IMG/VR virus record: IMGVR_UViG_3300021093_000006
Length of the DNA stretch: 64,000 bases
Source: a virus
Direction: 5' to 3' (one strand)
The notes beneath the pieces are model-generated. The model was given only the letters and a program-made list of their open reading frames with translations, did no database searches and was not told the origin of the DNA. Below are positions 1 to 64,000 of this stretch, one piece after another; positions within the stretch are counted from its first letter, which is position 1; every line of letters begins with the position of its first letter. The position numbers were made by a program, and so were the translations under genes.

Positions 1-324
1 TTGTTGAGCATCAGGTTTTCTAACAATAGTAATAAATGGTAATTTTATATTTTTATCAATATCAGTATATTGCCAAGTTTTAGAAAATTCTGCCCATCTT
101 TGTGCACTTAAAAATATAACAGGTACTTTCTCACCTGCCAAACTTAAATCAATATCGTTATTAAGATAGTTAATGATTTCCCCATCCATATCCTCGTGAA
201 GAATACCTTTGGGTAAATATGTCCCTTTATTAGCGATATCATCCAATATACTCTGTCTCTGCTCAAAACCTTGTTTATGAGGAGTTATATTTACATATTT
301 TCTATAATTTTTTGGTAATCCCAT
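1..324 (-). CDS. Probable tail completion/terminator-type virion protein, 5' part (runs off the left edge)
   Basis: Not in the ORF track. Translated by hand from ATG at 324, which overlaps the TAA of the upstream gene: MGLPKNYRKYVNITPHKQGFEQRQSILDDIANKGTYLPKGILHEDMD...QRWAEFSKTWQYTD...LPFITIVRK, open to base 1. It follows a gp14-like gene as gp15 does in T4. Confidence 0.5.
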   Translation of the reverse strand, partial: MGLPKNYRKYVNITPHKQGFEQRQSILDDIANKGTYLPKGILHEDMDGEIINYLNNDIDLSLAGEKVPVIFLSAQRWAEFSKTWQYTDIDKNIKLPFITIVRKPDAQQ

Positions 325-836
325 TATATTCCGTTAAATTCGTCTAAGTCTGTTGGTACACAAGTTATTGTCCTATAAAATCCTTTATACCCACCTATTG
401 TATGGGCATTATCTGAAAATATTTTTCCGTCATTTGATACTGTAAAATATTTTATTTTTGTTTCTGTTTCTGGATAGGCAATGTAATCACCATAACTTAT
501 ATCTACACCTAATTCATTTAATTGATCTTGATAGACACCTAAAGTAATATTACCCCTTTCTAGTAATCTTAAAGAACCGTCACTATTATAACTTTTATTT
601 GTTGGTGTTGCGTAATTAAAACTAACAGGAATTTCTATAGGAGGTTTAAATCTTATTTCATTTTTACCTGCCTCACCATAAATATCATCATTAGTCGTTT
701 CAGTTCTATCAACACGATAAAGAATTACTTTGATGTTAATATCACCTTCTAACCATTCCCTACCAAAATCAATTTCTAATTCAAAATCATCTTGCGAAAA
801 AAATTTGTTTAAACGTTCTATTGGCACTTTACGCAT
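324..836 (-). CDS. Head-closure/neck protein, T4 gp14-like
   Basis: 170 aa with VILYRVD...DDIYGE motif and beta-rich C-terminus (ITLGVY, GDYIAY, FTV) typical of head-closure proteins; close to the gp13-like gene. Confidence 0.6.
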   Translation of the reverse strand: MRKVPIERLNKFFSQDDFELEIDFGREWLEGDINIKVILYRVDRTETTNDDIYGEAGKNEIRFKPPIEIPVSFNYATPTNKSYNSDGSLRLLERGNITLGVYQDQLNELGVDISYGDYIAYPETETKIKYFTVSNDGKIFSDNAHTIGGYKGFYRTITCVPTDLDEFNGI

Positions 837-881
837 ATTATTAAATCTATTTATAGATAAATATTTATTTTTAAGAAAAAA

Positions 882-3794
882 TTGTGTATCTTTGAAAATA
901 TGTTAGATATTAAAGACATAAACAATTTAGATACTGATACTTTATTGTCTTCTTATGAGGGTAAAAACCCTTATATTAGATTTATGAAGAAAAAAATGGA
1001 TACTGAAAAGAATTATTTTTTAACTAATAGTCAATCTAATTATATTAAAACTTATTATTATTTTGAACCAAAAGAAATAAATAAAGTCATTGAATTGACT
1101 GAGTATTTCTCTGAACAATTAAAAGAAGAACATAAATTAAAAATTTCACCTAAAAAAATTTTTATAGATACATTATTGGCGGAATCCGAAAAAGCAATTC
1201 ACGTTCTTTGTAAATTACATAAAAAACAAGAAGATTTTAAAATATTGTGGATTCCTAAAACACAACTTTTAGATGACATTCATTATGAAGAACTTAATAT
1301 TGATATTGATTTTGAAAAATATGTTGATTTAGATAAGAGAGGATGGAAGGCATTTAAACATCAGGAAGATGGTATTAAATTTCTTATAAACAATAAGAAA
1401 TGTATTTTGGCGGATGATATGGGATTAGGTAAATGTCAAAGTGTTGATTCTGAAGTATTTACTCCATATGGTAAAAAAAGGATTGGGGATGTAATACCTG
1501 GTGATTATGTTATTGGTTCTGATGGTAAACCTACAATTGTTGAGGCAGTATATCCACAAGGGGTGAAAGATTTATATAGAATAACATTTAATGATGGTTA
1601 TTCTATATTAGTTTCTAAAGATCATCTATGGACTGTAAGTAGTAATAATAGTGGAGAAAATTCTAAAAATAGAGAAAATAAATACCATACATTAAGTGTT
1701 GAACAAATGTTGGATGAAGATTTAGTTTTAATAAAAAATGGTATAGGGTGTAACGAAAAAAAACCTTATAAATTCAATACGTTTTATAAAACTAAAAATG
1801 GGCAGAATAAATGGCAAATACCTATTGTAAAACCCATAGAATTTACTGTCGACAAAACTTTACCGATTAATCCATATTTATTGGGTATCTGTTTGGGTGA
1901 TGGACATATAAAAGATGTATCAGTTAAAGTAGATGTCCATAAAGATGATTTTGATGAATTATTTTCAAACCAAACAATAAAAGAAAATAAACCACAAAAA
2001 AATTTAAGATGTGGTTCTATATTTTTATCAGAATCATTAAAAGAACTTAAAATTAATCAAACTAGATCATATAATAAATTCATACCTGACATCTATAAAT
2101 ATTCGTCAATTGATGATAGACTGTCTTTATTACAAGGTCTTATGGATACGGATGGACATTGTATGAAATCAAAAAAAGGTAATTTTACTGGTACTGAATT
2201 TTCTACATCATCCGAAAAACTAGCAGACGATGTTGCAGAAATTGTTCATAGTCTTGGGGGTATTGTTAGAAAAAAAAGTAGAATACCTACTTATACTTAT
2301 AAAGGAAAAAAATTAAAAGGTAGATTAAATTACAGACTTAACATTAAATTACCAAAAGGGATGAATCCATTCAGACTAAAAAGAAAGTCTGAAGAATATA
2401 AAACTTCTGAAAAATATAAGATAGGTAGATATATTACAAATATACAATTAGAAAAACAAGGTGAAACGGTATGTATTCAAGTTGATGCTAAAGATCACCT
2501 ATATGTAACTGATCATGGTATTGTTACTCACAATACCTATCAGTCTATAGTTGCCGCATTAGAAAGTGATTCTGAAAGAGTTTTAATTATTTGCCCATCA
2601 TCACTTAAAATAAATTGGAAACGTGAGGTTGAAAACTTTTGTGATGATGTGTCTATCATAAATGGGACTTATTGGAATCCTTCTAGATTTACAATCATCA
2701 ATTATGATATACTGAAAAATTTTCATACGGTAAAAGAGAGGGGTAAAGACTATGAAGATTGGGAAATTCGTAAAGAATTATTAGAATTTAATCCTGATTT
2801 AATTATTTTAGATGAAGCGCATTACATTAAAAATCATAAAAGTATAAGGGGTAAAATTATAAAAGATGTATCAAAAACGTTTAAAAATTCTAGGGTATGG
2901 TTATTAACTGGTACACCTATCGCTAATAGACCGATGGATTACTATAACTTACTATCTATAATTGATTCTCCAGTTGCAAATAATTGGGTTCATTATGCTA
3001 AAACATATTGTGCAGGATCTAGATTTAAGAAAGGTGGTAAATTTGTTTGGGTTACCAAAGGATCATCTAATTTAGATGAATTATCTACTAAAACTAAAAG
3101 AACTATTCTTAGACGTAAAAAAGATGAGGTTTTAGATTTACCTGAAAAATTAATTACTCCAGTTTATTTAGAATTACAGAATGTTGGTGGTTACGAAAAT
3201 GTATGGAATGATTACTTAAATAAACGTAAATTAGCTGGTAAAAAAGGTAATCCTGCAAAAGATTTAGTGGAAACCACATTATTAAGAACTTTTATTGCAA
3301 TGGAAACCGTTCCATATACTATTGAGAAAACTGAAGAGGCGTTAGAGTTAAATAAAAAAGTAATCATATTTTGTAACTTTAATGATGAAATGGATGAATT
3401 TGTTAGATATTTTGGTAAGAAGGCGGTTTGTGTTAGAGGTGGTATGACTGATAAACAAAAACAACATTCTGTCGATAGATTTCAAAAAGATGATAGTTGT
3501 ATGGTTTTTATTGGGCAAATAAAGGCGGCAGGTGTTGGTTTAACTTTAACTAAAGCGGAAATTGTTATTATGAATTCTTTGGATTGGGTACCAGGTAATC
3601 ATGAACAAGCCGAAGATAGGGCGTATAGGATAGGACAAAAAGAAACTGTTAATATTTATTATATGTTAATAGATGATACCATAGATACAATTATATGGAA
3701 TATATTAAATAATAAAAAGAAAGTTATCGGAACTATAATGGGTGAAGATGAAATAATAAATGAATTCATAAATAAAATAGAAAATGGAAACTGA
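882..3794 (+). CDS. SNF2/SWI2-family helicase containing an intein
   Basis: Motifs ADDMGLGK|T (Walker A, split by the intein), CPSSLK.NW, LDEAH (Walker B), LTGTP, GVGLTL, QAEDRAYRIGQ. The real start is probably ATG at 900, just after a TATCTTTG promoter element. Confidence 0.93.
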   Translation: MCIFENMLDIKDINNLDTDTLLSSYEGKNPYIRFMKKKMDTEKNYFLTNSQSNYIKTYYYFEPKEINKVIELTEYFSEQLKEEHKLKISPKKIFIDTLLAESEKAIHVLCKLHKKQEDFKILWIPKTQLLDDIHYEELNIDIDFEKYVDLDKRGWKAFKHQEDGIKFLINNKKCILADDMGLGKCQSVDSEVFTPYGKKRIGDVIPGDYVIGSDGKPTIVEAVYPQGVKDLYRITFNDGYSILVSKDHLWTVSSNNSGENSKNRENKYHTLSVEQMLDEDLVLIKNGIGCNEKKPYKFNTFYKTKNGQNKWQIPIVKPIEFTVDKTLPINPYLLGICLGDGHIKDVSVKVDVHKDDFDELFSNQTIKENKPQKNLRCGSIFLSESLKELKINQTRSYNKFIPDIYKYSSIDDRLSLLQGLMDTDGHCMKSKKGNFTGTEFSTSSEKLADDVAEIVHSLGGIVRKKSRIPTYTYKGKKLKGRLNYRLNIKLPKGMNPFRLKRKSEEYKTSEKYKIGRYITNIQLEKQGETVCIQVDAKDHLYVTDHGIVTHNTYQSIVAALESDSERVLIICPSSLKINWKREVENFCDDVSIINGTYWNPSRFTIINYDILKNFHTVKERGKDYEDWEIRKELLEFNPDLIILDEAHYIKNHKSIRGKIIKDVSKTFKNSRVWLLTGTPIANRPMDYYNLLSIIDSPVANNWVHYAKTYCAGSRFKKGGKFVWVTKGSSNLDELSTKTKRTILRRKKDEVLDLPEKLITPVYLELQNVGGYENVWNDYLNKRKLAGKKGNPAKDLVETTLLRTFIAMETVPYTIEKTEEALELNKKVIIFCNFNDEMDEFVRYFGKKAVCVRGGMTDKQKQHSVDRFQKDDSCMVFIGQIKAAGVGLTLTKAEIVIMNSLDWVPGNHEQAEDRAYRIGQKETVNIYYMLIDDTIDTIIWNILNNKKKVIGTIMGEDEIINEFINKIENGN
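1434..2534 (+). mobile_element. Intein (367 aa) with LAGLIDADG homing endonuclease in helicase Walker A
   Basis: Starts CQSVDSEVFTP directly after GLGK and ends VTHN before Thr (TYQSI). Internal LLGICLGDG and LLQGLMDTDG motifs. Removal restores GLGKT. Confidence 0.93.
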
Positions 3795-4053
3795 TGTAAG
3801 AGTAAAAGTATTTTCAATGAAAGGATGCCCTCATTGTGAAAAATTAAAAAGTAAATTAAATGAAAATAATATAGATTATATTGATATTGATATTGACGAA
3901 CATGAGGAATTATATAATAATTTTTCTAAAAAAGTTAACAATGAATATCTGCCAGCAATTTTAATGGATAGAACTGCGTTTGTACCTGAAAAATCTTTTA
4001 ACACTATTGATGAGGCAGTGAGTCTAATAAAGAATCAATTACTTAAAGATTAA
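3784..4053 (+). CDS. Glutaredoxin/NrdH-like redoxin
   Basis: 89 aa; VFSMKGCPHCEKLK active-site motif and YLPAI cis-Pro loop. Confidence 0.85.
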   Translation: METDVRVKVFSMKGCPHCEKLKSKLNENNIDYIDIDIDEHEELYNNFSKKVNNEYLPAILMDRTAFVPEKSFNTIDEAVSLIKNQLLKD

Positions 4054-4424
4054 TTTCTATTTTCATCATTTTTTTTTGAATTCAGATGGATATTACCGTC
4101 CCAATAATTAGGTGTATGTTCATCTATAAATTTTGCAATCCTATTAATTAGATTATTTTCATTTTTGTCATTTTCTTCGTCATGCCCAAATCCATTTGTA
4201 CCATTATGACCATAATCATGCATTAAATCTTTTTTAAATTCAATAATCTCCTCCCTTAATTTTTCGTCATCACATTCTTGATATGCATTTTCTATTAATC
4301 TAAGGGCATCTACCAATATCTGTTGAGCTTTATATAGTGAAGAAAAACAAGCATTTTTTCTACCATCTAGGGGATCACCCAATTCATTTTCATAAGACTC
4401 TTTTAAAAAATATTTAAATTTCAT
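4050..4424 (-). CDS. Hypothetical acidic protein with basic leader ending LKE
   Basis: 124 aa ORF starting MKFKYFLKES, with ATAAATATC motif just upstream. Confidence 0.6.
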   Translation of the reverse strand: MKFKYFLKESYENELGDPLDGRKNACFSSLYKAQQILVDALRLIENAYQECDDEKLREEIIEFKKDLMHDYGHNGTNGFGHDEENDKNENNLINRIAKFIDEHTPNYWDGNIHLNSKKNDENRN

Positions 4425-4795
4425 TATTTTAGTGTTAATAAATATCTTAATTTATTTAATGAACCCATTACTTCATCTCTGATATTTAATAAATCACTAT
4501 CATTTTCTTCATTAAGTTTTTGATTTAAACTTTTTAACCAAGAAATATTTTCCTTAATAAAGGAATTTAAATCTAATGAATCAGTATTTTTTAAAATAAT
4601 ATTACCTTCACCACTATTAAAAGATACTCTACCGTATTTACCCATGTAAATTTCGATAAACTCATCAATAAAACTATCCAATGATTCATATATTGATCCA
4701 TATGCATTATGTTTTGCATATGATTTTGTTTGCCAATGTAATATTCTAAATTGTTGTTGCATCCCAACAAATTTTAAAATTAATTCTTCTTTCAT
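4424..4795 (-). CDS. Ferritin-like four-helix protein (DUF5856/Dps-like)
   Basis: LHWQTKSYAKH...YESLDSFIDEFIE and IRDEVMGSLNKLRYLLTL match the ferritin-like proteins common in T4-like phages. Confidence 0.75.
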   Translation of the reverse strand: MKEELILKFVGMQQQFRILHWQTKSYAKHNAYGSIYESLDSFIDEFIEIYMGKYGRVSFNSGEGNIILKNTDSLDLNSFIKENISWLKSLNQKLNEENDSDLLNIRDEVMGSLNKLRYLLTLK

Positions 4796-4816
4796 ACTTT
4801 TTAGTTTTTACATTTA

Positions 4817-4836
4817 ATAAATATTAGATATTTATA
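4817..4836. promoter_or_regulatory. Back-to-back ATATTTAT motifs (putative divergent late promoters)
   Basis: AATAAATATT at 4817-4826 faces the minus gene and GATATTTATA at 4827-4836 faces the gp13-like gene. The same motif recurs upstream of many structural genes. Confidence 0.5.
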
Positions 4837-4846
4837 AATAAATATA

Positions 4847-5995
4847 TTGAATATGCCAAATTCATTAAATGATAATTTAAAAAACGAATTGTTCACACAA
4901 ATAAAACATAGATTAGGTGCACCTATTCGTAAAATTGAATTGGATTGGGATCAAATGAATTCTCTATTGGAAACTGCAATTGAGGATTATGCTCAACGAG
5001 TTCAAGATTGGTTAATAGAAAACCAATGGTCATCTGTATTAGGTAAAGATGCTGATAAAATTGATATTGCATTTGCATTAACGACTAGATCTTTAGACTT
5101 TGAAAGCACTTTTTCTTATGCCTATTCTAAGCAAGTTGGTTTACAACAAAGAGGTCCTTGGGAACTTAAAAAAGATTACGTAACAATAATAAAAAATCAA
5201 CAAGTATATCAGATACCAGCTGGAAGAGAAATTAATGAAATATTATGGTTAACCCCAAACTCAACTGATCACGCACTTTATTCATTTGCGGGATTTGGTG
5301 ATTATGGATTTGGTGGTGGATTCGGACAAGTCCCTTTTGCTGGTTGGGGGCAAGGTGGTGGATTAGGTAATGGTGGATTCTATGTTGCACCCGCATTTGA
5401 TGTATTGCTTAGATCCAGTGATTTTAGTTTAAAATCTAAATTATTGAGGAGTGAATTATCTTACAAAGTTACTGCGGGTCCAGATGGGACTAGATTATTA
5501 CATCTTATGCCGATACCAGGTAGTAGACTTTCATTTGCTGGTGGTGGTTTAGTAGGCGGACAAGTAGGGTTGGCAGGAACTAAGGTTTGGTATCACTATT
5601 ATGATGCTGGAGACGATAGAGACAAATGTTTAGAAGAAAATCCTGACATAATTAAATTACCTAATGATGTACCTCTATCTAAAATAAGGTATTCTGATTT
5701 AAATGAACCTACAAGAATATGGGTTAGGAGATATTTGACTGCATTATTCAAAGAAGCTTTAGGTAGAGTAAGAGGTAAGTTTGGTGGGGCATTAAAAGTA
5801 CCTGAAGCCGAATTGACTATGGATTTTGATAGTCTTCTAAATGAAGGTAAAGAAGAACAATTAAAATTATTAGAACAATTAGATTTAAGATTAGAAAAAC
5901 TTTCTAATGTAAAACAATTAGAGAATAAAGCGTTAGAGGCAGAAAATCTTAATAAATCATTGACTTATCGGCCTTTGGGTCTTTACGTCATATGA
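4847..5995 (+). CDS. Neck protein, T4 gp13-like
   Basis: N-terminal IKHRLGAPIRKIELDWDQMNSLLETAIEDY and C-terminal WVRRYLTALFKEALGRVRGKFGG motifs as in gp13. Likely start ATG 4853. Confidence 0.8.
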   Translation: MNMPNSLNDNLKNELFTQIKHRLGAPIRKIELDWDQMNSLLETAIEDYAQRVQDWLIENQWSSVLGKDADKIDIAFALTTRSLDFESTFSYAYSKQVGLQQRGPWELKKDYVTIIKNQQVYQIPAGREINEILWLTPNSTDHALYSFAGFGDYGFGGGFGQVPFAGWGQGGGLGNGGFYVAPAFDVLLRSSDFSLKSKLLRSELSYKVTAGPDGTRLLHLMPIPGSRLSFAGGGLVGGQVGLAGTKVWYHYYDAGDDRDKCLEENPDIIKLPNDVPLSKIRYSDLNEPTRIWVRRYLTALFKEALGRVRGKFGGALKVPEAELTMDFDSLLNEGKEEQLKLLEQLDLRLEKLSNVKQLENKALEAENLNKSLTYRPLGLYVI

Positions 5996-8900
5996 GAATT
6001 CATCTTCTATACCGTAATCCTCAAACATATAAGTAGGTGAGATACCTATTCTATTCCAGAATTCTAATTCCTCATCAGTAATAGTTAATAAATCTTCTAA
6101 CTTATCCTGATCACTATCATTGAATGGTTTTCCAGAAGTTAATGTTAATTCTTGTGCGGTAAAGTATTTTCTTTCTAATGGGGAAGTTATTAAAATTTCA
6201 TCTCTCACTGATGGATCAAAACAAACTAATAATGGTTTAACCCTTTTATTAAATGCATCTAAGTACCTATCTATATTGTATTCGCCAGTTGCATTAGGAT
6301 CATTTTCTATTAATTCGTTAGGTATATAATTACAATTTACAGTAATTTCTATTTTAGATGGATCAGGTAACTTACCATTATTAATGTAATATAATTCAGT
6401 TTCCTTTTTTGTAAATTTACTATGTGCCTTTGTTTGAACATCCCCGTGTGATTTTTTTGTTCCTGTATTGACATAATAAATTGTATCACCTAAATTAACA
6501 TTCAAACCCTCCTTCATAATTAATTCCATATGTGCCTGTCTAGCCATAGAACCACCTGATTTATTAGTAGTTTTCATCTTCTTTTTATATGCGTCTAACG
6601 AAATTCTAACTCTAGCCTTATTAGCAATTTTAGATAGTGGAATTTCTTGATTATAAATCATTTCTATTGTTTCATAATATTCATTTACAAAACCTAAACC
6701 ATCTCCATCTAATAATAATTTAATTCCTTTATCTATGAATTCTGAAATATAAACTGGCATTTTTTTAGATTTAATAGAGTTACCGACTAATTTAACTTTA
6801 CCATCGATTAAATCTGCATAATTTTTTCTAGATAAATTAATGGTTGACGAACATATCTCATCTACATCTAATCCCATTACACCTTTCATATATTTATCAT
6901 TATATTCTGCAACTACTGCAGACATACCTTTATATGTTTTACCTAATTCATTAAAATGGTGATTACCATTAGATGTATAAACAAATCTATCTACATCTTT
7001 AGGTACAGAAAAGTTAAATCCATCGGTATTATGTGCAATAATTCCACCTATACCACATACAAAAGTACCATCTTCTGTTGATATGTCGTAAACATATTTA
7101 TTTTTATCTTTATTTTCGATTACTTCATTTTTCCAAACTTCGTCACTTTTCTTTTTAGTTTTATTGGTAAATGATGAATTGTTACGATTACTATTTTTTA
7201 GGTTAAAATTTATAAAATTTTGTCTATCTTTTCTGGTTTTAATTTTATAATCAATACCTAATTCTTTTAAAATTAATGAAATTCCTGACATTGCAACTTG
7301 TGATTTCATACCTATATCTGAACATGTTTCTATTGAATCCCCGTAACCATCAGAAGAAAAAACACCATTAATAAATGCCATTTTAATTTCTTTTGTAGAA
7401 TTTAATATAATTTTAGGAATTTTCTTTTCTCTATATGAAGTATAAAAGTTGTCACAAAAAGTTTTAGAAAATTTACTATTATAAACCACCAAATTATATA
7501 CACCTGAAGATTTAATATGGTTCTTTATTACCCCTTTTACGGAAAATTCATTATTAAGAATTTTTTGTAGTTTTTCTAATAATTCTATTCTTGAATTAGA
7601 AATTTTCCAATCACTTCTTTTACCTTTATTATATTTTATCACACCAGTTTTACGTGAAATATATTTTTGTTTTCTACTCGAACATATAGATGACCCATCA
7701 CCTAAGAAAAAACCATATAAAAACGCCATTTCCTCATTTATAACAGTAATTAAATCATTATTTACTGGTAAATCATAGATATCAATTTTATCACTTCTTT
7801 TTAATGAAGATGGTTTCACTTCAACACCGTTTTGGAATAACGAATGATCCTCGGTAACATTTATTAGTCTATCTTTAGTACTTATCCTATGAATAGTTTT
7901 ATTTGTTTCGTGACGATATACATATTTTATTTCTTTCCATCCATTACGAGTTAAAACCTCAAACTCTTTCCCTTCAAAGTCTCTTAATTTTTCAATATCT
8001 AAAAATTCAGAACTTTCATTAAATAAATCACATATAGGTAAGATATCTATGTAATTGTTATCTGATTTATATCTAATATAAATTGGTGTGTCGTAAGTAA
8101 CCGAATCACCTACTAATGGTTTAAAACCTTTATGTGAAAAGAATCTAATCATATGTCTTAGATATTGTCTACCTGTACATGTAATTTTTTCACCCATATC
8201 TGAATCACCCCACGGATAAACATTTGGTGCTGAAATAGATCCAAACATACCATTATTTAAAATTTTTAAGGGTAATTGTTTTTTATCATAATACGCAGAT
8301 TTTTCGGAATCACCTTCTGAAGAGTATTTCTTTTTCAATTCCTTATAAAGATTACGGTAATCATAGTTATACTGTAATAAACCTCTCATTGCGCCCATTA
8401 CATCACAATCAGTAAAAACATTATGAGTTAATTGTATTGATGGGTAAAGAGAAGCAAAGTCAAACTTAACTACATTCTCACTAAAACCTACTTCTAATAA
8501 TCTAGATAATCCACCTATGAAACCTTTTGACGGCATAGTATGTGGTATGGCAATGCCACTTCTATAATACCAACCCAGCATAAGAAGTTTCCAAGTTGCT
8601 GCAGTACCCATAGTCGATGCCCTCATAAATGATGTTGGTAACACTTTAGATAATAAAAAAGTTGCCTGATTAAAAATATTGTCTACTTTTTCTGTTTCCC
8701 ATAAGTCATCGATTAAGTATCTTTCTACTATGTAAGAACCTTTAACTTTAATAGTATTTTCATGAATTTCATCATCTTTAATTTTCCCCCATTCACCCCT
8801 ACTATCATCAAACCAATATTCATTTTCTTTATCCTCATAAATTTTACTAATCTTATCTCCTTGTATATAAACTCGATTAGGTTTAGCTACCTTAGAATAT

Positions 8901-9859
8901 TTTGTAATATACTTTAGTCCTGCCTCTTTAATTGATGAATTAATTGCCTGAGCCCTTCTTACTGCGTGATACACATCCATTATATTATAACCCCACATAT
9001 GAGTTTGTTCATAATCTTCCATTTCTGGACCCATTTTCAGTGTTTGAGTTTTTCTATAAAATGATACATTACCTAATGTTTTGGCAATTTTAGTAATATC
9101 TAAACCTAATATTTTACACCTTTCAGTTATAAAATACCAGTCAAAGTTTTCGGAGTTATATCCAGCTATGATTGCGGGTTTCAAATAATTAATTACTTTA
9201 AAAAAGGTTATAATAGCTTCAGATTCTCTTCTACGTAAAGTTTCTTCGTCATCACCATCGATAGAAATAACGTGTTGAAAATCAATATTATCTTTCATAC
9301 CTATTTGAAAAATTCTACTAACTTTAGGATCTAAACCTGTTGTCTCTAAGTCAAAAGAAAGTCTATGGACATCATTATATTCGTCCATACCCTTAAATAA
9401 TCTTTTACCTGTTTGTATTAAAAATTGTTCAGTAGGACTTATAGTTAGAAAATTACCTCTATTTTCATCGGCATAAACATCCATATTACCTTTATTAAAG
9501 AAATTTAATAAATCCCCATAAGAACCTTTTGTTCTAACTAAAAATTTATAACCATTTTCTAAACGAGAAACTGTTTCCCCATTTTCGTCTTCTATTGATA
9601 ACGGTATGAATTTAATTTTATATTCCTTAATTTTATTCTTAATTTCTTTTCTATCTCCACCGTATAACTTATTTATATCTAAACTCTTCATCCATAAAAA
9701 TGGTGTGAATTTATGTTTTTCTATACGTTTACCCTTTTCTGGATCGTGTATGATTAGATATACTTTATTTTCATAGTAAGAAGATTCAACCCCCACTATA
9801 TACTTTTGTTCATCATAACCCTCTAAATATTCTTTGATGTCTTCTACTGATGCAGGCAT
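5957..9859 (-). CDS. Family B DNA polymerase (gp43-like) containing an intein
   Basis: Exonuclease SFDLETTG and YNSENFD; polymerase DFASLYPS, KILNNGMFG, GD|TDG (split by the intein), KNYA. Confidence 0.95.
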   Translation of the reverse strand: MPASVEDIKEYLEGYDEQKYIVGVESSYYENKVYLIIHDPEKGKRIEKHKFTPFLWMKSLDINKLYGGDRKEIKNKIKEYKIKFIPLSIEDENGETVSRLENGYKFLVRTKGSYGDLLNFFNKGNMDVYADENRGNFLTISPTEQFLIQTGKRLFKGMDEYNDVHRLSFDLETTGLDPKVSRIFQIGMKDNIDFQHVISIDGDDEETLRRRESEAIITFFKVINYLKPAIIAGYNSENFDWYFITERCKILGLDITKIAKTLGNVSFYRKTQTLKMGPEMEDYEQTHMWGYNIMDVYHAVRRAQAINSSIKEAGLKYITKYSKVAKPNRVYIQGDKISKIYEDKENEYWFDDSRGEWGKIKDDEIHENTIKVKGSYIVERYLIDDLWETEKVDNIFNQATFLLSKVLPTSFMRASTMGTAATWKLLMLGWYYRSGIAIPHTMPSKGFIGGLSRLLEVGFSENVVKFDFASLYPSIQLTHNVFTDCDVMGAMRGLLQYNYDYRNLYKELKKKYSSEGDSEKSAYYDKKQLPLKILNNGMFGSISAPNVYPWGDSDMGEKITCTGRQYLRHMIRFFSHKGFKPLVGDSVTYDTPIYIRYKSDNNYIDILPICDLFNESSEFLDIEKLRDFEGKEFEVLTRNGWKEIKYVYRHETNKTIHRISTKDRLINVTEDHSLFQNGVEVKPSSLKRSDKIDIYDLPVNNDLITVINEEMAFLYGFFLGDGSSICSSRKQKYISRKTGVIKYNKGKRSDWKISNSRIELLEKLQKILNNEFSVKGVIKNHIKSSGVYNLVVYNSKFSKTFCDNFYTSYREKKIPKIILNSTKEIKMAFINGVFSSDGYGDSIETCSDIGMKSQVAMSGISLILKELGIDYKIKTRKDRQNFINFNLKNSNRNNSSFTNKTKKKSDEVWKNEVIENKDKNKYVYDISTEDGTFVCGIGGIIAHNTDGFNFSVPKDVDRFVYTSNGNHHFNELGKTYKGMSAVVAEYNDKYMKGVMGLDVDEICSSTINLSRKNYADLIDGKVKLVGNSIKSKKMPVYISEFIDKGIKLLLDGDGLGFVNEYYETIEMIYNQEIPLSKIANKARVRISLDAYKKKMKTTNKSGGSMARQAHMELIMKEGLNVNLGDTIYYVNTGTKKSHGDVQTKAHSKFTKKETELYYINNGKLPDPSKIEITVNCNYIPNELIENDPNATGEYNIDRYLDAFNKRVKPLLVCFDPSVRDEILITSPLERKYFTAQELTLTSGKPFNDSDQDKLEDLLTITDEELEFWNRIGISPTYMFEDYGIEDEFSYDVKTQRPISQ
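7028..8104 (-). mobile_element. Intein (359 aa) with LAGLIDADG endonuclease in PolB motif C
   Basis: Begins SVTYDTPIY after LVGD and ends IIAHN before TDG. Internal FLYGFFLGDG and FINGVFSSDG motifs. Confidence 0.92.
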
Positions 9860-9883
9860 AACTATCCTTTTAATAATTTAGGA

Positions 9884-9914
9884 CAAATATAATAAATTAT
9901 TTTTAATTAATCAA
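9884..9914 (-). promoter_or_regulatory. Bacteroidota-type housekeeping promoter for DNA polymerase
   Basis: Minus strand reads TTG-N20-TATATTTG about 25 nt upstream of the polymerase ATG, matching the TTTG-N19-21-TAnnTTTG consensus. Confidence 0.7.
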
Positions 9915-10279
9915 TTATCTAAGACATTAATATATAACTCGTCTCTAATTGGTGCAATTAATGTTCCTGTACCATCTAAAAAATTAATGGTAAAATAACC
10001 GTTATATCTACCAGATTTACTCGTTTGAATTTCCGTAAATTGGTATGTAATATAATAAGTAGGTGTTATAGTATTTTCACAATCATTCGATACTACCATT
10101 TCTATTTCAGATTGTGAACAAGATATTCTTTTAACTTTGGTTTCTACGTCATACATAGTAAATGTAATTGTAGCATTTTGTATTTTTTCATAAAATTTAC
10201 GAAAATCATTTCTACCATCATTAACTAATTCCATTTTTAGTTTAGGTAACGTACTATTTTTGTTGATAAAAAATTCCAT
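9911..10279 (-). CDS. Small beta-rich virion protein (BppU/Ig-like)
   Basis: Beta-strand pattern (ITFTMYD, YYITYQF, YNGYFTINF) at the end of a fibre operon. Confidence 0.45.
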   Translation of the reverse strand: MEFFINKNSTLPKLKMELVNDGRNDFRKFYEKIQNATITFTMYDVETKVKRISCSQSEIEMVVSNDCENTITPTYYITYQFTEIQTSKSGRYNGYFTINFLDGTGTLIAPIRDELYINVLDN

Positions 10280-10288
10280 TTTTATTTT

Positions 10289-11398
10289 TTAATTATAGAT
10301 TCTTATTTCGATAGGTAAATCGCCAAAGTATGGTGTTGAGCTTGTGTCACCATCATATTTTGTAATTATAAATTCTATAACACTATTAGTTTGTACAATT
10401 CCTGTTACCATATAAAGTGCAGTACCACCACCAAATGAGGTAGGTTCAATTGAAATTTTAGGGTTAGTGAATCCAAAAAGTTTAGTTGCGTGTAGTGTTG
10501 CATTGTAAGGGTTACTCCATTCAATATCATTAGGGCTTAGGTTAGAACCGTCACCAATAGTATTTTCAAGTTGTGTAACACTAAATGATCCTAAGCTATA
10601 GGTAAGTAAAACTTTATATATTGTATAATTAACAGATGGTGTACCTCCAGTATAAAAACCACTAACATTAAAAGTACCTCCCGTATTGTTTGTAAATGTC
10701 GCAACTCCATTTGAATATGTCCCACCAGTTAAATACGTATCGGGGTCTATTGGTAAATTCTGATATGTTGTTGCTGATATTGTATTTGCACTTAAACCAT
10801 TTGTGAATATTGTAGATCCATTAACCGTTCCTCCAGTAAAATGAGGTACAGATTGCCAAGTGGCATTACCACTTATATCTGATGTTAAAACATATCCATT
10901 GTTTGCACCAGATGTTACTTGTAAATTTGTTGTTTTTGTTTTACCACCTACATCAAGTTTTTCTGTTGGGGTTGTTGTCCCAACACCTAATCTCTTATTT
11001 GTATTGTCCCAAAATAATGAATTATCTTGTTGTAAACTTGTACCGCTTTGAAATAAAATCCTACCATTTCCCCCATTTGATATTTGGGTTGACCCAACGG
11101 TAAGTGATGTATTAGTATTACCTGTTAAAGAACTGATATTTACTGTATAGGCAGATAATTGATCATTTCTATCAAAATAAATGATACCATTATTATATGT
11201 TGCAGCAGTGGTGTAAAAATCATTAATAATGGTAGTATTAGTTCCTCCAGTTGGGTTTATTAGTGTCAATACATTATTTTGATATGTTACGCCACTAACA
11301 CCAAAACTTTGTAGATAATATAAATTATCATCCATTTCTTTAATGGTTAATTTTGAACCTTTATCATTTGGACCATAAAATCTAGTAATTAATCCCAT
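10289..11398 (-). CDS. Tail fibre-like virion protein
   Basis: N-terminal R..KGSKLT..EMDDN anchor; RLGVGTTTPTEKLDVGG and GYVLTSDISGNATWQ fibre motifs; Thr/Gly-rich with repeated TGGT. Confidence 0.7.
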   Translation of the reverse strand: MGLITRFYGPNDKGSKLTIKEMDDNLYYLQSFGVSGVTYQNNVLTLINPTGGTNTTIINDFYTTAATYNNGIIYFDRNDQLSAYTVNISSLTGNTNTSLTVGSTQISNGGNGRILFQSGTSLQQDNSLFWDNTNKRLGVGTTTPTEKLDVGGKTKTTNLQVTSGANNGYVLTSDISGNATWQSVPHFTGGTVNGSTIFTNGLSANTISATTYQNLPIDPDTYLTGGTYSNGVATFTNNTGGTFNVSGFYTGGTPSVNYTIYKVLLTYSLGSFSVTQLENTIGDGSNLSPNDIEWSNPYNATLHATKLFGFTNPKISIEPTSFGGGTALYMVTGIVQTNSVIEFIITKYDGDTSSTPYFGDLPIEIRIYN

Positions 11399-11433
11399 AA
11401 TTTTTTATTTTATAAATATCATATATTTTTTTA

Positions 11434-13152
11434 TTATTCGAAATAACCATCGATATAATCACACTCAACATAATTATTAACACATGTTGGGTAAAATGTT
11501 CCACTAGTTTGATTATATTCTTCTCTAATGGTAGTAACATCTAATCCACAACCATATAATTTAAATGTCGATACCTTACCTTCAAAAGTACCTGCGAAAT
11601 TTTCTTGTAAAAATAAATTTTCATCTCGAACATCAGGACCATTAACAGTATTAGATTCTATCAATCCTTGTGTCCCACCACCCCAACTATAATTAAAAGG
11701 AACTCCTTGTTGTTTTTCTCTGTGTTCATTTAATTCTCTAAATAAAAATTCGTCAAAATCTTCTAAAGTCCATTTTAAATAACCATCTATATAAACAGTT
11801 AATTGACCTTTTCTTCTAGGTAATGTCTCTAAAATACAACCAATATATTGTTCATAGGGTTTGAATCTTACCGCCACGTGTGTCCATCTATCTGTAGTAA
11901 CTATTCCACTTAAACTATAACATTCGTAAATACTTGCACCTGTAATATATTCAGTTGTTACAGTTGTTGCAGTTGTTGTACCAGTACATCCACACCCACA
12001 TTGTTCGTGACAATCCACTATCGTAGTTGCCGTTACTGCCGAACACACACCAGTAGATATCACAGTTCTGAATCCAACACTACCATCATCCGTAATTCTA
12101 AATCCTAATGCATTGTATACAATATCAGCGTTTCTATCTTTTTCACTAATTATTTCAGTAGTAATACCAGTAAAACAACAACACCCTTGTGGTTGATACA
12201 CTAAAAATGGATTATTATTCAACACTTCAACTGATTCAACTGGTGGGGGTAAAGGATAACCTGATGATGTTGTATATCCTGTTTCACCACTAAATTGATT
12301 CCAAAATTTATTTTCTGATCTAGTACCCATATAAAAGAAAAATCCTTTATTATTGGGATAAAAATTATTTAATGTGTTCCCACTACAACTAGTAGATTTT
12401 TTATTTAACCAAAATGTTGCCGTCCAACCATCCAAACAAGGTAACCCACCTAATCTATCGGGTAATATTTGATAGTTATACGGAACAGGTTTTAATTTTA
12501 AATAACATTCATATGCCTTATTAGGGTCAATACCACATCCATGACTTGCACCACTACTACAACAATCAGTTATAGTTGTTCCAGTACATATTGTAGGACA
12601 CCTAAACCAATCTAAAGGCCAAGTAAATTTGTTATCAGTTATCTCATCAAAATATGTTTTATCCGATAATTTAAAAAATCCTTGATAAAATCCACCACAA
12701 AGATCTGAATACCTACCATTTAAATCAGTAATAACATCTATTGGGTATTCATAAGTGCAACCAGTAACTCTAGTCATAGAAAATCTAGTATCTGCCGAAC
12801 TTAAAAATAGTGTAGATCCTGTAAATGCCGATAAAAATGTTTGTCCACTTGTAGGTGCGTTACAATCATAAGTTATAAAACCATTGTCAATACCTGTTAA
12901 TCCTATATCGTATAAAGTAACACCACTACCATTTATTGTCGCACCTGTCCAAGTAGTTAAACTATAAATGGTATCGCCAGAATATGATGCATCATTATTT
13001 ATATCCATATCTATTAGGATACATTCATCTAAAATTAAATCATTGTCTTGTTCGTCTGTACAATCATAACATAAAAATAAGTCCCAGTAATCACTATTAC
13101 TAAGTCTCATCTTTAAACAATTGTCAAAATTATGTTGGTATATATTACTCAT
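11434..13152 (-). CDS. Cys-rich virion protein with LamG/concanavalin-A-like domain
   Basis: WTATFWL, WTHVAV, LTVYIDG, FEGKVSTFKLY..LD.TTIREEY follow the LamG fold pattern; about 28 Cys. Confidence 0.6.
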   Translation of the reverse strand: MSNIYQHNFDNCLKMRLSNSDYWDLFLCYDCTDEQDNDLILDECILIDMDINNDASYSGDTIYSLTTWTGATINGSGVTLYDIGLTGIDNGFITYDCNAPTSGQTFLSAFTGSTLFLSSADTRFSMTRVTGCTYEYPIDVITDLNGRYSDLCGGFYQGFFKLSDKTYFDEITDNKFTWPLDWFRCPTICTGTTITDCCSSGASHGCGIDPNKAYECYLKLKPVPYNYQILPDRLGGLPCLDGWTATFWLNKKSTSCSGNTLNNFYPNNKGFFFYMGTRSENKFWNQFSGETGYTTSSGYPLPPPVESVEVLNNNPFLVYQPQGCCCFTGITTEIISEKDRNADIVYNALGFRITDDGSVGFRTVISTGVCSAVTATTIVDCHEQCGCGCTGTTTATTVTTEYITGASIYECYSLSGIVTTDRWTHVAVRFKPYEQYIGCILETLPRRKGQLTVYIDGYLKWTLEDFDEFLFRELNEHREKQQGVPFNYSWGGGTQGLIESNTVNGPDVRDENLFLQENFAGTFEGKVSTFKLYGCGLDVTTIREEYNQTSGTFYPTCVNNYVECDYIDGYFE

Positions 13153-15236
13153 CTAATTAAATATAAGGCGATATCTGTATTAATATCTTTCATTTTTATC
13201 CACCTACTAGGTATTTGTTGATTTTTTAATATCCTAACTTGACCTACTAAACCTACAACATTCCATTCTGGTCTTTGTGATCTAGGTGTGTATGTTAAAT
13301 TAGGATCAAAATTATTACTAATTTTTGGACGTTGTTCTGTTATTGTTTTATAAATAGTATCACCACTTTCATTTATATAATCAGGTATTTCATATGAATA
13401 ATCTTCCATTACATATCTTCCCCATTCATCTTTTTCATATTTTCCTACCCATTCATCTGCGGTACCATCTTCATTATTTCCTATAAGTGTGGGATTAGAT
13501 GAAATTACACCTATCGCATTATTTGCGTCAACACAAACTTTTATTTTATCATCTTCTAATTCCACAACAGTTCCAAAAGGTAATGAATCACCAGATAACG
13601 ATTCAAAATATTCTGCGTAATCGGCACCTGAGTTATATGTGGCACCTGCCCCATAAACATTACCTGCCGAATCTACTCTAAAAGCGTTTGCCCTAGCAGC
13701 ATTTGATGTACCTCTACCTATTATAAAGTATTGATTTGCGTTTGTTGTGTTATTCCATCTACCTGAAACATGTTGGTATGGTTCGTAAGTAATTGTACCA
13801 TATCCTTCTGAATGTGAATAACTTGTAATGGCAGAAGTACTTAATCCTTCAGCATGTGATCCAGTACCCACTGATCTTGTTGACCCACCTTCAGCATGTG
13901 AATTAGCACCTTGAGAAATTGTACCACCACCTTCTGCATGTGATTGATTTCCTGATGCCAAAGTATTTACACCTTCAGAATGAGATCCAAGTCCTGAAGC
14001 GGAAGTAATTATTCCTTCTGCATGTGAATAGTTTCCTGATGCCGTTGTTAATTGACCTTCAGAGTGAGAAGATTGTCCAGATGCGATTGTGGATGTACCT
14101 TCAGCGTGAGAATAATCTCCTGATGCCGTTGTTTCACTACCTTCAGCGTGAGAAGCATCTCCTGATGCAATTGTTTCACTACCTTCAGCGTGAGAAGCAT
14201 CTCCTGATGCAATTGTTTCACTACCTTCAGCGTGAGAAGCATCTCCAACCGCAGATGTTTTTGATCCTTCAGCGTGAGAGACTAACCCAATTGCCAATGT
14301 TAGATTTCCTTCAGCGTGTGATTTATTTCCTGATGCCGTTGTTTTATTACCTTCAGCGTGTGAGTAATATCCTGATGCGATTACCTCATTACCAAATGCA
14401 AATGATGTTATACCTGTGGCAGATGAACCAGTAGACTGAACACTATCCCAAACAGTTATAGGTTCACCTTTAAGACCAGTTATAGGTGAACATCCTTTAA
14501 GGTTAGCTACGTTTAACGTATTAAAACAAATACCTGTAATGACTGATGATAAATCTGACCAACTACCCTTACCTGTATCATCTATTTGAGTTAGGATATA
14601 ATTTGTTGTTGCAGAACTTGCGCCATCAGTAATAGTTATTTTATTCGTAATTAATCTTCCGTCTACGGTAATATTTTCTTTTGACGAAATATAATCTAAA
14701 GGTCCTTTATAGTCTAAAGTTCCCGCAGAAAAATTTTCTTGTATTGCGTTTGTAATTCCACTTATTATACCACCTGATGATACTATATTATTAAAACTAT
14801 ATGTAATTGAATACCCAGTGTATTGTGTACCTATTATATAATCACCAGTATATCCAGTTTGCGTTAAAGTCCAAAAAGGACCTACTGTTTGTGTTTCCGC
14901 ACTTAATGGGGTTATTGGTAATGTTAAACCAGAAGTATAAACACTAAATAAAGGATTTGACCAAGTTGATCCACTAAACGGATCAAATGATGGATTATAG
15001 TTAGGTGATAATGGATTGGCAACGTCAAAAACAGTTGTACCTGTATTACCACTTAAAACTGCGTTCTGATTAGACACAATTCCTAAAGAAACTTTTGTGG
15101 CGACATTAACTCCAGTTGGGTATCCACTAAAAGGAATTCCTGCCTGAATTTTACCGTCAAAAGTGGCGGTTTCACCTGTTATTATTTTTGATTGTCTTGA
15201 AAGATCTAATAATGTAGTAAATTTATTTATCGGCAT
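13149..15236 (-). CDS. Trimeric tail fibre/spike with YadA-like SHAEG repeats and C-terminal peptidase G2-type chaperone
   Basis: About 14 repeats of 14 aa (S/A-HAEG..T.ASG). C-terminal GADYAEYFE...GVIS..P...PEWNVVGLVGQVRI as in phi29 gp12-type intramolecular chaperones. Confidence 0.85.
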   Translation of the reverse strand: MPINKFTTLLDLSRQSKIITGETATFDGKIQAGIPFSGYPTGVNVATKVSLGIVSNQNAVLSGNTGTTVFDVANPLSPNYNPSFDPFSGSTWSNPLFSVYTSGLTLPITPLSAETQTVGPFWTLTQTGYTGDYIIGTQYTGYSITYSFNNIVSSGGIISGITNAIQENFSAGTLDYKGPLDYISSKENITVDGRLITNKITITDGASSATTNYILTQIDDTGKGSWSDLSSVITGICFNTLNVANLKGCSPITGLKGEPITVWDSVQSTGSSATGITSFAFGNEVIASGYYSHAEGNKTTASGNKSHAEGNLTLAIGLVSHAEGSKTSAVGDASHAEGSETIASGDASHAEGSETIASGDASHAEGSETTASGDYSHAEGTSTIASGQSSHSEGQLTTASGNYSHAEGIITSASGLGSHSEGVNTLASGNQSHAEGGGTISQGANSHAEGGSTRSVGTGSHAEGLSTSAITSYSHSEGYGTITYEPYQHVSGRWNNTTNANQYFIIGRGTSNAARANAFRVDSAGNVYGAGATYNSGADYAEYFESLSGDSLPFGTVVELEDDKIKVCVDANNAIGVISSNPTLIGNNEDGTADEWVGKYEKDEWGRYVMEDYSYEIPDYINESGDTIYKTITEQRPKISNNFDPNLTYTPRSQRPEWNVVGLVGQVRILKNQQIPSRWIKMKDINTDIALYLIR
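14130..14246. repeat. Perfect 42-bp tandem repeat (about 2.8 copies)
   Basis: Unit TGTTTCACTACCTTCAGCGTGAGAAGCATCTCCTGATGCAAT starts at 14130, 14172 and 14214 (third copy partial); encodes HAEGSETIASGDAS. Confidence 0.95.
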
Positions 15237-15250
15237 AACTTTATTTTAAA

Positions 15251-15278
15251 ATAAATATTTAGATTTCTGATATATTTA
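15251..15278. promoter_or_regulatory. Divergent pair of ATATTTAT motifs (putative late promoters)
   Basis: ATAAATATT at 15251 faces the fibre gene; GATATTTATA at 15269 faces ORF 15296. Confidence 0.5.
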
Positions 15279-15295
15279 TATAAAAAAACTTTATT

Positions 15296-15970
15296 ATGGG
15301 TAAAAGATTTAAAAAGTCCGAAATAAAAAATTATTTAACAGAAAAAAGATTAGATGAATTAATAGGAACTAATGGTGCATTAATTAGTAGAACTAATAAT
15401 TATAAACAAAGTAGAAATACCATCAAATCTAAAAAGACTACTGACGACTACGTAAGAAGTTCAACTCAAGGACCTGAGGCATATTTTATTTACGGTGGAC
15501 CTTATTATGGGGTAAATTATTCATATGTTGTTAATGAAGAAGAAGAAATTTTAGATATAGATACTAATGATTTTTTTGAAAAATTAGATGTTACTCCACC
15601 TAAAAATTACAATACATATATGGAACATGAAATAAATGAAGAGGAAGATTCTATGAAATCTTTGGTGGACGAAATTATTAGAAAAAAAAAAGACGATTCT
15701 AAAGATTTTGTAAAAAAAATGAGAGAAACTGAAGTAATGATGGATAGAATAACTATTCCTGATATAAGTGAATTAAAAGATATTCATGAAAAACCAATAG
15801 TAATAAGGAAAATAAATAGTTTATTAGATTTAATACATAAAGAAAATATAGTTGGTGACGAACTAACTATTCTTTTAAACCATCTTGTCGATAATTTAGA
15901 TATTTATAGTATATCAGAAGAACATAGGGAAATTATTGGAGATAAAATTAAATATGGCGAAGAGAAATAA
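15296..15970 (+). CDS. Hypothetical protein, probably head-associated
   Basis: 224 aa ORF in a tightly packed operon; basic N-terminus followed by LTE/LDE/VNE/INE sites. Confidence 0.6.
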   Translation: MGKRFKKSEIKNYLTEKRLDELIGTNGALISRTNNYKQSRNTIKSKKTTDDYVRSSTQGPEAYFIYGGPYYGVNYSYVVNEEEEILDIDTNDFFEKLDVTPPKNYNTYMEHEINEEEDSMKSLVDEIIRKKKDDSKDFVKKMRETEVMMDRITIPDISELKDIHEKPIVIRKINSLLDLIHKENIVGDELTILLNHLVDNLDIYSISEEHREIIGDKIKYGEEK

Positions 15971-16502
15971 AAATAAAGGTGGTAATAGTAAATTACATGG
16001 TAAGTATTATAACTGCCCTAATTATGTAATTAATGCGGTTAGTAATGCAGTAAAAACTTATGAAACACTTAAAAAAGAAGATATTAACAATAATAAACCT
16101 ACTGAAGGTTATAAAAGGGCAAAAGGTATTCTAGAAAATAAAAAAATAGAATACAAACAAATGAAAAGAATAAAAAACTGGTTTGATAATTATGATGGTG
16201 ATCACAAAGACATTGAATATAGACTTAATGGTGGTAAAACAATGCATAATTGGGTTGATTCTACTTTAAATAAAGAAACTTTGGCGCTAAAAGGACCTAA
16301 AAAAATAAAAAGTGAAACAGGTTTATCAAACCAATTTATCAAACAACATGAAAAAGATAATACTAAAATTAATAAACATTCTTTAAAAATGAAAATACCA
16401 AAACTAAGTAAAGATATTAGTGGACAAGTATGGAGAGGTAAACCTGTTTACGAAGAGATTTTAAGAATGCAAAAATTAATAATATACGAATCTAAAATTT
16501 AA
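15936..16502 (+). CDS. Hypothetical basic protein (likely start ATG 15954)
   Basis: EGYKRAKGIL...MKRIKNWF...GGKTMHNWV resembles a helical domain seen in phage head-related proteins; recalled, not verified. Confidence 0.55.
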   Translation: MEIKLNMAKRNKNKGGNSKLHGKYYNCPNYVINAVSNAVKTYETLKKEDINNNKPTEGYKRAKGILENKKIEYKQMKRIKNWFDNYDGDHKDIEYRLNGGKTMHNWVDSTLNKETLALKGPKKIKSETGLSNQFIKQHEKDNTKINKHSLKMKIPKLSKDISGQVWRGKPVYEEILRMQKLIIYESKI

Positions 16503-16506
16503 AATT

Positions 16507-16827
16507 ATGGGAAAGACTAAATTAATGGAATTAGGAGATCAATTTAGAGTTGATAACGTTATTAAAAACGTTTATCTAAATAGTGATGGAAAAAGATACG
16601 GACCTACACACCCAAATGCACTTTCAAATGGTGATGAAAAAGGTAAAGGTACCTCCTCAAATGCTGACGCTTTAAACAGTTCAACTGGCGGTGGTTCGGT
16701 AGATATTGCAGCTAGACAAGATATGATAGCTAGAAATGAATCAAAATATGGTAGTACAACAGGACCTAACGGATATGGTCCAAGTAAACCTTATTTTCCA
16801 AACTACATTTTAAATAATAATCAATAA
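16507..16827 (+). CDS. Hypothetical Gly/Asn/Ser-rich protein
   Basis: 106 aa ORF, tight operon spacing. Confidence 0.6.
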   Translation: MGKTKLMELGDQFRVDNVIKNVYLNSDGKRYGPTHPNALSNGDEKGKGTSSNADALNSSTGGGSVDIAARQDMIARNESKYGSTTGPNGYGPSKPYFPNYILNNNQ

Positions 16828-16835
16828 AATTTAAA

Positions 16836-17204
16836 ATGAAACTTTACAATTTAGCTGAAGGACTTATACTTGAGGTAGCAAACAGAAACTCTATTATGAA
16901 AATAATGGATGGTAAACGTTTGGCATCTGTATATTATGATGATGGAGAAGATCCTGAAGGTAAGAATAAAAGATGGATTGAAATATATTGTTATGGGGTA
17001 TCAAAAGCGGGTAACGATATGGTTAGAGTTTACCAAATAGGTGGAGATACTAAAACGATTCAACCTGGTTGGAAAACTTTTAGAATTGATAGGATGAATA
17101 ATTTAGAAATGTTAGGTGGTAAATTTTATGAACCTAGATCTTTATTCAATCCTAGTGGTGATAAAGATATGATACAGATATATAAGATATTAAAATTCGA
17201 CTAA
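16836..17204 (+). CDS. Stand-alone WYL-like domain protein
   Basis: SVYYD...KRWIEIYCYG...MVRVYQ...GWKTFRIDRMNNLE; the W.TFR.DR motif is characteristic of the WYL domain C-terminus. Confidence 0.7.
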   Translation: MKLYNLAEGLILEVANRNSIMKIMDGKRLASVYYDDGEDPEGKNKRWIEIYCYGVSKAGNDMVRVYQIGGDTKTIQPGWKTFRIDRMNNLEMLGGKFYEPRSLFNPSGDKDMIQIYKILKFD

Positions 17205-17205
17205 T

Positions 17206-17763
17206 ATGAGTAATGCAAATAGATTAAAAGAAATTTTAAGTAGATCAAAAGCAGTTATGCAAGTTACTGAGCAAAATTATGGTTCTACTTCTAATAGTAA
17301 TCAAACTACTAATTATGGTAGTGAAGAAAAAGAAATACCTAATTTAACAGAAAATTTTATTAATAACCATAGGAATTCAAGTAATTCAGTTGCACCTGTT
17401 AATGGTAGATATAGAAATTTAGATAAATCAAAAATGCCAGATGTCATTAAAAAGGCAATGATTGATAACCCAATTGAAATTCCTGAGACACCATTCCACA
17501 CATTTGAGTTAGATGATGTTTCCGATTTATTAGAATCTACAAACAATAAAAAACCTGTTATTAAAGAAACTATCAATTCTAATAAAAATAGTAGTATTAA
17601 TGAAAATACTATTAGAAAAATTGTTAGAGAAGAAATGGAAGATTTAGTAAGATCAGTAATTGAAGAGTATTTTGATAAATCTTTAATGACTGAAGATATA
17701 CAAATTAAAGTAGGTGGGACAACCTTTTCAGGAAAACTTAAACCACTACCTAAAAGAAAATAA
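17206..17763 (+). CDS. Hypothetical protein
   Basis: 185 aa ORF, last gene of the operon before a terminator. Confidence 0.6.
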   Translation: MSNANRLKEILSRSKAVMQVTEQNYGSTSNSNQTTNYGSEEKEIPNLTENFINNHRNSSNSVAPVNGRYRNLDKSKMPDVIKKAMIDNPIEIPETPFHTFELDDVSDLLESTNNKKPVIKETINSNKNSSINENTIRKIVREEMEDLVRSVIEEYFDKSLMTEDIQIKVGGTTFSGKLKPLPKRK

Positions 17764-17788
17764 AAAACCCTCAAATGAGGGTTTTTTA
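17762..17788. terminator. Bidirectional intrinsic terminator
   Basis: AAAAAACCCTC-AAAT-GAGGGTTTTTT between convergent genes. Confidence 0.85.
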
Positions 17789-18361
17789 TTATTTAGATAT
17801 TTGTTCTTTTAAATCATCTAAACCTTCTTGTATTTGAGACTTAGGTATCCAAAAAGTTAAATCACCTATTTCTTCTATTTTAAGTTTAAGCATTTTTTTA
17901 AATACTTCTACATCTTCTTTATTTTTTACATATGGTATATTAAGTGCCTTAGAACAAACTGGACCCACACCAGTTGCTTGAGATCTCCAATCAGTCAAAT
18001 CTTTACCACAACATCTACAAGATGAAACATCTGACGTATTCATTCTACCAACAACTTGATAAGCTTTTTGAGTCTCCTTTAAAACTTTAGAGATTGTAAC
18101 CAAAAATGGATTAAATTCTAAATTGTTTTCTTTAGCAATTCTTTTTGCGATGAATTTACTAACTTTAAGATTGACATTAATTTCTTTTTCAGAAGATTCC
18201 TTTTTTTCTTGTTTAATAAATTTAGAGAAGAAATTTGATGCCGCCTCTATTTGTTTTGTTGTTAATGAACCATATTTATTAAGTCCATTTTGTAAAGAAA
18301 GGATAAAATTATTATTACCCTTATACTCTTTCACATTCTGCTCAACCGTTAACTTTTCCAT
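17789..18361 (-). CDS. Protein with DUF6011-like zinc ribbon, paralogous to the helicase N-terminus
   Basis: CRCCGKDLTDWRSQATGVGPVC zinc ribbon; flanking segments align by eye with the SNF2 N-terminal region. Confidence 0.6.
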   Translation of the reverse strand: MEKLTVEQNVKEYKGNNNFILSLQNGLNKYGSLTTKQIEAASNFFSKFIKQEKKESSEKEINVNLKVSKFIAKRIAKENNLEFNPFLVTISKVLKETQKAYQVVGRMNTSDVSSCRCCGKDLTDWRSQATGVGPVCSKALNIPYVKNKEDVEVFKKMLKLKIEEIGDLTFWIPKSQIQEGLDDLKEQISK

Positions 18362-18463
18362 AGGTATTTGATTTATTTTGATTTATAATGTAAAGGTAAT
18401 AAAAAAAATAATACCATTTAATTTTTTAACATTTTTTTATATTTATTTAAAAAAATATATTTT

Positions 18464-20542
18464 ATGAAGAATTCTAATCTTTTTGAAGAGTTAAAAAGAA
18501 TGAAATCTTTAATGGTTTATAAAACTGACGATTATAAAACTAAAATATATGAATATGAATTATTAAAAGAAGATGATGGTAATACTATAGAAGTACCATT
18601 AAGTAAGAATTTTGATTCTGGTATGTGGAAATTACTACCAAAAACCTTTGATAGCGATTTACAAAGTGCAGTTGACTGGATAAAAGAAAAATCAGAAGAA
18701 ATAAAAAAACGTGGTGGTAAAATAACAAGCTCATCTAAAGTTTTAATAGTTCAGGTTGAAGCTAGTGAGTCTCAAGTACCTAATTATAACGGTGAAGTTG
18801 ACCCCCCTAAAAAAGTTGCACCTGAATGGTTGTCAAGAAAACGTGCTGAAACTATTACAAAATATTTAACAAATTTTTTCACTAAATTAGTTAAAGATGG
18901 GACATTAAGTGAAATACCCACATTTCAAGAACCATTAATAAAAATTGGTCCTACACCTTGGAAACCAGATGATGGGGATAAAGCTGATGATCAAAAATTT
19001 AAAAATGAACAATACATTAAGGTATTGGTTAAGTTTGTTCCGCCTACCGCATGTTTAGAAGGATTAACAATAGATGTTATATATAACAGAAATGAAGATC
19101 CTAGTTGGCCGTGTAGAGGTGGTCATGTATGTGATGATGCTAAATTTAATGTATTATTGAACGGTGTTGTAATAGGTCTAGCCAATTTAAATAACGCAAA
19201 TGATGGTGGATCTAGAATTAGTTCTTTTACTATTACTCCACAACAAGCAGTTCAAATCATTGATGCGACTTCATCAACATCAGATGGAAATATTTTAATT
19301 TCTTTTACGTGTGCCAATTCCACAGGTAGATGTCACTCTAGTACACCTGAAATTAGAATTAAAAGAGGTAATTCACAAACGGTTATTTATCATGCCTGTA
19401 CACCTTCTATAAGTGAAGAAAATGATTATAGTGAGATAAAAGTTATGAAATTAGATGCTTGCGGTAACATCATAGAAAAAGGATCAGAAAAAAAGGCGGC
19501 ACAAAAAGATGCTCAATTAATGAATCCACCTGCTGGACTACAAAAAGGATGGTTAGTATACGATATTGCAACAAAAACCGCAGTTTTTAAACCTTCATCT
19601 TCGGCAACAGATGTGAGTGAAAATATGTATAAAAAATACTTACCCCTTTACCATTACTCAAGATATGAAGCGGGTCAGGAACCTGAAATTTATAAAGGTA
19701 AATGTAATGAACCAAAAATATACGGTGGATACTGTTTATGGAAAGGTTTAAAGGTTAAATATAAAAATGATACTTTTTGTGAAGGTGCTGAAATGAATGT
19801 ATTTTATAATTTTGGTTCTGAATCTAAACAATATCCTGCGGCAACAAAACATATCACTGAAAAAATGAGAAATTATCTTTTAGATAATTGCGAATCTTCT
19901 AATTTAGAATTAACTGCAAATGATGTCATAAGAGTAAGTAAAGATAATCTACCTGATAAATTCAGTTTTAAAAGATTATACGCACCCCATACTATGACAT
20001 CCGACCCAAAAATTTTAGGAGATACTGATTTAACACCATTTAAATTAGTTCCTAACGAAAAACCAAATAAAATAAATTTTACACCAAAAGATTTTATAGA
20101 TTTTGTAAAAAATATAAATGGGCCAGAAATAGATACTATCGACCTTAATAATATAACCAAATTAATGTCAAAAACTTCTGTTAAAAATTTAAGTGATGGA
20201 TCAAATTTAATTACTTTTAAATTATCTACTAAAGAAGAAAATTTAGGTTCAACTTTATTCCCAAATGCTAAAAAACTTGATGCGTATTTAGGTAAATATA
20301 ATACTTATAAAAATGAAAAATTTAGTGGTACAGTTTTATTAGGTAATGTCAAAGGAAAAAAATTATATTTTTGGGGTATATCAGTTTGGAGACGTTATGA
20401 AAAAGGTATTTTTGTGGAAAATAGTATATATGTAAAATTACATACAAGTACAAGTGAAACTATTCCATCTTCTACAATTGCCAGTCTTTTAACTAGTTTA
20501 GGTTTTATTACAACTAAAAAAGATCATCTAGTATTAGTATAG
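18464..20542 (+). CDS. Large Cys-containing protein with degenerate OmpA-like domain
   Basis: Leader MKNSNLFEELKRMKSLM...LLKE; VQVEASES...WLSRKRAETITKYL resembles the OmpA C-terminal LS..RA..V..YL motif. Confidence 0.55.
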   Translation: MKNSNLFEELKRMKSLMVYKTDDYKTKIYEYELLKEDDGNTIEVPLSKNFDSGMWKLLPKTFDSDLQSAVDWIKEKSEEIKKRGGKITSSSKVLIVQVEASESQVPNYNGEVDPPKKVAPEWLSRKRAETITKYLTNFFTKLVKDGTLSEIPTFQEPLIKIGPTPWKPDDGDKADDQKFKNEQYIKVLVKFVPPTACLEGLTIDVIYNRNEDPSWPCRGGHVCDDAKFNVLLNGVVIGLANLNNANDGGSRISSFTITPQQAVQIIDATSSTSDGNILISFTCANSTGRCHSSTPEIRIKRGNSQTVIYHACTPSISEENDYSEIKVMKLDACGNIIEKGSEKKAAQKDAQLMNPPAGLQKGWLVYDIATKTAVFKPSSSATDVSENMYKKYLPLYHYSRYEAGQEPEIYKGKCNEPKIYGGYCLWKGLKVKYKNDTFCEGAEMNVFYNFGSESKQYPAATKHITEKMRNYLLDNCESSNLELTANDVIRVSKDNLPDKFSFKRLYAPHTMTSDPKILGDTDLTPFKLVPNEKPNKINFTPKDFIDFVKNINGPEIDTIDLNNITKLMSKTSVKNLSDGSNLITFKLSTKEENLGSTLFPNAKKLDAYLGKYNTYKNEKFSGTVLLGNVKGKKLYFWGISVWRRYEKGIFVENSIYVKLHTSTSETIPSSTIASLLTSLGFITTKKDHLVLV

Positions 20543-20550
20543 AAAAATTA

Positions 20551-20772
20551 CTAATCATAAGTCTCAAGTGTTATTTTAACACCTTTTAAAATTTTTCTAT
20601 CTTCTTTAGACATTTCTCTCATAGTCTCTCTATGTGCCCTTTTTATTCTTTTTTTATATTCTCGTTCAGTAACATATTTACCATTACCTAATTTAACGGT
20701 TTTTTGACTAGCACAAGATGTAAATGTGATTACACTAATAAAAAATAGTGTTTTAAAAATTAAATTTTTCAT
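20551..20772 (-). CDS. Small predicted lipoprotein
   Basis: MKNLIFKTLFFISVITFTS-C: basic start, hydrophobic core, lipobox-like Cys; strongly basic mature part. Confidence 0.7.
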   Translation of the reverse strand: MKNLIFKTLFFISVITFTSCASQKTVKLGNGKYVTEREYKKRIKRAHRETMREMSKEDRKILKGVKITLETYD

Positions 20773-20792
20773 AGTTTTTGATTTTATATGAA

Positions 20793-20824
20793 CAAATATA
20801 TATAAAAGATTTTAAACTGCCAAA
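20793..20824 (-). promoter_or_regulatory. Bacteroidota-type promoter for the lipoprotein gene
   Basis: Minus strand reads TTTG-N20-TATATTTG, an exact consensus match. Confidence 0.8.
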
Positions 20825-20881
20825 TTTTTTTACTATTTATAAAAATATATTTTTTACTTATTATTAAATAAAAAATTTATT

Positions 20882-22138
20882 ATGAGTAAAATTAAAGTAT
20901 TAGTTGTCCCAAGTGACAGAACAGGAGTTTCATATTATAGATCTACAATTCCACACATTAAATTAGAAGAATATTTCCCTAATGAATTTCATGTGGACAT
21001 TGATTACGAACCTGAATTAAATAATGATGAATATTTAAAAAAATATGATTTAATTCACTACCACAGAACGTTAGGGGATTATAATAATTTAAAGAATTTA
21101 TTAGATAGGTGCGATAATTTAGGTATTGCAACTATTATGGATATAGATGATCATTGGTCACCTGGTCCTGATCACCCAGCTTGGGAAATTATTAAAAAAC
21201 ATGAATTAGATAAAAAAATTCTTAATAATTTAAAAGTATCTAAAAATATAACAACTACAACAAAAGTATTTGCGGATGAAATAAGTAAATACAATAAAAA
21301 CGTATTTGTAATTCCAAACGCTATTGATACCTTAGAAAAACAATATCAAAATAATTCAGAAAAAAGTGACAGAATAAGAATAGGTTGGTTAGGTGGTTCT
21401 TCACATTTAAAAGATTTAGAAATTTTAAAAGGTTTAGTAAATAAATTTAAAAGTGATGGATTAATAGATAAGGTACAGTTTGTATTATGTGGGTATGATT
21501 TAAGAGGTACCTTTACCACAATTGATAGAAATACTGGCGAACAAAAACAAAGACCTATTAAACCAAAAGAATCAGTATGGTATCAGTATGAAAAAATATT
21601 TACAGATGATTATAAAATAGTAAGTGATGAATATAGAGATTTTTTATTGACATTTGAAAATAAAGAATACCCAAATGTCATAAATGAACCTTATAGGAGG
21701 GTGTGGACAAAACCAATTACTTCATACGCCTCAAATTATAATTTATTTGACATATCTTTAGCCCCATTAAAAGAAAGTAATTTTAATAAAGTAAAATCAC
21801 AACTTAAAGTGATTGAGGCAGGTTTCCATAAAAAAGTAATTATTGCACAAGACTTTGGACCATATCAAATAGATATTATTGAGTCTTATGAAAAAGGAGG
21901 AACTATCAACAAAAATGGTAATGGATTTTTAATATCTTCCGCAAAAAATCATAAATTATGGTATAATCATTTAAAAAGGTTAGTTGAAAATCCTAAATTA
22001 ATTTCTAAGATTGGGGAGAATTTATACAATACTGTAAATGGTAGGTATGATATGAAAACCGTTTGTCAACAAAGAAGAGAACTTTACAGTAAATTAGTTT
22101 TAGAAAAAAGAAGTTTGGGGGTTGATTTAGTAAAATAA
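20882..22138 (+). CDS. Glycosyltransferase (GT-B fold)
   Basis: YYRS..PH, MDIDDHW, RIGWLGGSSH..DL, DISLAPL...FNKVKSQLKVIEAG. Confidence 0.85.
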   Translation: MSKIKVLVVPSDRTGVSYYRSTIPHIKLEEYFPNEFHVDIDYEPELNNDEYLKKYDLIHYHRTLGDYNNLKNLLDRCDNLGIATIMDIDDHWSPGPDHPAWEIIKKHELDKKILNNLKVSKNITTTTKVFADEISKYNKNVFVIPNAIDTLEKQYQNNSEKSDRIRIGWLGGSSHLKDLEILKGLVNKFKSDGLIDKVQFVLCGYDLRGTFTTIDRNTGEQKQRPIKPKESVWYQYEKIFTDDYKIVSDEYRDFLLTFENKEYPNVINEPYRRVWTKPITSYASNYNLFDISLAPLKESNFNKVKSQLKVIEAGFHKKVIIAQDFGPYQIDIIESYEKGGTINKNGNGFLISSAKNHKLWYNHLKRLVENPKLISKIGENLYNTVNGRYDMKTVCQQRRELYSKLVLEKRSLGVDLVK

Positions 22139-22164
22139 AATCACTATCCTTATATAAAAATTTT

Positions 22165-22728
22165 ATGGAACTAAAAGAAAAAATTATTAAAAACAGAGAA
22201 AAGTTTGAAAAAACTTCTAAAACTAATGAAATATTTAGTGAGTCTTTATTAAATTTTTTGGGTGAAGATTTATTTACTGCACCTGCGTCTAACATGGAAA
22301 GTATGTATAATGCCTTTCCTGGTGGATTAATTGATCACATTTTAAAGGTCACAAAATATGCAGTTGTATTAAATGACAGTTTACCAGAAAATTTAAGAGT
22401 AGATAAAAAATCTATTATTAAGGTTTGTTTTCTACACCAAATAGGTAAAACATATTTATTTAAATTTTGTGAATCTGAATGGCACAGAAAAAATACTGGT
22501 AAAATGTATGATTTTAATGAAGATTTAATCTCAATGAGAGTAGGAGAAAGATCCGCATATTACGCATTAACACATAATGTATCTTTAACAGAAGAAGAAT
22601 ATCAATCAATAATTAATTTCGACAAATCTGAAGAAGATAAACAATCAAAATGGTATGGATCAACTTTATCTACTTTATTAAGGCAGGCTAATGAATTATC
22701 AATAATCGAATGTAAAAAAAATAAATAA
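22165..22728 (+). CDS. HD-domain-like protein with HD changed to HQ
   Basis: AFPGGLIDHILKV...FLHQIGK aligns with the YhaM-type GGL.EH...LHDIGK. Confidence 0.7.
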   Translation: MELKEKIIKNREKFEKTSKTNEIFSESLLNFLGEDLFTAPASNMESMYNAFPGGLIDHILKVTKYAVVLNDSLPENLRVDKKSIIKVCFLHQIGKTYLFKFCESEWHRKNTGKMYDFNEDLISMRVGERSAYYALTHNVSLTEEEYQSIINFDKSEEDKQSKWYGSTLSTLLRQANELSIIECKKNK

Positions 22729-23303
22729 TGGAAATAAACGATTTAGATTCTTCTTTTGAACAAGAGTTAAGGCAATTAGAAGAATTGCAATCATTAATGT
22801 CACATATAGAATCTGTAGAAGGACAGAATTTACTTAATTTAGACTTTAATGATTTTAAAATAAAAACAAAATTTACTAACAATTCTAATAATCCTGATCC
22901 TGAATATGCTAAAGTTGGGGACAGTGGATTTGATTTAAGGGCATTTATAACTGAACCTATAACACTTAAACCTCTTGAAAGAAAATTAATTCCGACAGGA
23001 CTAAAATTTGAGTTATCTCCTAATACTGAATTACAAGTTAGACCCAGAAGTGGTATGGCATTAAAGTATGGTATATCGGTTTTAAATACACCAGGAACAG
23101 TAGATGAAGGTTATAGAGGTGACGTTGGGGTTATTGTAGTTAATCTAAGTAATGAGGATTATACAATACAACCTGGCGAAAGAATCGCTCAGGGTGTATT
23201 AATGAATGTAGTAGGTCAAGGTATTAGTGAATTAGTTAGGGTGAATAATTTATCTGAGACTAATAGAGGGGACGGTGGATTTGGATCTACTGGGGTTAAA
23301 TAA
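22728..23303 (+). CDS. dut: dUTPase (trimeric)
   Basis: GDSGFDL, RPRSG, NTPGTVDEGYRGD, RIAQ, RGDGGFGSTG: all five motifs present. Confidence 0.95.
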   Translation: MEINDLDSSFEQELRQLEELQSLMSHIESVEGQNLLNLDFNDFKIKTKFTNNSNNPDPEYAKVGDSGFDLRAFITEPITLKPLERKLIPTGLKFELSPNTELQVRPRSGMALKYGISVLNTPGTVDEGYRGDVGVIVVNLSNEDYTIQPGERIAQGVLMNVVGQGISELVRVNNLSETNRGDGGFGSTGVK

Positions 23304-23347
23304 CATTAAATAATTTTTTACTAATGGGTAATGAAGTATAGACTGAT

Positions 23348-23488
23348 TTGGAAAATGCTATAGCTAACGAAAAGCGAGAATCTATAAGAATGAAAATTAT
23401 AGAATTACTAGTAGACGAATACGTTGATGATGCCGAATTAGGTAAGGCCGTTAGGGAATATGTAAATATAGAGAAAGATAATGATTAG
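23348..23488 (+). CDS. Small hypothetical protein (not in ORF track)
   Basis: TTG-start ORF ...EKRESIRMKIIELLVDEYVDDAELGKAVREYVN fills the gap. An upstream in-frame ATG at 23324 is cut by TAG at 23339. Confidence 0.4.
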   Translation: MENAIANEKRESIRMKIIELLVDEYVDDAELGKAVREYVNIEKDND

Positions 23489-25130
23489 TGTAGTTTACTG
23501 TACTAGAGAAACAAACCCAAAACATAAAGAACACATTATAAAAACATCTGGGTTACAGAAGAACATAGAAGTTATTGAAATCATAAATAACGGAGAATCC
23601 CTGACTAAATCTTATAATAGGGGATATAAACTAGCAAAAAACGATATTGTAGTATTTTGTCATGATGATATATTGATAGAAACTAAACAATGGGGTAATA
23701 AAATTAAAAAGCATTTTGATAAAAATAATGAATATGGTATATTAGGTGTAGCTGGTAGTAAATATATGCCAATCTCTGGTAAATGGTGGGAAAAACCAAA
23801 AGCCATGTATGGTAAAGTAAAACATACCCACAATAATAAAAGCTGGCTTTCTGAATATAGTGTAGATTTAAATGACGGTATTGAAGAGGTAATTAATGTA
23901 GACGGATTATTTTTTTCTATACATAAAAATAGAATTAATAATAATGAAAACCCATTCAATGAAGATGTTAAAGGGTTTCATTTTTATGATGTAGATTTCT
24001 GCTTTAGTAATTTCTTATCTAAAGTTAAAGTAGGTGTGGTAACTAATATAAGAATAAACCACATGTCTATTGGTCAAACAAACCAAGAATGGGAAAATAA
24101 TAGATTACAATTTGTTGAAAAATATAAAGATCGACTACCACAAAAGGTTAGGGATGAGTTTAAAAATAGAAAATTAAGAGTTCTTATAGGGTGTTTAAAT
24201 TTTCAAGGTTTAACTGGATCAGAAATATCTACCATGGAATTAGCTAAAGGTTTAGCTAAAAATGGTTGTGAAGTATATGTAGTATCCCAAATTGGACCTA
24301 CATTTAAAAGAGAATCCGAAAAATATAATATCAAAGTATTTGATCTAAATGAACCCCCTGGGTATAAAGTAGGTGATGGTAAATGGGGTATTAATACACC
24401 AGAAGGTTTTAAAGTAAGTCAGCCAAACATGCTTTATTTCATAAAAGACATGAAGTTTGATGTAATACATTCTAATCATACACCAGTAACTCAAAGATTA
24501 TTGCAACTATACCCAAATAATAATTTTGTAAATATTGTTAGATCTGAAGTAATTGATCTAGAGAATCCAGTTGTAGATACTAAAATAAAAAAATACATAG
24601 CAATTAGGTCGTCGATCAAAGATTATATCGTAAATAATTTTAATGTTGACGAATCCAAAGTTGAGGTTATATATAACCTATTTGATAAAAGTAGGTTTAC
24701 TGAAAAAAAATTAGATAAGGGAACCGATAAAAAAGTAACTTTATTTGTAGGTACAATGGATTATTTAAGGAAAAGTTCCATAGAGGATCTAATAGATAAT
24801 TCAGAGGAGTTATGGCTTGTGGGTAAAGATACCATGGGGTATGCTCAAGAATATTCTAATATTTATGATCACGTTAAGTATTTCCCACCCACAGATAAAA
24901 TAGAAGACTTTGTAAATAAATGTGACGAAACTGCTGGTATATTTTTAGGTAGAACTACGATAGAGGGATTTTTATGTGGTAAGCCTGGATGGATTTATGT
25001 GGTAGATAAACACGGAAACTACTTAAGTAAAACTTTTAGTGAAGTACCAGAAGATATGTCCATATTCGATAACGGGCAGATTATAGAAAAATATAAAGAA
25101 ATATATATAGACACCCATAATGAAGAATGA
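23481..25130 (+). CDS. Two-domain glycosyltransferase (GT-A/StrF-like plus GT-B)
   Basis: N-terminal VFCHDD, GILGVAG, FHFYDVDF; C-terminal GLTGSE..TMELAKGL and GRTTIEGFLCGKP. Confidence 0.85.
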   Translation: MISVVYCTRETNPKHKEHIIKTSGLQKNIEVIEIINNGESLTKSYNRGYKLAKNDIVVFCHDDILIETKQWGNKIKKHFDKNNEYGILGVAGSKYMPISGKWWEKPKAMYGKVKHTHNNKSWLSEYSVDLNDGIEEVINVDGLFFSIHKNRINNNENPFNEDVKGFHFYDVDFCFSNFLSKVKVGVVTNIRINHMSIGQTNQEWENNRLQFVEKYKDRLPQKVRDEFKNRKLRVLIGCLNFQGLTGSEISTMELAKGLAKNGCEVYVVSQIGPTFKRESEKYNIKVFDLNEPPGYKVGDGKWGINTPEGFKVSQPNMLYFIKDMKFDVIHSNHTPVTQRLLQLYPNNNFVNIVRSEVIDLENPVVDTKIKKYIAIRSSIKDYIVNNFNVDESKVEVIYNLFDKSRFTEKKLDKGTDKKVTLFVGTMDYLRKSSIEDLIDNSEELWLVGKDTMGYAQEYSNIYDHVKYFPPTDKIEDFVNKCDETAGIFLGRTTIEGFLCGKPGWIYVVDKHGNYLSKTFSEVPEDMSIFDNGQIIEKYKEIYIDTHNEE

Positions 25131-25911
25131 TAATATTTTATTGGCTGGACCTTGGATAGGCGAATTTGGTTGGGAATTATTTTGCTGGCAAGGATATGTA
25201 AGAAAACTATCTAGACAATATGATAAGGTAATTATCATAGGTAGACCAGGTAATAAGTATTTATATGAAGATTTTTGTGATGAATACATTGAATTTGATC
25301 CAGGCAGCTTTAAAACTGATGCTTGGAATTGCCAAGGCGCCAAAAATTTTGACCATATAATTAATTCTATTCCCCATACTAAATACTTAAATGGAATATT
25401 TGATATTGGGATGAGGTATACACATAATGGTGTAATTGACAGTAAAAAATTATTTTTTACAGAACAAGAATTTTTTAAATATAATTACAAATCAGATAAC
25501 ACATTTGATGTCCTGTTCCATTGTAGAAATAAATCTACTGGTTCTGAGAGAAATTGGGGTAGGTCAGAATGGGAAAAATTATATAATTCACTACCTAGTA
25601 ATTTAAAAATTGGTTGTGTGGGTAATGATGAATCATTTTATATTAGTGGTACTGAAAATTTAAGGGGTATAAATTTAAAAGAATTAGTTGGTATTTTTAA
25701 TAATACTAAACTAATTATAGGACCCAGCAGCGGCCCTATGCATTTGGCTAGCTTATGTGGACTTAAGCACTTGGTTTGGAGTACCGAATATAATAGAATT
25801 CGGTATGAAAGAGATTGGAACCCATTTAATAGTGAAGTGGTATTTTATTCTGGCGGTGATTGGTCCCCAAAACATAGTGAAATAAAGGAATTGATTTTAA
25901 AAAATTTATAA
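25120..25911 (+). CDS. Glycosyltransferase, GT9 (heptosyltransferase-like)
   Basis: GEFGWEL at the N-terminus; IIGPSSGPMHLASLCG is the GT9 signature. Confidence 0.75.
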   Translation: MKNDNILLAGPWIGEFGWELFCWQGYVRKLSRQYDKVIIIGRPGNKYLYEDFCDEYIEFDPGSFKTDAWNCQGAKNFDHIINSIPHTKYLNGIFDIGMRYTHNGVIDSKKLFFTEQEFFKYNYKSDNTFDVLFHCRNKSTGSERNWGRSEWEKLYNSLPSNLKIGCVGNDESFYISGTENLRGINLKELVGIFNNTKLIIGPSSGPMHLASLCGLKHLVWSTEYNRIRYERDWNPFNSEVVFYSGGDWSPKHSEIKELILKNL

Positions 25912-26850
25912 ATGAAAATATTATTTGTGGCAGTATTTACACATAACTCTACCAATGTGTCTCAATCAAGGGGATTTAAAGAAAATGGTTGTGAAGTTTT
26001 AGAATATGATTATAGAAAAAAATTAATAGAATTTAATAATGTCTACAACAGAGATTCTGATTTAATTGATGTTGCAAAAAAATATAAACCTGATTTAGTT
26101 ATTTTTAGTAAATGTAATAATATGAGTTACAGAGTTATTGATGAATGTAATAAAATTTCTAAAACTGCCTTATGGTATATGGATGCAATGAATAATTTTG
26201 ATGGGGAATTAATAGAAAAAATAAAAAGATGTAATTATTTTATTTGTGGTGTAGAGGGTGTAGTACCTCATGCTGAAAAATTTAATAAAAATTGTATATT
26301 CATACAACAATGTCCAGATGATTTAATGAATTTTTTAGATCATGATTTAGAAGATAAATGGTTAGATGATATATCATTTATTGGGTCGGCAGACTCATCA
26401 GCCATACATGGGGATAGGGTCAAGTATATAAATTTTCTAAAAAATTCATTTAGTAGTTTTAAACATTACAATGGGGTTTATGGTTTGGATCATAATAAAA
26501 TAGTTAACCAAAGTAAAATAAATTTAAACTTTTCACCAACTGATGGTAGCGGAGTTTCAGTAAGAATTTTCAAGATATTAGCATCTGGCGGATTTTTAAT
26601 GACTACGTCATGGAAAGACATGGAAAATACATTTATACCTGGGGAAGATATAATAATTTTTAATAGTGAGGAAGAACTAAAAAATAAAATAGAGTTTTAT
26701 TTAAAAAATGAAGATATAAGAAATAAAATTAGGCTTTCTGGGTACAATAAAGTACAAAATTATTTACCCAAAAGCTGGGCTAAAAATATTATAGATTATG
26801 TTACAAAAAGAGAAATACAATCTGATAATTATCATAGCATCGTACAATAG
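25912..26850 (+). CDS. Glycosyltransferase, CgeB/DUF3880-like
   Basis: DISFIGS, SKINLNF, SVRIFKILASGGFLMT, LRNKIRLSGY-type tail. Confidence 0.8.
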   Translation: MKILFVAVFTHNSTNVSQSRGFKENGCEVLEYDYRKKLIEFNNVYNRDSDLIDVAKKYKPDLVIFSKCNNMSYRVIDECNKISKTALWYMDAMNNFDGELIEKIKRCNYFICGVEGVVPHAEKFNKNCIFIQQCPDDLMNFLDHDLEDKWLDDISFIGSADSSAIHGDRVKYINFLKNSFSSFKHYNGVYGLDHNKIVNQSKINLNFSPTDGSGVSVRIFKILASGGFLMTTSWKDMENTFIPGEDIIIFNSEEELKNKIEFYLKNEDIRNKIRLSGYNKVQNYLPKSWAKNIIDYVTKREIQSDNYHSIVQ

Positions 26851-27481
26851 GTACGATATGTTATGTAACTTACTCAATAAAATTATAAAACAAGATAAAA
26901 AAATAAGTACTAAAATTATAGTTAATGATAATTATTCTTCAGATAATAGGTATTTATCCATAGGTCAAGAGTTTAAAGATGTAACCTTTTTAAGGTCAAA
27001 CCATAATAAAGGTAAAGATAAATATTGGCAAACTATAAATGAGTTATTAGTAGAAGTTAAAAAATACGATTTTGATTATTTATTAACCATACCAGATGAT
27101 TTTGATACATGTGATCACTTCATAGATCTATTAGTGGATGAACATAATTCCGCTAAAACAATAGACTCGCAAATAGTATGTACTACATACGCACATATAA
27201 GTAAAATTAAAAGATGGAATTTAACTTATTGGATGGATGGGGATGGTTTATTTGACAAAATATTTTTTGATAAAATTAATTTCACCATTGACCCAATAAA
27301 GCCTACTGGTAAGAATGCAGGTAGTGGTGTATGGGAACAGCTATCACAAAAAATAAACGCATTTAATTTTAAAATACATAAACCTAAAAATATATTTATA
27401 AATCACCTAGGACATACGGATTCTAAAATGCACCCACAATTAAGAAAGGTGAAAAAATTAATAATAGAAAAAACTATATGA
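26798..27481 (+). CDS. Glycosyltransferase family 2-like
   Basis: IIIASYNRYDMLCNLL, VNDNYSSD, TIPDDF. Confidence 0.75.
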   Translation: MLQKEKYNLIIIIASYNRYDMLCNLLNKIIKQDKKISTKIIVNDNYSSDNRYLSIGQEFKDVTFLRSNHNKGKDKYWQTINELLVEVKKYDFDYLLTIPDDFDTCDHFIDLLVDEHNSAKTIDSQIVCTTYAHISKIKRWNLTYWMDGDGLFDKIFFDKINFTIDPIKPTGKNAGSGVWEQLSQKINAFNFKIHKPKNIFINHLGHTDSKMHPQLRKVKKLIIEKTI

Positions 27482-28470
27482 AAGAAAAAATAGCTTTTTT
27501 GGCATATTGCGATTATGCAAATGTCCTGACCGAATATTCTAAAGTAATCAATGACTACTCTGAAAAATATGAATCTAAAGTAATTTGTTTAATGCCACAC
27601 CCATTTAATTACCAATTAAAACACGATTATGATTTAACTAGCGCTAATTATATAGAATTATCTAAAAAATGGGTAAATGAATCTAAATATATAATTTTTA
27701 GTGAAGAGATGGGTAAGGGTAATTATGATACATTAAATAATATTATTAGAAAATTAGGAATTAACATTGAGGGTAAAAAAATAAGTGCTTGGCACCCAGG
27801 ATCTAATTATAGAAAAAATTATGTTCAGTTTAACAATAACCCATTAAATAATAAATTACACAGAATTATTTACGCAATTGATTTATATAGGTTATCTAAT
27901 AAAAATAAAAAAGATATTACACTACTACCTTTTATGAGTTTTAACCATGATCCAAACCAATACATGGATAATATGATGAATAAAATAAATAGTGGTAATA
28001 GGATTTTTATGCACTGTCCGTCTAACACAGAAAGGAAGGGTTCTAATATAATTAAAACTACAATAGACTCATTGAATAGGAATGACATTAAATATGAAAT
28101 GTACACTGGAAAACCACATAATTTTATTATGGAACAAAAAAATAGATCATTATTCTATATAGATCAGTTTAATATAGAATCATCATTCGGAGTTGCTGCG
28201 ATAGAATCATTAATTTGTGGTAACGTCACCATGTGCGGCATCAATAATGCAAAAGACGGTATTGATAGGTACGGGTCTAAAACACAATGCCCCATAATTA
28301 ACCTGGGTATTACGGAAATTACACTAAAAAATACAATAGAAGAAGTCATGGGCTATGACAAGAATAAATTGATCGGTATTTGCGAGTCTAACTTAAATTA
28401 TTTACTAGAATGTTATAACGGTAAATCCGTTATAAAATATATTGAGGAAAAAATATTAAACGATGAGTAA
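27478..28470 (+). CDS. GT-B glycosyltransferase-like protein
   Basis: HCPSN.ERKGS, IDQF...FGVAAIESLICG (GT-B acceptor loop). Confidence 0.7.
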   Translation: MKEKIAFLAYCDYANVLTEYSKVINDYSEKYESKVICLMPHPFNYQLKHDYDLTSANYIELSKKWVNESKYIIFSEEMGKGNYDTLNNIIRKLGINIEGKKISAWHPGSNYRKNYVQFNNNPLNNKLHRIIYAIDLYRLSNKNKKDITLLPFMSFNHDPNQYMDNMMNKINSGNRIFMHCPSNTERKGSNIIKTTIDSLNRNDIKYEMYTGKPHNFIMEQKNRSLFYIDQFNIESSFGVAAIESLICGNVTMCGINNAKDGIDRYGSKTQCPIINLGITEITLKNTIEEVMGYDKNKLIGICESNLNYLLECYNGKSVIKYIEEKILNDE

Positions 28471-29092
28471 TTTTACATTAAAGTATTATAGAGATATGTT
28501 ACATAATTCCATTATAAATGGTTATCATATAACACCTATGAGAGATCATAATTTAAATTTTAATAAGCATATACTTATTAGACATGATGTGGATTTTAGT
28601 TTACAAAACACAATAAATTTTTCTAGTATAGAAGATGACTTAGGGGTAAAATCGACCTACTTCATAAGATTAAATAGTAAAAACTATAACCCCTTTTCTA
28701 TTGACAATTCTAAAATTATTATTAATTTAATAGAGAATGGTCATGAGATCGGTTTACACATTGAGCCAGATTATTATAAATTTATGAATTTAGATTACAT
28801 TAAATATATTAATACACTAATAGAACTATTCGAGGCTACCTTCAAAATAAAAGTATCTGGAATATCAACGCACGAACCTAGTAGATGCGGTTATATAATA
28901 GACAATGAAAATATAAAATTAATTAATGTAGATTATGAGGCATATTTGTTAAACGATTTTAAATATATTTCTGATTCTGGTGCTAGATGGAGAGAGGGGG
29001 ATCTAAATGAATGGGTAAATAAAAGTGATAAAATAATAATGAATACGCACCCTATATGGTGGTATAAAATTACCCCACTAGAAAACTATTAA
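28463..29092 (+). CDS. Polysaccharide deacetylase-like (NodB fold)
   Basis: IRHDVD, STYFI, GHEIGLH, STHEP, YISDS, NTHPIWW. Confidence 0.75.
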   Translation: MSNFTLKYYRDMLHNSIINGYHITPMRDHNLNFNKHILIRHDVDFSLQNTINFSSIEDDLGVKSTYFIRLNSKNYNPFSIDNSKIIINLIENGHEIGLHIEPDYYKFMNLDYIKYINTLIELFEATFKIKVSGISTHEPSRCGYIIDNENIKLINVDYEAYLLNDFKYISDSGARWREGDLNEWVNKSDKIIMNTHPIWWYKITPLENY

Positions 29093-29095
29093 TTT

Positions 29096-29839
29096 ATGAT
29101 TAAAATAATACAAATATTAGATTGGATTAAAACAAATAATTTAGATTTCATTTTATCGGATGATTTGGATATTAACGGTGAAATAACTGGCCCATGGAAC
29201 GCTAAAGAGTCTACTCACAAAAACATAACATTTATTAATGGAGAATGGTTCGATAATTCAGCCTCAATTGTATTTACACCTATTAAAAAAAACGTTAATA
29301 ACAAATTAATAATCATAACGGATGATCCTAAATATTATTTTGTTAAATGTATTAATAATTTTTTTAAACCAGAAAAATGTAAAATAAAAACTGGTAAAAA
29401 TTTTATAATGGGGCAAAATTGTTCTATAGGTAACGACGGCTTTGGTTACATAAAAGATAATGATGGTAAATGGTTAAAATTCCCACATTTTGGTAATGTA
29501 ATTATAGGTGATGATGTGGAAATAGGTAATAATGTTTGTATTGACAGGGGCGCACTAAGTAATACTATAATAGGTAACGGAGTAAAGATAGATAATTTAG
29601 TACATATAGCACATAATGTTGAAATAGGTGACAATACTTTAATTATAGCGCAGAGTATGATTGGTGGAAGCGCTAAGATTGGGTCTGATTGTTGGATATC
29701 GCCATCCACCTCGATAAAGAACGGAATTAAAATAGGGGATGGTGTTTTAATAGGTATGGGTGCTGTTGTAATTAGAGACGTTGAGGATAATAAAATTATG
29801 GTTGGTAACCCAGCTAAAGAATTAAAAAAAGATTTATGA
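29096..29839 (+). CDS. LpxD-like N-acyltransferase (left-handed beta helix)
   Basis: [44 protein letters not shown] as in LpxD. Confidence 0.8.
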
Positions 29840-30300
29840 AATATTTTATTCATGAAACTACAATAGTAGATAAAGGTGTTGTCGTGGGTGACAATACTAA
29901 AATATGGGCATTTTCTCATATATCTGATAATGTTACCATAGGTAATAATTGTGTAATAGGTGAGGGTGTACACATAGGTCCAAATGTAGTCATAGGTAAC
30001 AATTGTAAGATACAAAATCATAGTTTGATATATGAAGGTGTAACTATAGAAGATAATGTGTTTTTAGGGCCAAACACAGTAACCACTAATGATTTTTTAC
30101 CTCAAGTAGGTGGTGACTGGAAAAATAATGATAGATTTAGAAAGACACTCTTCAAAAACGGGTGCTCTATAGGTGCTAACAGTACTATAGTTTGTGGTGT
30201 CACAATTGGAGAAAACTCATTAATTGGTGCAGGAAGCGTAGTAACTAAAAATATACCTGATGCCGTTAAAGCATTTGGTAATCCAGCAAAAATAATATAA
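29836..30300 (+). CDS. WbpD/WlbB-like sugar N-acetyltransferase
   Basis: FIHET..VD....[32 protein letters not shown]-type hexapeptide repeats. Confidence 0.8.
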
Positions 30301-30301
30301 T

Positions 30302-30865
30302 ATGAATTACGATAAAATTAAATACTGGAATGAGAGGATCGATAAAAATAACAATTTTTGTCGCTCGATAACTAATCACCATATAGAAATAGTAAACCCT
30401 CATATTGAGCCAGGGATAAAAATACTAGAGTATGGGCCAGGCACTGGTAGGATGTTGGAATTATACGGTAGTCAAAAGTCTATAAATTTTTATGACATAT
30501 CATCTATGTATAGTTCAAAACTAAAAGATAATTGTAATTTAATTAATTTACCTATAGATACTTACACTATTGATAAGTCTGGAAACATTAAAACTAATTT
30601 CGACGACGATGAATTTGATCTAGTATGTGCATTTGAGGTGTTATTACATTCCCCAGATAATGAAATTGAGGTGTTGATTAATGAATTATCTAGAATAGGT
30701 AAGGAGGTTATTATAGTAACCTGGTATGAAAAAGGTTTAACTAAATCATCTAATCATTGCTGGACTAGGGATTATAAAAACATATTAACTAGTAATAATT
30801 TAAAAATATTACACTGGGACGAGACTTCCTTTAATAACCAAGTATTTTTTAAGTATAAAAAATGA
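30302..30865 (+). CDS. Class I SAM-dependent methyltransferase
   Basis: ILEYGPGTGR motif I; FDLVCAFEVLLH. Confidence 0.8.
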   Translation: MNYDKIKYWNERIDKNNNFCRSITNHHIEIVNPHIEPGIKILEYGPGTGRMLELYGSQKSINFYDISSMYSSKLKDNCNLINLPIDTYTIDKSGNIKTNFDDDEFDLVCAFEVLLHSPDNEIEVLINELSRIGKEVIIVTWYEKGLTKSSNHCWTRDYKNILTSNNLKILHWDETSFNNQVFFKYKK

Positions 30866-31878
30866 AATATAGAGTAGGTATAATTGGGTGTGGTGGAATA
30901 TTTCCTAGACATATGGAAGCCATTGAAAATAATTCGGATGAATTTACACTAGTAAGTGTTTGTGATATACAAGAGACCTTGGTAAAAAGTTTAGGGGAGA
31001 GGTACAACGTACCTAGCTACACATCATTTAAAGATATGATTTCTTATGAAGATATAAATTTTGTAGTTATTGCAACCCCAAACTCCCTACATAAAGAGCA
31101 AGCTATATACGCATTAGAAAAAAAATGTGATGTATTAATAGAAAAACCAGTAGCATTCAATATTAGTGACGTTATTGAGATAGAAAAATATGCTAAAAAA
31201 AATAATAAAACTGCTTATTGTGTTTTACAAGTTAGATTAAATCCTACAGTGCATCTAACAAAAAAAATATTAGATAATAAATTATTAGGTGAAATAAGGG
31301 GCTTTAGTTTTGCGCAAAGGTGGCAAAGACCATTAGAGTATTTTTCTGGGTGGCGTGGTGAACCTAAAGTAGGTGGTGGCATCTTGTATGAAACTGGGAT
31401 TCATTATTTAGACATATTACAGTATTTGATAGGATCACCTAAAAATATTATCGGAACTAAGGTATACACTACTAAACATAAGGGCGGTGTGATTGAAGAT
31501 ACTGTTTATTCACTAGTAGATTACGGTAATTTTGGTGGTACGATAGAGTCTACAATTGCCGCAGAACCGCACAATATCGAAAGTTCAATCTCACTATTGG
31601 GTTCAAATGGCTATATCAAAATAGGTGGTAAAGCTCTTAATGTGATAGAATCAGCAAATTTCTTGAGTCATGGTGCAACATTGCACTATGAAAACTTATT
31701 GAAGGATTTTAATTACCCTAAAGATCCTAACTCATACGGCTCTTATCAGGGATCGTGCCCAAATCACCCAGAAGTTTATAAAAATTTAAGTGTTTTTAAT
31801 ATAACAGAAACATTAAATGTTATAAAACTAATAGAGGAAATATACAATAAATCGGATATAAAATATAAAATGTATTAA
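30862..31878 (+). CDS. Gfo/Idh/MocA oxidoreductase, WbpB/WlbA-like nucleotide-sugar dehydrogenase
   Basis: GIIGCG, ATPNSLH, EKP, QVRLNP, WQRPLEYF...GGILYETGIHY. Confidence 0.85.
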   Translation: MKYRVGIIGCGGIFPRHMEAIENNSDEFTLVSVCDIQETLVKSLGERYNVPSYTSFKDMISYEDINFVVIATPNSLHKEQAIYALEKKCDVLIEKPVAFNISDVIEIEKYAKKNNKTAYCVLQVRLNPTVHLTKKILDNKLLGEIRGFSFAQRWQRPLEYFSGWRGEPKVGGGILYETGIHYLDILQYLIGSPKNIIGTKVYTTKHKGGVIEDTVYSLVDYGNFGGTIESTIAAEPHNIESSISLLGSNGYIKIGGKALNVIESANFLSHGATLHYENLLKDFNYPKDPNSYGSYQGSCPNHPEVYKNLSVFNITETLNVIKLIEEIYNKSDIKYKMY

Positions 31879-31881
31879 GTT

Positions 31882-32544
31882 ATGTCAGCAATTTTAAAAT
31901 ATGATAATAAAAATGTATCTATAGATGTTTTAAGTGAACAGGATATAATGCATATAAATTATTTTAGTAAGGGTAGTTTTTACGAACTAAAATTATTAAA
32001 CAAGATAAAATCTTTTGAAAAATCTGGGGTATATATCGACTTGGGTGCTAACGTAGGTAATCATTCTTTATTTTTTGGTTTATTCTGTCCAGTAACTAAA
32101 GTTATAGCCATAGAAGCGGAAAAAAATATATTTAACGTATTACACAATAATTTACTACGTAATTTAGATAATAATAAATTTGTGACTTATAACTGCGCAA
32201 TATCTGATTTTGACGGATTTGTTAGTATGTCCTTAGTTTCTAATATAAATGCTGGATCTACTCACATATCAGAAATTAATAATGGTGATACTAAATGTAC
32301 TACATTAGATAATTTAATAGGTGATTTAAATGATATTGCTGTTATTAAAATGGACATCGAGGGGTATGAGCTAAAAGCACTAACTAAAGCTACTAAAATT
32401 ATCGAGAATAACAAACCTATAATAATTACAGAAGTAAAAAATAATAATGAATTTAATGACCTAAAATTCTTTTTGGGTAAATATGGGTATACATGCGATG
32501 CCATTAATTATGCTAACACACCTACTTACATATGGGTAGCATAA
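31882..32544 (+). CDS. FkbM-family methyltransferase
   Basis: IDLGANVGNHS, AIEA, IKMDIEGYEL.AL. Confidence 0.88.
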   Translation: MSAILKYDNKNVSIDVLSEQDIMHINYFSKGSFYELKLLNKIKSFEKSGVYIDLGANVGNHSLFFGLFCPVTKVIAIEAEKNIFNVLHNNLLRNLDNNKFVTYNCAISDFDGFVSMSLVSNINAGSTHISEINNGDTKCTTLDNLIGDLNDIAVIKMDIEGYELKALTKATKIIENNKPIIITEVKNNNEFNDLKFFLGKYGYTCDAINYANTPTYIWVA

Positions 32545-32584
32545 ATAGTATTCACATTTATAAAAAAACAATTAAACTTAATTT

Positions 32585-33340
32585 ATGAGCAGAAGCAGAA
32601 GAAAAAATAAACAACTTTCCGAAGAAGAAATCCAGGAAATGGAAGCGTTTCTTAATAGAAACAATATAGAAGAAGAAAAACTTTTTAATACAATAAGTAT
32701 AAACGTAAAGTGTAAGACCGAAAACCAAAGAAAATTAGTAGATTCCATAAGACACAATGAGATTACAATTTGTAGTGGGTTACCTGGATCAGGAAAAACA
32801 TTCTTATCGTGTGCTGAGGCATTAAAATTAGTTACAGCTCACGAAAAATATAAAAGAATTGTCCTAGTAAAATCTATAACTCCACTGAAAAATGAAGAAA
32901 TTGGGCATTTACCTGGAGATCTAAAAGAAAAGATGGCACCCATCATGGAGTCATTTACTGATAATATTAGAAAACTTATTGGTAAAAGTAGAATGGAAAA
33001 ATTAATTGAGTTAGGTGTTATAGAAATTGTACCAATAGCTTTTGCCAGAGGTCGCAGTATCGATAACTCCATCATATTAGTGGATGAGGCACAAAATATT
33101 ACTTTAGAAAATATTAGAACACTAATGACTAGAATCGGAGATAACTCCAAAATGGTCATTATGGGAGATGTTAAACAAAAAGACTTGAGAAATAAAAAAG
33201 ATAGTTCTTTAGAGGTTGTAATCGAAAAGTTTAAAGATGTTAAAGGTTTTGGATGTGTGGAATTGAGAAATCCTAAAGATGTTGTTAGAAACCCAATTAT
33301 AAAAATAATAGAAGAAATTTTTGAATCTTTAGAATTGTAA
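32585..33340 (+). CDS. phoH: PhoH-family ATPase
   Basis: GLPGSGKT, IGHLPGDLKEK, RGRS, DEAQN, GD..Q.D, VVRNP. Confidence 0.92.
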   Translation: MSRSRRKNKQLSEEEIQEMEAFLNRNNIEEEKLFNTISINVKCKTENQRKLVDSIRHNEITICSGLPGSGKTFLSCAEALKLVTAHEKYKRIVLVKSITPLKNEEIGHLPGDLKEKMAPIMESFTDNIRKLIGKSRMEKLIELGVIEIVPIAFARGRSIDNSIILVDEAQNITLENIRTLMTRIGDNSKMVIMGDVKQKDLRNKKDSSLEVVIEKFKDVKGFGCVELRNPKDVVRNPIIKIIEEIFESLEL

Positions 33341-33718
33341 ATGGTTTTTATTAATAGTAAGATTGAAGTTAGAGAATCACCTATACATGGTATGGGTGTA
33401 TTTGCAAAAGAAAATATAAAATCTGGTGAAATAATAGAAAATTGTCATTTTACTATTTTAGAACAAAAATTTTTTGATATAAATAAAAAATTACAAGAAT
33501 ATGTATTCGCATACCCAAAAATTAATGCAAAAAATTCAGTGGTTGTTTGGGGATATGGGTCAATATACAATCATTCTAAAAATAATAATGCTGACTGGAT
33601 AGTTGATGAGGAAAAAAATGTATTCACATTTTTCACTTTAAGGGATATTAAGAAAGGTGAAGAAATTTGTATAAATTATGGTGAAGGATATAAAAGTGTG
33701 GTAAAAACTGTAAAATAA
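33341..33718 (+). CDS. SET-domain protein (lysine methyltransferase-like)
   Basis: SPIHGMGVFAKENI..GEIIE, YNHS..NN, RDI.KGEEI.INYG. Confidence 0.9.
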   Translation: MVFINSKIEVRESPIHGMGVFAKENIKSGEIIENCHFTILEQKFFDINKKLQEYVFAYPKINAKNSVVVWGYGSIYNHSKNNNADWIVDEEKNVFTFFTLRDIKKGEEICINYGEGYKSVVKTVK

Positions 33719-33719
33719 A

Positions 33720-33887
33720 ATGGAAAAGTTTAATTTAGTAACAAAAGATGGTGAAATCGTACAAGTTACAAATCAAAAAAGTTTAGAATTGGCAATAGAA
33801 TTCTTTTCACTATTAAAAGATTTAAAAATAAAAGATTTATTAAAAATATATAAAGTTCAGAAATATGAGAATAGGGATAACAATTAA
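33720..33887 (+). CDS. Small hypothetical protein (55 aa, not in ORF track)
   Basis: ATG 33720 to TAA 33887, MEKFNLVTKDGEIVQV...; fills the gap in the operon. Confidence 0.6.
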   Translation: MEKFNLVTKDGEIVQVTNQKSLELAIEFFSLLKDLKIKDLLKIYKVQKYENRDNN

Positions 33888-34473
33888 TGGGGTTATAAGA
33901 GATTTCATCACTAAGTTTGAATCTGTTTATGATAAATATTATAATGTAGAATCTGAAAAAGAAACCAAAAGAGATATAGACACCTCAAATTTATTGGATC
34001 ATTTTAATTTTACTGGAGGAACACAAGAGTTAAATAAATTTTTATATGTTGATTCATCTTTAGAGATATTTGGACATGCAGGTGAAACAAAATTAAATTC
34101 GGTAGAACATCTAAACCAATTACATAATTTAATAGAAGATATGGGACACAATCCTATTGTTTTAAGTAAGGAATTAAATAATAGTAAACCTGCTACATTA
34201 TTCTTCTTATCTAAATTATCTGCAAAAATTAATAATATAATTTTTGTTAGAGAATATGAAAAAGTTTGGGATTATGTTGATGTCCTAATAACTGCAGATC
34301 CAGAAATATTAGATAATAAACCTAGTGGAAGAATATCTGTAAAAGTTATAAATCATTATAACAAAAATTGTCAATCTGATTATACTGTTATAGATTTAAA
34401 AGAGATTTTAGATGATAAAAAATTATTGGAAAAAATATTAAATACTCAGACAATAGATTTTGAAGATATTTAA
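33865..34473 (+). CDS. HAD 5'(3')-deoxyribonucleotidase-like protein with degenerate motif I
   Basis: MRIGITINGVIRD in place of IDIDGV; later TLFFL and DVLITADP align with the NT5C family. Confidence 0.65.
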   Translation: MRIGITINGVIRDFITKFESVYDKYYNVESEKETKRDIDTSNLLDHFNFTGGTQELNKFLYVDSSLEIFGHAGETKLNSVEHLNQLHNLIEDMGHNPIVLSKELNNSKPATLFFLSKLSAKINNIIFVREYEKVWDYVDVLITADPEILDNKPSGRISVKVINHYNKNCQSDYTVIDLKEILDDKKLLEKILNTQTIDFEDI

Positions 34474-34518
34474 TGTTTACTTATCTAAAAAAAAGTATAA
34501 AATAATAGAAAAAAATAT

Positions 34519-34854
34519 ATGGAAACTGATAACTTACTTCTACAAATTGGCGGAAAAGAACTATACTTTGATATTGATAGGGTTTCTGATGTAGTAAAAA
34601 TAGAAACTAAAATAAATCAAGAAGATATTTTAGAAAAAATTAGTGATGAAATGCGTCAAGATTCTATGGAAGAATCTGCAATACAGATAGATATTACTAA
34701 ATATGAATTATATAGAGAAATGATTGCGACTATTTTAAGTTACAATGAAGAAATCGATGATAAAATGGGTTCAGTAGCATTAAATAAAACTACTATACCA
34801 TTTAAAATTGCTTATAATACTCTTTTGATGAAAGGTATTATAAAAGAATTATAA
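34519..34854 (+). CDS. Hypothetical protein
   Basis: 111 aa ORF with AT-rich start region. Confidence 0.6.
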   Translation: METDNLLLQIGGKELYFDIDRVSDVVKIETKINQEDILEKISDEMRQDSMEESAIQIDITKYELYREMIATILSYNEEIDDKMGSVALNKTTIPFKIAYNTLLMKGIIKEL

Positions 34855-34875
34855 TAACAATAAAAATAAACTATT

Positions 34876-35994
34876 ATGAGTGAACAATTAGAGAAAATTA
34901 AAGAGTCTATTGAAAAGATAAATAATAAAGATTTTGGTATTTATTTTTTTACTATAGACACAAAAGGTAATCCTACTGCTGGTGTAGCAACAATTTACGA
35001 ACATGTAAAAAAATTAAGAGAATTAGGTTATAATGCCCAAATTTTACATGATAAAAATGATTATAAATTACGTGAAGATGAAAATGGTATTGGTATTGCA
35101 GAATGGTTGGGTGAAGAATATGCGAATTTACCTCACGTATCGATAGAATCACAAAAACTTCAGGTAAGTGCTTCTGATTTTGTTATAATTCCAGAAGCGT
35201 TTGCTAGTATAATGAAACAGACTGTTAATTTCCCTTGTAAAAGAGTGGTATTACTCCAATCCTATGAATATATTTTTGAAATGTTAGAGATTGGTGAAGG
35301 TTGGGAACAATTTGGTATTAGAGATGTAATCACTACAAATGAAAATTTAAGTAAATACGCAAATTCTATGTTTAGAGGATTGACAACTGATGTCATCCCT
35401 ATCGGTATACCTTCTTATTTTGAAAGTGATGGAACACCTAAAATACCTACGGTTTCAATGGTAGCAAGAGATAAAAGAGAATTATTAAAAATTGTAAAAA
35501 TATTTTATCAAAAATATCCACATTATAGATTTATAACGTTTAGAGATTTATCTGGTTTACCTAGAAAAATGTTTGCTAAAGAATTATCTAAATCATTTTT
35601 AAGTGTTTGGGTCGACGAACTTTCAAGTTTTGGGACATTTCCTTTAGAGTCAATGAAAGTAAAAACACCTGTAATTGGTAAAATCCCTAGAATGGTACCT
35701 GAGTGGATGGGTACATTGGATGCAAATGGAAATCTTAATTTAAACGATAATGGTATATGGACGGCAAATTTAAATGCGATACCTGATATTATTGCAACAA
35801 TGGTTGGTTTGTATTTAGAAGATGCCTTACCTCAAAATATTATGACAGGTATGGTTGAATGGGAAAGTAAGTATACTGAGGAAGGATCAAATAATATATT
35901 ATCCGAAGTATATGATAAAATTTTTAAAAGAAGGGTTGTAGAATTAGAAACGTCTTACGAACAAATTTCAAATACTTCCCAATCAGAAGTATAA
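34876..35994 (+). CDS. GT-B glycosyltransferase-like protein
   Basis: FVIIPE, WVDELSSFGTFPLESM...PVIG (E-x7-E-like loop, first Glu absent). Confidence 0.7.
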   Translation: MSEQLEKIKESIEKINNKDFGIYFFTIDTKGNPTAGVATIYEHVKKLRELGYNAQILHDKNDYKLREDENGIGIAEWLGEEYANLPHVSIESQKLQVSASDFVIIPEAFASIMKQTVNFPCKRVVLLQSYEYIFEMLEIGEGWEQFGIRDVITTNENLSKYANSMFRGLTTDVIPIGIPSYFESDGTPKIPTVSMVARDKRELLKIVKIFYQKYPHYRFITFRDLSGLPRKMFAKELSKSFLSVWVDELSSFGTFPLESMKVKTPVIGKIPRMVPEWMGTLDANGNLNLNDNGIWTANLNAIPDIIATMVGLYLEDALPQNIMTGMVEWESKYTEEGSNNILSEVYDKIFKRRVVELETSYEQISNTSQSEV

Positions 35995-36018
35995 CAATTT
36001 ATAAAAAAATATATTATT

Positions 36019-36156
36019 ATGACAAAAATTCAATCATCAACCTATTACAATGTAAGTAATAGAAAAAAAAGAAAAGGTGTCCACTCAAAAACTAAAACTA
36101 GTAAACTTAAAACTAGTAAATATTATAAGAAAAAGTATAAAGGGCAAGGAAGATAA
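36019..36156 (+). CDS. Small very basic protein (45 aa, not in ORF track)
   Basis: MTKIQSSTYYNVSNRKKRKGVHSKTKTSKLKTSKYYKKKYKGQGR, clean ATG to TAA. Confidence 0.7.
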   Translation: MTKIQSSTYYNVSNRKKRKGVHSKTKTSKLKTSKYYKKKYKGQGR

Positions 36157-36179
36157 TAACAATAATTAAATAAAAAAAT

Positions 36180-36956
36180 ATGAGTAGTATTTCAGTAATA
36201 GTACCAGTACATAAATTAGAAAAAACATATTTAGATTCATGTATTTTAAGTATTATGAATCAAAAAGAAAAACCAAATGAAGTTATATTCGTAACATCTA
36301 ACGATAACGAATTAAAAGATTATCTTAATAATTACAATTTTGGTGAGATTAGTTCATTAGTTAAAATTTTAGAAAACGAAACAAATGACTATGGATTCCA
36401 ATCACAAATTAATTATGGTGTTAAAGAATCTACATCAACTTATTTTACTTTTGTAGAGTATGATGATGAGTTATCACCTATATGGATTAAAAACGCTAAA
36501 GAATATGCAAAACATCATTCTGATGTAGGTGTATTTTTACCTATCATATATGAGACTGATGAGAATGGTAAATTTATTTCATTTACAAATGAAAGTGTTT
36601 GGGCAAAAGATTTTACAGAAGTTAGTGGTTATTTAGATAATAATGTATTACAAAGAGTTCAGAACTTTAATTTTGATGGTATGGTTGTTAAAAAAGAAGT
36701 TTATGAAGAACACGGTGGTTTAAAAAGTAATATAAAATTGACTTTCACTTATGAATTCTTATTAAGAATGACGTATTTTTCTGTACCTGTTATGGTAATT
36801 CCTAGATTAGGTTATAAACATACAAATAATAGAGAGGGATCACTTTTTGTAGAGTATAAAAATAGTATTGATGTTTTAGAAAGTAAATTTTGGGTTAATA
36901 AAGCCAAAAAAGAATATTTTTTCACAGAAGATAGGGAAATAACATATGAAGTATAA
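36180..36956 (+). CDS. Glycosyltransferase family 2
   Basis: ISVIVPVH, YLDSCILSI, QINYGV, FVEYDD. Confidence 0.8.
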   Translation: MSSISVIVPVHKLEKTYLDSCILSIMNQKEKPNEVIFVTSNDNELKDYLNNYNFGEISSLVKILENETNDYGFQSQINYGVKESTSTYFTFVEYDDELSPIWIKNAKEYAKHHSDVGVFLPIIYETDENGKFISFTNESVWAKDFTEVSGYLDNNVLQRVQNFNFDGMVVKKEVYEEHGGLKSNIKLTFTYEFLLRMTYFSVPVMVIPRLGYKHTNNREGSLFVEYKNSIDVLESKFWVNKAKKEYFFTEDREITYEV

Positions 36957-36964
36957 ATTTTTTT

Positions 36965-37699
36965 ATGACAGAAGAACCCAAAAAAAGGGGTCGTAAGAGA
37001 ACAAAAAATTTATATTTTGGTCCTGAACAGGAAGAAGCAGTAGTTAATTTTTTAACAAGTGAATCGTATAGTGAAAGAAATAAAATTTACAATGAGCATC
37101 TAAAAGGCCCAGTAAACAAGATGGTTGAGTCCATCATAAGAAGGTATAAATTATATAGAAAAGAATATGAGTATGAGGATGTACATTCCGATACTTTATC
37201 TTTTTTAATTACTAAAATGCATAATTTTAAACCCGATAAAAATAAAAAAGCATATTCTTATTTTGGAACGATATGTAAACATTATCTTTTAGGACAATTA
37301 ATAAAAGATGATAAAAAATTAAAATCTGATGTTTCCTACGAAGATGTTTATAGAACTGTGGAAACTATGGAGGATTTATCGTATACAATCGATGATGATA
37401 AGTTACAATTAGATACATTTATAGATGAGATTTCTGCCAGTATAAAGGGTGAAATGAAATATAATAAATTATCTGAAATAGAACATAAAGTTGGTTCTGC
37501 ACTCACAACCATACTAGATAATTGGGAGACTATTTTTGAACAGGTAGAAAGTGGTAATAAATATAATAAAAATTTAATTTTATCTTATATAAGAGAAATA
37601 TCTGATTTATCAACCAAAGACATTAGATTGGGGATGAGAAGATTTAAAAAAATATATGTTTTTTTAAAAAATGATAAATTAGAAGATGATTTCTTGTAA
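36965..37699 (+). CDS. Late-transcription sigma factor, T4 gp55-like
   Basis: LYF...E.AV..F, KMVESII, SFL..KMHNFKPDK..KAYSYFGTI.K.Y (sigma region 2, equivalent to NPFAYFT of gp55). Confidence 0.75.
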   Translation: MTEEPKKRGRKRTKNLYFGPEQEEAVVNFLTSESYSERNKIYNEHLKGPVNKMVESIIRRYKLYRKEYEYEDVHSDTLSFLITKMHNFKPDKNKKAYSYFGTICKHYLLGQLIKDDKKLKSDVSYEDVYRTVETMEDLSYTIDDDKLQLDTFIDEISASIKGEMKYNKLSEIEHKVGSALTTILDNWETIFEQVESGNKYNKNLILSYIREISDLSTKDIRLGMRRFKKIYVFLKNDKLEDDFL

Positions 37700-37712
37700 A
37701 TTTTTATTATAA

Positions 37713-37722
37713 GATATTTATA
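37713..37722 (+). promoter_or_regulatory. Putative late promoter GATATTTATA
   Basis: Motif 15 nt upstream of ATG 37737, at the head of the baseplate operon. Confidence 0.5.
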
Positions 37723-37736
37723 GTAAAAGAAATATT

Positions 37737-38123
37737 ATGAGTAGACCTAAGAAAACTAAAATCAATTTAGATAAAAATAGTTTACAAGAATTAATGCAGG
37801 AAATCTATAATGATTGTAGTACTATAATGAATAGTGCTCGTAGGGAATTGAATGAAAGAAAAGTTAGGGTTAATATAGAAGACATCAATGATGAATATCA
37901 AATAGGTAAAGTTAATAATGAAACACTTAAAATTTTAGAAACTACTATTGATAAGAAAATTGCGTTAGCTAAATTACAATCACAAATACTAGGTAATAAA
38001 TCTGATGGTGATGGTGAAGTTAATAGTGGTGGTAACGGTATAACTGAAGAAGATAAGAATATTCTTAGAGAATTGTTTAAGGAAAAGGGTAACAATAAAA
38101 ATACTGAATACGATATAGATTAA
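37737..38123 (+). CDS. Hypothetical coiled-coil protein
   Basis: 128 aa, helical, first gene of the operon. Confidence 0.6.
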   Translation: MSRPKKTKINLDKNSLQELMQEIYNDCSTIMNSARRELNERKVRVNIEDINDEYQIGKVNNETLKILETTIDKKIALAKLQSQILGNKSDGDGEVNSGGNGITEEDKNILRELFKEKGNNKNTEYDID

Positions 38124-38124
38124 A

Positions 38125-39831
38125 ATGGATATAAAATTTAAAAATGTTGTTTGTGAAACTAAAGATGTTATAGGTGATATTAAGAGACAAATATTAGAAT
38201 TAATATCTCTTAATCAAACTATATGTAACAACTTACCCAATTTATCATTACCCACTTCTATTCCTGATGTTGCAGATTTAGATATTAGTCAAAGAGTAGT
38301 TGATTTATTAAATGATATTTTAGCAACTGTTTCAGGAATTAATATTGATGAGATGAGGATGCAATTAATTAGTTGGTTAGTTGAGCAATTACAACCTTTA
38401 TCCGAAAATTTATCATTAACAATGATAGATACTATTAAATGTTGTTACGCCTGTAAAATAAACCCTAATATACCCAATTGGTTATTTGTAACCGATCCAT
38501 CTACAATTTTATATGATAATAATGGTGTACCCATACCTAATTCAGGAACACCTGGTATAGGTATGAACATTGAACTTAATAAGTTAGATTTAACTTGTTT
38601 ATTTGCAGTTGATCCAAATAGTAGTGTAGGTAAATTATTTTATGATGGAACGGAAACAGACGATTTAAACGCTTTTCTGTGGAAAGTTATTCAAGAAAAC
38701 GGAAATCCTGTTATTTGGTTAGATCCTACATCTGGAAAACAAATTGCAGAATTTAGATATTTTGAAAATGATAGTAGTGCGTTTATTGAAACAGACGGTA
38801 CAACGGATTATCAAAACATAGAACAAAGACCTAGAGTTTTTAATATAAGGATAGTTAATGAAACCTACCAAAATAAAACTATGATTACATTTTTAGTGGA
38901 TTATTTTAATAGTCAAAATCCTCTTTTTAATGTAGATAAAGTTGTACCAAATATTATAGATATCATCTATGGTTCACTAACTAATAAAGTAGATTTACCT
39001 GACGAATGTTTAAATAAGGTTGTTGAAACTGAAAAATCTATTGAGGATTATTTAGATAAGGGTATTGGAAATCCTGAAGTAGTCTTTGATGAGAGTTTTT
39101 ATACATTTACACCCGCACAAATTGCAAATATCAAAGAAACAGTTAAAGAAAAAAAATTAGGCGTAAAACAATTTAAAAAGTGTTGTGCAAAACAAACTAG
39201 TAGTATATCTTTTGAGACTCTTAAAGAAATTGATGCTAATATTGTGGCAACTAGTACTTTACAAGAAAAAATTCAAGTATACACAAAATCTTTAGATGAT
39301 TTAATTAAAGAATCTACTGATGGGGTTAAAAATTTAGATATAGATAGTGCTAGTGGAGAATTTTTGGCAAATTTTATAAGTGCCTTACAAGTGGCATTAA
39401 CTAAAATTGCTTTAACACCCAAAAATTTAGTAATGTTAAATTTATTTTATTTTTTAGTTAACGCCCAACCCATAAAAAAAACAAAAATAAAAGAAATATT
39501 AAAAGCGTTTGAATGTATTTTAAGTAAAATACTAAGTGATTTATTAAGAAAAATAATTTATGAATTTTTATTACCTATGATATTAAAAGCACTTAAACAA
39601 ATCGTTTTATGTGCGATTAGGAAAAAAATAAAAGAAATTAATGAGAATTTTTTAAAGACGAAGAGAAGTTTATTGCCACCATTTGTAAACGATACAATAA
39701 ATGCGGTGGAAGGATTATTAGGTAAGGCAGAAAATACGGTAGATAAGGCTAGAGGTTTTTCTGATAAAATAAATTTAGATTCATTAAGCAATCTTAATTT
39801 ATTTAATAATAAAGGAAGATTTTGTGAGTAA
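38125..39831 (+). CDS. Hypothetical protein, probably virion structural
   Basis: 568 aa in the baseplate operon; several Cys pairs (CCYAC, KCCA). Confidence 0.55.
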   Translation: MDIKFKNVVCETKDVIGDIKRQILELISLNQTICNNLPNLSLPTSIPDVADLDISQRVVDLLNDILATVSGINIDEMRMQLISWLVEQLQPLSENLSLTMIDTIKCCYACKINPNIPNWLFVTDPSTILYDNNGVPIPNSGTPGIGMNIELNKLDLTCLFAVDPNSSVGKLFYDGTETDDLNAFLWKVIQENGNPVIWLDPTSGKQIAEFRYFENDSSAFIETDGTTDYQNIEQRPRVFNIRIVNETYQNKTMITFLVDYFNSQNPLFNVDKVVPNIIDIIYGSLTNKVDLPDECLNKVVETEKSIEDYLDKGIGNPEVVFDESFYTFTPAQIANIKETVKEKKLGVKQFKKCCAKQTSSISFETLKEIDANIVATSTLQEKIQVYTKSLDDLIKESTDGVKNLDIDSASGEFLANFISALQVALTKIALTPKNLVMLNLFYFLVNAQPIKKTKIKEILKAFECILSKILSDLLRKIIYEFLLPMILKALKQIVLCAIRKKIKEINENFLKTKRSLLPPFVNDTINAVEGLLGKAENTVDKARGFSDKINLDSLSNLNLFNNKGRFCE

Positions 39832-39833
39832 TT

Positions 39834-40283
39834 ATGGCAACAAGTGAAGGATGTAAAGATAATAGAAATGATATATATAAAAATATAGGTATTGCTGGTG
39901 CGTTAGTAACCATAGCATTGTTATTAAAAAAAGCGTTCAAAACCCCTAAAAAATTACCACCAATTTCTAAGGAGGAGATATTAATTGGGGTTAAGTTTAG
40001 AGAAGGGTTAAGTTCTATTGATATTGCTTCTAGAATTATCGAAAGGAAAAAGGAAATCGGTATTAATATAACTCCTTTACCTAGTGGTGCAGAAAACGTT
40101 GACTTGAAAATGGAAGTTATACGTATTGAAGAAATTGTTAATGCTTTATTGACTAAAATGAAAGTAGAAGGTACAGTTGCACCAGGTGTACCTGTTACTG
40201 CAACTGGTGGTAATGCTGGTGGTCCGATAGTAGTACAGGGTGCAACTACACAAATAGCAAAAGTAGAAGGTATTGTTAGATAA
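39834..40283 (+). CDS. Hypothetical virion protein
   Basis: 149 aa; Gly-rich beta C-terminus VTATGGNAGGPIVVQG. Confidence 0.55.
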   Translation: MATSEGCKDNRNDIYKNIGIAGALVTIALLLKKAFKTPKKLPPISKEEILIGVKFREGLSSIDIASRIIERKKEIGINITPLPSGAENVDLKMEVIRIEEIVNALLTKMKVEGTVAPGVPVTATGGNAGGPIVVQGATTQIAKVEGIVR

Positions 40284-40476
40284 TATGGAAAATATTATAA
40301 TTGATTGGCAAAATATGAGTAACTCTTCTATCAAAATGAGATTAGAGGAATTATTACATGAACAAACAGCATTAAAGGATAGAATGATTAAGTTATCCGA
40401 AAAATTAGAGTCCGTAGAAAAAGATTATTATTACGGTAATAAAGTTTTAGTAAAAAGATATAAAGGAGAAGATTGA
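40273..40476 (+). CDS. Small coiled-coil protein
   Basis: 67 aa with heptad pattern; overlaps its neighbours. Confidence 0.55.
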   Translation: MLDNMENIIIDWQNMSNSSIKMRLEELLHEQTALKDRMIKLSEKLESVEKDYYYGNKVLVKRYKGED

Positions 40477-41780
40477 TGAATAATTATTATAGTGATAGTA
40501 CTAACACTGGCATGATCCCAATAATAAGGGTTGGTGAAGTAATTTCTAATGTAGATACTACTAAATCTGGAAGAATTAAAGTTAGAATTACAGGTGTTGA
40601 TGATACTGAAAGTGATAAAAATCTAATAGATTGTGTACCACTACTACCAAAGTATTTAGTAACTTTACCAAAAGCTGGTGAATGTGTATTCGTGTTTCAG
40701 TATGAGTATAATGACTCCTCGCCAACCGCTTCATTTAAAAATAAAAGATTTTGGATTGGTCCTCTAATAACCCAACCAACTAAATTATCTGAAGAGACTT
40801 ACAATTCCGCACTTTCAATACTACCCGATGGGTATACAAAATTAAAAGACCCTAATTTAGAGGAAGGCGCTTATGGTGAAGATGAAGATATTGTATTACA
40901 AGGTAGATATAATACAGATATTATACAAAAAGATAGACAAATATGGCTTAGAGCTGGTAAAAATATAGATGGATCCCCTAACAAATTTAATAATAAAACT
41001 TTAGGTTATGTTCAGATAAAATTTGGTGGTGAAAAATTAAAAAGAACTTTAGTCGATAGGGAATTAGTATCATTTGTTGATCAACAACCTGATAGTATTA
41101 TAACTGTAATTATAAATACAATCACAAACAATGGTATAATATTATCTGGTGATTTACCAGAAGATTCATATACGCAAACAGATATTAATAGAACGGAATT
41201 ATTTATCACTATAACTGATGCCAATACAGGCAATGTAAAATTAACGTTTGAAAATGAATCAGGTTTTTTGGGTGTTAATTCACGACAGGAAGCATTATTG
41301 TCTGCAAAATCGTTTATAGATTCAAATAAAGGTAGTAGATGGCTAATTAAATCAAAATCTAATGATTTAATTAACCTTTATAAAGGTAGTGATGGAATTG
41401 CAAAATTTACTAGTGAACCAATAGAAGTAAGGAAAAAAATAAAAGAAGTAAAATTAGAATCAAACAAAAGTGAAAAAACCAGTGTAATTAATATAGTTGG
41501 TAATAAAATTAATTTAATAAGTCATGACGGAGAGCATACATTTAATCTAACCGACCCAAAAAATTTAATAACTGATGATGAACAAATAAAAATTAATAAT
41601 GGTGCTCACCCATTAGTATATGGAGATGTTTTAGTTGAATTTTTAGATTTAGTAAAAAAATATGTACAATTACACGTGCACCCCTATCACGGTTTAACTG
41701 CCGATCCTAGTACGGTAACAACAAATGTTTTAAGTTTTGATTTAAATAAAATTTTAAATAAGAATATTAATAGTAATTAA
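40473..41780 (+). CDS. Baseplate central spike, gp5/gpV-like
   Basis: N-terminal OB-fold G.V....D....GRIKVRI...P..GE.V.V...FWIG; C-terminal HVHPYHG tip motif. Confidence 0.75.
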   Translation: MMNNYYSDSTNTGMIPIIRVGEVISNVDTTKSGRIKVRITGVDDTESDKNLIDCVPLLPKYLVTLPKAGECVFVFQYEYNDSSPTASFKNKRFWIGPLITQPTKLSEETYNSALSILPDGYTKLKDPNLEEGAYGEDEDIVLQGRYNTDIIQKDRQIWLRAGKNIDGSPNKFNNKTLGYVQIKFGGEKLKRTLVDRELVSFVDQQPDSIITVIINTITNNGIILSGDLPEDSYTQTDINRTELFITITDANTGNVKLTFENESGFLGVNSRQEALLSAKSFIDSNKGSRWLIKSKSNDLINLYKGSDGIAKFTSEPIEVRKKIKEVKLESNKSEKTSVINIVGNKINLISHDGEHTFNLTDPKNLITDDEQIKINNGAHPLVYGDVLVEFLDLVKKYVQLHVHPYHGLTADPSTVTTNVLSFDLNKILNKNINSN

Positions 41781-41790
41781 GATATTTATT
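41781..41790 (+). promoter_or_regulatory. Putative late promoter GATATTTATT
   Basis: Motif just upstream of ATG 41802. Confidence 0.45.
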
Positions 41791-41801
41791 TATAAAAAGA
41801 A

Positions 41802-43208
41802 ATGGTATACAGAACTTATATAGATAAAAATAATACAATTATTTTTGGTACCCAAATTAATACAGGTAGAAACCCTATCGCAGAATTATATTATGGTGGT
41901 AAAGAAACTCAACCCGATTACACAAGACATTTATTATATTTTGATATCACAGATTTACAACAAAAATATAATCATGGTGAATTAGGTGATTTGTCATCAG
42001 TAACACATACATTAAGAATGACAAATAGTTCATTTTTTGATAGGGATTTGCAAGCACAAAAATTATTAGATGGTAAACAAAGAACTTCATCATTTGATTT
42101 GGTTTTATTTAAAATAAATCAATTTTGGGATGAGGGTTGTGGATACGATTACCAACAAATCCGTTATATAGATTATGGGGGCGATATTACTTTTGTTGAA
42201 TCCGCTAGTAATTGGTTAAACGCAACAACTGTTAACAATTGGTCAGAACCAGGAGTTTATTCAGGATCACCTTCCGCGATTACTGTTACAACACAACATT
42301 TTGATAAAGGTAACGAAAATATTGAAATGGATATAACTAATGAAATAAATAATTTAATAACTGGTGTAACAAATAATTATGGATACGGTTTGGCATTTGA
42401 GAGGGATTTAGAGTTAAAAGAAATTATACCTGCACAATATGTAGGGTTTTTTACTAGACATACACAAACTTATTATGAACCTTTTGTAGAAACTGTTTAC
42501 AATAATACTATTAGAGACGATAGAAAAAACTTTTATAAGGGTAAACTTAATAGATTATATTTTTACATTAATTTAGGTGGAGAACCTACTAATTTAGATA
42601 ATAAACCTAGTGTCATAATTAATGACGCAAATGGATCGATAATTGCATCATTTTCTAGTAGTCAAGTAAAACAAGCAGATAAAGGTATTTATTATATAGA
42701 ACTAACTATACCGATTACTAACACCCAATGTGGATTATTTACAGATGTTTGGTCAGATATTGTGATAAATGGTAATGTTCGTCCAGATGTTACATTAGAA
42801 TTCGAAGTTAAAGATGATACTGAATATTATAGGTTTGGCGATAATGAGTCTTTACCTATTGAGTATGTTGTTAATTTAAGTGGTATTTTAAGAGACGAAA
42901 AAATTAAAAGGGGTGATAAAAGAAAAGTCTTTGTAAATGCAAGATTACCTTATACTGTAAATGAATCAAGTGTTATTGATGGGTTACAATATAGATTATG
43001 GGTTAAAGAAGGTCCAACCGAAGTAAACGTAATAGACTGGACAGATGTGAATAGAGCATACTTAAAAAATTATTTTATTTTAGATACTTCTTGGATGATA
43101 CCTAATGAATATTTTATAGATATTAAACTCACATCTAGCCAATTAGTAAAAACCTATACAAACATCCTAAAATTCAATATTGTTAGTCAAGTAGAATATT
43201 CACACTAA
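41802..43208 (+). CDS. Virion structural protein, probably baseplate-associated beta-sandwich
   Basis: 468 aa beta-rich; ASNWLNAT...WSEPG, IEMDIT, NYGYGL follow a DNRLRE-like pattern; Ig-like C-terminus. Confidence 0.55.
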   Translation: MVYRTYIDKNNTIIFGTQINTGRNPIAELYYGGKETQPDYTRHLLYFDITDLQQKYNHGELGDLSSVTHTLRMTNSSFFDRDLQAQKLLDGKQRTSSFDLVLFKINQFWDEGCGYDYQQIRYIDYGGDITFVESASNWLNATTVNNWSEPGVYSGSPSAITVTTQHFDKGNENIEMDITNEINNLITGVTNNYGYGLAFERDLELKEIIPAQYVGFFTRHTQTYYEPFVETVYNNTIRDDRKNFYKGKLNRLYFYINLGGEPTNLDNKPSVIINDANGSIIASFSSSQVKQADKGIYYIELTIPITNTQCGLFTDVWSDIVINGNVRPDVTLEFEVKDDTEYYRFGDNESLPIEYVVNLSGILRDEKIKRGDKRKVFVNARLPYTVNESSVIDGLQYRLWVKEGPTEVNVIDWTDVNRAYLKNYFILDTSWMIPNEYFIDIKLTSSQLVKTYTNILKFNIVSQVEYSH

Positions 43209-44053
43209 TTTTCTAAAACAATAGGTTCAGCACCTTTTGGTAAATCAAATGTTGTATTAGACATATAATCAATAACATCTTTTAATATTAAATCAAATGT
43301 CTTAAACGCACTTTCTTTAGTTAATGGTTTAGGATACGGTACTTTAAATTCTAATAATTTAGTTAACAATTCAGTGTCCTTTGAATAATTATTAATGTCT
43401 TTATATGTTACTGTAACTTTAAATTCTTCTTTATTTAAACTTTCTGCTGATTCATCACCATAAGTAAAACTTTTTATTTTGGTATTTTCTCCGTCTAAAT
43501 TAATTACACTAAAATTTACATTTACAGAAAGTGTCCTATAATTATTTTCATCAGGTGTAAAGTAATATCTATGCCCATTAGGTCTGTCTACAAAATAGGC
43601 TGGTACAGATATATACATATTAAACCCATGATATGTATCATTTAAATCTATATTTCTATTTTCTATAGATCCCAAACCTACATCCCCATCAAACCTCAAT
43701 CTTACATTAAATTCGTTTTCGTGTATTTTTGAATATTCGTCTGTTAATTTATTTAAATTATCAAATAATAATTCATATAAAGGTACAGTTTTACGTAATG
43801 ACTCGGATGGTCCAAATAATTCTTTCCATGACCAACTATATGTTCTAGCCAAAGAATAGGCAGTTTCATAATCTAAATTAAAATCTTCTATTAAATCTAC
43901 TGCAACATACCACATATTATATTCCGATGGATTATCACCATATTTTTTATGTAACATTTCTAAAATCCTTTTTTCTTGTGGCGTAAATTCTGATGTTACA
44001 TCTATTAACCTAGATTCTAATAGAACATATTTTTTTTTAATTCTCATAAACAC
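43205..44053 (-). CDS. Hypothetical protein with basic leader ending LLE (likely start ATG 44047)
   Basis: MRIKKKYVLLES...; TATATTTG and ATATTTAT motifs upstream. Confidence 0.6.
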   Translation of the reverse strand: MFMRIKKKYVLLESRLIDVTSEFTPQEKRILEMLHKKYGDNPSEYNMWYVAVDLIEDFNLDYETAYSLARTYSWSWKELFGPSESLRKTVPLYELLFDNLNKLTDEYSKIHENEFNVRLRFDGDVGLGSIENRNIDLNDTYHGFNMYISVPAYFVDRPNGHRYYFTPDENNYRTLSVNVNFSVINLDGENTKIKSFTYGDESAESLNKEEFKVTVTYKDINNYSKDTELLTKLLEFKVPYPKPLTKESAFKTFDLILKDVIDYMSNTTFDLPKGAEPIVLEN

Positions 44054-44081
44054 AAATATAATAATAAATATTTTAAAAAAT

Positions 44082-44110
44082 AAAAAAGGGTAGAAATTTC
44101 TACCCTTTTT
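44082..44110. terminator. Intrinsic terminator after the major capsid gene
   Basis: AAAAAAGGGTAG-AAATTT-CTACCCTTTTT. Confidence 0.85.
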
Positions 44111-44131
44111 AACCTTTATTTTAAATTAAGA

Positions 44132-45886
44132 TTATCTTAATTCGTTTATGTCAAAAGTTACAACTCCGTCAACAGTAACAGTTCCGTAGAATCTGTTGTT
44201 CACCATTTTCTTAGCGTATCTAGTCATGATACCCTTAGTAGGTGCAAAGTTGAATGGATTTTGTAATGTTGGAGTCAATTGTAGAGGTACATACGGAGCG
44301 TAAATGTAACCTGTGTCTAACAATGATTTTCCTTTATGACCTATGATTATTGAGTTAGCTGGTGCGTAAGGGTCTCTATACACAGTATATCTACCACCTA
44401 ATGAACCAATTTTCTCAATACCCATATTGTATTGATCTTGCTCTGGAGAAGCGTTTGATACGTGGAAGTATTCTAAATCATCGAAAATTGCTGATACCTC
44501 AGAAGAAACAACGATAAAGTTAGCTCCACCTCTCAAAGTTGACTTATGGATTTGAGCAGAGATTTGATTAACTTTAGTAATCAACGTTTGATTCCACTCT
44601 TTTTGAGTGTATGCGTTGAATCCACCACCGCTATTAGCTCTTTTCCATCCGTTATAATCCCATCTCAATTGCCAAGCCGCACCTTTTCTTAAATCTCTTA
44701 AGATCTCTCTATCGATCTCAGCAGCAACCTGCTCAGATAATAAAGCCGTAAGTTCTGCTTCAGCATCGATGTTATGGAATGCACTAACGTCTTGTGCCAA
44801 TTCTGGTGACCAAGTAGCTCTTAGTTTTCTTTCTGTAACAGAAACAACTACTTCGTCTAATTCAAAAGATACTTCACCCATTTCTGTAGCGAACTCTAAT
44901 GTTGCATATTGTGCCCAAGATACTGATAAACCAGAAAACGCCTTTACGGACACTTCTGAATCACTTGACGCACCTACATAGCCATCAAAGTTAGCAGAAT
45001 CACAACTGATACAAGCTGGATGAGTTAAATCTAATTCGATTAATAAACATCCGTCAGGTGAACAAATATCACTATAATCTACAATACCTCTACCATATTT
45101 TTGAGATACTAATCTGAAAGGAACGACACCACCAGCAGCGATAATTGTTTTACCATCTGAATCTTCTATAGCAAAATCAGAAGTAACTGTTAATGAAGCT
45201 AAGAAAGACTCAGTATCCATTTCATTACCATCTGGTCCTGTTAATCTACCCGCATTTGTTGTAGTAAAACCAGTAACACAAGCTTTAAGTGTTCTAAATG
45301 AACCATCAGCCGCTAATGGTTGATCAATAAAAGGAGTTTCAACTTTCTCACCATCAGAATTTAAAATAACTGGATTTAATCCACCATTATAAACTGTTCT
45401 AGTTCCTTTAGAAGCATCAAATAATCCGTCATTGTAGAATAAATCATAAAGATTTTTCTTTCTGAATTCAGTTACAGTAACACCACAACCAGAAATAACA
45501 CACTGAGGTAAAGAACCATTAGTTGAGTTACCGTTCAAATCGAATGAACCGTTAGATGTTTTTGGTACGAAATAGAATAATTTACCAATTGGCATGTTCA
45601 TCGCTTGTACCGATACGATATCGTTAGCCAATAATTTAGAGAATACTCTTCTTACAATTGGGAAAACAACTGTTTCGAATGATCCAGAAGAACCAGCGTC
45701 AGTTGATTCGTTCAATAGAGCAGACGCTTGGTTTTCATACAACTGTGCGATGTTCTCTTTAATATGACCTTTTAAACCATCTAAGAATCCTAATGAATTC
45801 CATTTAGAAATAGTTTTAGATCTAATTTGCTTTAGGTGCTCAAGTCCGATATTTCCGACTTCACCTGAATTTAACAAATGTCCCAT
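44132..45886 (-). CDS. Major capsid protein, T4 gp23-like
   Basis: VFPIVRRVF...D.VSVQAM..P.GK.FY; RKLRATWSPELAQD..AFH.IDAEAEL..LLSE..AEIDREI; GYIYAPYVPL; GIMTRYA. Confidence 0.96.
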   Translation of the reverse strand: MGHLLNSGEVGNIGLEHLKQIRSKTISKWNSLGFLDGLKGHIKENIAQLYENQASALLNESTDAGSSGSFETVVFPIVRRVFSKLLANDIVSVQAMNMPIGKLFYFVPKTSNGSFDLNGNSTNGSLPQCVISGCGVTVTEFRKKNLYDLFYNDGLFDASKGTRTVYNGGLNPVILNSDGEKVETPFIDQPLAADGSFRTLKACVTGFTTTNAGRLTGPDGNEMDTESFLASLTVTSDFAIEDSDGKTIIAAGGVVPFRLVSQKYGRGIVDYSDICSPDGCLLIELDLTHPACISCDSANFDGYVGASSDSEVSVKAFSGLSVSWAQYATLEFATEMGEVSFELDEVVVSVTERKLRATWSPELAQDVSAFHNIDAEAELTALLSEQVAAEIDREILRDLRKGAAWQLRWDYNGWKRANSGGGFNAYTQKEWNQTLITKVNQISAQIHKSTLRGGANFIVVSSEVSAIFDDLEYFHVSNASPEQDQYNMGIEKIGSLGGRYTVYRDPYAPANSIIIGHKGKSLLDTGYIYAPYVPLQLTPTLQNPFNFAPTKGIMTRYAKKMVNNRFYGTVTVDGVVTFDINELR

Positions 45887-45924
45887 TTTAATTTTTTTTG
45901 TTTTATTTTGTTATTTTATTATTT

Positions 45925-47337
45925 TTATGAGATTCTTCTCATTAAATCTTTAATAGCCGTAATCTGTGGATCAACATAAGCAGTTGATTCGTTTAAATTA
46001 TTACTATTATAAGATTTTACTGTTTTATTAACTTTAATTTCTATTGACTCGTTAATTGGTTTCTTATTATCCAACTCAGACTTTATAGTTTTATAAATAT
46101 TTTTTGATTCTTTAATAGTTTCAGCATTATCAAATCTTTTCAAAATATTCATTTTTTCTTTTTTAGTTGTAGAATGTTCTGTAAACAATCTATTCACATA
46201 AGCTAAATTGGTATTAAATAAAGCAACTTCATTAAGTTTGTCTTTGAATATATTAAGAGCCTTTTTATATTCTTCATTTTTAGTTTTAAGCTCTTTGTAT
46301 TCTTTCATTATTTTTGAATTGGAAACTGTGTTAGTATTTGGTTTTTTAGTAATTAAAGGTTTTTTTACATTTCTAGATTCTCTAGCCGCAAATCTAGCTC
46401 CGTGATATCTTTGTTTACCACCAGATCTTCTATGTCTTTGTAATTTATCTTCTTCTATTCGCTCCTCTTCCTCATCAATGTAAGCACCTTCCTCAACGTC
46501 TTTGTTTAAAATGTGACCAAAATCAGATATAGGTCTGTTACCTAATTCTATACCTTCAGGTGTATCCCACCATGTTTCGTCTTCTTCATCATACATTCCC
46601 CCCACTTCAGGCTCATCTCCACCAGAAAACATGTCATACATTGGAGAGTCTTCGTCTAAATGAATTTCATATACAGTTTCTTTTTCTGAATCTTCATCTT
46701 CATACATAGACCCTGAACCACATTCTGAGCAATATTCTTCCTCTTCTAAACCAAATCTATCTTCCATAGATTCCTTAATGTAATACTCTACACCAGTTTC
46801 ATTATCCTTTAAATGAATTCCACTTGAATCTTTTACTACCTCTACTTCATCATTGTCACCCATTTTGTTTTTAAACACATGAATAACTTCTTCGTCAGAG
46901 GCACCTGTTAAGTCTAAAACTTCTTCTTCGTCACCAGTAGACATATTAAAATCTGGATCAACCAAATTATCATCATCTGTTTCAGTTTCTTCACCTGCAT
47001 CTAAATCTAAATCTACATCTAAATCTAAATCAACTGGTTCTTCTGAAGGGGTTGAAGGTTTTTCGTCATCAAAATCAAACTCAACTTCTTCTTCATCATC
47101 TTCTTCTTCATCGTCAAGGTCTAACTCAACTTCTTCTTCATCATCATTGGATCCTTCTAAATCAGTATCGTCTATTTCTTCTTCATCTTCCTCTTTTAAA
47201 GATGACTCAACGATACCCTCAATTTCTCTCGACAAGTGTGCCGAAAGCATTTCTTTTGTGTTGGCTTTTAAGGCATCCTCTAAGGACTTAGCTTCTAGCA
47301 AAGCCTCTTCGATGATCGATTTCTTTTTTTCAGCCAT
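45925..47337 (-). CDS. Prohead scaffold/core protein, gp22-like
   Basis: Very acidic N-half and coiled-coil C-half (LNEVALFN..LAY); lies between protease and capsid genes. Confidence 0.8.
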   Translation of the reverse strand: MAEKKKSIIEEALLEAKSLEDALKANTKEMLSAHLSREIEGIVESSLKEEDEEEIDDTDLEGSNDDEEEVELDLDDEEEDDEEEVEFDFDDEKPSTPSEEPVDLDLDVDLDLDAGEETETDDDNLVDPDFNMSTGDEEEVLDLTGASDEEVIHVFKNKMGDNDEVEVVKDSSGIHLKDNETGVEYYIKESMEDRFGLEEEEYCSECGSGSMYEDEDSEKETVYEIHLDEDSPMYDMFSGGDEPEVGGMYDEEDETWWDTPEGIELGNRPISDFGHILNKDVEEGAYIDEEEERIEEDKLQRHRRSGGKQRYHGARFAARESRNVKKPLITKKPNTNTVSNSKIMKEYKELKTKNEEYKKALNIFKDKLNEVALFNTNLAYVNRLFTEHSTTKKEKMNILKRFDNAETIKESKNIYKTIKSELDNKKPINESIEIKVNKTVKSYNSNNLNESTAYVDPQITAIKDLMRRIS

Positions 47338-47397
47338 TTTACTTTTTTTTAAGTTTTTATTATTAATTATTATTAATCCGTATATTATACGTTATAT

Positions 47398-47407
47398 TAT
47401 AAATATG
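47398..47407 (-). promoter_or_regulatory. Putative late promoter for scaffold-capsid operon
   Basis: Minus strand reads CATATTTATA. Confidence 0.45.
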
Positions 47408-47436
47408 CTAGTTTTTTAAAAAAATTTATTTTTTTA

Positions 47437-48135
47437 TTAATCCAATAAAAAATTATTTAAACTATCTTTTAAATTATCACTATTTTTTTTGATTTTCGAT
47501 TCAGACATTTGCTGCTCCCTAGAAGGTTCTTCATTATAAATCCATGACCCTGGTGTGGATGGAGAAGTTACAATGTCCCAACATACCAATTCGTAATCAT
47601 CTTGAACTACATTCTTCCCATTCTCTTTTTCTAATGAACCCACACCTCTAGATGAAACACCTATCTTTAACCCTTTCCTTAAATAATTTGCCACTCTATC
47701 ACCTTCACATGAAATAATTCCTTGATTAACAAAACCAGGTGACATAATAATTTCTAATTTACCCATTAATACATTACCTTCCCACCATAGATCTACTACG
47801 TTATGAGAAATTCTACTTACGGCAACGATAGATGATTCTGGATGGTCTGCTTCACCCAGCGCTCTTTTTTCTTGAATTAATTTTAGATAATTTTCGGCTT
47901 CTCTTCTTAATATGGCTTCGGGATATACTCTTTCATTTCTATTTTGAACACCGTATTTTTGCATCACCGCGTAAACAATTAAAGGTTCTTCTATTATAGG
48001 TTGACCTTGAGTTAGTTTACTTACTTCGTTTACAAAATGTCTGTTATCTTTTGGTGAGATGTATCCTGCGTCATATTCAATTAATATTGACTTTTTATTA
48101 GGGACATTATTTTTATTTATTTCAAACTTGTTCAT
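47437..48135 (-). CDS. Prohead protease, T4 gp21-like
   Basis: N.NER.YP, ALGEADHP, SH, GVSSRGVGS, WDIV.SPSTPG. Most plausible start is ATG 48135 (MNKFE), overlapping the endonuclease stop; the track ORF extends to 48180. Confidence 0.9.
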   Translation of the reverse strand: MNKFEINKNNVPNKKSILIEYDAGYISPKDNRHFVNEVSKLTQGQPIIEEPLIVYAVMQKYGVQNRNERVYPEAILRREAENYLKLIQEKRALGEADHPESSIVAVSRISHNVVDLWWEGNVLMGKLEIIMSPGFVNQGIISCEGDRVANYLRKGLKIGVSSRGVGSLEKENGKNVVQDDYELVCWDIVTSPSTPGSWIYNEEPSREQQMSESKIKKNSDNLKDSLNNFLLD

Positions 48136-48814
48136 TTTTCCATTTCCATTTAAATCCTCCTGCGCTTTTTCTATCACCATTACAAACCATTCTTAAACCA
48201 TTCCTATTTATACCTAGTTCGTCTGTGACAGATTTCATACTAACCCAAGATTTTATTATATTATTATCTCCATCCATTTGTATGATGGGTTTGTATTTTA
48301 ATTCAATACAATGTTTTGATTGTTTTTTACCGTACATAGAATTTTTTTCACCCATTCTATGTTTAGACAGTCGTTTACGACCTTCTTTTGTTAATCTGCG
48401 TTTTTGTGCACCTAACCTCATTCGTTTAATAGTTTCTTCACTATAAACCCTTCCTTTTAATTTTTCTGATATTTTTTTATTAACTTCTGTACCGAAATTA
48501 CCCCCGTCACCACCATTTGTTAGGTTGGTTAATTTAAACCCCCACGTTTTAAATAATGATATCCAATAACTTTCCCAAAAACCCCATTGTGAAGTTTCTA
48601 CAACATCTATTATTTGTAAAATAGGTTTTTTGCCTTCATTTATTAATGATGATATCCAGTTATTTTTATATGTGTTGTTTTTTTTTGATTTTGATAGGTG
48701 TTGTGTAAACCTTTTATATGGTGTATCTGATTTACCTACATACCTAACCTCACCCGTAGTAGGATCATTTAATGTATATAAATAAGTTATATTACTAACA
48801 CCCAATATTTCCAT
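48122..48814 (-). mobile_element. Free-standing GIY-YIG homing endonuclease with NUMOD3 and NUMOD1 DNA-binding modules
   Basis: YLY.L.DP....RYVGKS....R..QH and E.YWI..F...G..LTN; NUMOD3 KISEKLKGR..SEETIKRM; NUMOD1 KPIIQ...CNG.RKSAGGFKW. Confidence 0.9.
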
Positions 48815-48860
48815 AATAATGATATAGTTTTATAATAAATATATCATTATATTAAAAAGA

Positions 48861-49298
48861 TTATTTTTTAGACTTATGGAATTTAAATATATTATTATTC
48901 TCAAAACAATTATTTATGATGTCATAAATAATATTTTTTGTGTTTTCTATAATTATTGGTTGATTAATAGGTAAATTCTTTTTTTGGAATAGTGTTATTT
49001 CACATGACATAAAACTTCTTTTACTAATGTCGAAACCCGAACTCCTCATGTCTAAATCTACGATATACTTATCATTATAAAATAAATTTTTATCGAGATT
49101 ATTATTTAAGTTTTGTTTTATTTTTTTTCTGACACCACTTAAAAAAGTATCATAGTTTTGTCCTTTATTGTCTTCATATATTTCCCCCCACGCAGTAAAG
49201 TTTAAATATAAACTTTTTGATTCTTTATTATTTACTGTCCCTATTTTAGTTTTGTAGTTGTTTAATAAATCTAATTTGATTTCTTTTCCTAATTTCAT
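48861..49298 (-). CDS. Hypothetical protein
   Basis: 145 aa ORF between portal region and protease. Confidence 0.65.
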   Translation of the reverse strand: MKLGKEIKLDLLNNYKTKIGTVNNKESKSLYLNFTAWGEIYEDNKGQNYDTFLSGVRKKIKQNLNNNLDKNLFYNDKYIVDLDMRSSGFDISKRSFMSCEITLFQKKNLPINQPIIIENTKNIIYDIINNCFENNNIFKFHKSKK

Positions 49299-49377
49299 TA
49301 ATTCTTTTATTCATACTATGTTATTTAAAGATTTAATAAAAAATAGTGAAAAAAAATAAAAATGTCAAATTATGTTA

Positions 49378-49403
49378 AAAAAAAACCCTCTATCAGAGGG
49401 TTA
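49378..49403 (-). terminator. Intrinsic terminator
   Basis: Minus strand AACCCTCT-GAT-AGAGGGTT followed by a T tract, just after the stop at 49407. Confidence 0.8.
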
Positions 49404-49406
49404 ATT

Positions 49407-50174
49407 TTATTCGTTGTCAATTGTTTCTTTTAAATTATATAATTTAATAACATCATTTAAAAAATTATCTTTTTCGTATTTTGTATTTAATAATTTATCT
49501 TTTACTTTAAGTAATTTATTTTTAAGTTCTAAATCAACATTTTCAGTTAATTTTTTATCTACAGAATCAATACATTCTCTTATAACATTTTTAAAAGTTG
49601 TAAGTTTATTACTTTTATCATTTAATATTGTTTTAATTAATTTTTTATCTGATTCATTAATATCTTTATATTTTTCATTAAATTTATTTACTAATAATTT
49701 TGTTAATATACTAGGTGGTACATCTATTACATCTATTTTATCGTCATTTTTTTTTATAGATGTCATATGATTAATTAATTTATTTATAGTTTCGTTAATT
49801 TTATCTATATTAGAAGGATTTTTTTTTGTGATAGATAGATAAATAATATTTTCATAGAATTCATTATTTTCTTTAACTATTTCTTTACCTTTTAATAATT
49901 TTAACAAATCTAAATTACTTTTTTCTATTTCTTTTTTATTAATTTTCTTTAATAAATTAATGTTCTCTTTAATATATTCTTTAGCCTCTAATTTATCGTT
50001 AAATTTTTTAGATTCTAAATTTTTATAAATTAAAAATTGATTTTTTAAAGTAATATTTTCTTTTAAATTTTTTAAAAAGGTTGTAAACAATTTTTTACCG
50101 TTTTCATCTTTTTTTACTACAGATTCTAAAATAATTTTTTTGAAGGTGTCTTTTATATTTCCAAAATTTTCCAT
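49407..50174 (-). CDS. Hypothetical helical Lys/Asn-rich protein downstream of portal
   Basis: 255 aa; MENFGNIK...IILES. Confidence 0.65.
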   Translation of the reverse strand: MENFGNIKDTFKKIILESVVKKDENGKKLFTTFLKNLKENITLKNQFLIYKNLESKKFNDKLEAKEYIKENINLLKKINKKEIEKSNLDLLKLLKGKEIVKENNEFYENIIYLSITKKNPSNIDKINETINKLINHMTSIKKNDDKIDVIDVPPSILTKLLVNKFNEKYKDINESDKKLIKTILNDKSNKLTTFKNVIRECIDSVDKKLTENVDLELKNKLLKVKDKLLNTKYEKDNFLNDVIKLYNLKETIDNE

Positions 50175-50214
50175 AAGTGTTTTTATTAATAAATATTGAT
50201 TAAAATAAAAAAAA

Positions 50215-52113
50215 TTAATTAATCATATCGTTAATTTGATTTGTAATCTCATTAATTTTAGAATTAAGTTTATTTGCACTCTTCTCAACATCCTCTAAAT
50301 TATAGATATTTTCATTTTTTTCTAAACTTTCAGACAATCTTTTAAGATAGATTCCTTGATATTTTTTAACTTTTTCAGTATAAAGTTTTCTTTTTTCCTC
50401 TAATAATAAATTATCTTTTTTATTAATCGACTCTTCCGTTGGTGATGCACCTGCTGGTTCCGCTGCTGGTTCCGCTGCTGGTTCTGCACCTGCACCCACA
50501 TCTCCACCCACATCTCCACCTGTATCTCCACCAGCACCTGCCTCAGCTTCTCCTGCACCAGATACTAATGCATCAAAATCACCATAAAGTCTATCCACTC
50601 TGTCGAATAAACCTGTCTTTTTAATAACTTCAGCAGTTTGTTCCATTTCTGCTGCAGCTGCCTTTTCTAATCTTTGTTGTTCTAAATCATTCCTAATTTC
50701 TTCTTCTGACATACCTAATATTTCTTTTTTAGCTCTAGTCATAGACATTGCACCAAATCCATTACCCGCATCTACAACACAATCTTTATATAAAGTTACT
50801 TTTAACTGTGTTTGTTCTATTTTTAACATTTCGGCTTGTGTAGATGGATTATTCAATGTTAAAGAAAAATTTTCTAATTCATCCTCTAAACCTAAAATAT
50901 ATAAATGTATTATCGCAATTTTATTTAATTCTTGTAACATTGATTGTTGTATCCTATTAATTGTTCTAGCAAATCTAATATCTTGTAGTGCCAAATTTTT
51001 ACCATCACCATTAACTTCCTCAAAACCTAAAAAAGGTTTAGGGACTCTAAGTGCGGTAAATAATTTTTTTTGTAAATATTGTATATCTGCAATTTCAGAT
51101 AAATTAGTTGCACCCGCTAAAGTATCTATTGGGCTAGGTGCATTTGGATCTCTAACTGGTATAAAGTAATCCTGATCTTGAGCCATTTGATTATATCTAC
51201 TGTCTATCTGTCCAGTTTTTTGATCAATAACCGCACTTCTTTTAAAATTGTTAGCAATTTTATTAACATACGCAGGAACATCCTGCTCATCAATATTACC
51301 AACATAGATTTTAAATATTCTTCTTTCAGGTGCCCTAGTTACTCTATATATTAACATTGCATCTTCTGACAATAATAATTGTTTCCATATTCTTCTAGCC
51401 TTTTCTAACATAGAAGTCCCATAAGGTAATCTTCTGTCATCACCTAATAATCTAAAATGGGCAACTTGCCAAGCATTAAATTCGATATCTCTTTGACCCC
51501 ATACAAATTTTACTGGATTATATTTATCGGTTTCTGCGTTCATAGAATTTTCACCAAAACCTTCGTTTTCTTTTCTAGCAATTTCTATATTAGGTAATTG
51601 TTTAACCCCTAAAATACCATCTTCACTATCTATATTTAAAAATAAAAAATTATCCCCATATTTACATGTATTTCTTGTCCACATCGGTAACGATGTATGA
51701 ATATCTAATCTATTAAAAAATAAGTCTTCTAAAATTCTTCTAACTCTTTTACTTTCAGAAAAAATACTAATCATTTTATTTTCTGAATTTAAAGTAGTTG
51801 ATTCTTCCATCATAATATCTAAAGCTGCCGATATTTCTGGGAAAAACTCCATACCCTCAAAATCAGCATATGATGCCAATCTAGTTGTTTCATAATAAAC
51901 AGAGTGTTGGTATATCTCATTATCAACTTTCTGCCACATATTAGATAGATAAGCATCTTGTTGCCTTTTTAATTTCTCTACCTCATACTCCTCTTTTGAT
52001 TTAGTTTTTAATAGTTCTTTATCGTTAATAGAATATCTAGACTTATTTTCTTGTTTTTTAATTTCTGGTCCAAATAAATCACTTAACTGTTGGAATATTG
52101 TTTTTCTTGCCAT
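50215..52113 (-). CDS. Portal protein, T4 gp20-like
   Basis: FPEISAALDI..EE, PYGTSMLEKARR.WKQL.L.EDA..IYR..RAPERRIF...VGN, DYFIP, DI.Y.QKKLF.AL.VP, EDIRFAR-like QDIRFAR. Confidence 0.96.
   Translation of the reverse strand: MARKTIFQQLSDLFGPEIKKQENKSRYSINDKELLKTKSKEEYEVEKLKRQQDAYLSNMWQKVDNEIYQHSVYYETTRLASYADFEGMEFFPEISAALDIMMEESTTLNSENKMISIFSESKRVRRILEDLFFNRLDIHTSLPMWTRNTCKYGDNFLFLNIDSEDGILGVKQLPNIEIARKENEGFGENSMNAETDKYNPVKFVWGQRDIEFNAWQVAHFRLLGDDRRLPYGTSMLEKARRIWKQLLLSEDAMLIYRVTRAPERRIFKIYVGNIDEQDVPAYVNKIANNFKRSAVIDQKTGQIDSRYNQMAQDQDYFIPVRDPNAPSPIDTLAGATNLSEIADIQYLQKKLFTALRVPKPFLGFEEVNGDGKNLALQDIRFARTINRIQQSMLQELNKIAIIHLYILGLEDELENFSLTLNNPSTQAEMLKIEQTQLKVTLYKDCVVDAGNGFGAMSMTRAKKEILGMSEEEIRNDLEQQRLEKAAAAEMEQTAEVIKKTGLFDRVDRLYGDFDALVSGAGEAEAGAGGDTGGDVGGDVGAGAEPAAEPAAEPAGASPTEESINKKDNLLLEEKRKLYTEKVKKYQGIYLKRLSESLEKNENIYNLEDVEKSANKLNSKINEITNQINDMIN
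50455..50530. repeat. Short 12-bp tandem repeats in the portal C-terminal linker
   Basis: GCTGGTTCCGCT x2-3 (EPAA) and CCCACATCTCCA x2 (GGDV); low-complexity linker. Confidence 0.7.
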
Positions 52114-52166
52114 TATATAATTTTTTTATTACTATTATAATAAATATCTAAAAAAAATAAATGTTA

Positions 52167-53957
52167 TTATAATCCGAATAACCAGTTATATTCACCGTTA
52201 TCGTTAGTATCATTATTTTGTTTTGGATGGTATGTTGGGGTATTACTATAAAATGGATTTACATAATTAGTATTAGTTAGTGGTTTTGTCGGATTATTAT
52301 TCGATACATTAACCCAACTTTCTAACATAGCCTTTGTTTGTTTCTCAACCTGTTCTAACTTTTTAAAAGATGTTTGGACCACAAAAATACACATAGCAAA
52401 TGCCATAATTATATCATCGTGATATCCCTCCATATGATCGGGTCTACCATTTTTATAAACAAAAGTCCTCAATTCAGATATCATTCTTTGTGATCTTATT
52501 ATGGTTTTATTTTCTCTAATATGTTCCTCTAATTCAGAAACCATATGTAGACGCGTGTTACCCACATTAAATCCAGGAATTTTATCTCCCTCTTTAAATT
52601 TTGTTTTAGAGTATTTCTCACTAAGTTTTCTACTTTTAGGATCATCATAATGTAAATACTTATAATCCATTTCCATTAGTTTTAAAACTGTTGGCACTCC
52701 CATACCACCAGTAATATCTATGATAGTATATGCGTTATACATATTACCATATTTATAAACTATCTCTGCTAACATATCGGGAGGCAATTTAAACTGAAAT
52801 TCTGCAACCTGTTCTAAATTTTCAAAATCTAAAATTACTATTGTGGAACTATCTTTACCATCACCTCTACTAACATCGACACCCATTATGTATTTGTGCC
52901 CTACTTCAGGTTTTTTCCATATCCACATAGATTTTTCTACTTCCGCAGCAAATTCTGGATCCTTAACATAATTTTCTTCGTGATAAGAAATATATTCATT
53001 ATCCATTACATTACCCGCTGAACCAATAAATGAAACATCAAGTTCTTGCGCGATTTTTTTTGAGTCACCCATATCTGCCGCCATTTCTTCATACCAAGGG
53101 GATAAAGGTTTCCAACCCTCTTTAATCATTACTTCGTAATACTCTATAGTAGATTCATCAGTTTCATATATTTTATCCATATATTCCCACCTTAATTTAG
53201 TTCTATCCAACGTATTACATTTAATAATTTCATCTTCACCTCTTTTCCAATATAGATTTCTATTATATCTAACATCTTGATACCACTTCATCTCAACAAT
53301 GTTGAAGTTATTGTCCTTTTTCTTAGCACCATCATATGTTTTATAATAAAGTGGATCCATACCGTTAGGTGTTGATATAAGTGATATTTTACCACCTGTA
53401 CCTAATGAAGCTAAAGCAGCGCCAAAAACTTCTGAACCGTTATCGATAAACGCTGCCTCATCCATAACTAAAAATGTAGGGGTAAAACCCCTTAACGCAT
53501 CTTTAGAAGTTGCAAGTGCTCTAATTTCACAACCATTTGATTTTAATTTTATATGCCCTTTTGAGTTAATTTCTAAATAATCTTCACTTTCATCTAACCC
53601 CCAAACCCAATAAGGTATTTGGTCTAAAAAGTCTTTAACTTTTTTAAGGAATTCTTGCGCTAATGTTTGTTTATTGGCTAATATCAATACTTTATGTGGG
53701 TTATCAGGATCACCAAATGCAGTCTTAACTGTAATATATGCGGCAGTAGTAGTAGATACACCTGCCTGTCGAGGTTTAGTAACTAAATTACGATTATACT
53801 TCTCATACGATTTAATTATTTCTTTTTGTTTGTAAAATAATTTAAATGGTACATTACCACTTTGCGTCAAATCGAATGTTTTTAAAAAAGTTTCTATTGC
53901 GTAAATTGGGTCACCTAAACTACGAGCATATACTTTTAATTGTTCCGCTCTTTCCAT
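52167..53957 (-). CDS. Terminase large subunit, T4 gp17-like
   Basis: KPRQAGVST, LVMDEAAF, ISTPNG, GVDVSRGDG.D.S, HDDIIMAFA. Confidence 0.96.
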   Translation of the reverse strand: MERAEQLKVYARSLGDPIYAIETFLKTFDLTQSGNVPFKLFYKQKEIIKSYEKYNRNLVTKPRQAGVSTTTAAYITVKTAFGDPDNPHKVLILANKQTLAQEFLKKVKDFLDQIPYWVWGLDESEDYLEINSKGHIKLKSNGCEIRALATSKDALRGFTPTFLVMDEAAFIDNGSEVFGAALASLGTGGKISLISTPNGMDPLYYKTYDGAKKKDNNFNIVEMKWYQDVRYNRNLYWKRGEDEIIKCNTLDRTKLRWEYMDKIYETDESTIEYYEVMIKEGWKPLSPWYEEMAADMGDSKKIAQELDVSFIGSAGNVMDNEYISYHEENYVKDPEFAAEVEKSMWIWKKPEVGHKYIMGVDVSRGDGKDSSTIVILDFENLEQVAEFQFKLPPDMLAEIVYKYGNMYNAYTIIDITGGMGVPTVLKLMEMDYKYLHYDDPKSRKLSEKYSKTKFKEGDKIPGFNVGNTRLHMVSELEEHIRENKTIIRSQRMISELRTFVYKNGRPDHMEGYHDDIIMAFAMCIFVVQTSFKKLEQVEKQTKAMLESWVNVSNNNPTKPLTNTNYVNPFYSNTPTYHPKQNNDTNDNGEYNWLFGL

Positions 53958-53986
53958 AACATTTTATATATAAATATGGTTATAGA

Positions 53987-54841
53987 TTAAAAAGCAATTA
54001 AATTACCATTTTCCCATTCATCATAATTAGGACCAAATGTATAAGTAACATTGTTACCTGACCCTATTTTTTGTATAATACCTGCCATATTTAATGCACT
54101 CCAAAATGTAGCATGTTGACCACCACCTAACGGTGAACCTATATATTTTAAAAATCCTTTTTTTGTTTTTATTTTTTCTGATGTATCTTTTAAATAATTA
54201 ATCACATCTCTAACCATAGAATCTTCTCTTTTATTAAAAGTAAATCCTTTATTTTTTGGGATTAATAATAACCCGTTTTCTTCCGCATATCTTTTAACTT
54301 TTTCAAAGGTTCTTTTTTTTCCTAAGTGTAATTTATCCGTAATAATAGATAATTTTCTTATAGCATCTTTAACAGTATATTTATTAAACATTATAGGTAT
54401 TACTCTATCTAATGAGGATTCTAATAATTCAACTAAAAAATTATTACGATAGGAATATGGTAATTTTAATTTTAAATTAAGTAGTTTATAAAAATTATTT
54501 AAAACATCTTCCTTATTTCTAACTAAAGACATTGAGTAATTTTCAATAATATAATCAAACATTGGGTAAAATAATTCATAATCCCTCAAATAAGTGTTAT
54601 AGAAATAACCTGATTTAAATTTTTCTAAAAAAATATTATAAAGTTCTGTATCATTTTGTACAACATTTAAAACACTATTAGGATTTTTGTCATCATTAAA
54701 ATGAAAAATTCTATAAAAAACATCTAAAAAGACAGAGGGGTTAGTCCAATCATCTGAAACTTTTTTAAATTCTTCTATTTCATCTTCATAAGTTTCAGAT
54801 AATAGTCTTTTATATTGATTTTCGGATATAATTATTTTCAT
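53987..54841 (-). CDS. Hypothetical protein with leader MKIIISENQYKRLLSE
   Basis: 284 aa ORF. Confidence 0.65.
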   Translation of the reverse strand: MKIIISENQYKRLLSETYEDEIEEFKKVSDDWTNPSVFLDVFYRIFHFNDDKNPNSVLNVVQNDTELYNIFLEKFKSGYFYNTYLRDYELFYPMFDYIIENYSMSLVRNKEDVLNNFYKLLNLKLKLPYSYRNNFLVELLESSLDRVIPIMFNKYTVKDAIRKLSIITDKLHLGKKRTFEKVKRYAEENGLLLIPKNKGFTFNKREDSMVRDVINYLKDTSEKIKTKKGFLKYIGSPLGGGQHATFWSALNMAGIIQKIGSGNNVTYTFGPNYDEWENGNLIAF

Positions 54842-55878
54842 AAATTACTTATTATATTTTCATTCATATTTTCCGCAACTAGTGTACTATCAGGATAGAA
54901 ATAACCCATATCTGGTGTCACAATTTCATCATCTTCACAATTTAATGTTTCACACATTACTCCAGTTACAAAATAATTCTCTTGTGTTCCAGGCATTTCA
55001 CCTTTACATGATAGATATCTCACTAAAAAGTCATAAAAAATATCAGTTACATCTACACGTAATTTATTTTTATCATCCCATTTAGGTTTATCACCAATTA
55101 AAGAAGTTATGTGATCACGTAAAATATCAAAGATTTCAGATTCACCTGCCGCCTCATATGCCCATCTATATGCATTTTCTAATTCATTCCTTAAATCATA
55201 AAATAATTCATCCTCATCTATTAATTCTAACAAAGTATCTACATCACTAACCATTTCTTCTGTCAATACTGAAGTTTCCTCCCCCTCAAATGAGATATTA
55301 TACTGATTATTTTCTAGTTCTTTACCTATTAAACCTTCTTCTTTAATATAATTTTGAATATGTTTTATTGATTTTTCATCTAAATTGTCTTTTACATCGT
55401 TTGAGAAATCAACATCAAACCAACCATACAATTCTGCCCAATCAGGATTTAAAACTCTATCTGCTAAATTGGTGTCATCGAATAAACAACTAAAATCTGA
55501 CCATTCATCTAATATGGCAATAAATCTTTCACCCACTACTTCTATATCTCTAAATGCGATAGGGAACGAATTTGGATCTTTAAGATATGTATCTAACCAC
55601 CCACTATTTTTTAAAATTGACATTAAATCATCCGCAAAAACATAATATGTTATATCTTCAAAACCTATTTCAGTAGTTGGGTCAACACCTTCACTCATAT
55701 AATACTCAAATATTATTGTATATGCTTCAGTATTTGTTAAATTAAAATTTTCTTTCAAATCTTCCCTAATATCATCAACATTTCCTTCATAATGTGAAAA
55801 AATACTATGTATATACCTTAAAATCCTCTTAGGTGGGTTAGTATTTTCTCTTAATATTTTTTTTATAATATTTCTCAT
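54838..55878 (-). CDS. Acidic hypothetical protein with leader MRNIIKKILRE
   Basis: The track ORF starts at 55917 inside a terminator hairpin; ATG 55878, preceded by an ATATTTAT motif, is more plausible. Confidence 0.65.
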   Translation of the reverse strand: MRNIIKKILRENTNPPKRILRYIHSIFSHYEGNVDDIREDLKENFNLTNTEAYTIIFEYYMSEGVDPTTEIGFEDITYYVFADDLMSILKNSGWLDTYLKDPNSFPIAFRDIEVVGERFIAILDEWSDFSCLFDDTNLADRVLNPDWAELYGWFDVDFSNDVKDNLDEKSIKHIQNYIKEEGLIGKELENNQYNISFEGEETSVLTEEMVSDVDTLLELIDEDELFYDLRNELENAYRWAYEAAGESEIFDILRDHITSLIGDKPKWDDKNKLRVDVTDIFYDFLVRYLSCKGEMPGTQENYFVTGVMCETLNCEDDEIVTPDMGYFYPDSTLVAENMNENIISNL

Positions 55879-55900
55879 ATAGTAATAAATATTATCGTAC

Positions 55901-55928
55901 AAAAAAAAATCCCACATTAAGTGGGATT
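55901..55928 (-). terminator. Intrinsic terminator
   Basis: Minus strand AATCCCAC-TTAAT-GTGGGATT followed by a long T tract. Confidence 0.8.
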
Positions 55929-55947
55929 AACTTTTTTATATATTTTT

Positions 55948-57372
55948 TTACATAAATTTATGTAGTTTTTCTACTAAATCAAAATCTCCTGAATCTAATG
56001 CCTGATTAATTAATTCCTCAATCTCTCTTTTAGACATTTTAGAATAATCTACTTCTGTATCATCATCTTCTTCTTCGGTTTCAGGTTCTTGCCCTAAATG
56101 ACTTAATATATCATCCATATCATCATATCCTGTGTCATTAAACATATCAGTTAAACTATCACCACTATCTTCTTGATGTAATCTTTTTAGAGTATCTACT
56201 ACTTCACCACATTTTTGACTGCCACTTAAAATTTCTTTCATAAATTCGTGAAATTGTTTTGCTGGTAATTTAGTTAATTCTCTGAATAACCATTGTTTTA
56301 TGTCATAATTTTCTGTACCAATACAATCTAAGAATTTTTCCCACATACCTGGACCTAATCTCATTCCCCATATTTCACCTTCATCTGTATCAGCCTTTTC
56401 AATAACTTCTTTTTGTTCATCAAAATCTAAATGACCGTCAGCCCAATTCAATGCCGCCAATTCTAAAGCCCCTTTAATTAATTCGTGAACTAAAAGAGGG
56501 AATATCCAAGCTTTTGCAACTACAACAGGCATATCATCACCTTCTTCTAAGTTAATGTCTTCCATATCTTCCTCTTCATCTTTATTTTCAGGTTTCTCAG
56601 CCTTTCTCCATTCTATTTTTTCAACACCACCAACTTGACCAGTCATCATAGTATCAGGAATTACCCAATATTGGAAATCTGCCAATGACATTAATTTACC
56701 GTAAAGTCCCATTAATCTTGGATCTATTGCGTCTAATTCATCTGCTACCATATGAAATATATAATGACCTTTTTTAGATGCCCCTTGCATTAATGAATTT
56801 ATTACTCTTCTTTTATCCACCTCTAACTCTAATTCTTCCATTCTTTCAGCACTTTTAGGTTGTTTAGGTATATTAGGTTGCGGTGAATCATCATCATCGT
56901 CTTCTTCCTCTTCTTCTCTATGACTTAATGGTGATCCTGGAGGACTTAAAGTAGCCTCCAACATTTGTTCTGGTAAATCAAATTCTTCTGAAACGATATC
57001 TACTGCCAATCTTTCTAACGCTTCTTTATGTCTAGTTTCTATTTGACTTATTTCACCCATTATTTGAAACATCATTTGCATCATATTAGGTGTTATATTT
57101 CTAATCCCATGATATCTTTTAACTTTGTTAACTATTTCCTTAAATCTTTGTCCAGCTAATTTTTCAGAATAATTTTGTGTGTCTGAACCTACAGGTAATG
57201 ATTTACTTCTACCAAAAATATGTTCACCACTTCTTAATTTACCTTCTAATCCTGGATGCATTCTTTCTGGATGTTCTGGATCATATTCTACCGCTTCACT
57301 TATTCTTTTAATTCTAACCTTTTCTGAAAGAACTCTTTTAGTTACTTCGTTAATAATATTTTTTCTTTTCAT
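55948..57372 (-). CDS. Hypothetical acidic helical protein, possibly head-associated
   Basis: 474 aa; leader MKRKNIINEVTKRVLSE; motif-like core LVHELIKG. Confidence 0.65.
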   Translation of the reverse strand: MKRKNIINEVTKRVLSEKVRIKRISEAVEYDPEHPERMHPGLEGKLRSGEHIFGRSKSLPVGSDTQNYSEKLAGQRFKEIVNKVKRYHGIRNITPNMMQMMFQIMGEISQIETRHKEALERLAVDIVSEEFDLPEQMLEATLSPPGSPLSHREEEEEDDDDDSPQPNIPKQPKSAERMEELELEVDKRRVINSLMQGASKKGHYIFHMVADELDAIDPRLMGLYGKLMSLADFQYWVIPDTMMTGQVGGVEKIEWRKAEKPENKDEEEDMEDINLEEGDDMPVVVAKAWIFPLLVHELIKGALELAALNWADGHLDFDEQKEVIEKADTDEGEIWGMRLGPGMWEKFLDCIGTENYDIKQWLFRELTKLPAKQFHEFMKEILSGSQKCGEVVDTLKRLHQEDSGDSLTDMFNDTGYDDMDDILSHLGQEPETEEEDDDTEVDYSKMSKREIEELINQALDSGDFDLVEKLHKFM

Positions 57373-57384
57373 AATATATTTATT

Positions 57385-58071
57385 TTATCTATTTCCGTAT
57401 AATGCCGTTGTCCACATTTTAAAACATTCTCCCGCCAATTGTTCAAAAACTCTTTGAACTTTTGGTAATTCAGGATCTTCTTCACCCCTATTTTCTAACC
57501 TAGTCAATGCCGCCCTTATTAAAATATCTCTAATTTTATTTTTATTTTCTAATAAATAGTTGATGTTTTCTAATTGACTTTGTAACATTTCTATATCACC
57601 ATCATTTTCACCTTCTTCATTATCATATTCTAAATCCTCTATTTCTGATTCTAATGATTCTGGATCTTTACTCATACCATATAACCATCTATGTAAATCT
57701 TCTTTAGTCCAGTTTAATATTGGGGATGACCCAAACATATTAATAACCCCACTTTGTCTTAATTGTTCAAAAAATCTAAATATTTCTCTTTTATCTAAGG
57801 AAGGTATTTCAGTAATAATAAAAACTTCGTCATTAGGTTGTTCCAATAACATATTTTTCATTTTACTGTTAATATATTCTACTAAATCTTTTTTTTTCAT
57901 TTTAGGTTTAACATTTTTACCCTTTTTTTTAGAATGTTTTACGTCTTTACACATTTCAGTAGCATTAGTTTTAGATATTTCCCTTTCAGATTTAGGTGCA
58001 TTCATTTGTGAACAAGCCCAACGTCTTTGTTTTTCAGTATACACTTCATTTAGAATATCTATTTTTTTCAT
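57385..58071 (-). CDS. Hypothetical protein
   Basis: 228 aa; leader MKKIDILNE; internal F.FFEQLRQSGVINMFG motif. Confidence 0.65.
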   Translation of the reverse strand: MKKIDILNEVYTEKQRRWACSQMNAPKSEREISKTNATEMCKDVKHSKKKGKNVKPKMKKKDLVEYINSKMKNMLLEQPNDEVFIITEIPSLDKREIFRFFEQLRQSGVINMFGSSPILNWTKEDLHRWLYGMSKDPESLESEIEDLEYDNEEGENDGDIEMLQSQLENINYLLENKNKIRDILIRAALTRLENRGEEDPELPKVQRVFEQLAGECFKMWTTALYGNR

Positions 58072-58526
58072 TTTTTTCTTCTAACACTAAAAGGTTTATT
58101 ATCATATTTTTCTAAGTATTTATTAAATAAAGATCTACCTTGTTCTTCATTAGGTGAATTAAAATCCCATTTATTTTTAGAATTTATACCATATTTACTT
58201 CCTCTAAATGAATCAAAATCACTATATTGTTCTTCATCATATTCATCATAATTAAAATCTCCTGACACATTACTTTTATCTACTTTATAAACATCATCAA
58301 AAGTACCGTAATATTCATCATCACTATCTTCTTCATTAACAGTTATTGATTTAATATTACCCTTTTCATCTTTTAGTCCGTAAGTTCCTGGTTTTACAGT
58401 AGATAAGTCAATTTCATCTTTTTTATAAACATCCATCTGCTCAACTTCGTCTATATATCTTTCCATTAATTTACGCCTAATTGCTCTTTTAATTTCGGAT
58501 TCGTAAAGTCTAATTTTATTTTTCAT
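58068..58526 (-). CDS. Hypothetical acidic protein
   Basis: 152 aa; leader MKNKIRLYESEIKRAIRRKLME. Confidence 0.65.
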   Translation of the reverse strand: MKNKIRLYESEIKRAIRRKLMERYIDEVEQMDVYKKDEIDLSTVKPGTYGLKDEKGNIKSITVNEEDSDDEYYGTFDDVYKVDKSNVSGDFNYDEYDEEQYSDFDSFRGSKYGINSKNKWDFNSPNEEQGRSLFNKYLEKYDNKPFSVRRKK

Positions 58527-58536
58527 TTTAAATAAT

Positions 58537-58935
58537 TTAAATATTTATTATTTCTTTTTCGTATTTAATAATTAAATCTTTTTCGTAAAGTTTATCCTCA
58601 ACAGAGTTGATAGGTTCGCCAAAGGTAAAAAATAATCTTTTTTCAGGATATTCATCATATCCCTCCATATTTTCCCACCCTAATGCAATTATACCGTCAA
58701 CCGCATCCCACATTGCGAAAGAATCTGATTCCTGCACTAAATCTAATTTTAATGTTGTGGTTAAATTACCTGATTTTTTAATAAATTTATTTTTTGGTGG
58801 TTCAGGATTTCCTGATGACGGATAAGAATCCCATCCATCCCCATCTATATCTTCTAAAGCATTAGAAAAGAGGAACTCATAAATGTAGTTCCCCTTCCAG
58901 TTTTGACCTATTTTATTTATATAAACTAAATACAT
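58537..58935 (-). CDS. Hypothetical protein
   Basis: 132 aa, overlapping stop/start with the upstream gene. Confidence 0.65.
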   Translation of the reverse strand: MYLVYINKIGQNWKGNYIYEFLFSNALEDIDGDGWDSYPSSGNPEPPKNKFIKKSGNLTTTLKLDLVQESDSFAMWDAVDGIIALGWENMEGYDEYPEKRLFFTFGEPINSVEDKLYEKDLIIKYEKEIINI

Positions 58936-60716
58936 TATCTAAACATACCTCTTCTTCTGAATGAAGGTTTAATTTTTTCATTATCTAATGCCTTAGGTCT
59001 AGGATCAACTTGTGGTCTTTTAATTTTTTTCCATTTGTTATCCTCATCAGGTTTAGTTATTGGCTTATCGATTCCTGGTTGTTTAACTGGTGCATTACTT
59101 CTTAAAAAATCTACATCTAATTCAATAAAGTCATCGTTACCTCTTTGATTACCGTATCTATTAGAATTATCTGAAAAGTCTAACCTACCATCTGAATTGT
59201 TATCCATATCTAACCTATTAGGGATACCATCAAAATCTCTATCTAAATCTCCTGTTGGTAAATAACCTTGCCCTGTTTGAACTGCGTCCATCATAGTCAT
59301 ATCATCTTCACCCATTAAACCTCTTCTTCTATCTCTTCTACCTTCAGATCTTTTACCTCTTCTAAGTTGTTCAAAATCTTTTGAGGTTAATTTACCGTAT
59401 GGTTTAGCAACGTCTAATTTTTTTTGGTTACCTTTTAGTTTTTCGTACATCATCTGACTTTCATTAAGCCCACATTCCATACACATACCTTCTCTCATTA
59501 GTCCACCACATTCATTACATATTGATCTATTTTCACTTAAAACCTTTTTAAGAGATTTTTTTGTTTGGTTTCTTAAAAAAGATTCCATAATTTTTTTCTT
59601 AGAAAATGTCCTACTTTCATTAGTATCTTTTTTAGAACCTTTTTCTTTGTAGATTAATTTGTGTCCTGAACAAGTACATTCCCCATCTTTCAATAACATA
59701 GCTATCATATCTGGAGTAATTTCTAAAGGTTTTTTTGTTTTTTCATCAGATTCAGAAATTTCTTCACCAGTATTATCACCTGTTGGTTTTTCCTCTTCTG
59801 TGTCAAATTCTACATCTTCATCACCTGATTCAGTATCCGTATCCGTATCCGTATCTGTTTCAGTATCTAAATCTTCAGATTCTTCTCCCTCTTCTTCTCC
59901 TTCTATTTTAGATATTATATCCTCTTTATCACTTTCATCCATTTCATCTAAATGTAGTGCAGATATAATAGAATTTATTACGTATTTTTCTAATTCAGGA
60001 TCTACTTCTTCTTTATCTCTTAATAATTGCCCTATTTTACCAGTTAATTTCTGTATTTTTTTAGTGGATTCATCTTTCCCTTCACTATCTAAATCATCAC
60101 CTTCTTCCGTATTTTCTTCAGTGTCCTCATCACCAAAATCTACATCTGCAATATCTCCACCCATATCTACTTCTGGATCATCAGAAACCTCATCTTCGAC
60201 AGGTATCTCGTTATCGGAGTCGCTTTTTGGTGCATCAACCTTTAACACTTTTTTCTCTTCATCAGAAATTATTTCTTCTTTTGATTTTGTCTCATCTTCA
60301 TCTTCTAATACAAAACCAAATCCTGCACCACCAGCAATTGCCCTACCATCCGATTCAAATATGTTAGTGTTTTTTCTGATACCATATGATTCATTTAACA
60401 TATCGAATTTAATATTTAAATGTTTTAACGCCTCTGCATAAGAATGGTATCTTTCATCTAATTTATTTTGAAGACCTCCAATGTAATTAAAATTTTCGGC
60501 TAAAAATTTTCCCGATCTTTTATTAGATGTTTTAATAAAATAGTCATGGTTTTCTCTAACTATACCATAAACTATCCCATTAGGACCTCTTTTAATTAAT
60601 TCTAATTCTGAAAATGATTTACTCTCATTTAGAGTATTCATTTTACCCATAAGATCTAACATTCTATTTAATTTGTCTTGACCTTTTAATGTTTTAGGAT
60701 TTACATATTTTTTCAT
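58935..60716 (-). CDS. Large acidic protein, prohead-core-like, with Zn-ribbon and Asp-rich Ca-binding-like motifs
   Basis: Long D/E tracts, many L/I-x-E sites, CNECGG...CMECG, DLDRDFDGIPNRLDMDNNSDGRLD. Confidence 0.6.
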   Translation of the reverse strand: MKKYVNPKTLKGQDKLNRMLDLMGKMNTLNESKSFSELELIKRGPNGIVYGIVRENHDYFIKTSNKRSGKFLAENFNYIGGLQNKLDERYHSYAEALKHLNIKFDMLNESYGIRKNTNIFESDGRAIAGGAGFGFVLEDEDETKSKEEIISDEEKKVLKVDAPKSDSDNEIPVEDEVSDDPEVDMGGDIADVDFGDEDTEENTEEGDDLDSEGKDESTKKIQKLTGKIGQLLRDKEEVDPELEKYVINSIISALHLDEMDESDKEDIISKIEGEEEGEESEDLDTETDTDTDTDTESGDEDVEFDTEEEKPTGDNTGEEISESDEKTKKPLEITPDMIAMLLKDGECTCSGHKLIYKEKGSKKDTNESRTFSKKKIMESFLRNQTKKSLKKVLSENRSICNECGGLMREGMCMECGLNESQMMYEKLKGNQKKLDVAKPYGKLTSKDFEQLRRGKRSEGRRDRRRGLMGEDDMTMMDAVQTGQGYLPTGDLDRDFDGIPNRLDMDNNSDGRLDFSDNSNRYGNQRGNDDFIELDVDFLRSNAPVKQPGIDKPITKPDEDNKWKKIKRPQVDPRPKALDNEKIKPSFRRRGMFR

Positions 60717-60733
60717 ATATTTTATTTTATTTT

Positions 60734-61054
60734 TTATCCGTTAGTTGGTAACCCTGTTACTATATTTACAAATTGATATTGCTCTGTTCCGCCCGTTGCA
60801 GTTATTAAACCTGTAGGTAAGACTCCTAATGGTTTAGGGTTACCTAAAAGAAGAAATCCAGCAGATAGAGTAGTAGTGACATCATCAATAATATTATCTA
60901 ATGTTTTACCCGCAACACCTGTTACTGATGCACCATTTATAGTATAAGTCCCTCCACTATTAAAATAAACAGCACTATATACATAATTATCGAAATCTGC
61001 CGTAATGTTTGTATGAATTACAGAATACGTACCAGTTAAATAAGTTGTTCCCAT
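60734..61054 (-). CDS. Small Thr/Gly-rich beta protein, probably virion decoration
   Basis: 106 aa Thr/Gly/Val-rich; ATATTTAT motif upstream. Confidence 0.5.
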   Translation of the reverse strand: MGTTYLTGTYSVIHTNITADFDNYVYSAVYFNSGGTYTINGASVTGVAGKTLDNIIDDVTTTLSAGFLLLGNPKPLGVLPTGLITATGGTEQYQFVNIVTGLPTNG

Positions 61055-61095
61055 ATTATTATTTATAAATAAATATTACGTTTTTAGTAAAAAAA

Positions 61096-61893
61096 TTATA
61101 ATTTAAATTTATTATTCAACAAAGACTCATCTAAAGTTAAAGACTTATCATATGCCTTAGTTTCTATCTCACTTAATTTATCTAAGTACATTGTTCTACG
61201 TAAAACTTTAAATGCGATATTTTCAAAAGAATACTCACCTTCTCTATCTAAACCTGTCTGTCTCATTTTTTTAATTTTATCTTTCAGATTTTTTACCATT
61301 CTAATAGTTTTATCATATTCTCCTGATTTATACATAAAATAAATTTCTTCTATTGTGTCTACTATTGAATTTACTTTTTGTTCTACTTTTTTGGAATCGA
61401 TTTCTTTTTTAGTTGCATCTGGTTTTACTACCCAACCATCCCATAATACAGAATAAACTCCACTAGAAACATGTGGTTCTTTGGTTTCTTGAACATATAA
61501 TTCTACATCATAACCTTTAATGGTGATATCATGATTTTCATTCCATAAATTTTTCTTAGATGTAAAGTATTCTTTAACTAATTCTATGTTATCATCCACA
61601 TCCTCAAAATCTAATAGAATGTGTAAATCTACATCTGAAAATTTAGACCAATTATAATTTGATAAACTACCAGTTAAAATTATATCTTGTATGTCTACCC
61701 ATTCTACTTTTAAGGTTTCAAAAAAGTCATCGGCAATCATAAGTAATCTTCTACGTATTTCTTCATACATATGTTGATCACCATCAAAAATTTTAGGGTT
61801 TAAAGTGCTCCTAATTTCAAAAGAAGATAAGTCAATTTTTTCTTTTTGAATTAAGTCATTGACTTCTTGTTCGGTAATTTTTTTAATATCCAT
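61096..61893 (-). CDS. Pol-beta-superfamily nucleotidyltransferase
   Basis: IILTGSLSNYNWSKFSDVDLHI (GS...DxD) and a third acid in DVELYV. Confidence 0.85.
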   Translation of the reverse strand: MDIKKITEQEVNDLIQKEKIDLSSFEIRSTLNPKIFDGDQHMYEEIRRRLLMIADDFFETLKVEWVDIQDIILTGSLSNYNWSKFSDVDLHILLDFEDVDDNIELVKEYFTSKKNLWNENHDITIKGYDVELYVQETKEPHVSSGVYSVLWDGWVVKPDATKKEIDSKKVEQKVNSIVDTIEEIYFMYKSGEYDKTIRMVKNLKDKIKKMRQTGLDREGEYSFENIAFKVLRRTMYLDKLSEIETKAYDKSLTLDESLLNNKFKL

Positions 61894-61942
61894 AAGATTT
61901 TTTAAATAAATATATTCTTTAAGGATAAATATCTAAAAAATA

Positions 61943-62379
61943 AGAAACGGGCGTGTTCTTATTTTATCCGTTAATTATTTGTTTTGTTTTACTCCTATTT
62001 GAATTGTGTTCAAAATAGACATCAATCAATTTATCTATACGTGAATCAGTATAACTTTTTGATTCATTAAATTGATTTAAAATGGTGTGAACTAATTCAT
62101 CATTTTTAGAATTTATGATACTATTTAATTCTCTAAAATTTTCGTAACTATGACGATCACAGTCATCGAATTTTTTACCTAAATATTGTTCTACATTATT
62201 TATTAAAATATGTAGATTATTTTGTTCTGTTGTAATTTTTTTAACCCTAAATGTTAACCATATAGTAACTGCACTTAATAGCACAACTAATACTGATGCC
62301 ACACCTAAAGCGAATGAAATTGTTTCCATAATTTTAAGTTTTTATTATTTATTTTGTTATTAATGAAACGCCCGTTTCT
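61943..62379. repeat. 12-bp inverted repeats flanking a single gene
   Basis: AGAAACGGGCGT at 61943-61954 and its exact reverse complement ACGCCCGTTTCT at 62368-62379. Confidence 0.8.
61964..62329 (-). CDS. Membrane-anchored hypothetical protein
   Basis: N-terminal hydrophobic helix (FALGVASVLVVLLSAVTIWL) followed by coiled coil. Confidence 0.7.
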   Translation of the reverse strand: METISFALGVASVLVVLLSAVTIWLTFRVKKITTEQNNLHILINNVEQYLGKKFDDCDRHSYENFRELNSIINSKNDELVHTILNQFNESKSYTDSRIDKLIDVYFEHNSNRSKTKQIING

Positions 62380-62569
62380 ATATTTTGTTTATCGCAATAA
62401 TTTCATATCTCCACCCACTGTCTGTGTTAGTGTTTAAAATTTCACATAATTTTGTTGCCTCTTCTATACGATGAGTTTCAAATACCTCACCTTGACTATT
62501 TAACAAAATAACATGAAAATTTTTTCCATTCATGTTCATAATTTTTTTAATCTGATAACTTGTTTCCAT
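62378..62569 (-). CDS. Small hypothetical protein
   Basis: 63 aa, tight operon spacing. Confidence 0.65.
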   Translation of the reverse strand: METSYQIKKIMNMNGKNFHVILLNSQGEVFETHRIEEATKLCEILNTNTDSGWRYEIIAINKI

Positions 62570-62572
62570 ATT

Positions 62573-62842
62573 TTATTTATTATTTTCTTTTTTATAATCC
62601 CCCCAACTAACCCAAAATCCAATACCTACAATTATATTCATACCGAATGATGCCAATATCTCATATATGTCTTCATATACATTCATTGTTAAATGGACAT
62701 GACCAACCATCCAAAATGGTATAGATAAATTTTGACTAACCCACAATAATGTATATTTTAAAAAACCCATATTATTAGTGCAACGATTAGAAAAATGGCG
62801 AGTATTTTTTTGTAATTTTTCATTTTCTATAATTTTTTTCAT
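62573..62842 (-). CDS. Small membrane protein
   Basis: Two hydrophobic segments; the start may be the internal MGFLKY. Confidence 0.6.
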   Translation of the reverse strand: MKKIIENEKLQKNTRHFSNRCTNNMGFLKYTLLWVSQNLSIPFWMVGHVHLTMNVYEDIYEILASFGMNIIVGIGFWVSWGDYKKENNK

Positions 62843-63168
62843 TCTACAATTTTTTCAACATAGGTACAAGTTTCTCCTGAATCAAAACCTTTTTCAATCA
62901 ATAAAGGTAAACTTGCAGGTTTGCACCATGCATACACCAAGTAACCTTTAAACTTCTGTTGAACGTAGCCCCATCGAGTATCCCATAACATTCTAAAAAT
63001 ACCTCTTCTACGGTGATCCTCATGCACCCAAGCATCTAAAAATTTTATTCGATGAGTTTCTTCTCGCTCCATGTAGATATGTCCAACAATCTCACCGTTA
63101 ATCATTGCGATCCACGTCTCTAGTCGTTGTGCATTACTCTTGAGGTGTACTATTTTTATATCTTCCAT
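62839..63168 (-). CDS. GNAT-family acetyltransferase
   Basis: EIVGHI, WVHEDHRRRGIFRML (acetyl-CoA motif A), LLIEKGF. Confidence 0.8.
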   Translation of the reverse strand: MEDIKIVHLKSNAQRLETWIAMINGEIVGHIYMEREETHRIKFLDAWVHEDHRRRGIFRMLWDTRWGYVQQKFKGYLVYAWCKPASLPLLIEKGFDSGETCTYVEKIVE

Positions 63169-63428
63169 TTTAAACTTTTAACCATTTATTATCTTAATTG
63201 TACTTAAAACTTGCGTAAGTTTGGGTTATCAGCAACGTTGTCTGGTTTTTTCATTAATGTTGTTTATATATCCCATATGGATTTGTCTTGTTTTTTTGGT
63301 TTTTTAAAAATCCACCATAGCAGTAGTTTTTGTATAAATCGTTTCATATTAATAAAAGCCTCAACCGCTATGAATCATTGTTTTAATTTGTTCTTGTTCT
63401 AACCAAGTAAGGTATTTAAATAATCTTT

Positions 63429-64000
63429 TCATAATTTATTTTTCTTTATTTCTATTTTTTCAATGATTAGATCTCCTGTGTGTCTTCCATTATGTTTATA
63501 GATTTGAATCTTATTAATCTTTGAATAAGGAATTTCATATTCAAATATAAATGTCGATCGACCTTTACTAGTTAACTGAGTACAACAACCTTTAGCACAA
63601 CTTTTTCCTGACATCTTATGGTCCGTTCCAAAGAAGTTCATAAAGCCTGCAAACTCCGCGTCTGCTGGACTAAATTCTTTTTTATTGTTCACGTACACCT
63701 CATAGGTTCCATGAGGTAATTTTGTGTAAGAAACGGTTAGTACAAGCTTTACCTTTGCTTGGTGATTACCTGTCAAGTGAATCTGAGTTACCACATCGGT
63801 TATTTGATTGTTTACTCTAGTCGGTATAGATGTTGAGGCAATGACTGTTTCAGGAAAAGATTTCATAACTTGAGGAGTCGGTTTTGATTTAACCTTAGTG
63901 TCGTCAAAATCATAGTCCATTGAATAAATGATTTCCATCACCTGTTCTGGAGTATAGGTGATCTTTTTTCCGTTTTCGTCAAAAAAGGTGTACGGCCATT
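63429..64000 (-). CDS. 3' end of a probable tyrosinase/polyphenol oxidase-family protein (truncated by the window edge)
   Basis: The frame stays open past 63941 to the edge: WPYTFFDENGKKITYTPEQVMEIIYSMDYDFDD resembles the F.DEN...Y.Y motif that follows the PPO catalytic domain, and the YEVYVN...EFAGFM tail resembles the PPO C-terminal domain. Catalytic His residues are not in the window. Confidence 0.5.
   Translation of the reverse strand, partial: WPYTFFDENGKKITYTPEQVMEIIYSMDYDFDDTKVKSKPTPQVMKSFPETVIASTSIPTRVNNQITDVVTQIHLTGNHQAKVKLVLTVSYTKLPHGTYEVYVNNKKEFSPADAEFAGFMNFFGTDHKMSGKSCAKGCCTQLTSKGRSTFIFEYEIPYSKINKIQIYKHNGRHTGDLIIEKIEIKKNKL

Follow-up and report, generated by a model that had tools for sequence, protein, structure and literature searches.

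The question raised by this locus is whether a short peptide motif that recurs in the tail fibres of a phage is a glycosylation signal. In the stretch of DNA that was analysed (64,000 nucleotides of an uncultured giant phage, hereafter the window), three adjacent genes for fibre-module proteins adjoin genes for predicted glycosyltransferases (GTs). A preliminary description of the sequence proposed that [ST]GxT, frequent in these proteins, is a phage-specific sequon modified by the phage GTs to give a glycan coat. It also suggested counting the motif against randomised sequences, protein by protein and across related phages.

The three genes are on the minus strand. The first (10289–11398) encodes a 369-aa tail-fibre-like protein with seven [ST]GxT copies, five of them TGGT, against 1.70 expected (p=0.001). 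It contains a widespread module, FTGGTVNG...ISATTY..LP, which was found in 430 viral-contig relatives; the protein had no Pfam, PHROG, or PDB match. The second (11434–13152) encodes a 572-aa Cys-rich protein with a predicted ConA-like/LamG-type lectin fold, which is a conserved core of the fibre module. It has 12 copies (17 when counted as [ST][GA]xT) against 1.13 expected (p<0.001). The third (13149–15236) encodes a 695-aa fibre made up of a motif-bearing N-terminal region of about 270 residues, then YadA/Hep_Hag-like SHAEG repeats, and a Peptidase_G2 autocleaving chaperone at the C terminus. Eight of its nine copies (1.94 expected, p<0.001) lie within residues 1–277. The three proteins together hold 28 copies versus 4.8 expected, and the remaining 62 ORFs of the window hold seven versus 7.8. 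A first-order Markov control, which preserves the dipeptide content, leaves the excess in place (p 0.0035, <0.0005, and 0.006 for the 369-, 572-, and 695-aa proteins, respectively).

This recount reproduces exactly the 7, 12, and 9 copies given in the preliminary description, and the excess that it reported holds against randomised sequence in all three proteins. Its rough chance level of one to two per protein agrees with the computed 1.1–1.9, and the N-terminal bias that it noted in the SHAEG fibre was also recovered. It had called the motif rare in the polymerase, helicase, and terminase; PolB (1300 aa) and all other enzymes in the window have none. The motifs that it listed in three further proteins are present but not enriched: the capsid has TGFT at residue 205 (one versus 0.5 expected, chance level), and the proteins at 41802 (one versus 0.35) and 60734 (two versus 0.56) show no significant excess.

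The 572-aa protein has at least 1,660 homologues. The 46 that were analysed hold 531 copies of the motif versus 47 expected, which ranks first among all 8,000 patterns of the form a-b-x-c. The 11.5-fold enrichment of [ST]G.T is more than the enrichments of [ST]G (1.95-fold) and G.T (2.42-fold) multiplied together. Position 1 accepts Ser and Thr alike, position 4 requires Thr ([ST]G.S is enriched only 1.9-fold), and G-x-T preceded by a non-hydroxyl residue is depleted to 0.57 of expectation. Thr, Cys, Tyr, and Val are common at the x position. The sharp definition of the motif is [ST]-[GA]-x-T, and it occurs at about ten times chance frequency in the tail fibres of this phage and of the whole clade. 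In agreement with the preliminary description, the D-[ST]-[AILVMT] sequon of Bacteroidota hosts does not describe these sites: DG.T is at chance (1.19-fold), and the residue at position −1 is in most cases hydrophobic or Thr. A literature search for TGXT or SGXT as a sequon returned nothing relevant.

An artefact of composition or of dipeptides was rejected, as the excess survives both the composition-based and the dipeptide-keeping controls. An origin at the DNA level was also rejected: [ST]G dipeptides outside the motif share the position-1 preference for NNT codons before GGN, and the codons at position 4 match the background. The motif is real and acts at the protein level.

The AF2 model of the 572-aa protein (mean pLDDT 61) suggests a jelly-roll like those of CBM40, pentraxin, and neurotoxin Hc (Foldseek probability 1.0, E 2e-4 to 1e-3, TM(target) about 0.5); a Pfam search gave no match. 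Six of the 12 motif sites in the model are at strand–G-x–strand hairpins or just ahead of a strand. Near-invariant sites are found among homologues down to about 28% BLASTP identity, namely at residues 130 (46 of 46), 291 (43 of 45), 76 (40 of 46), and 404 (38 of 44). The N-terminal domain of the 695-aa fibre carries 3–10 copies per roughly 270 residues in 18 homologues (about 1.9 are expected for the full-length window protein). Their positions shift between homologue groups, and no site is shared by more than 11 of the 18. Copies are also carried by a fibre repeat of about 38 residues, F-TGGT-V-NG-..-NGL-SGNT-ISATTY. Motif spacing is irregular, and collagen-like tandem runs of G-x-T triplets were not found. 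Searches found no cultured-phage relatives for the 369-aa fibre, the 572-aa protein, or the 695-aa N-terminal domain, and no close relatives of solved structure for the 369-aa fibre or the GTs.

The excess recurs in related phages, in the 46 homologues and in the fibres and sheath insertion domains of a clade of T4-like phages of about 350 kb. The hosts of this clade are probably Bacteroidota, and the clade itself is probably "moraphage"-like and Flavobacteriia-infecting. In a complete relative (G030), the motif is enriched in eight of 407 proteins, or about 2% of the proteome, and all of those that could be identified are outer virion parts; the other 399 hold 51 copies versus 46 expected. 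Sheath copies lie only in insertion regions, in units of about 20 residues (TG[ST]T(SGFT)..YSG), and none is in the conserved core. The only confident part of the sheath AF2 model (mean pLDDT 37.5) places the motif at hairpins or just before a strand. A virion-wide spread was not seen, with the capsid, tube, and baseplate candidates and most other virion proteins at chance. Selected at the protein level, the motif marks the beta-rich, outward-facing regions of a small number of virion proteins, namely the tail fibres, the ConA-like 572-aa protein, and the sheath insertion domains.

All 79 loci with the 369-aa fibre carry motif-enriched ORFs, and no motif-rich relative without GTs was found among them. 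About a third have a flank without an identifiable non-fibre gene. The relatives that can be placed by such a gene within ±10 kb all belong to one super-clade (many short loci are unplaced), so the co-occurrence of motif and GTs is not independent and is confounded by ancestry. The one natural contrast that emerged is a distant relative, G046, which has both conserved GTs but no motif excess in its homologue of the 572-aa protein or in three large fibre ORFs. At the conserved motif columns it has KDLE, EELP, and KGLE, and these charged replacements indicate that the sites are probably exposed. A generic property of fibres was rejected for T4 (gp34, none versus 2.05 expected; gp37, six versus 2.0) and for the cultured T4-like Flavobacterium phage immuto (no protein above about fourfold, p>0.01). 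Neither the PF13712 GT nor the motif occurs in immuto.

The phage encodes predicted soluble enzymes for sugar transfer and sugar tailoring that adjoin the fibre module, on the plus strand. A conserved soluble GT (20882–22138, phrog_7162) occurs clade-wide, including in the motif-poor G046. It is separated by a weakly matched HD-domain protein and a dUTPase/dCTP-deaminase-like protein (22165–23303) from a 549-aa GT with a GT-A (Glyco_tranf_2_5) and a GT4-like domain (23481–25130). This GT-A domain is the core GT of the clade; together with GT2 genes it is found in the records of 40 of 49 relatives, often beside the fibre module. A variable sugar island follows (25120–32544), which is not conserved in G030 and in which all proteins are predicted to be soluble. 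It encodes Glyco_trans_1_2 and GT2 enzymes, LpxD-like and NeuD/PglB-like acyltransferases, two methyltransferases, a UDP-GlcNAc 3-dehydrogenase-like oxidoreductase, and three ORFs that had no family match. A further GT2 gene (36180–36956; PF00535, 61 bits), with a homologue in G030, lies directly upstream of a gene that weakly matches the gp55-type late sigma factor (36965–37699, plus strand; phrog_234 E 1e-4; Sigma70_r2 21 bits, below cut-off). The count of eight glycosyltransferase-like genes in the preliminary description is only partly right, as family support was obtained for five genes with six GT domains: 20882, 23481 (two domains), 25912, 26798, and 36180. The sugar genes are syntenic with the fibre module. 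Their products have zero membrane segments, no flippase, polymerase, or priming transferase is among them, and Pfam and NCBIfam scans detected no TPR or other protein-binding domain in the GTs.

The fibre genes are among the many genes with a "ATATTTAT" box in front of them, an arrangement seen for 22 of 42 copies in the window and for 71 genes in G030. The box is also present ahead of replication-linked genes and, in G030, of genes just upstream of the GT operons, so the box does not define "late". A match to TTTG..TAnnTTTG at 20385 is inside an ORF.

We see roughly an even chance that [ST]-[GA]-x-T is a structural turn element. The Ser/Thr hydroxyl would cap a tight turn that contains Gly, and the next strand would start with the beta-branched Thr at position 4. 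The equivalence of Ser and Thr at position 1 and the need for Thr at position 4 fit such a cap and strand start. The element would have multiplied because fibre modules are short beta-hairpin repeats shuffled between outer-protein genes, and the neighbouring GT island would have another or an unproven target. Many copies belong to beta-repeat modules of regular build, and several sites do not vary, as expected of the structural role that we infer. Against it, the residues found in G046 show that the fold does not need the motif, the residues common at x are not turn-like, and ordinary hairpins do not require the depletion of non-hydroxyl residues before G-x-T. The 695-aa N-terminal domain keeps its copy number while the positions change, and the fibres of T4 and immuto, although rich in Ser, Thr, and Gly, have no such excess. 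It is possible, but doubtful, that the motif is instead an O-glycosylation sequon, with soluble phage GTs adding sugar to its Thr (or Ser/Thr) in the cytoplasm. The acceptors would be the fibre, ConA-like, and sheath-insertion proteins, folded or folding, and amino-sugar synthesis, N-acylation, and methylation would tailor the glycan of sugar-coated fibres. The two readings partly overlap, since the hairpin itself could be the recognition element. An enrichment beyond the product of its parts, the first rank among all patterns, and the confinement to outer virion parts and sheath insertions support a sequon. So do the probable exposure of the sites, their turnover at constant copy number, the soluble and hypervariable sugar island without membrane-linked machinery, the GTs often found beside the fibre module, and the absence of the motif from T4 and, with the PF13712 GT, from immuto.

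G046, with both conserved GTs and no motif, is a counter-example to a sequon and favours the turn element. The shared ancestry of the motif-rich relatives, the capsid, tube, and baseplate candidates at chance, the missing protein-binding domains, and the many copies at hairpin turns or strand starts of regular repeats also count against glycosylation. Reports of PF13712 are limited to LOS outer-core loci. The GTs lie on the strand opposite to the fibre genes among dUTPase-like, HD, and PhoH genes, a setting that leaves DNA or host glycans as possible GT targets. We consider it unlikely that the motif serves another surface function, such as a ligand or anion "nest", Thr-rich binding of host polysaccharide, or a different modification, while the GT island acts in DNA hypermodification or host-glycan remodelling. 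The motif resembles the flavodoxin phosphate-binding fingerprint T/S-x-T-G-x-T, and the motif-rich 572-aa protein has a predicted lectin-type fold. ThyA-like genes exist in the clade, although a search for ThyA could not tell hypermodification from ordinary dTMP synthesis. An island of 11 sugar-tailoring genes exceeds typical DNA-glycosylation sets, which counts against a DNA target; the lack of membrane-linked polysaccharide machinery among the sugar-region genes and the unusual number of nests in a single protein (12–17) also speak against such functions. DNA glucosylation and serotype conversion are the options listed for the core GTs of moraphages (PMC12619734).

The closest precedent for a sequon is SgtA of Clostridioides difficile, a soluble GT-A enzyme whose cytoplasmic substrate is a surface filament protein. 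It adds beta-O-GlcNAc to Thr of the (GPT)n repeats of BclA3, in a T-G-x-T (T-G-P-T) context, and also accepts Ser (PMC7157674). BclA of Bacillus anthracis is likewise a surface fibre with Thr O-glycosylation in its collagen-like G-x-T repeats. The phage combines predicted soluble GT-A domains with Thr-specific G-x-T motifs on fibres. The phage motifs, however, are isolated or in beta-repeats rather than in a (GPT)n triple helix, and the TPR that is fused to the GT-A domain of SgtA was not detected in the phage GTs. Mycobacteriophages are tailed phages that also encode GTs, and their virion O-glycosylation has been observed (Freeman et al. 2023, as cited in PMC12619734), whereas GT genes are what is seen here. 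Their glycans reportedly decorate the C termini of capsid and tail-tube subunits. In the present phage the capsid is unenriched, the candidates are fibres, sheath insertions, and the lectin-like protein, the probable host is a Gram-negative Bacteroidota, and a defined internal tetrapeptide is proposed. Moraphages are large T4-related aquatic phages of Bacteroidota with predicted Flavobacteriia hosts, an MCP related to that of Rhodothermus phage RM378, and four core GT orthogroups without settled function (Perez-Hernandez et al. 2025, PMC12619734). The predicted MCP of the window likewise matches RM378 and huge uncultured phages, and conserved GTs are present; the relatives reach 362 kb, unlike the moraphages as described, and the motif is absent from that paper (PMC12619734).

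The general O-glycosylation of Bacteroidota, the presumed host phylum, also modifies Ser/Thr, with a different sequon. It acts outside the cytoplasm, whereas virion proteins fold inside it. The proposal of a phage sequon and a glycan coat is partly supported, by a real, clade-specific motif on outward-facing virion parts, soluble and syntenic sugar genes, and the SgtA precedent; against it are the GTs of G046 without the motif and a motif that is not virion-wide. Tentatively, the clade may coat its fibres, sheath surface, and lectin-like protein with phage glycans at [ST]-[GA]-x-T by means of soluble GT-As, with the hypervariable island diversifying the glycan.

On either reading, the enrichment is strong and sharply defined, and it lends itself to direct testing. 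If structural, the motif is a compact turn element for spotting outward-facing domains in uncharacterised phage proteins, and a warning that a motif plus a GT cluster is weak evidence for glycosylation. If a sequon, it would provide a new short acceptor tag and soluble enzymes for glyco-engineering, and the system would be the first in which a phage of Gram-negative bacteria glycosylates proteins at a defined sequon. The particles of a major aquatic, possibly gut-related, group of Bacteroidota phages would then be sugar-coated at predictable sites, with consequences for recognition of the host, recognition by immune systems, and resistance to proteases and grazers.

The motif [ST]GxT is over-represented in the three adjacent proteins of the fibre module. 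Our counts match those of the preliminary description exactly: seven copies in the 369-aa fibre (10289-11398, -), 12 in the 572-aa protein (11434-13152, -), and nine in the 695-aa SHAEG fibre (13149-15236, -). The numbers expected from 1,000 residue shuffles are 1.70, 1.13, and 1.94, and the excess in all three proteins stays significant under a first-order Markov control. Pooled, the module has 28 copies versus 4.8 expected; the remaining 62 ORFs have 7 versus 7.8. The further copies described earlier are present, but at chance level only: the capsid and 41802 proteins have one each and the 60734 protein has two. A DNA-level origin of the motif was considered and rejected, as codon usage carries no motif-specific signal.

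Among 46 distinct homologues of the 572-aa protein, [ST]GxT occurs 531 times versus 47 expected. The observed/expected ratio for [ST]G.T in this family is 11.5, followed by 8.0 for [ST]A.T, 1.9 for [ST]G.S, and 0.57 for [^ST]G.T. [ST]G alone gives 1.95 and G.T alone 2.42. These ratios define the motif as [ST]-[GA]-x-T, and its full enrichment is greater than the ratios of its parts multiplied together. When all 8,000 a-b-x-c patterns were scanned without bias, TG.T ranked first and SG.T second in the family. SG.T is also the top pattern in 93 neighbouring ORFs rich in S/T/G, chosen without regard to the motif, once SHAEG-repeat signals are set aside. Neither TG.T nor SG.T appears in the same scan of the distant relative G046 and the Flavobacterium phage immuto.

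The window represents 64 kb of a 68-kb IMG/VR contig (CheckV completeness 15%; GC approximately 28%). It encodes a T4-type Gp23 major capsid protein (44132-45886, -), matched by the Pfam model in two stretches and with one TGFT at residue 205. The best matches of this protein are huge uncultured phages, Rhodothermus phage RM378, and Flavobacterium phages. The best tblastn alignments are in two parts that together take in just 54-62% of the protein, implying a putative lineage-specific insertion. An intein with a LAGLIDADG homing-endonuclease domain splits the family-B DNA polymerase (5957-9859, -; 1300 aa), whose homologue in the relative G030 (362 kb, rated 100% complete, in full synteny with the window) has 1611 aa. 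By gene profile, the phage fits the recently described 'moraphages' (PMC12619734). These are large phages of aquatic habitats, predicted to infect Flavobacteriia, with four core orthogroups of glycosyltransferases to which no definite function was assigned. G030 also has a ThyA-like gene in pieces with in-frame stops (G030:C1:230121-232307, -), which may reflect an intron, an intein, or gene disruption. Intact copies of 428-442 aa are found in two other relatives, G029 and G042.

Of the 920 ORFs in 57 related loci, 145 are motif-enriched, and the enriched ORFs among those listed are all co-stranded with the 572-aa homologue as fibre-module neighbours. In the complete G030 genome, enrichment is confined to 8 of 407 ORFs: three fibre-module proteins, one further fibre, the tail sheath, an ORF of 194 aa, and two unknown proteins. 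The count in the remaining 399 is 51 copies versus 46 expected. In 19 sheath homologues all copies lie within variable regions (approximately 119-280 and 542-575), and the conserved core at the two termini is free of them. One 1636-aa homologue (L156:4558-9468, +) has an extra insertion of approximately 690 aa, composed of tandem repeats of about 95 aa and then 'TGTT(SGFT)..YSG' repeats of about 20 aa, which adds 16 copies. The motif-rich relatives that could be placed all belong to one super-clade, with no independent lineage among them.

The 572-aa protein is predicted to form a ConA-like lectin jelly-roll resembling CBM40, pentraxin, and neurotoxin Hc domains (mean pLDDT 61, pTM 0.65). At least 1,660 unnamed proteins make up its environmental family, some with a C-terminal Fib_succ_major domain (PF09603). 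Its 28 cysteines (3 to 50 in homologues) are clustered, for example as CCC and CGCGC, adjoining motif copies, and may form disulfide or metal sites. The 695-aa fibre has eight of its nine motifs in an N-terminal domain of unknown type; YadA/Hep_Hag-like repeats come next, and the C-terminus is a Peptidase_G2 autocleaving chaperone of the phi29 gp12 type. The 369-aa fibre contains a 'TGGT...ISATTY' module of approximately 70 aa, present in 430 viral-contig relatives.

The sugar genes begin with a GT at 20882 (phrog_7162), followed by a weak HD match and a dUTPase/dCTP-deaminase-like protein (22165-23303) and a 549-aa fusion of GT-A (Glyco_tranf_2_5, PF13712) and GT4-like domains at 23481. An island at 25120-32544 encodes Glyco_trans_1_2, GT2, three unknown ORFs, LpxD-like and NeuD/PglB-like acyltransferases, two methyltransferases, and a UDP-GlcNAc-3-dehydrogenase-like oxidoreductase. 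PhoH (32585-33340, +) and a SET-domain protein, a candidate lysine methyltransferase (33341-33718, +), lie just 3' of it and 5' of a GT2 at 36180 and a weak gp55-like sigma at 36965. All of the sugar-region proteins lack membrane segments, and the genes include no flippase, polymerase, or priming transferase. Conservation in G030 is limited to the 20882 gene, the HD and dUTPase-like genes, the 23481 gene, and the genes past 32585 (among them the 36180 GT2); the island is variable. Of 49 relatives' records, 40 contain the GT-A domain, with differing C-terminal fusions, and relatives' GT2 genes often immediately adjoin the fibre module.

An orientation-specific 'ATATTTAT' box lies 8-70 nt (mostly 18-29) 5' of a start codon in 22 of its 42 window copies (3% expected), as upstream of 10289, 13149, 41802, 50215, 52167, and 61096. 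It precedes fibre genes, yet many non-structural genes too. In G030 it marks 71 genes versus 10 for the reverse word, genes that immediately precede GT operons among them. The box is probably a promoter element of the phage and is not confined to structural genes. Separately, a small unlisted ORF at approximately 20550-20772 (-) is a candidate early phage lipoprotein: it starts with a lipoprotein-type signal (MKNLIFKTLFFISVITFTSC...), and a Bacteroidota-type TTTG-N-TAnnTTTG match lies 5' of it at 20824 (-).

The preliminary description read the motif as a phage-specific O-glycosylation sequon. The enrichment on which this was based is real, and the reading, possibly with recognition of a hairpin, is coherent and has a precedent. 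In C. difficile, the spore-surface protein BclA3 receives beta-O-GlcNAc on Thr, and on Ser as well, within its (GPT)n region from SgtA, a soluble GT-A enzyme with TPR repeats (PMC7157674). As this acceptor context reads T-G-P-T, the pairing of a G-x-T threonine acceptor with a cytoplasmic GT-A enzyme is established biology. However, the phage motifs do not form collagen-like runs of triplets, and the phage GTs showed no TPR domain. PF13712 has been reported only from LOS outer-core loci. T4 fibres show no motif enrichment, and immuto has neither a PF13712 GT nor enrichment. The sole natural contrast found is discordant with the expected co-occurrence of motif and GTs: G046 keeps both conserved GTs side by side (43% and 48% identity), but its 572-aa homologue (28% identical) and three large fibre ORFs have 2, 3, 2, and 1-5 copies versus 0.42, 0.92, 1.31, and approximately 2 expected, which is chance level. 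The G046 case, the position of the GTs among nucleotide-metabolism genes, and the repeat-borne and invariant character of many motif sites weaken the sequon reading, which we consider possible but doubtful; some other surface function is less probable still.

Surface loops had been expected for the motif. In the 572-aa model, copies lie in strand-G-x-strand hairpins (residues 58 and 190), at a helix-to-strand turn (111), or immediately ahead of a strand (69, 76, and 390), with the others in coil or low-confidence loops. Where the sheath model is confident (residues 130-220 only), they form hairpin loops or strand starts. Many fibre copies are part of a repeat of about 38 aa, and sheath-insertion copies are part of repeats of about 20 aa. 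Sites at residues 130 (46/46), 291 (43/45), 76 (40/46), and 404 (38/44) are nearly invariant in the 572-aa family, and about twenty others are gained or lost among homologues. The 695-aa N-domain family keeps 3-10 motifs per domain with no site common to more than 11 of 18 homologues. Because G046 has KDLE, EELP, and KGLE at conserved motif columns, the fold of the 572-aa protein does not require the motif, and the conserved sites are probably exposed. The motif observation itself is solid and far wider than is visible from the window sequence alone. We put at about even the chance that the motif is a structural element, which would serve as a turn or strand start in shuffled beta-repeat modules.
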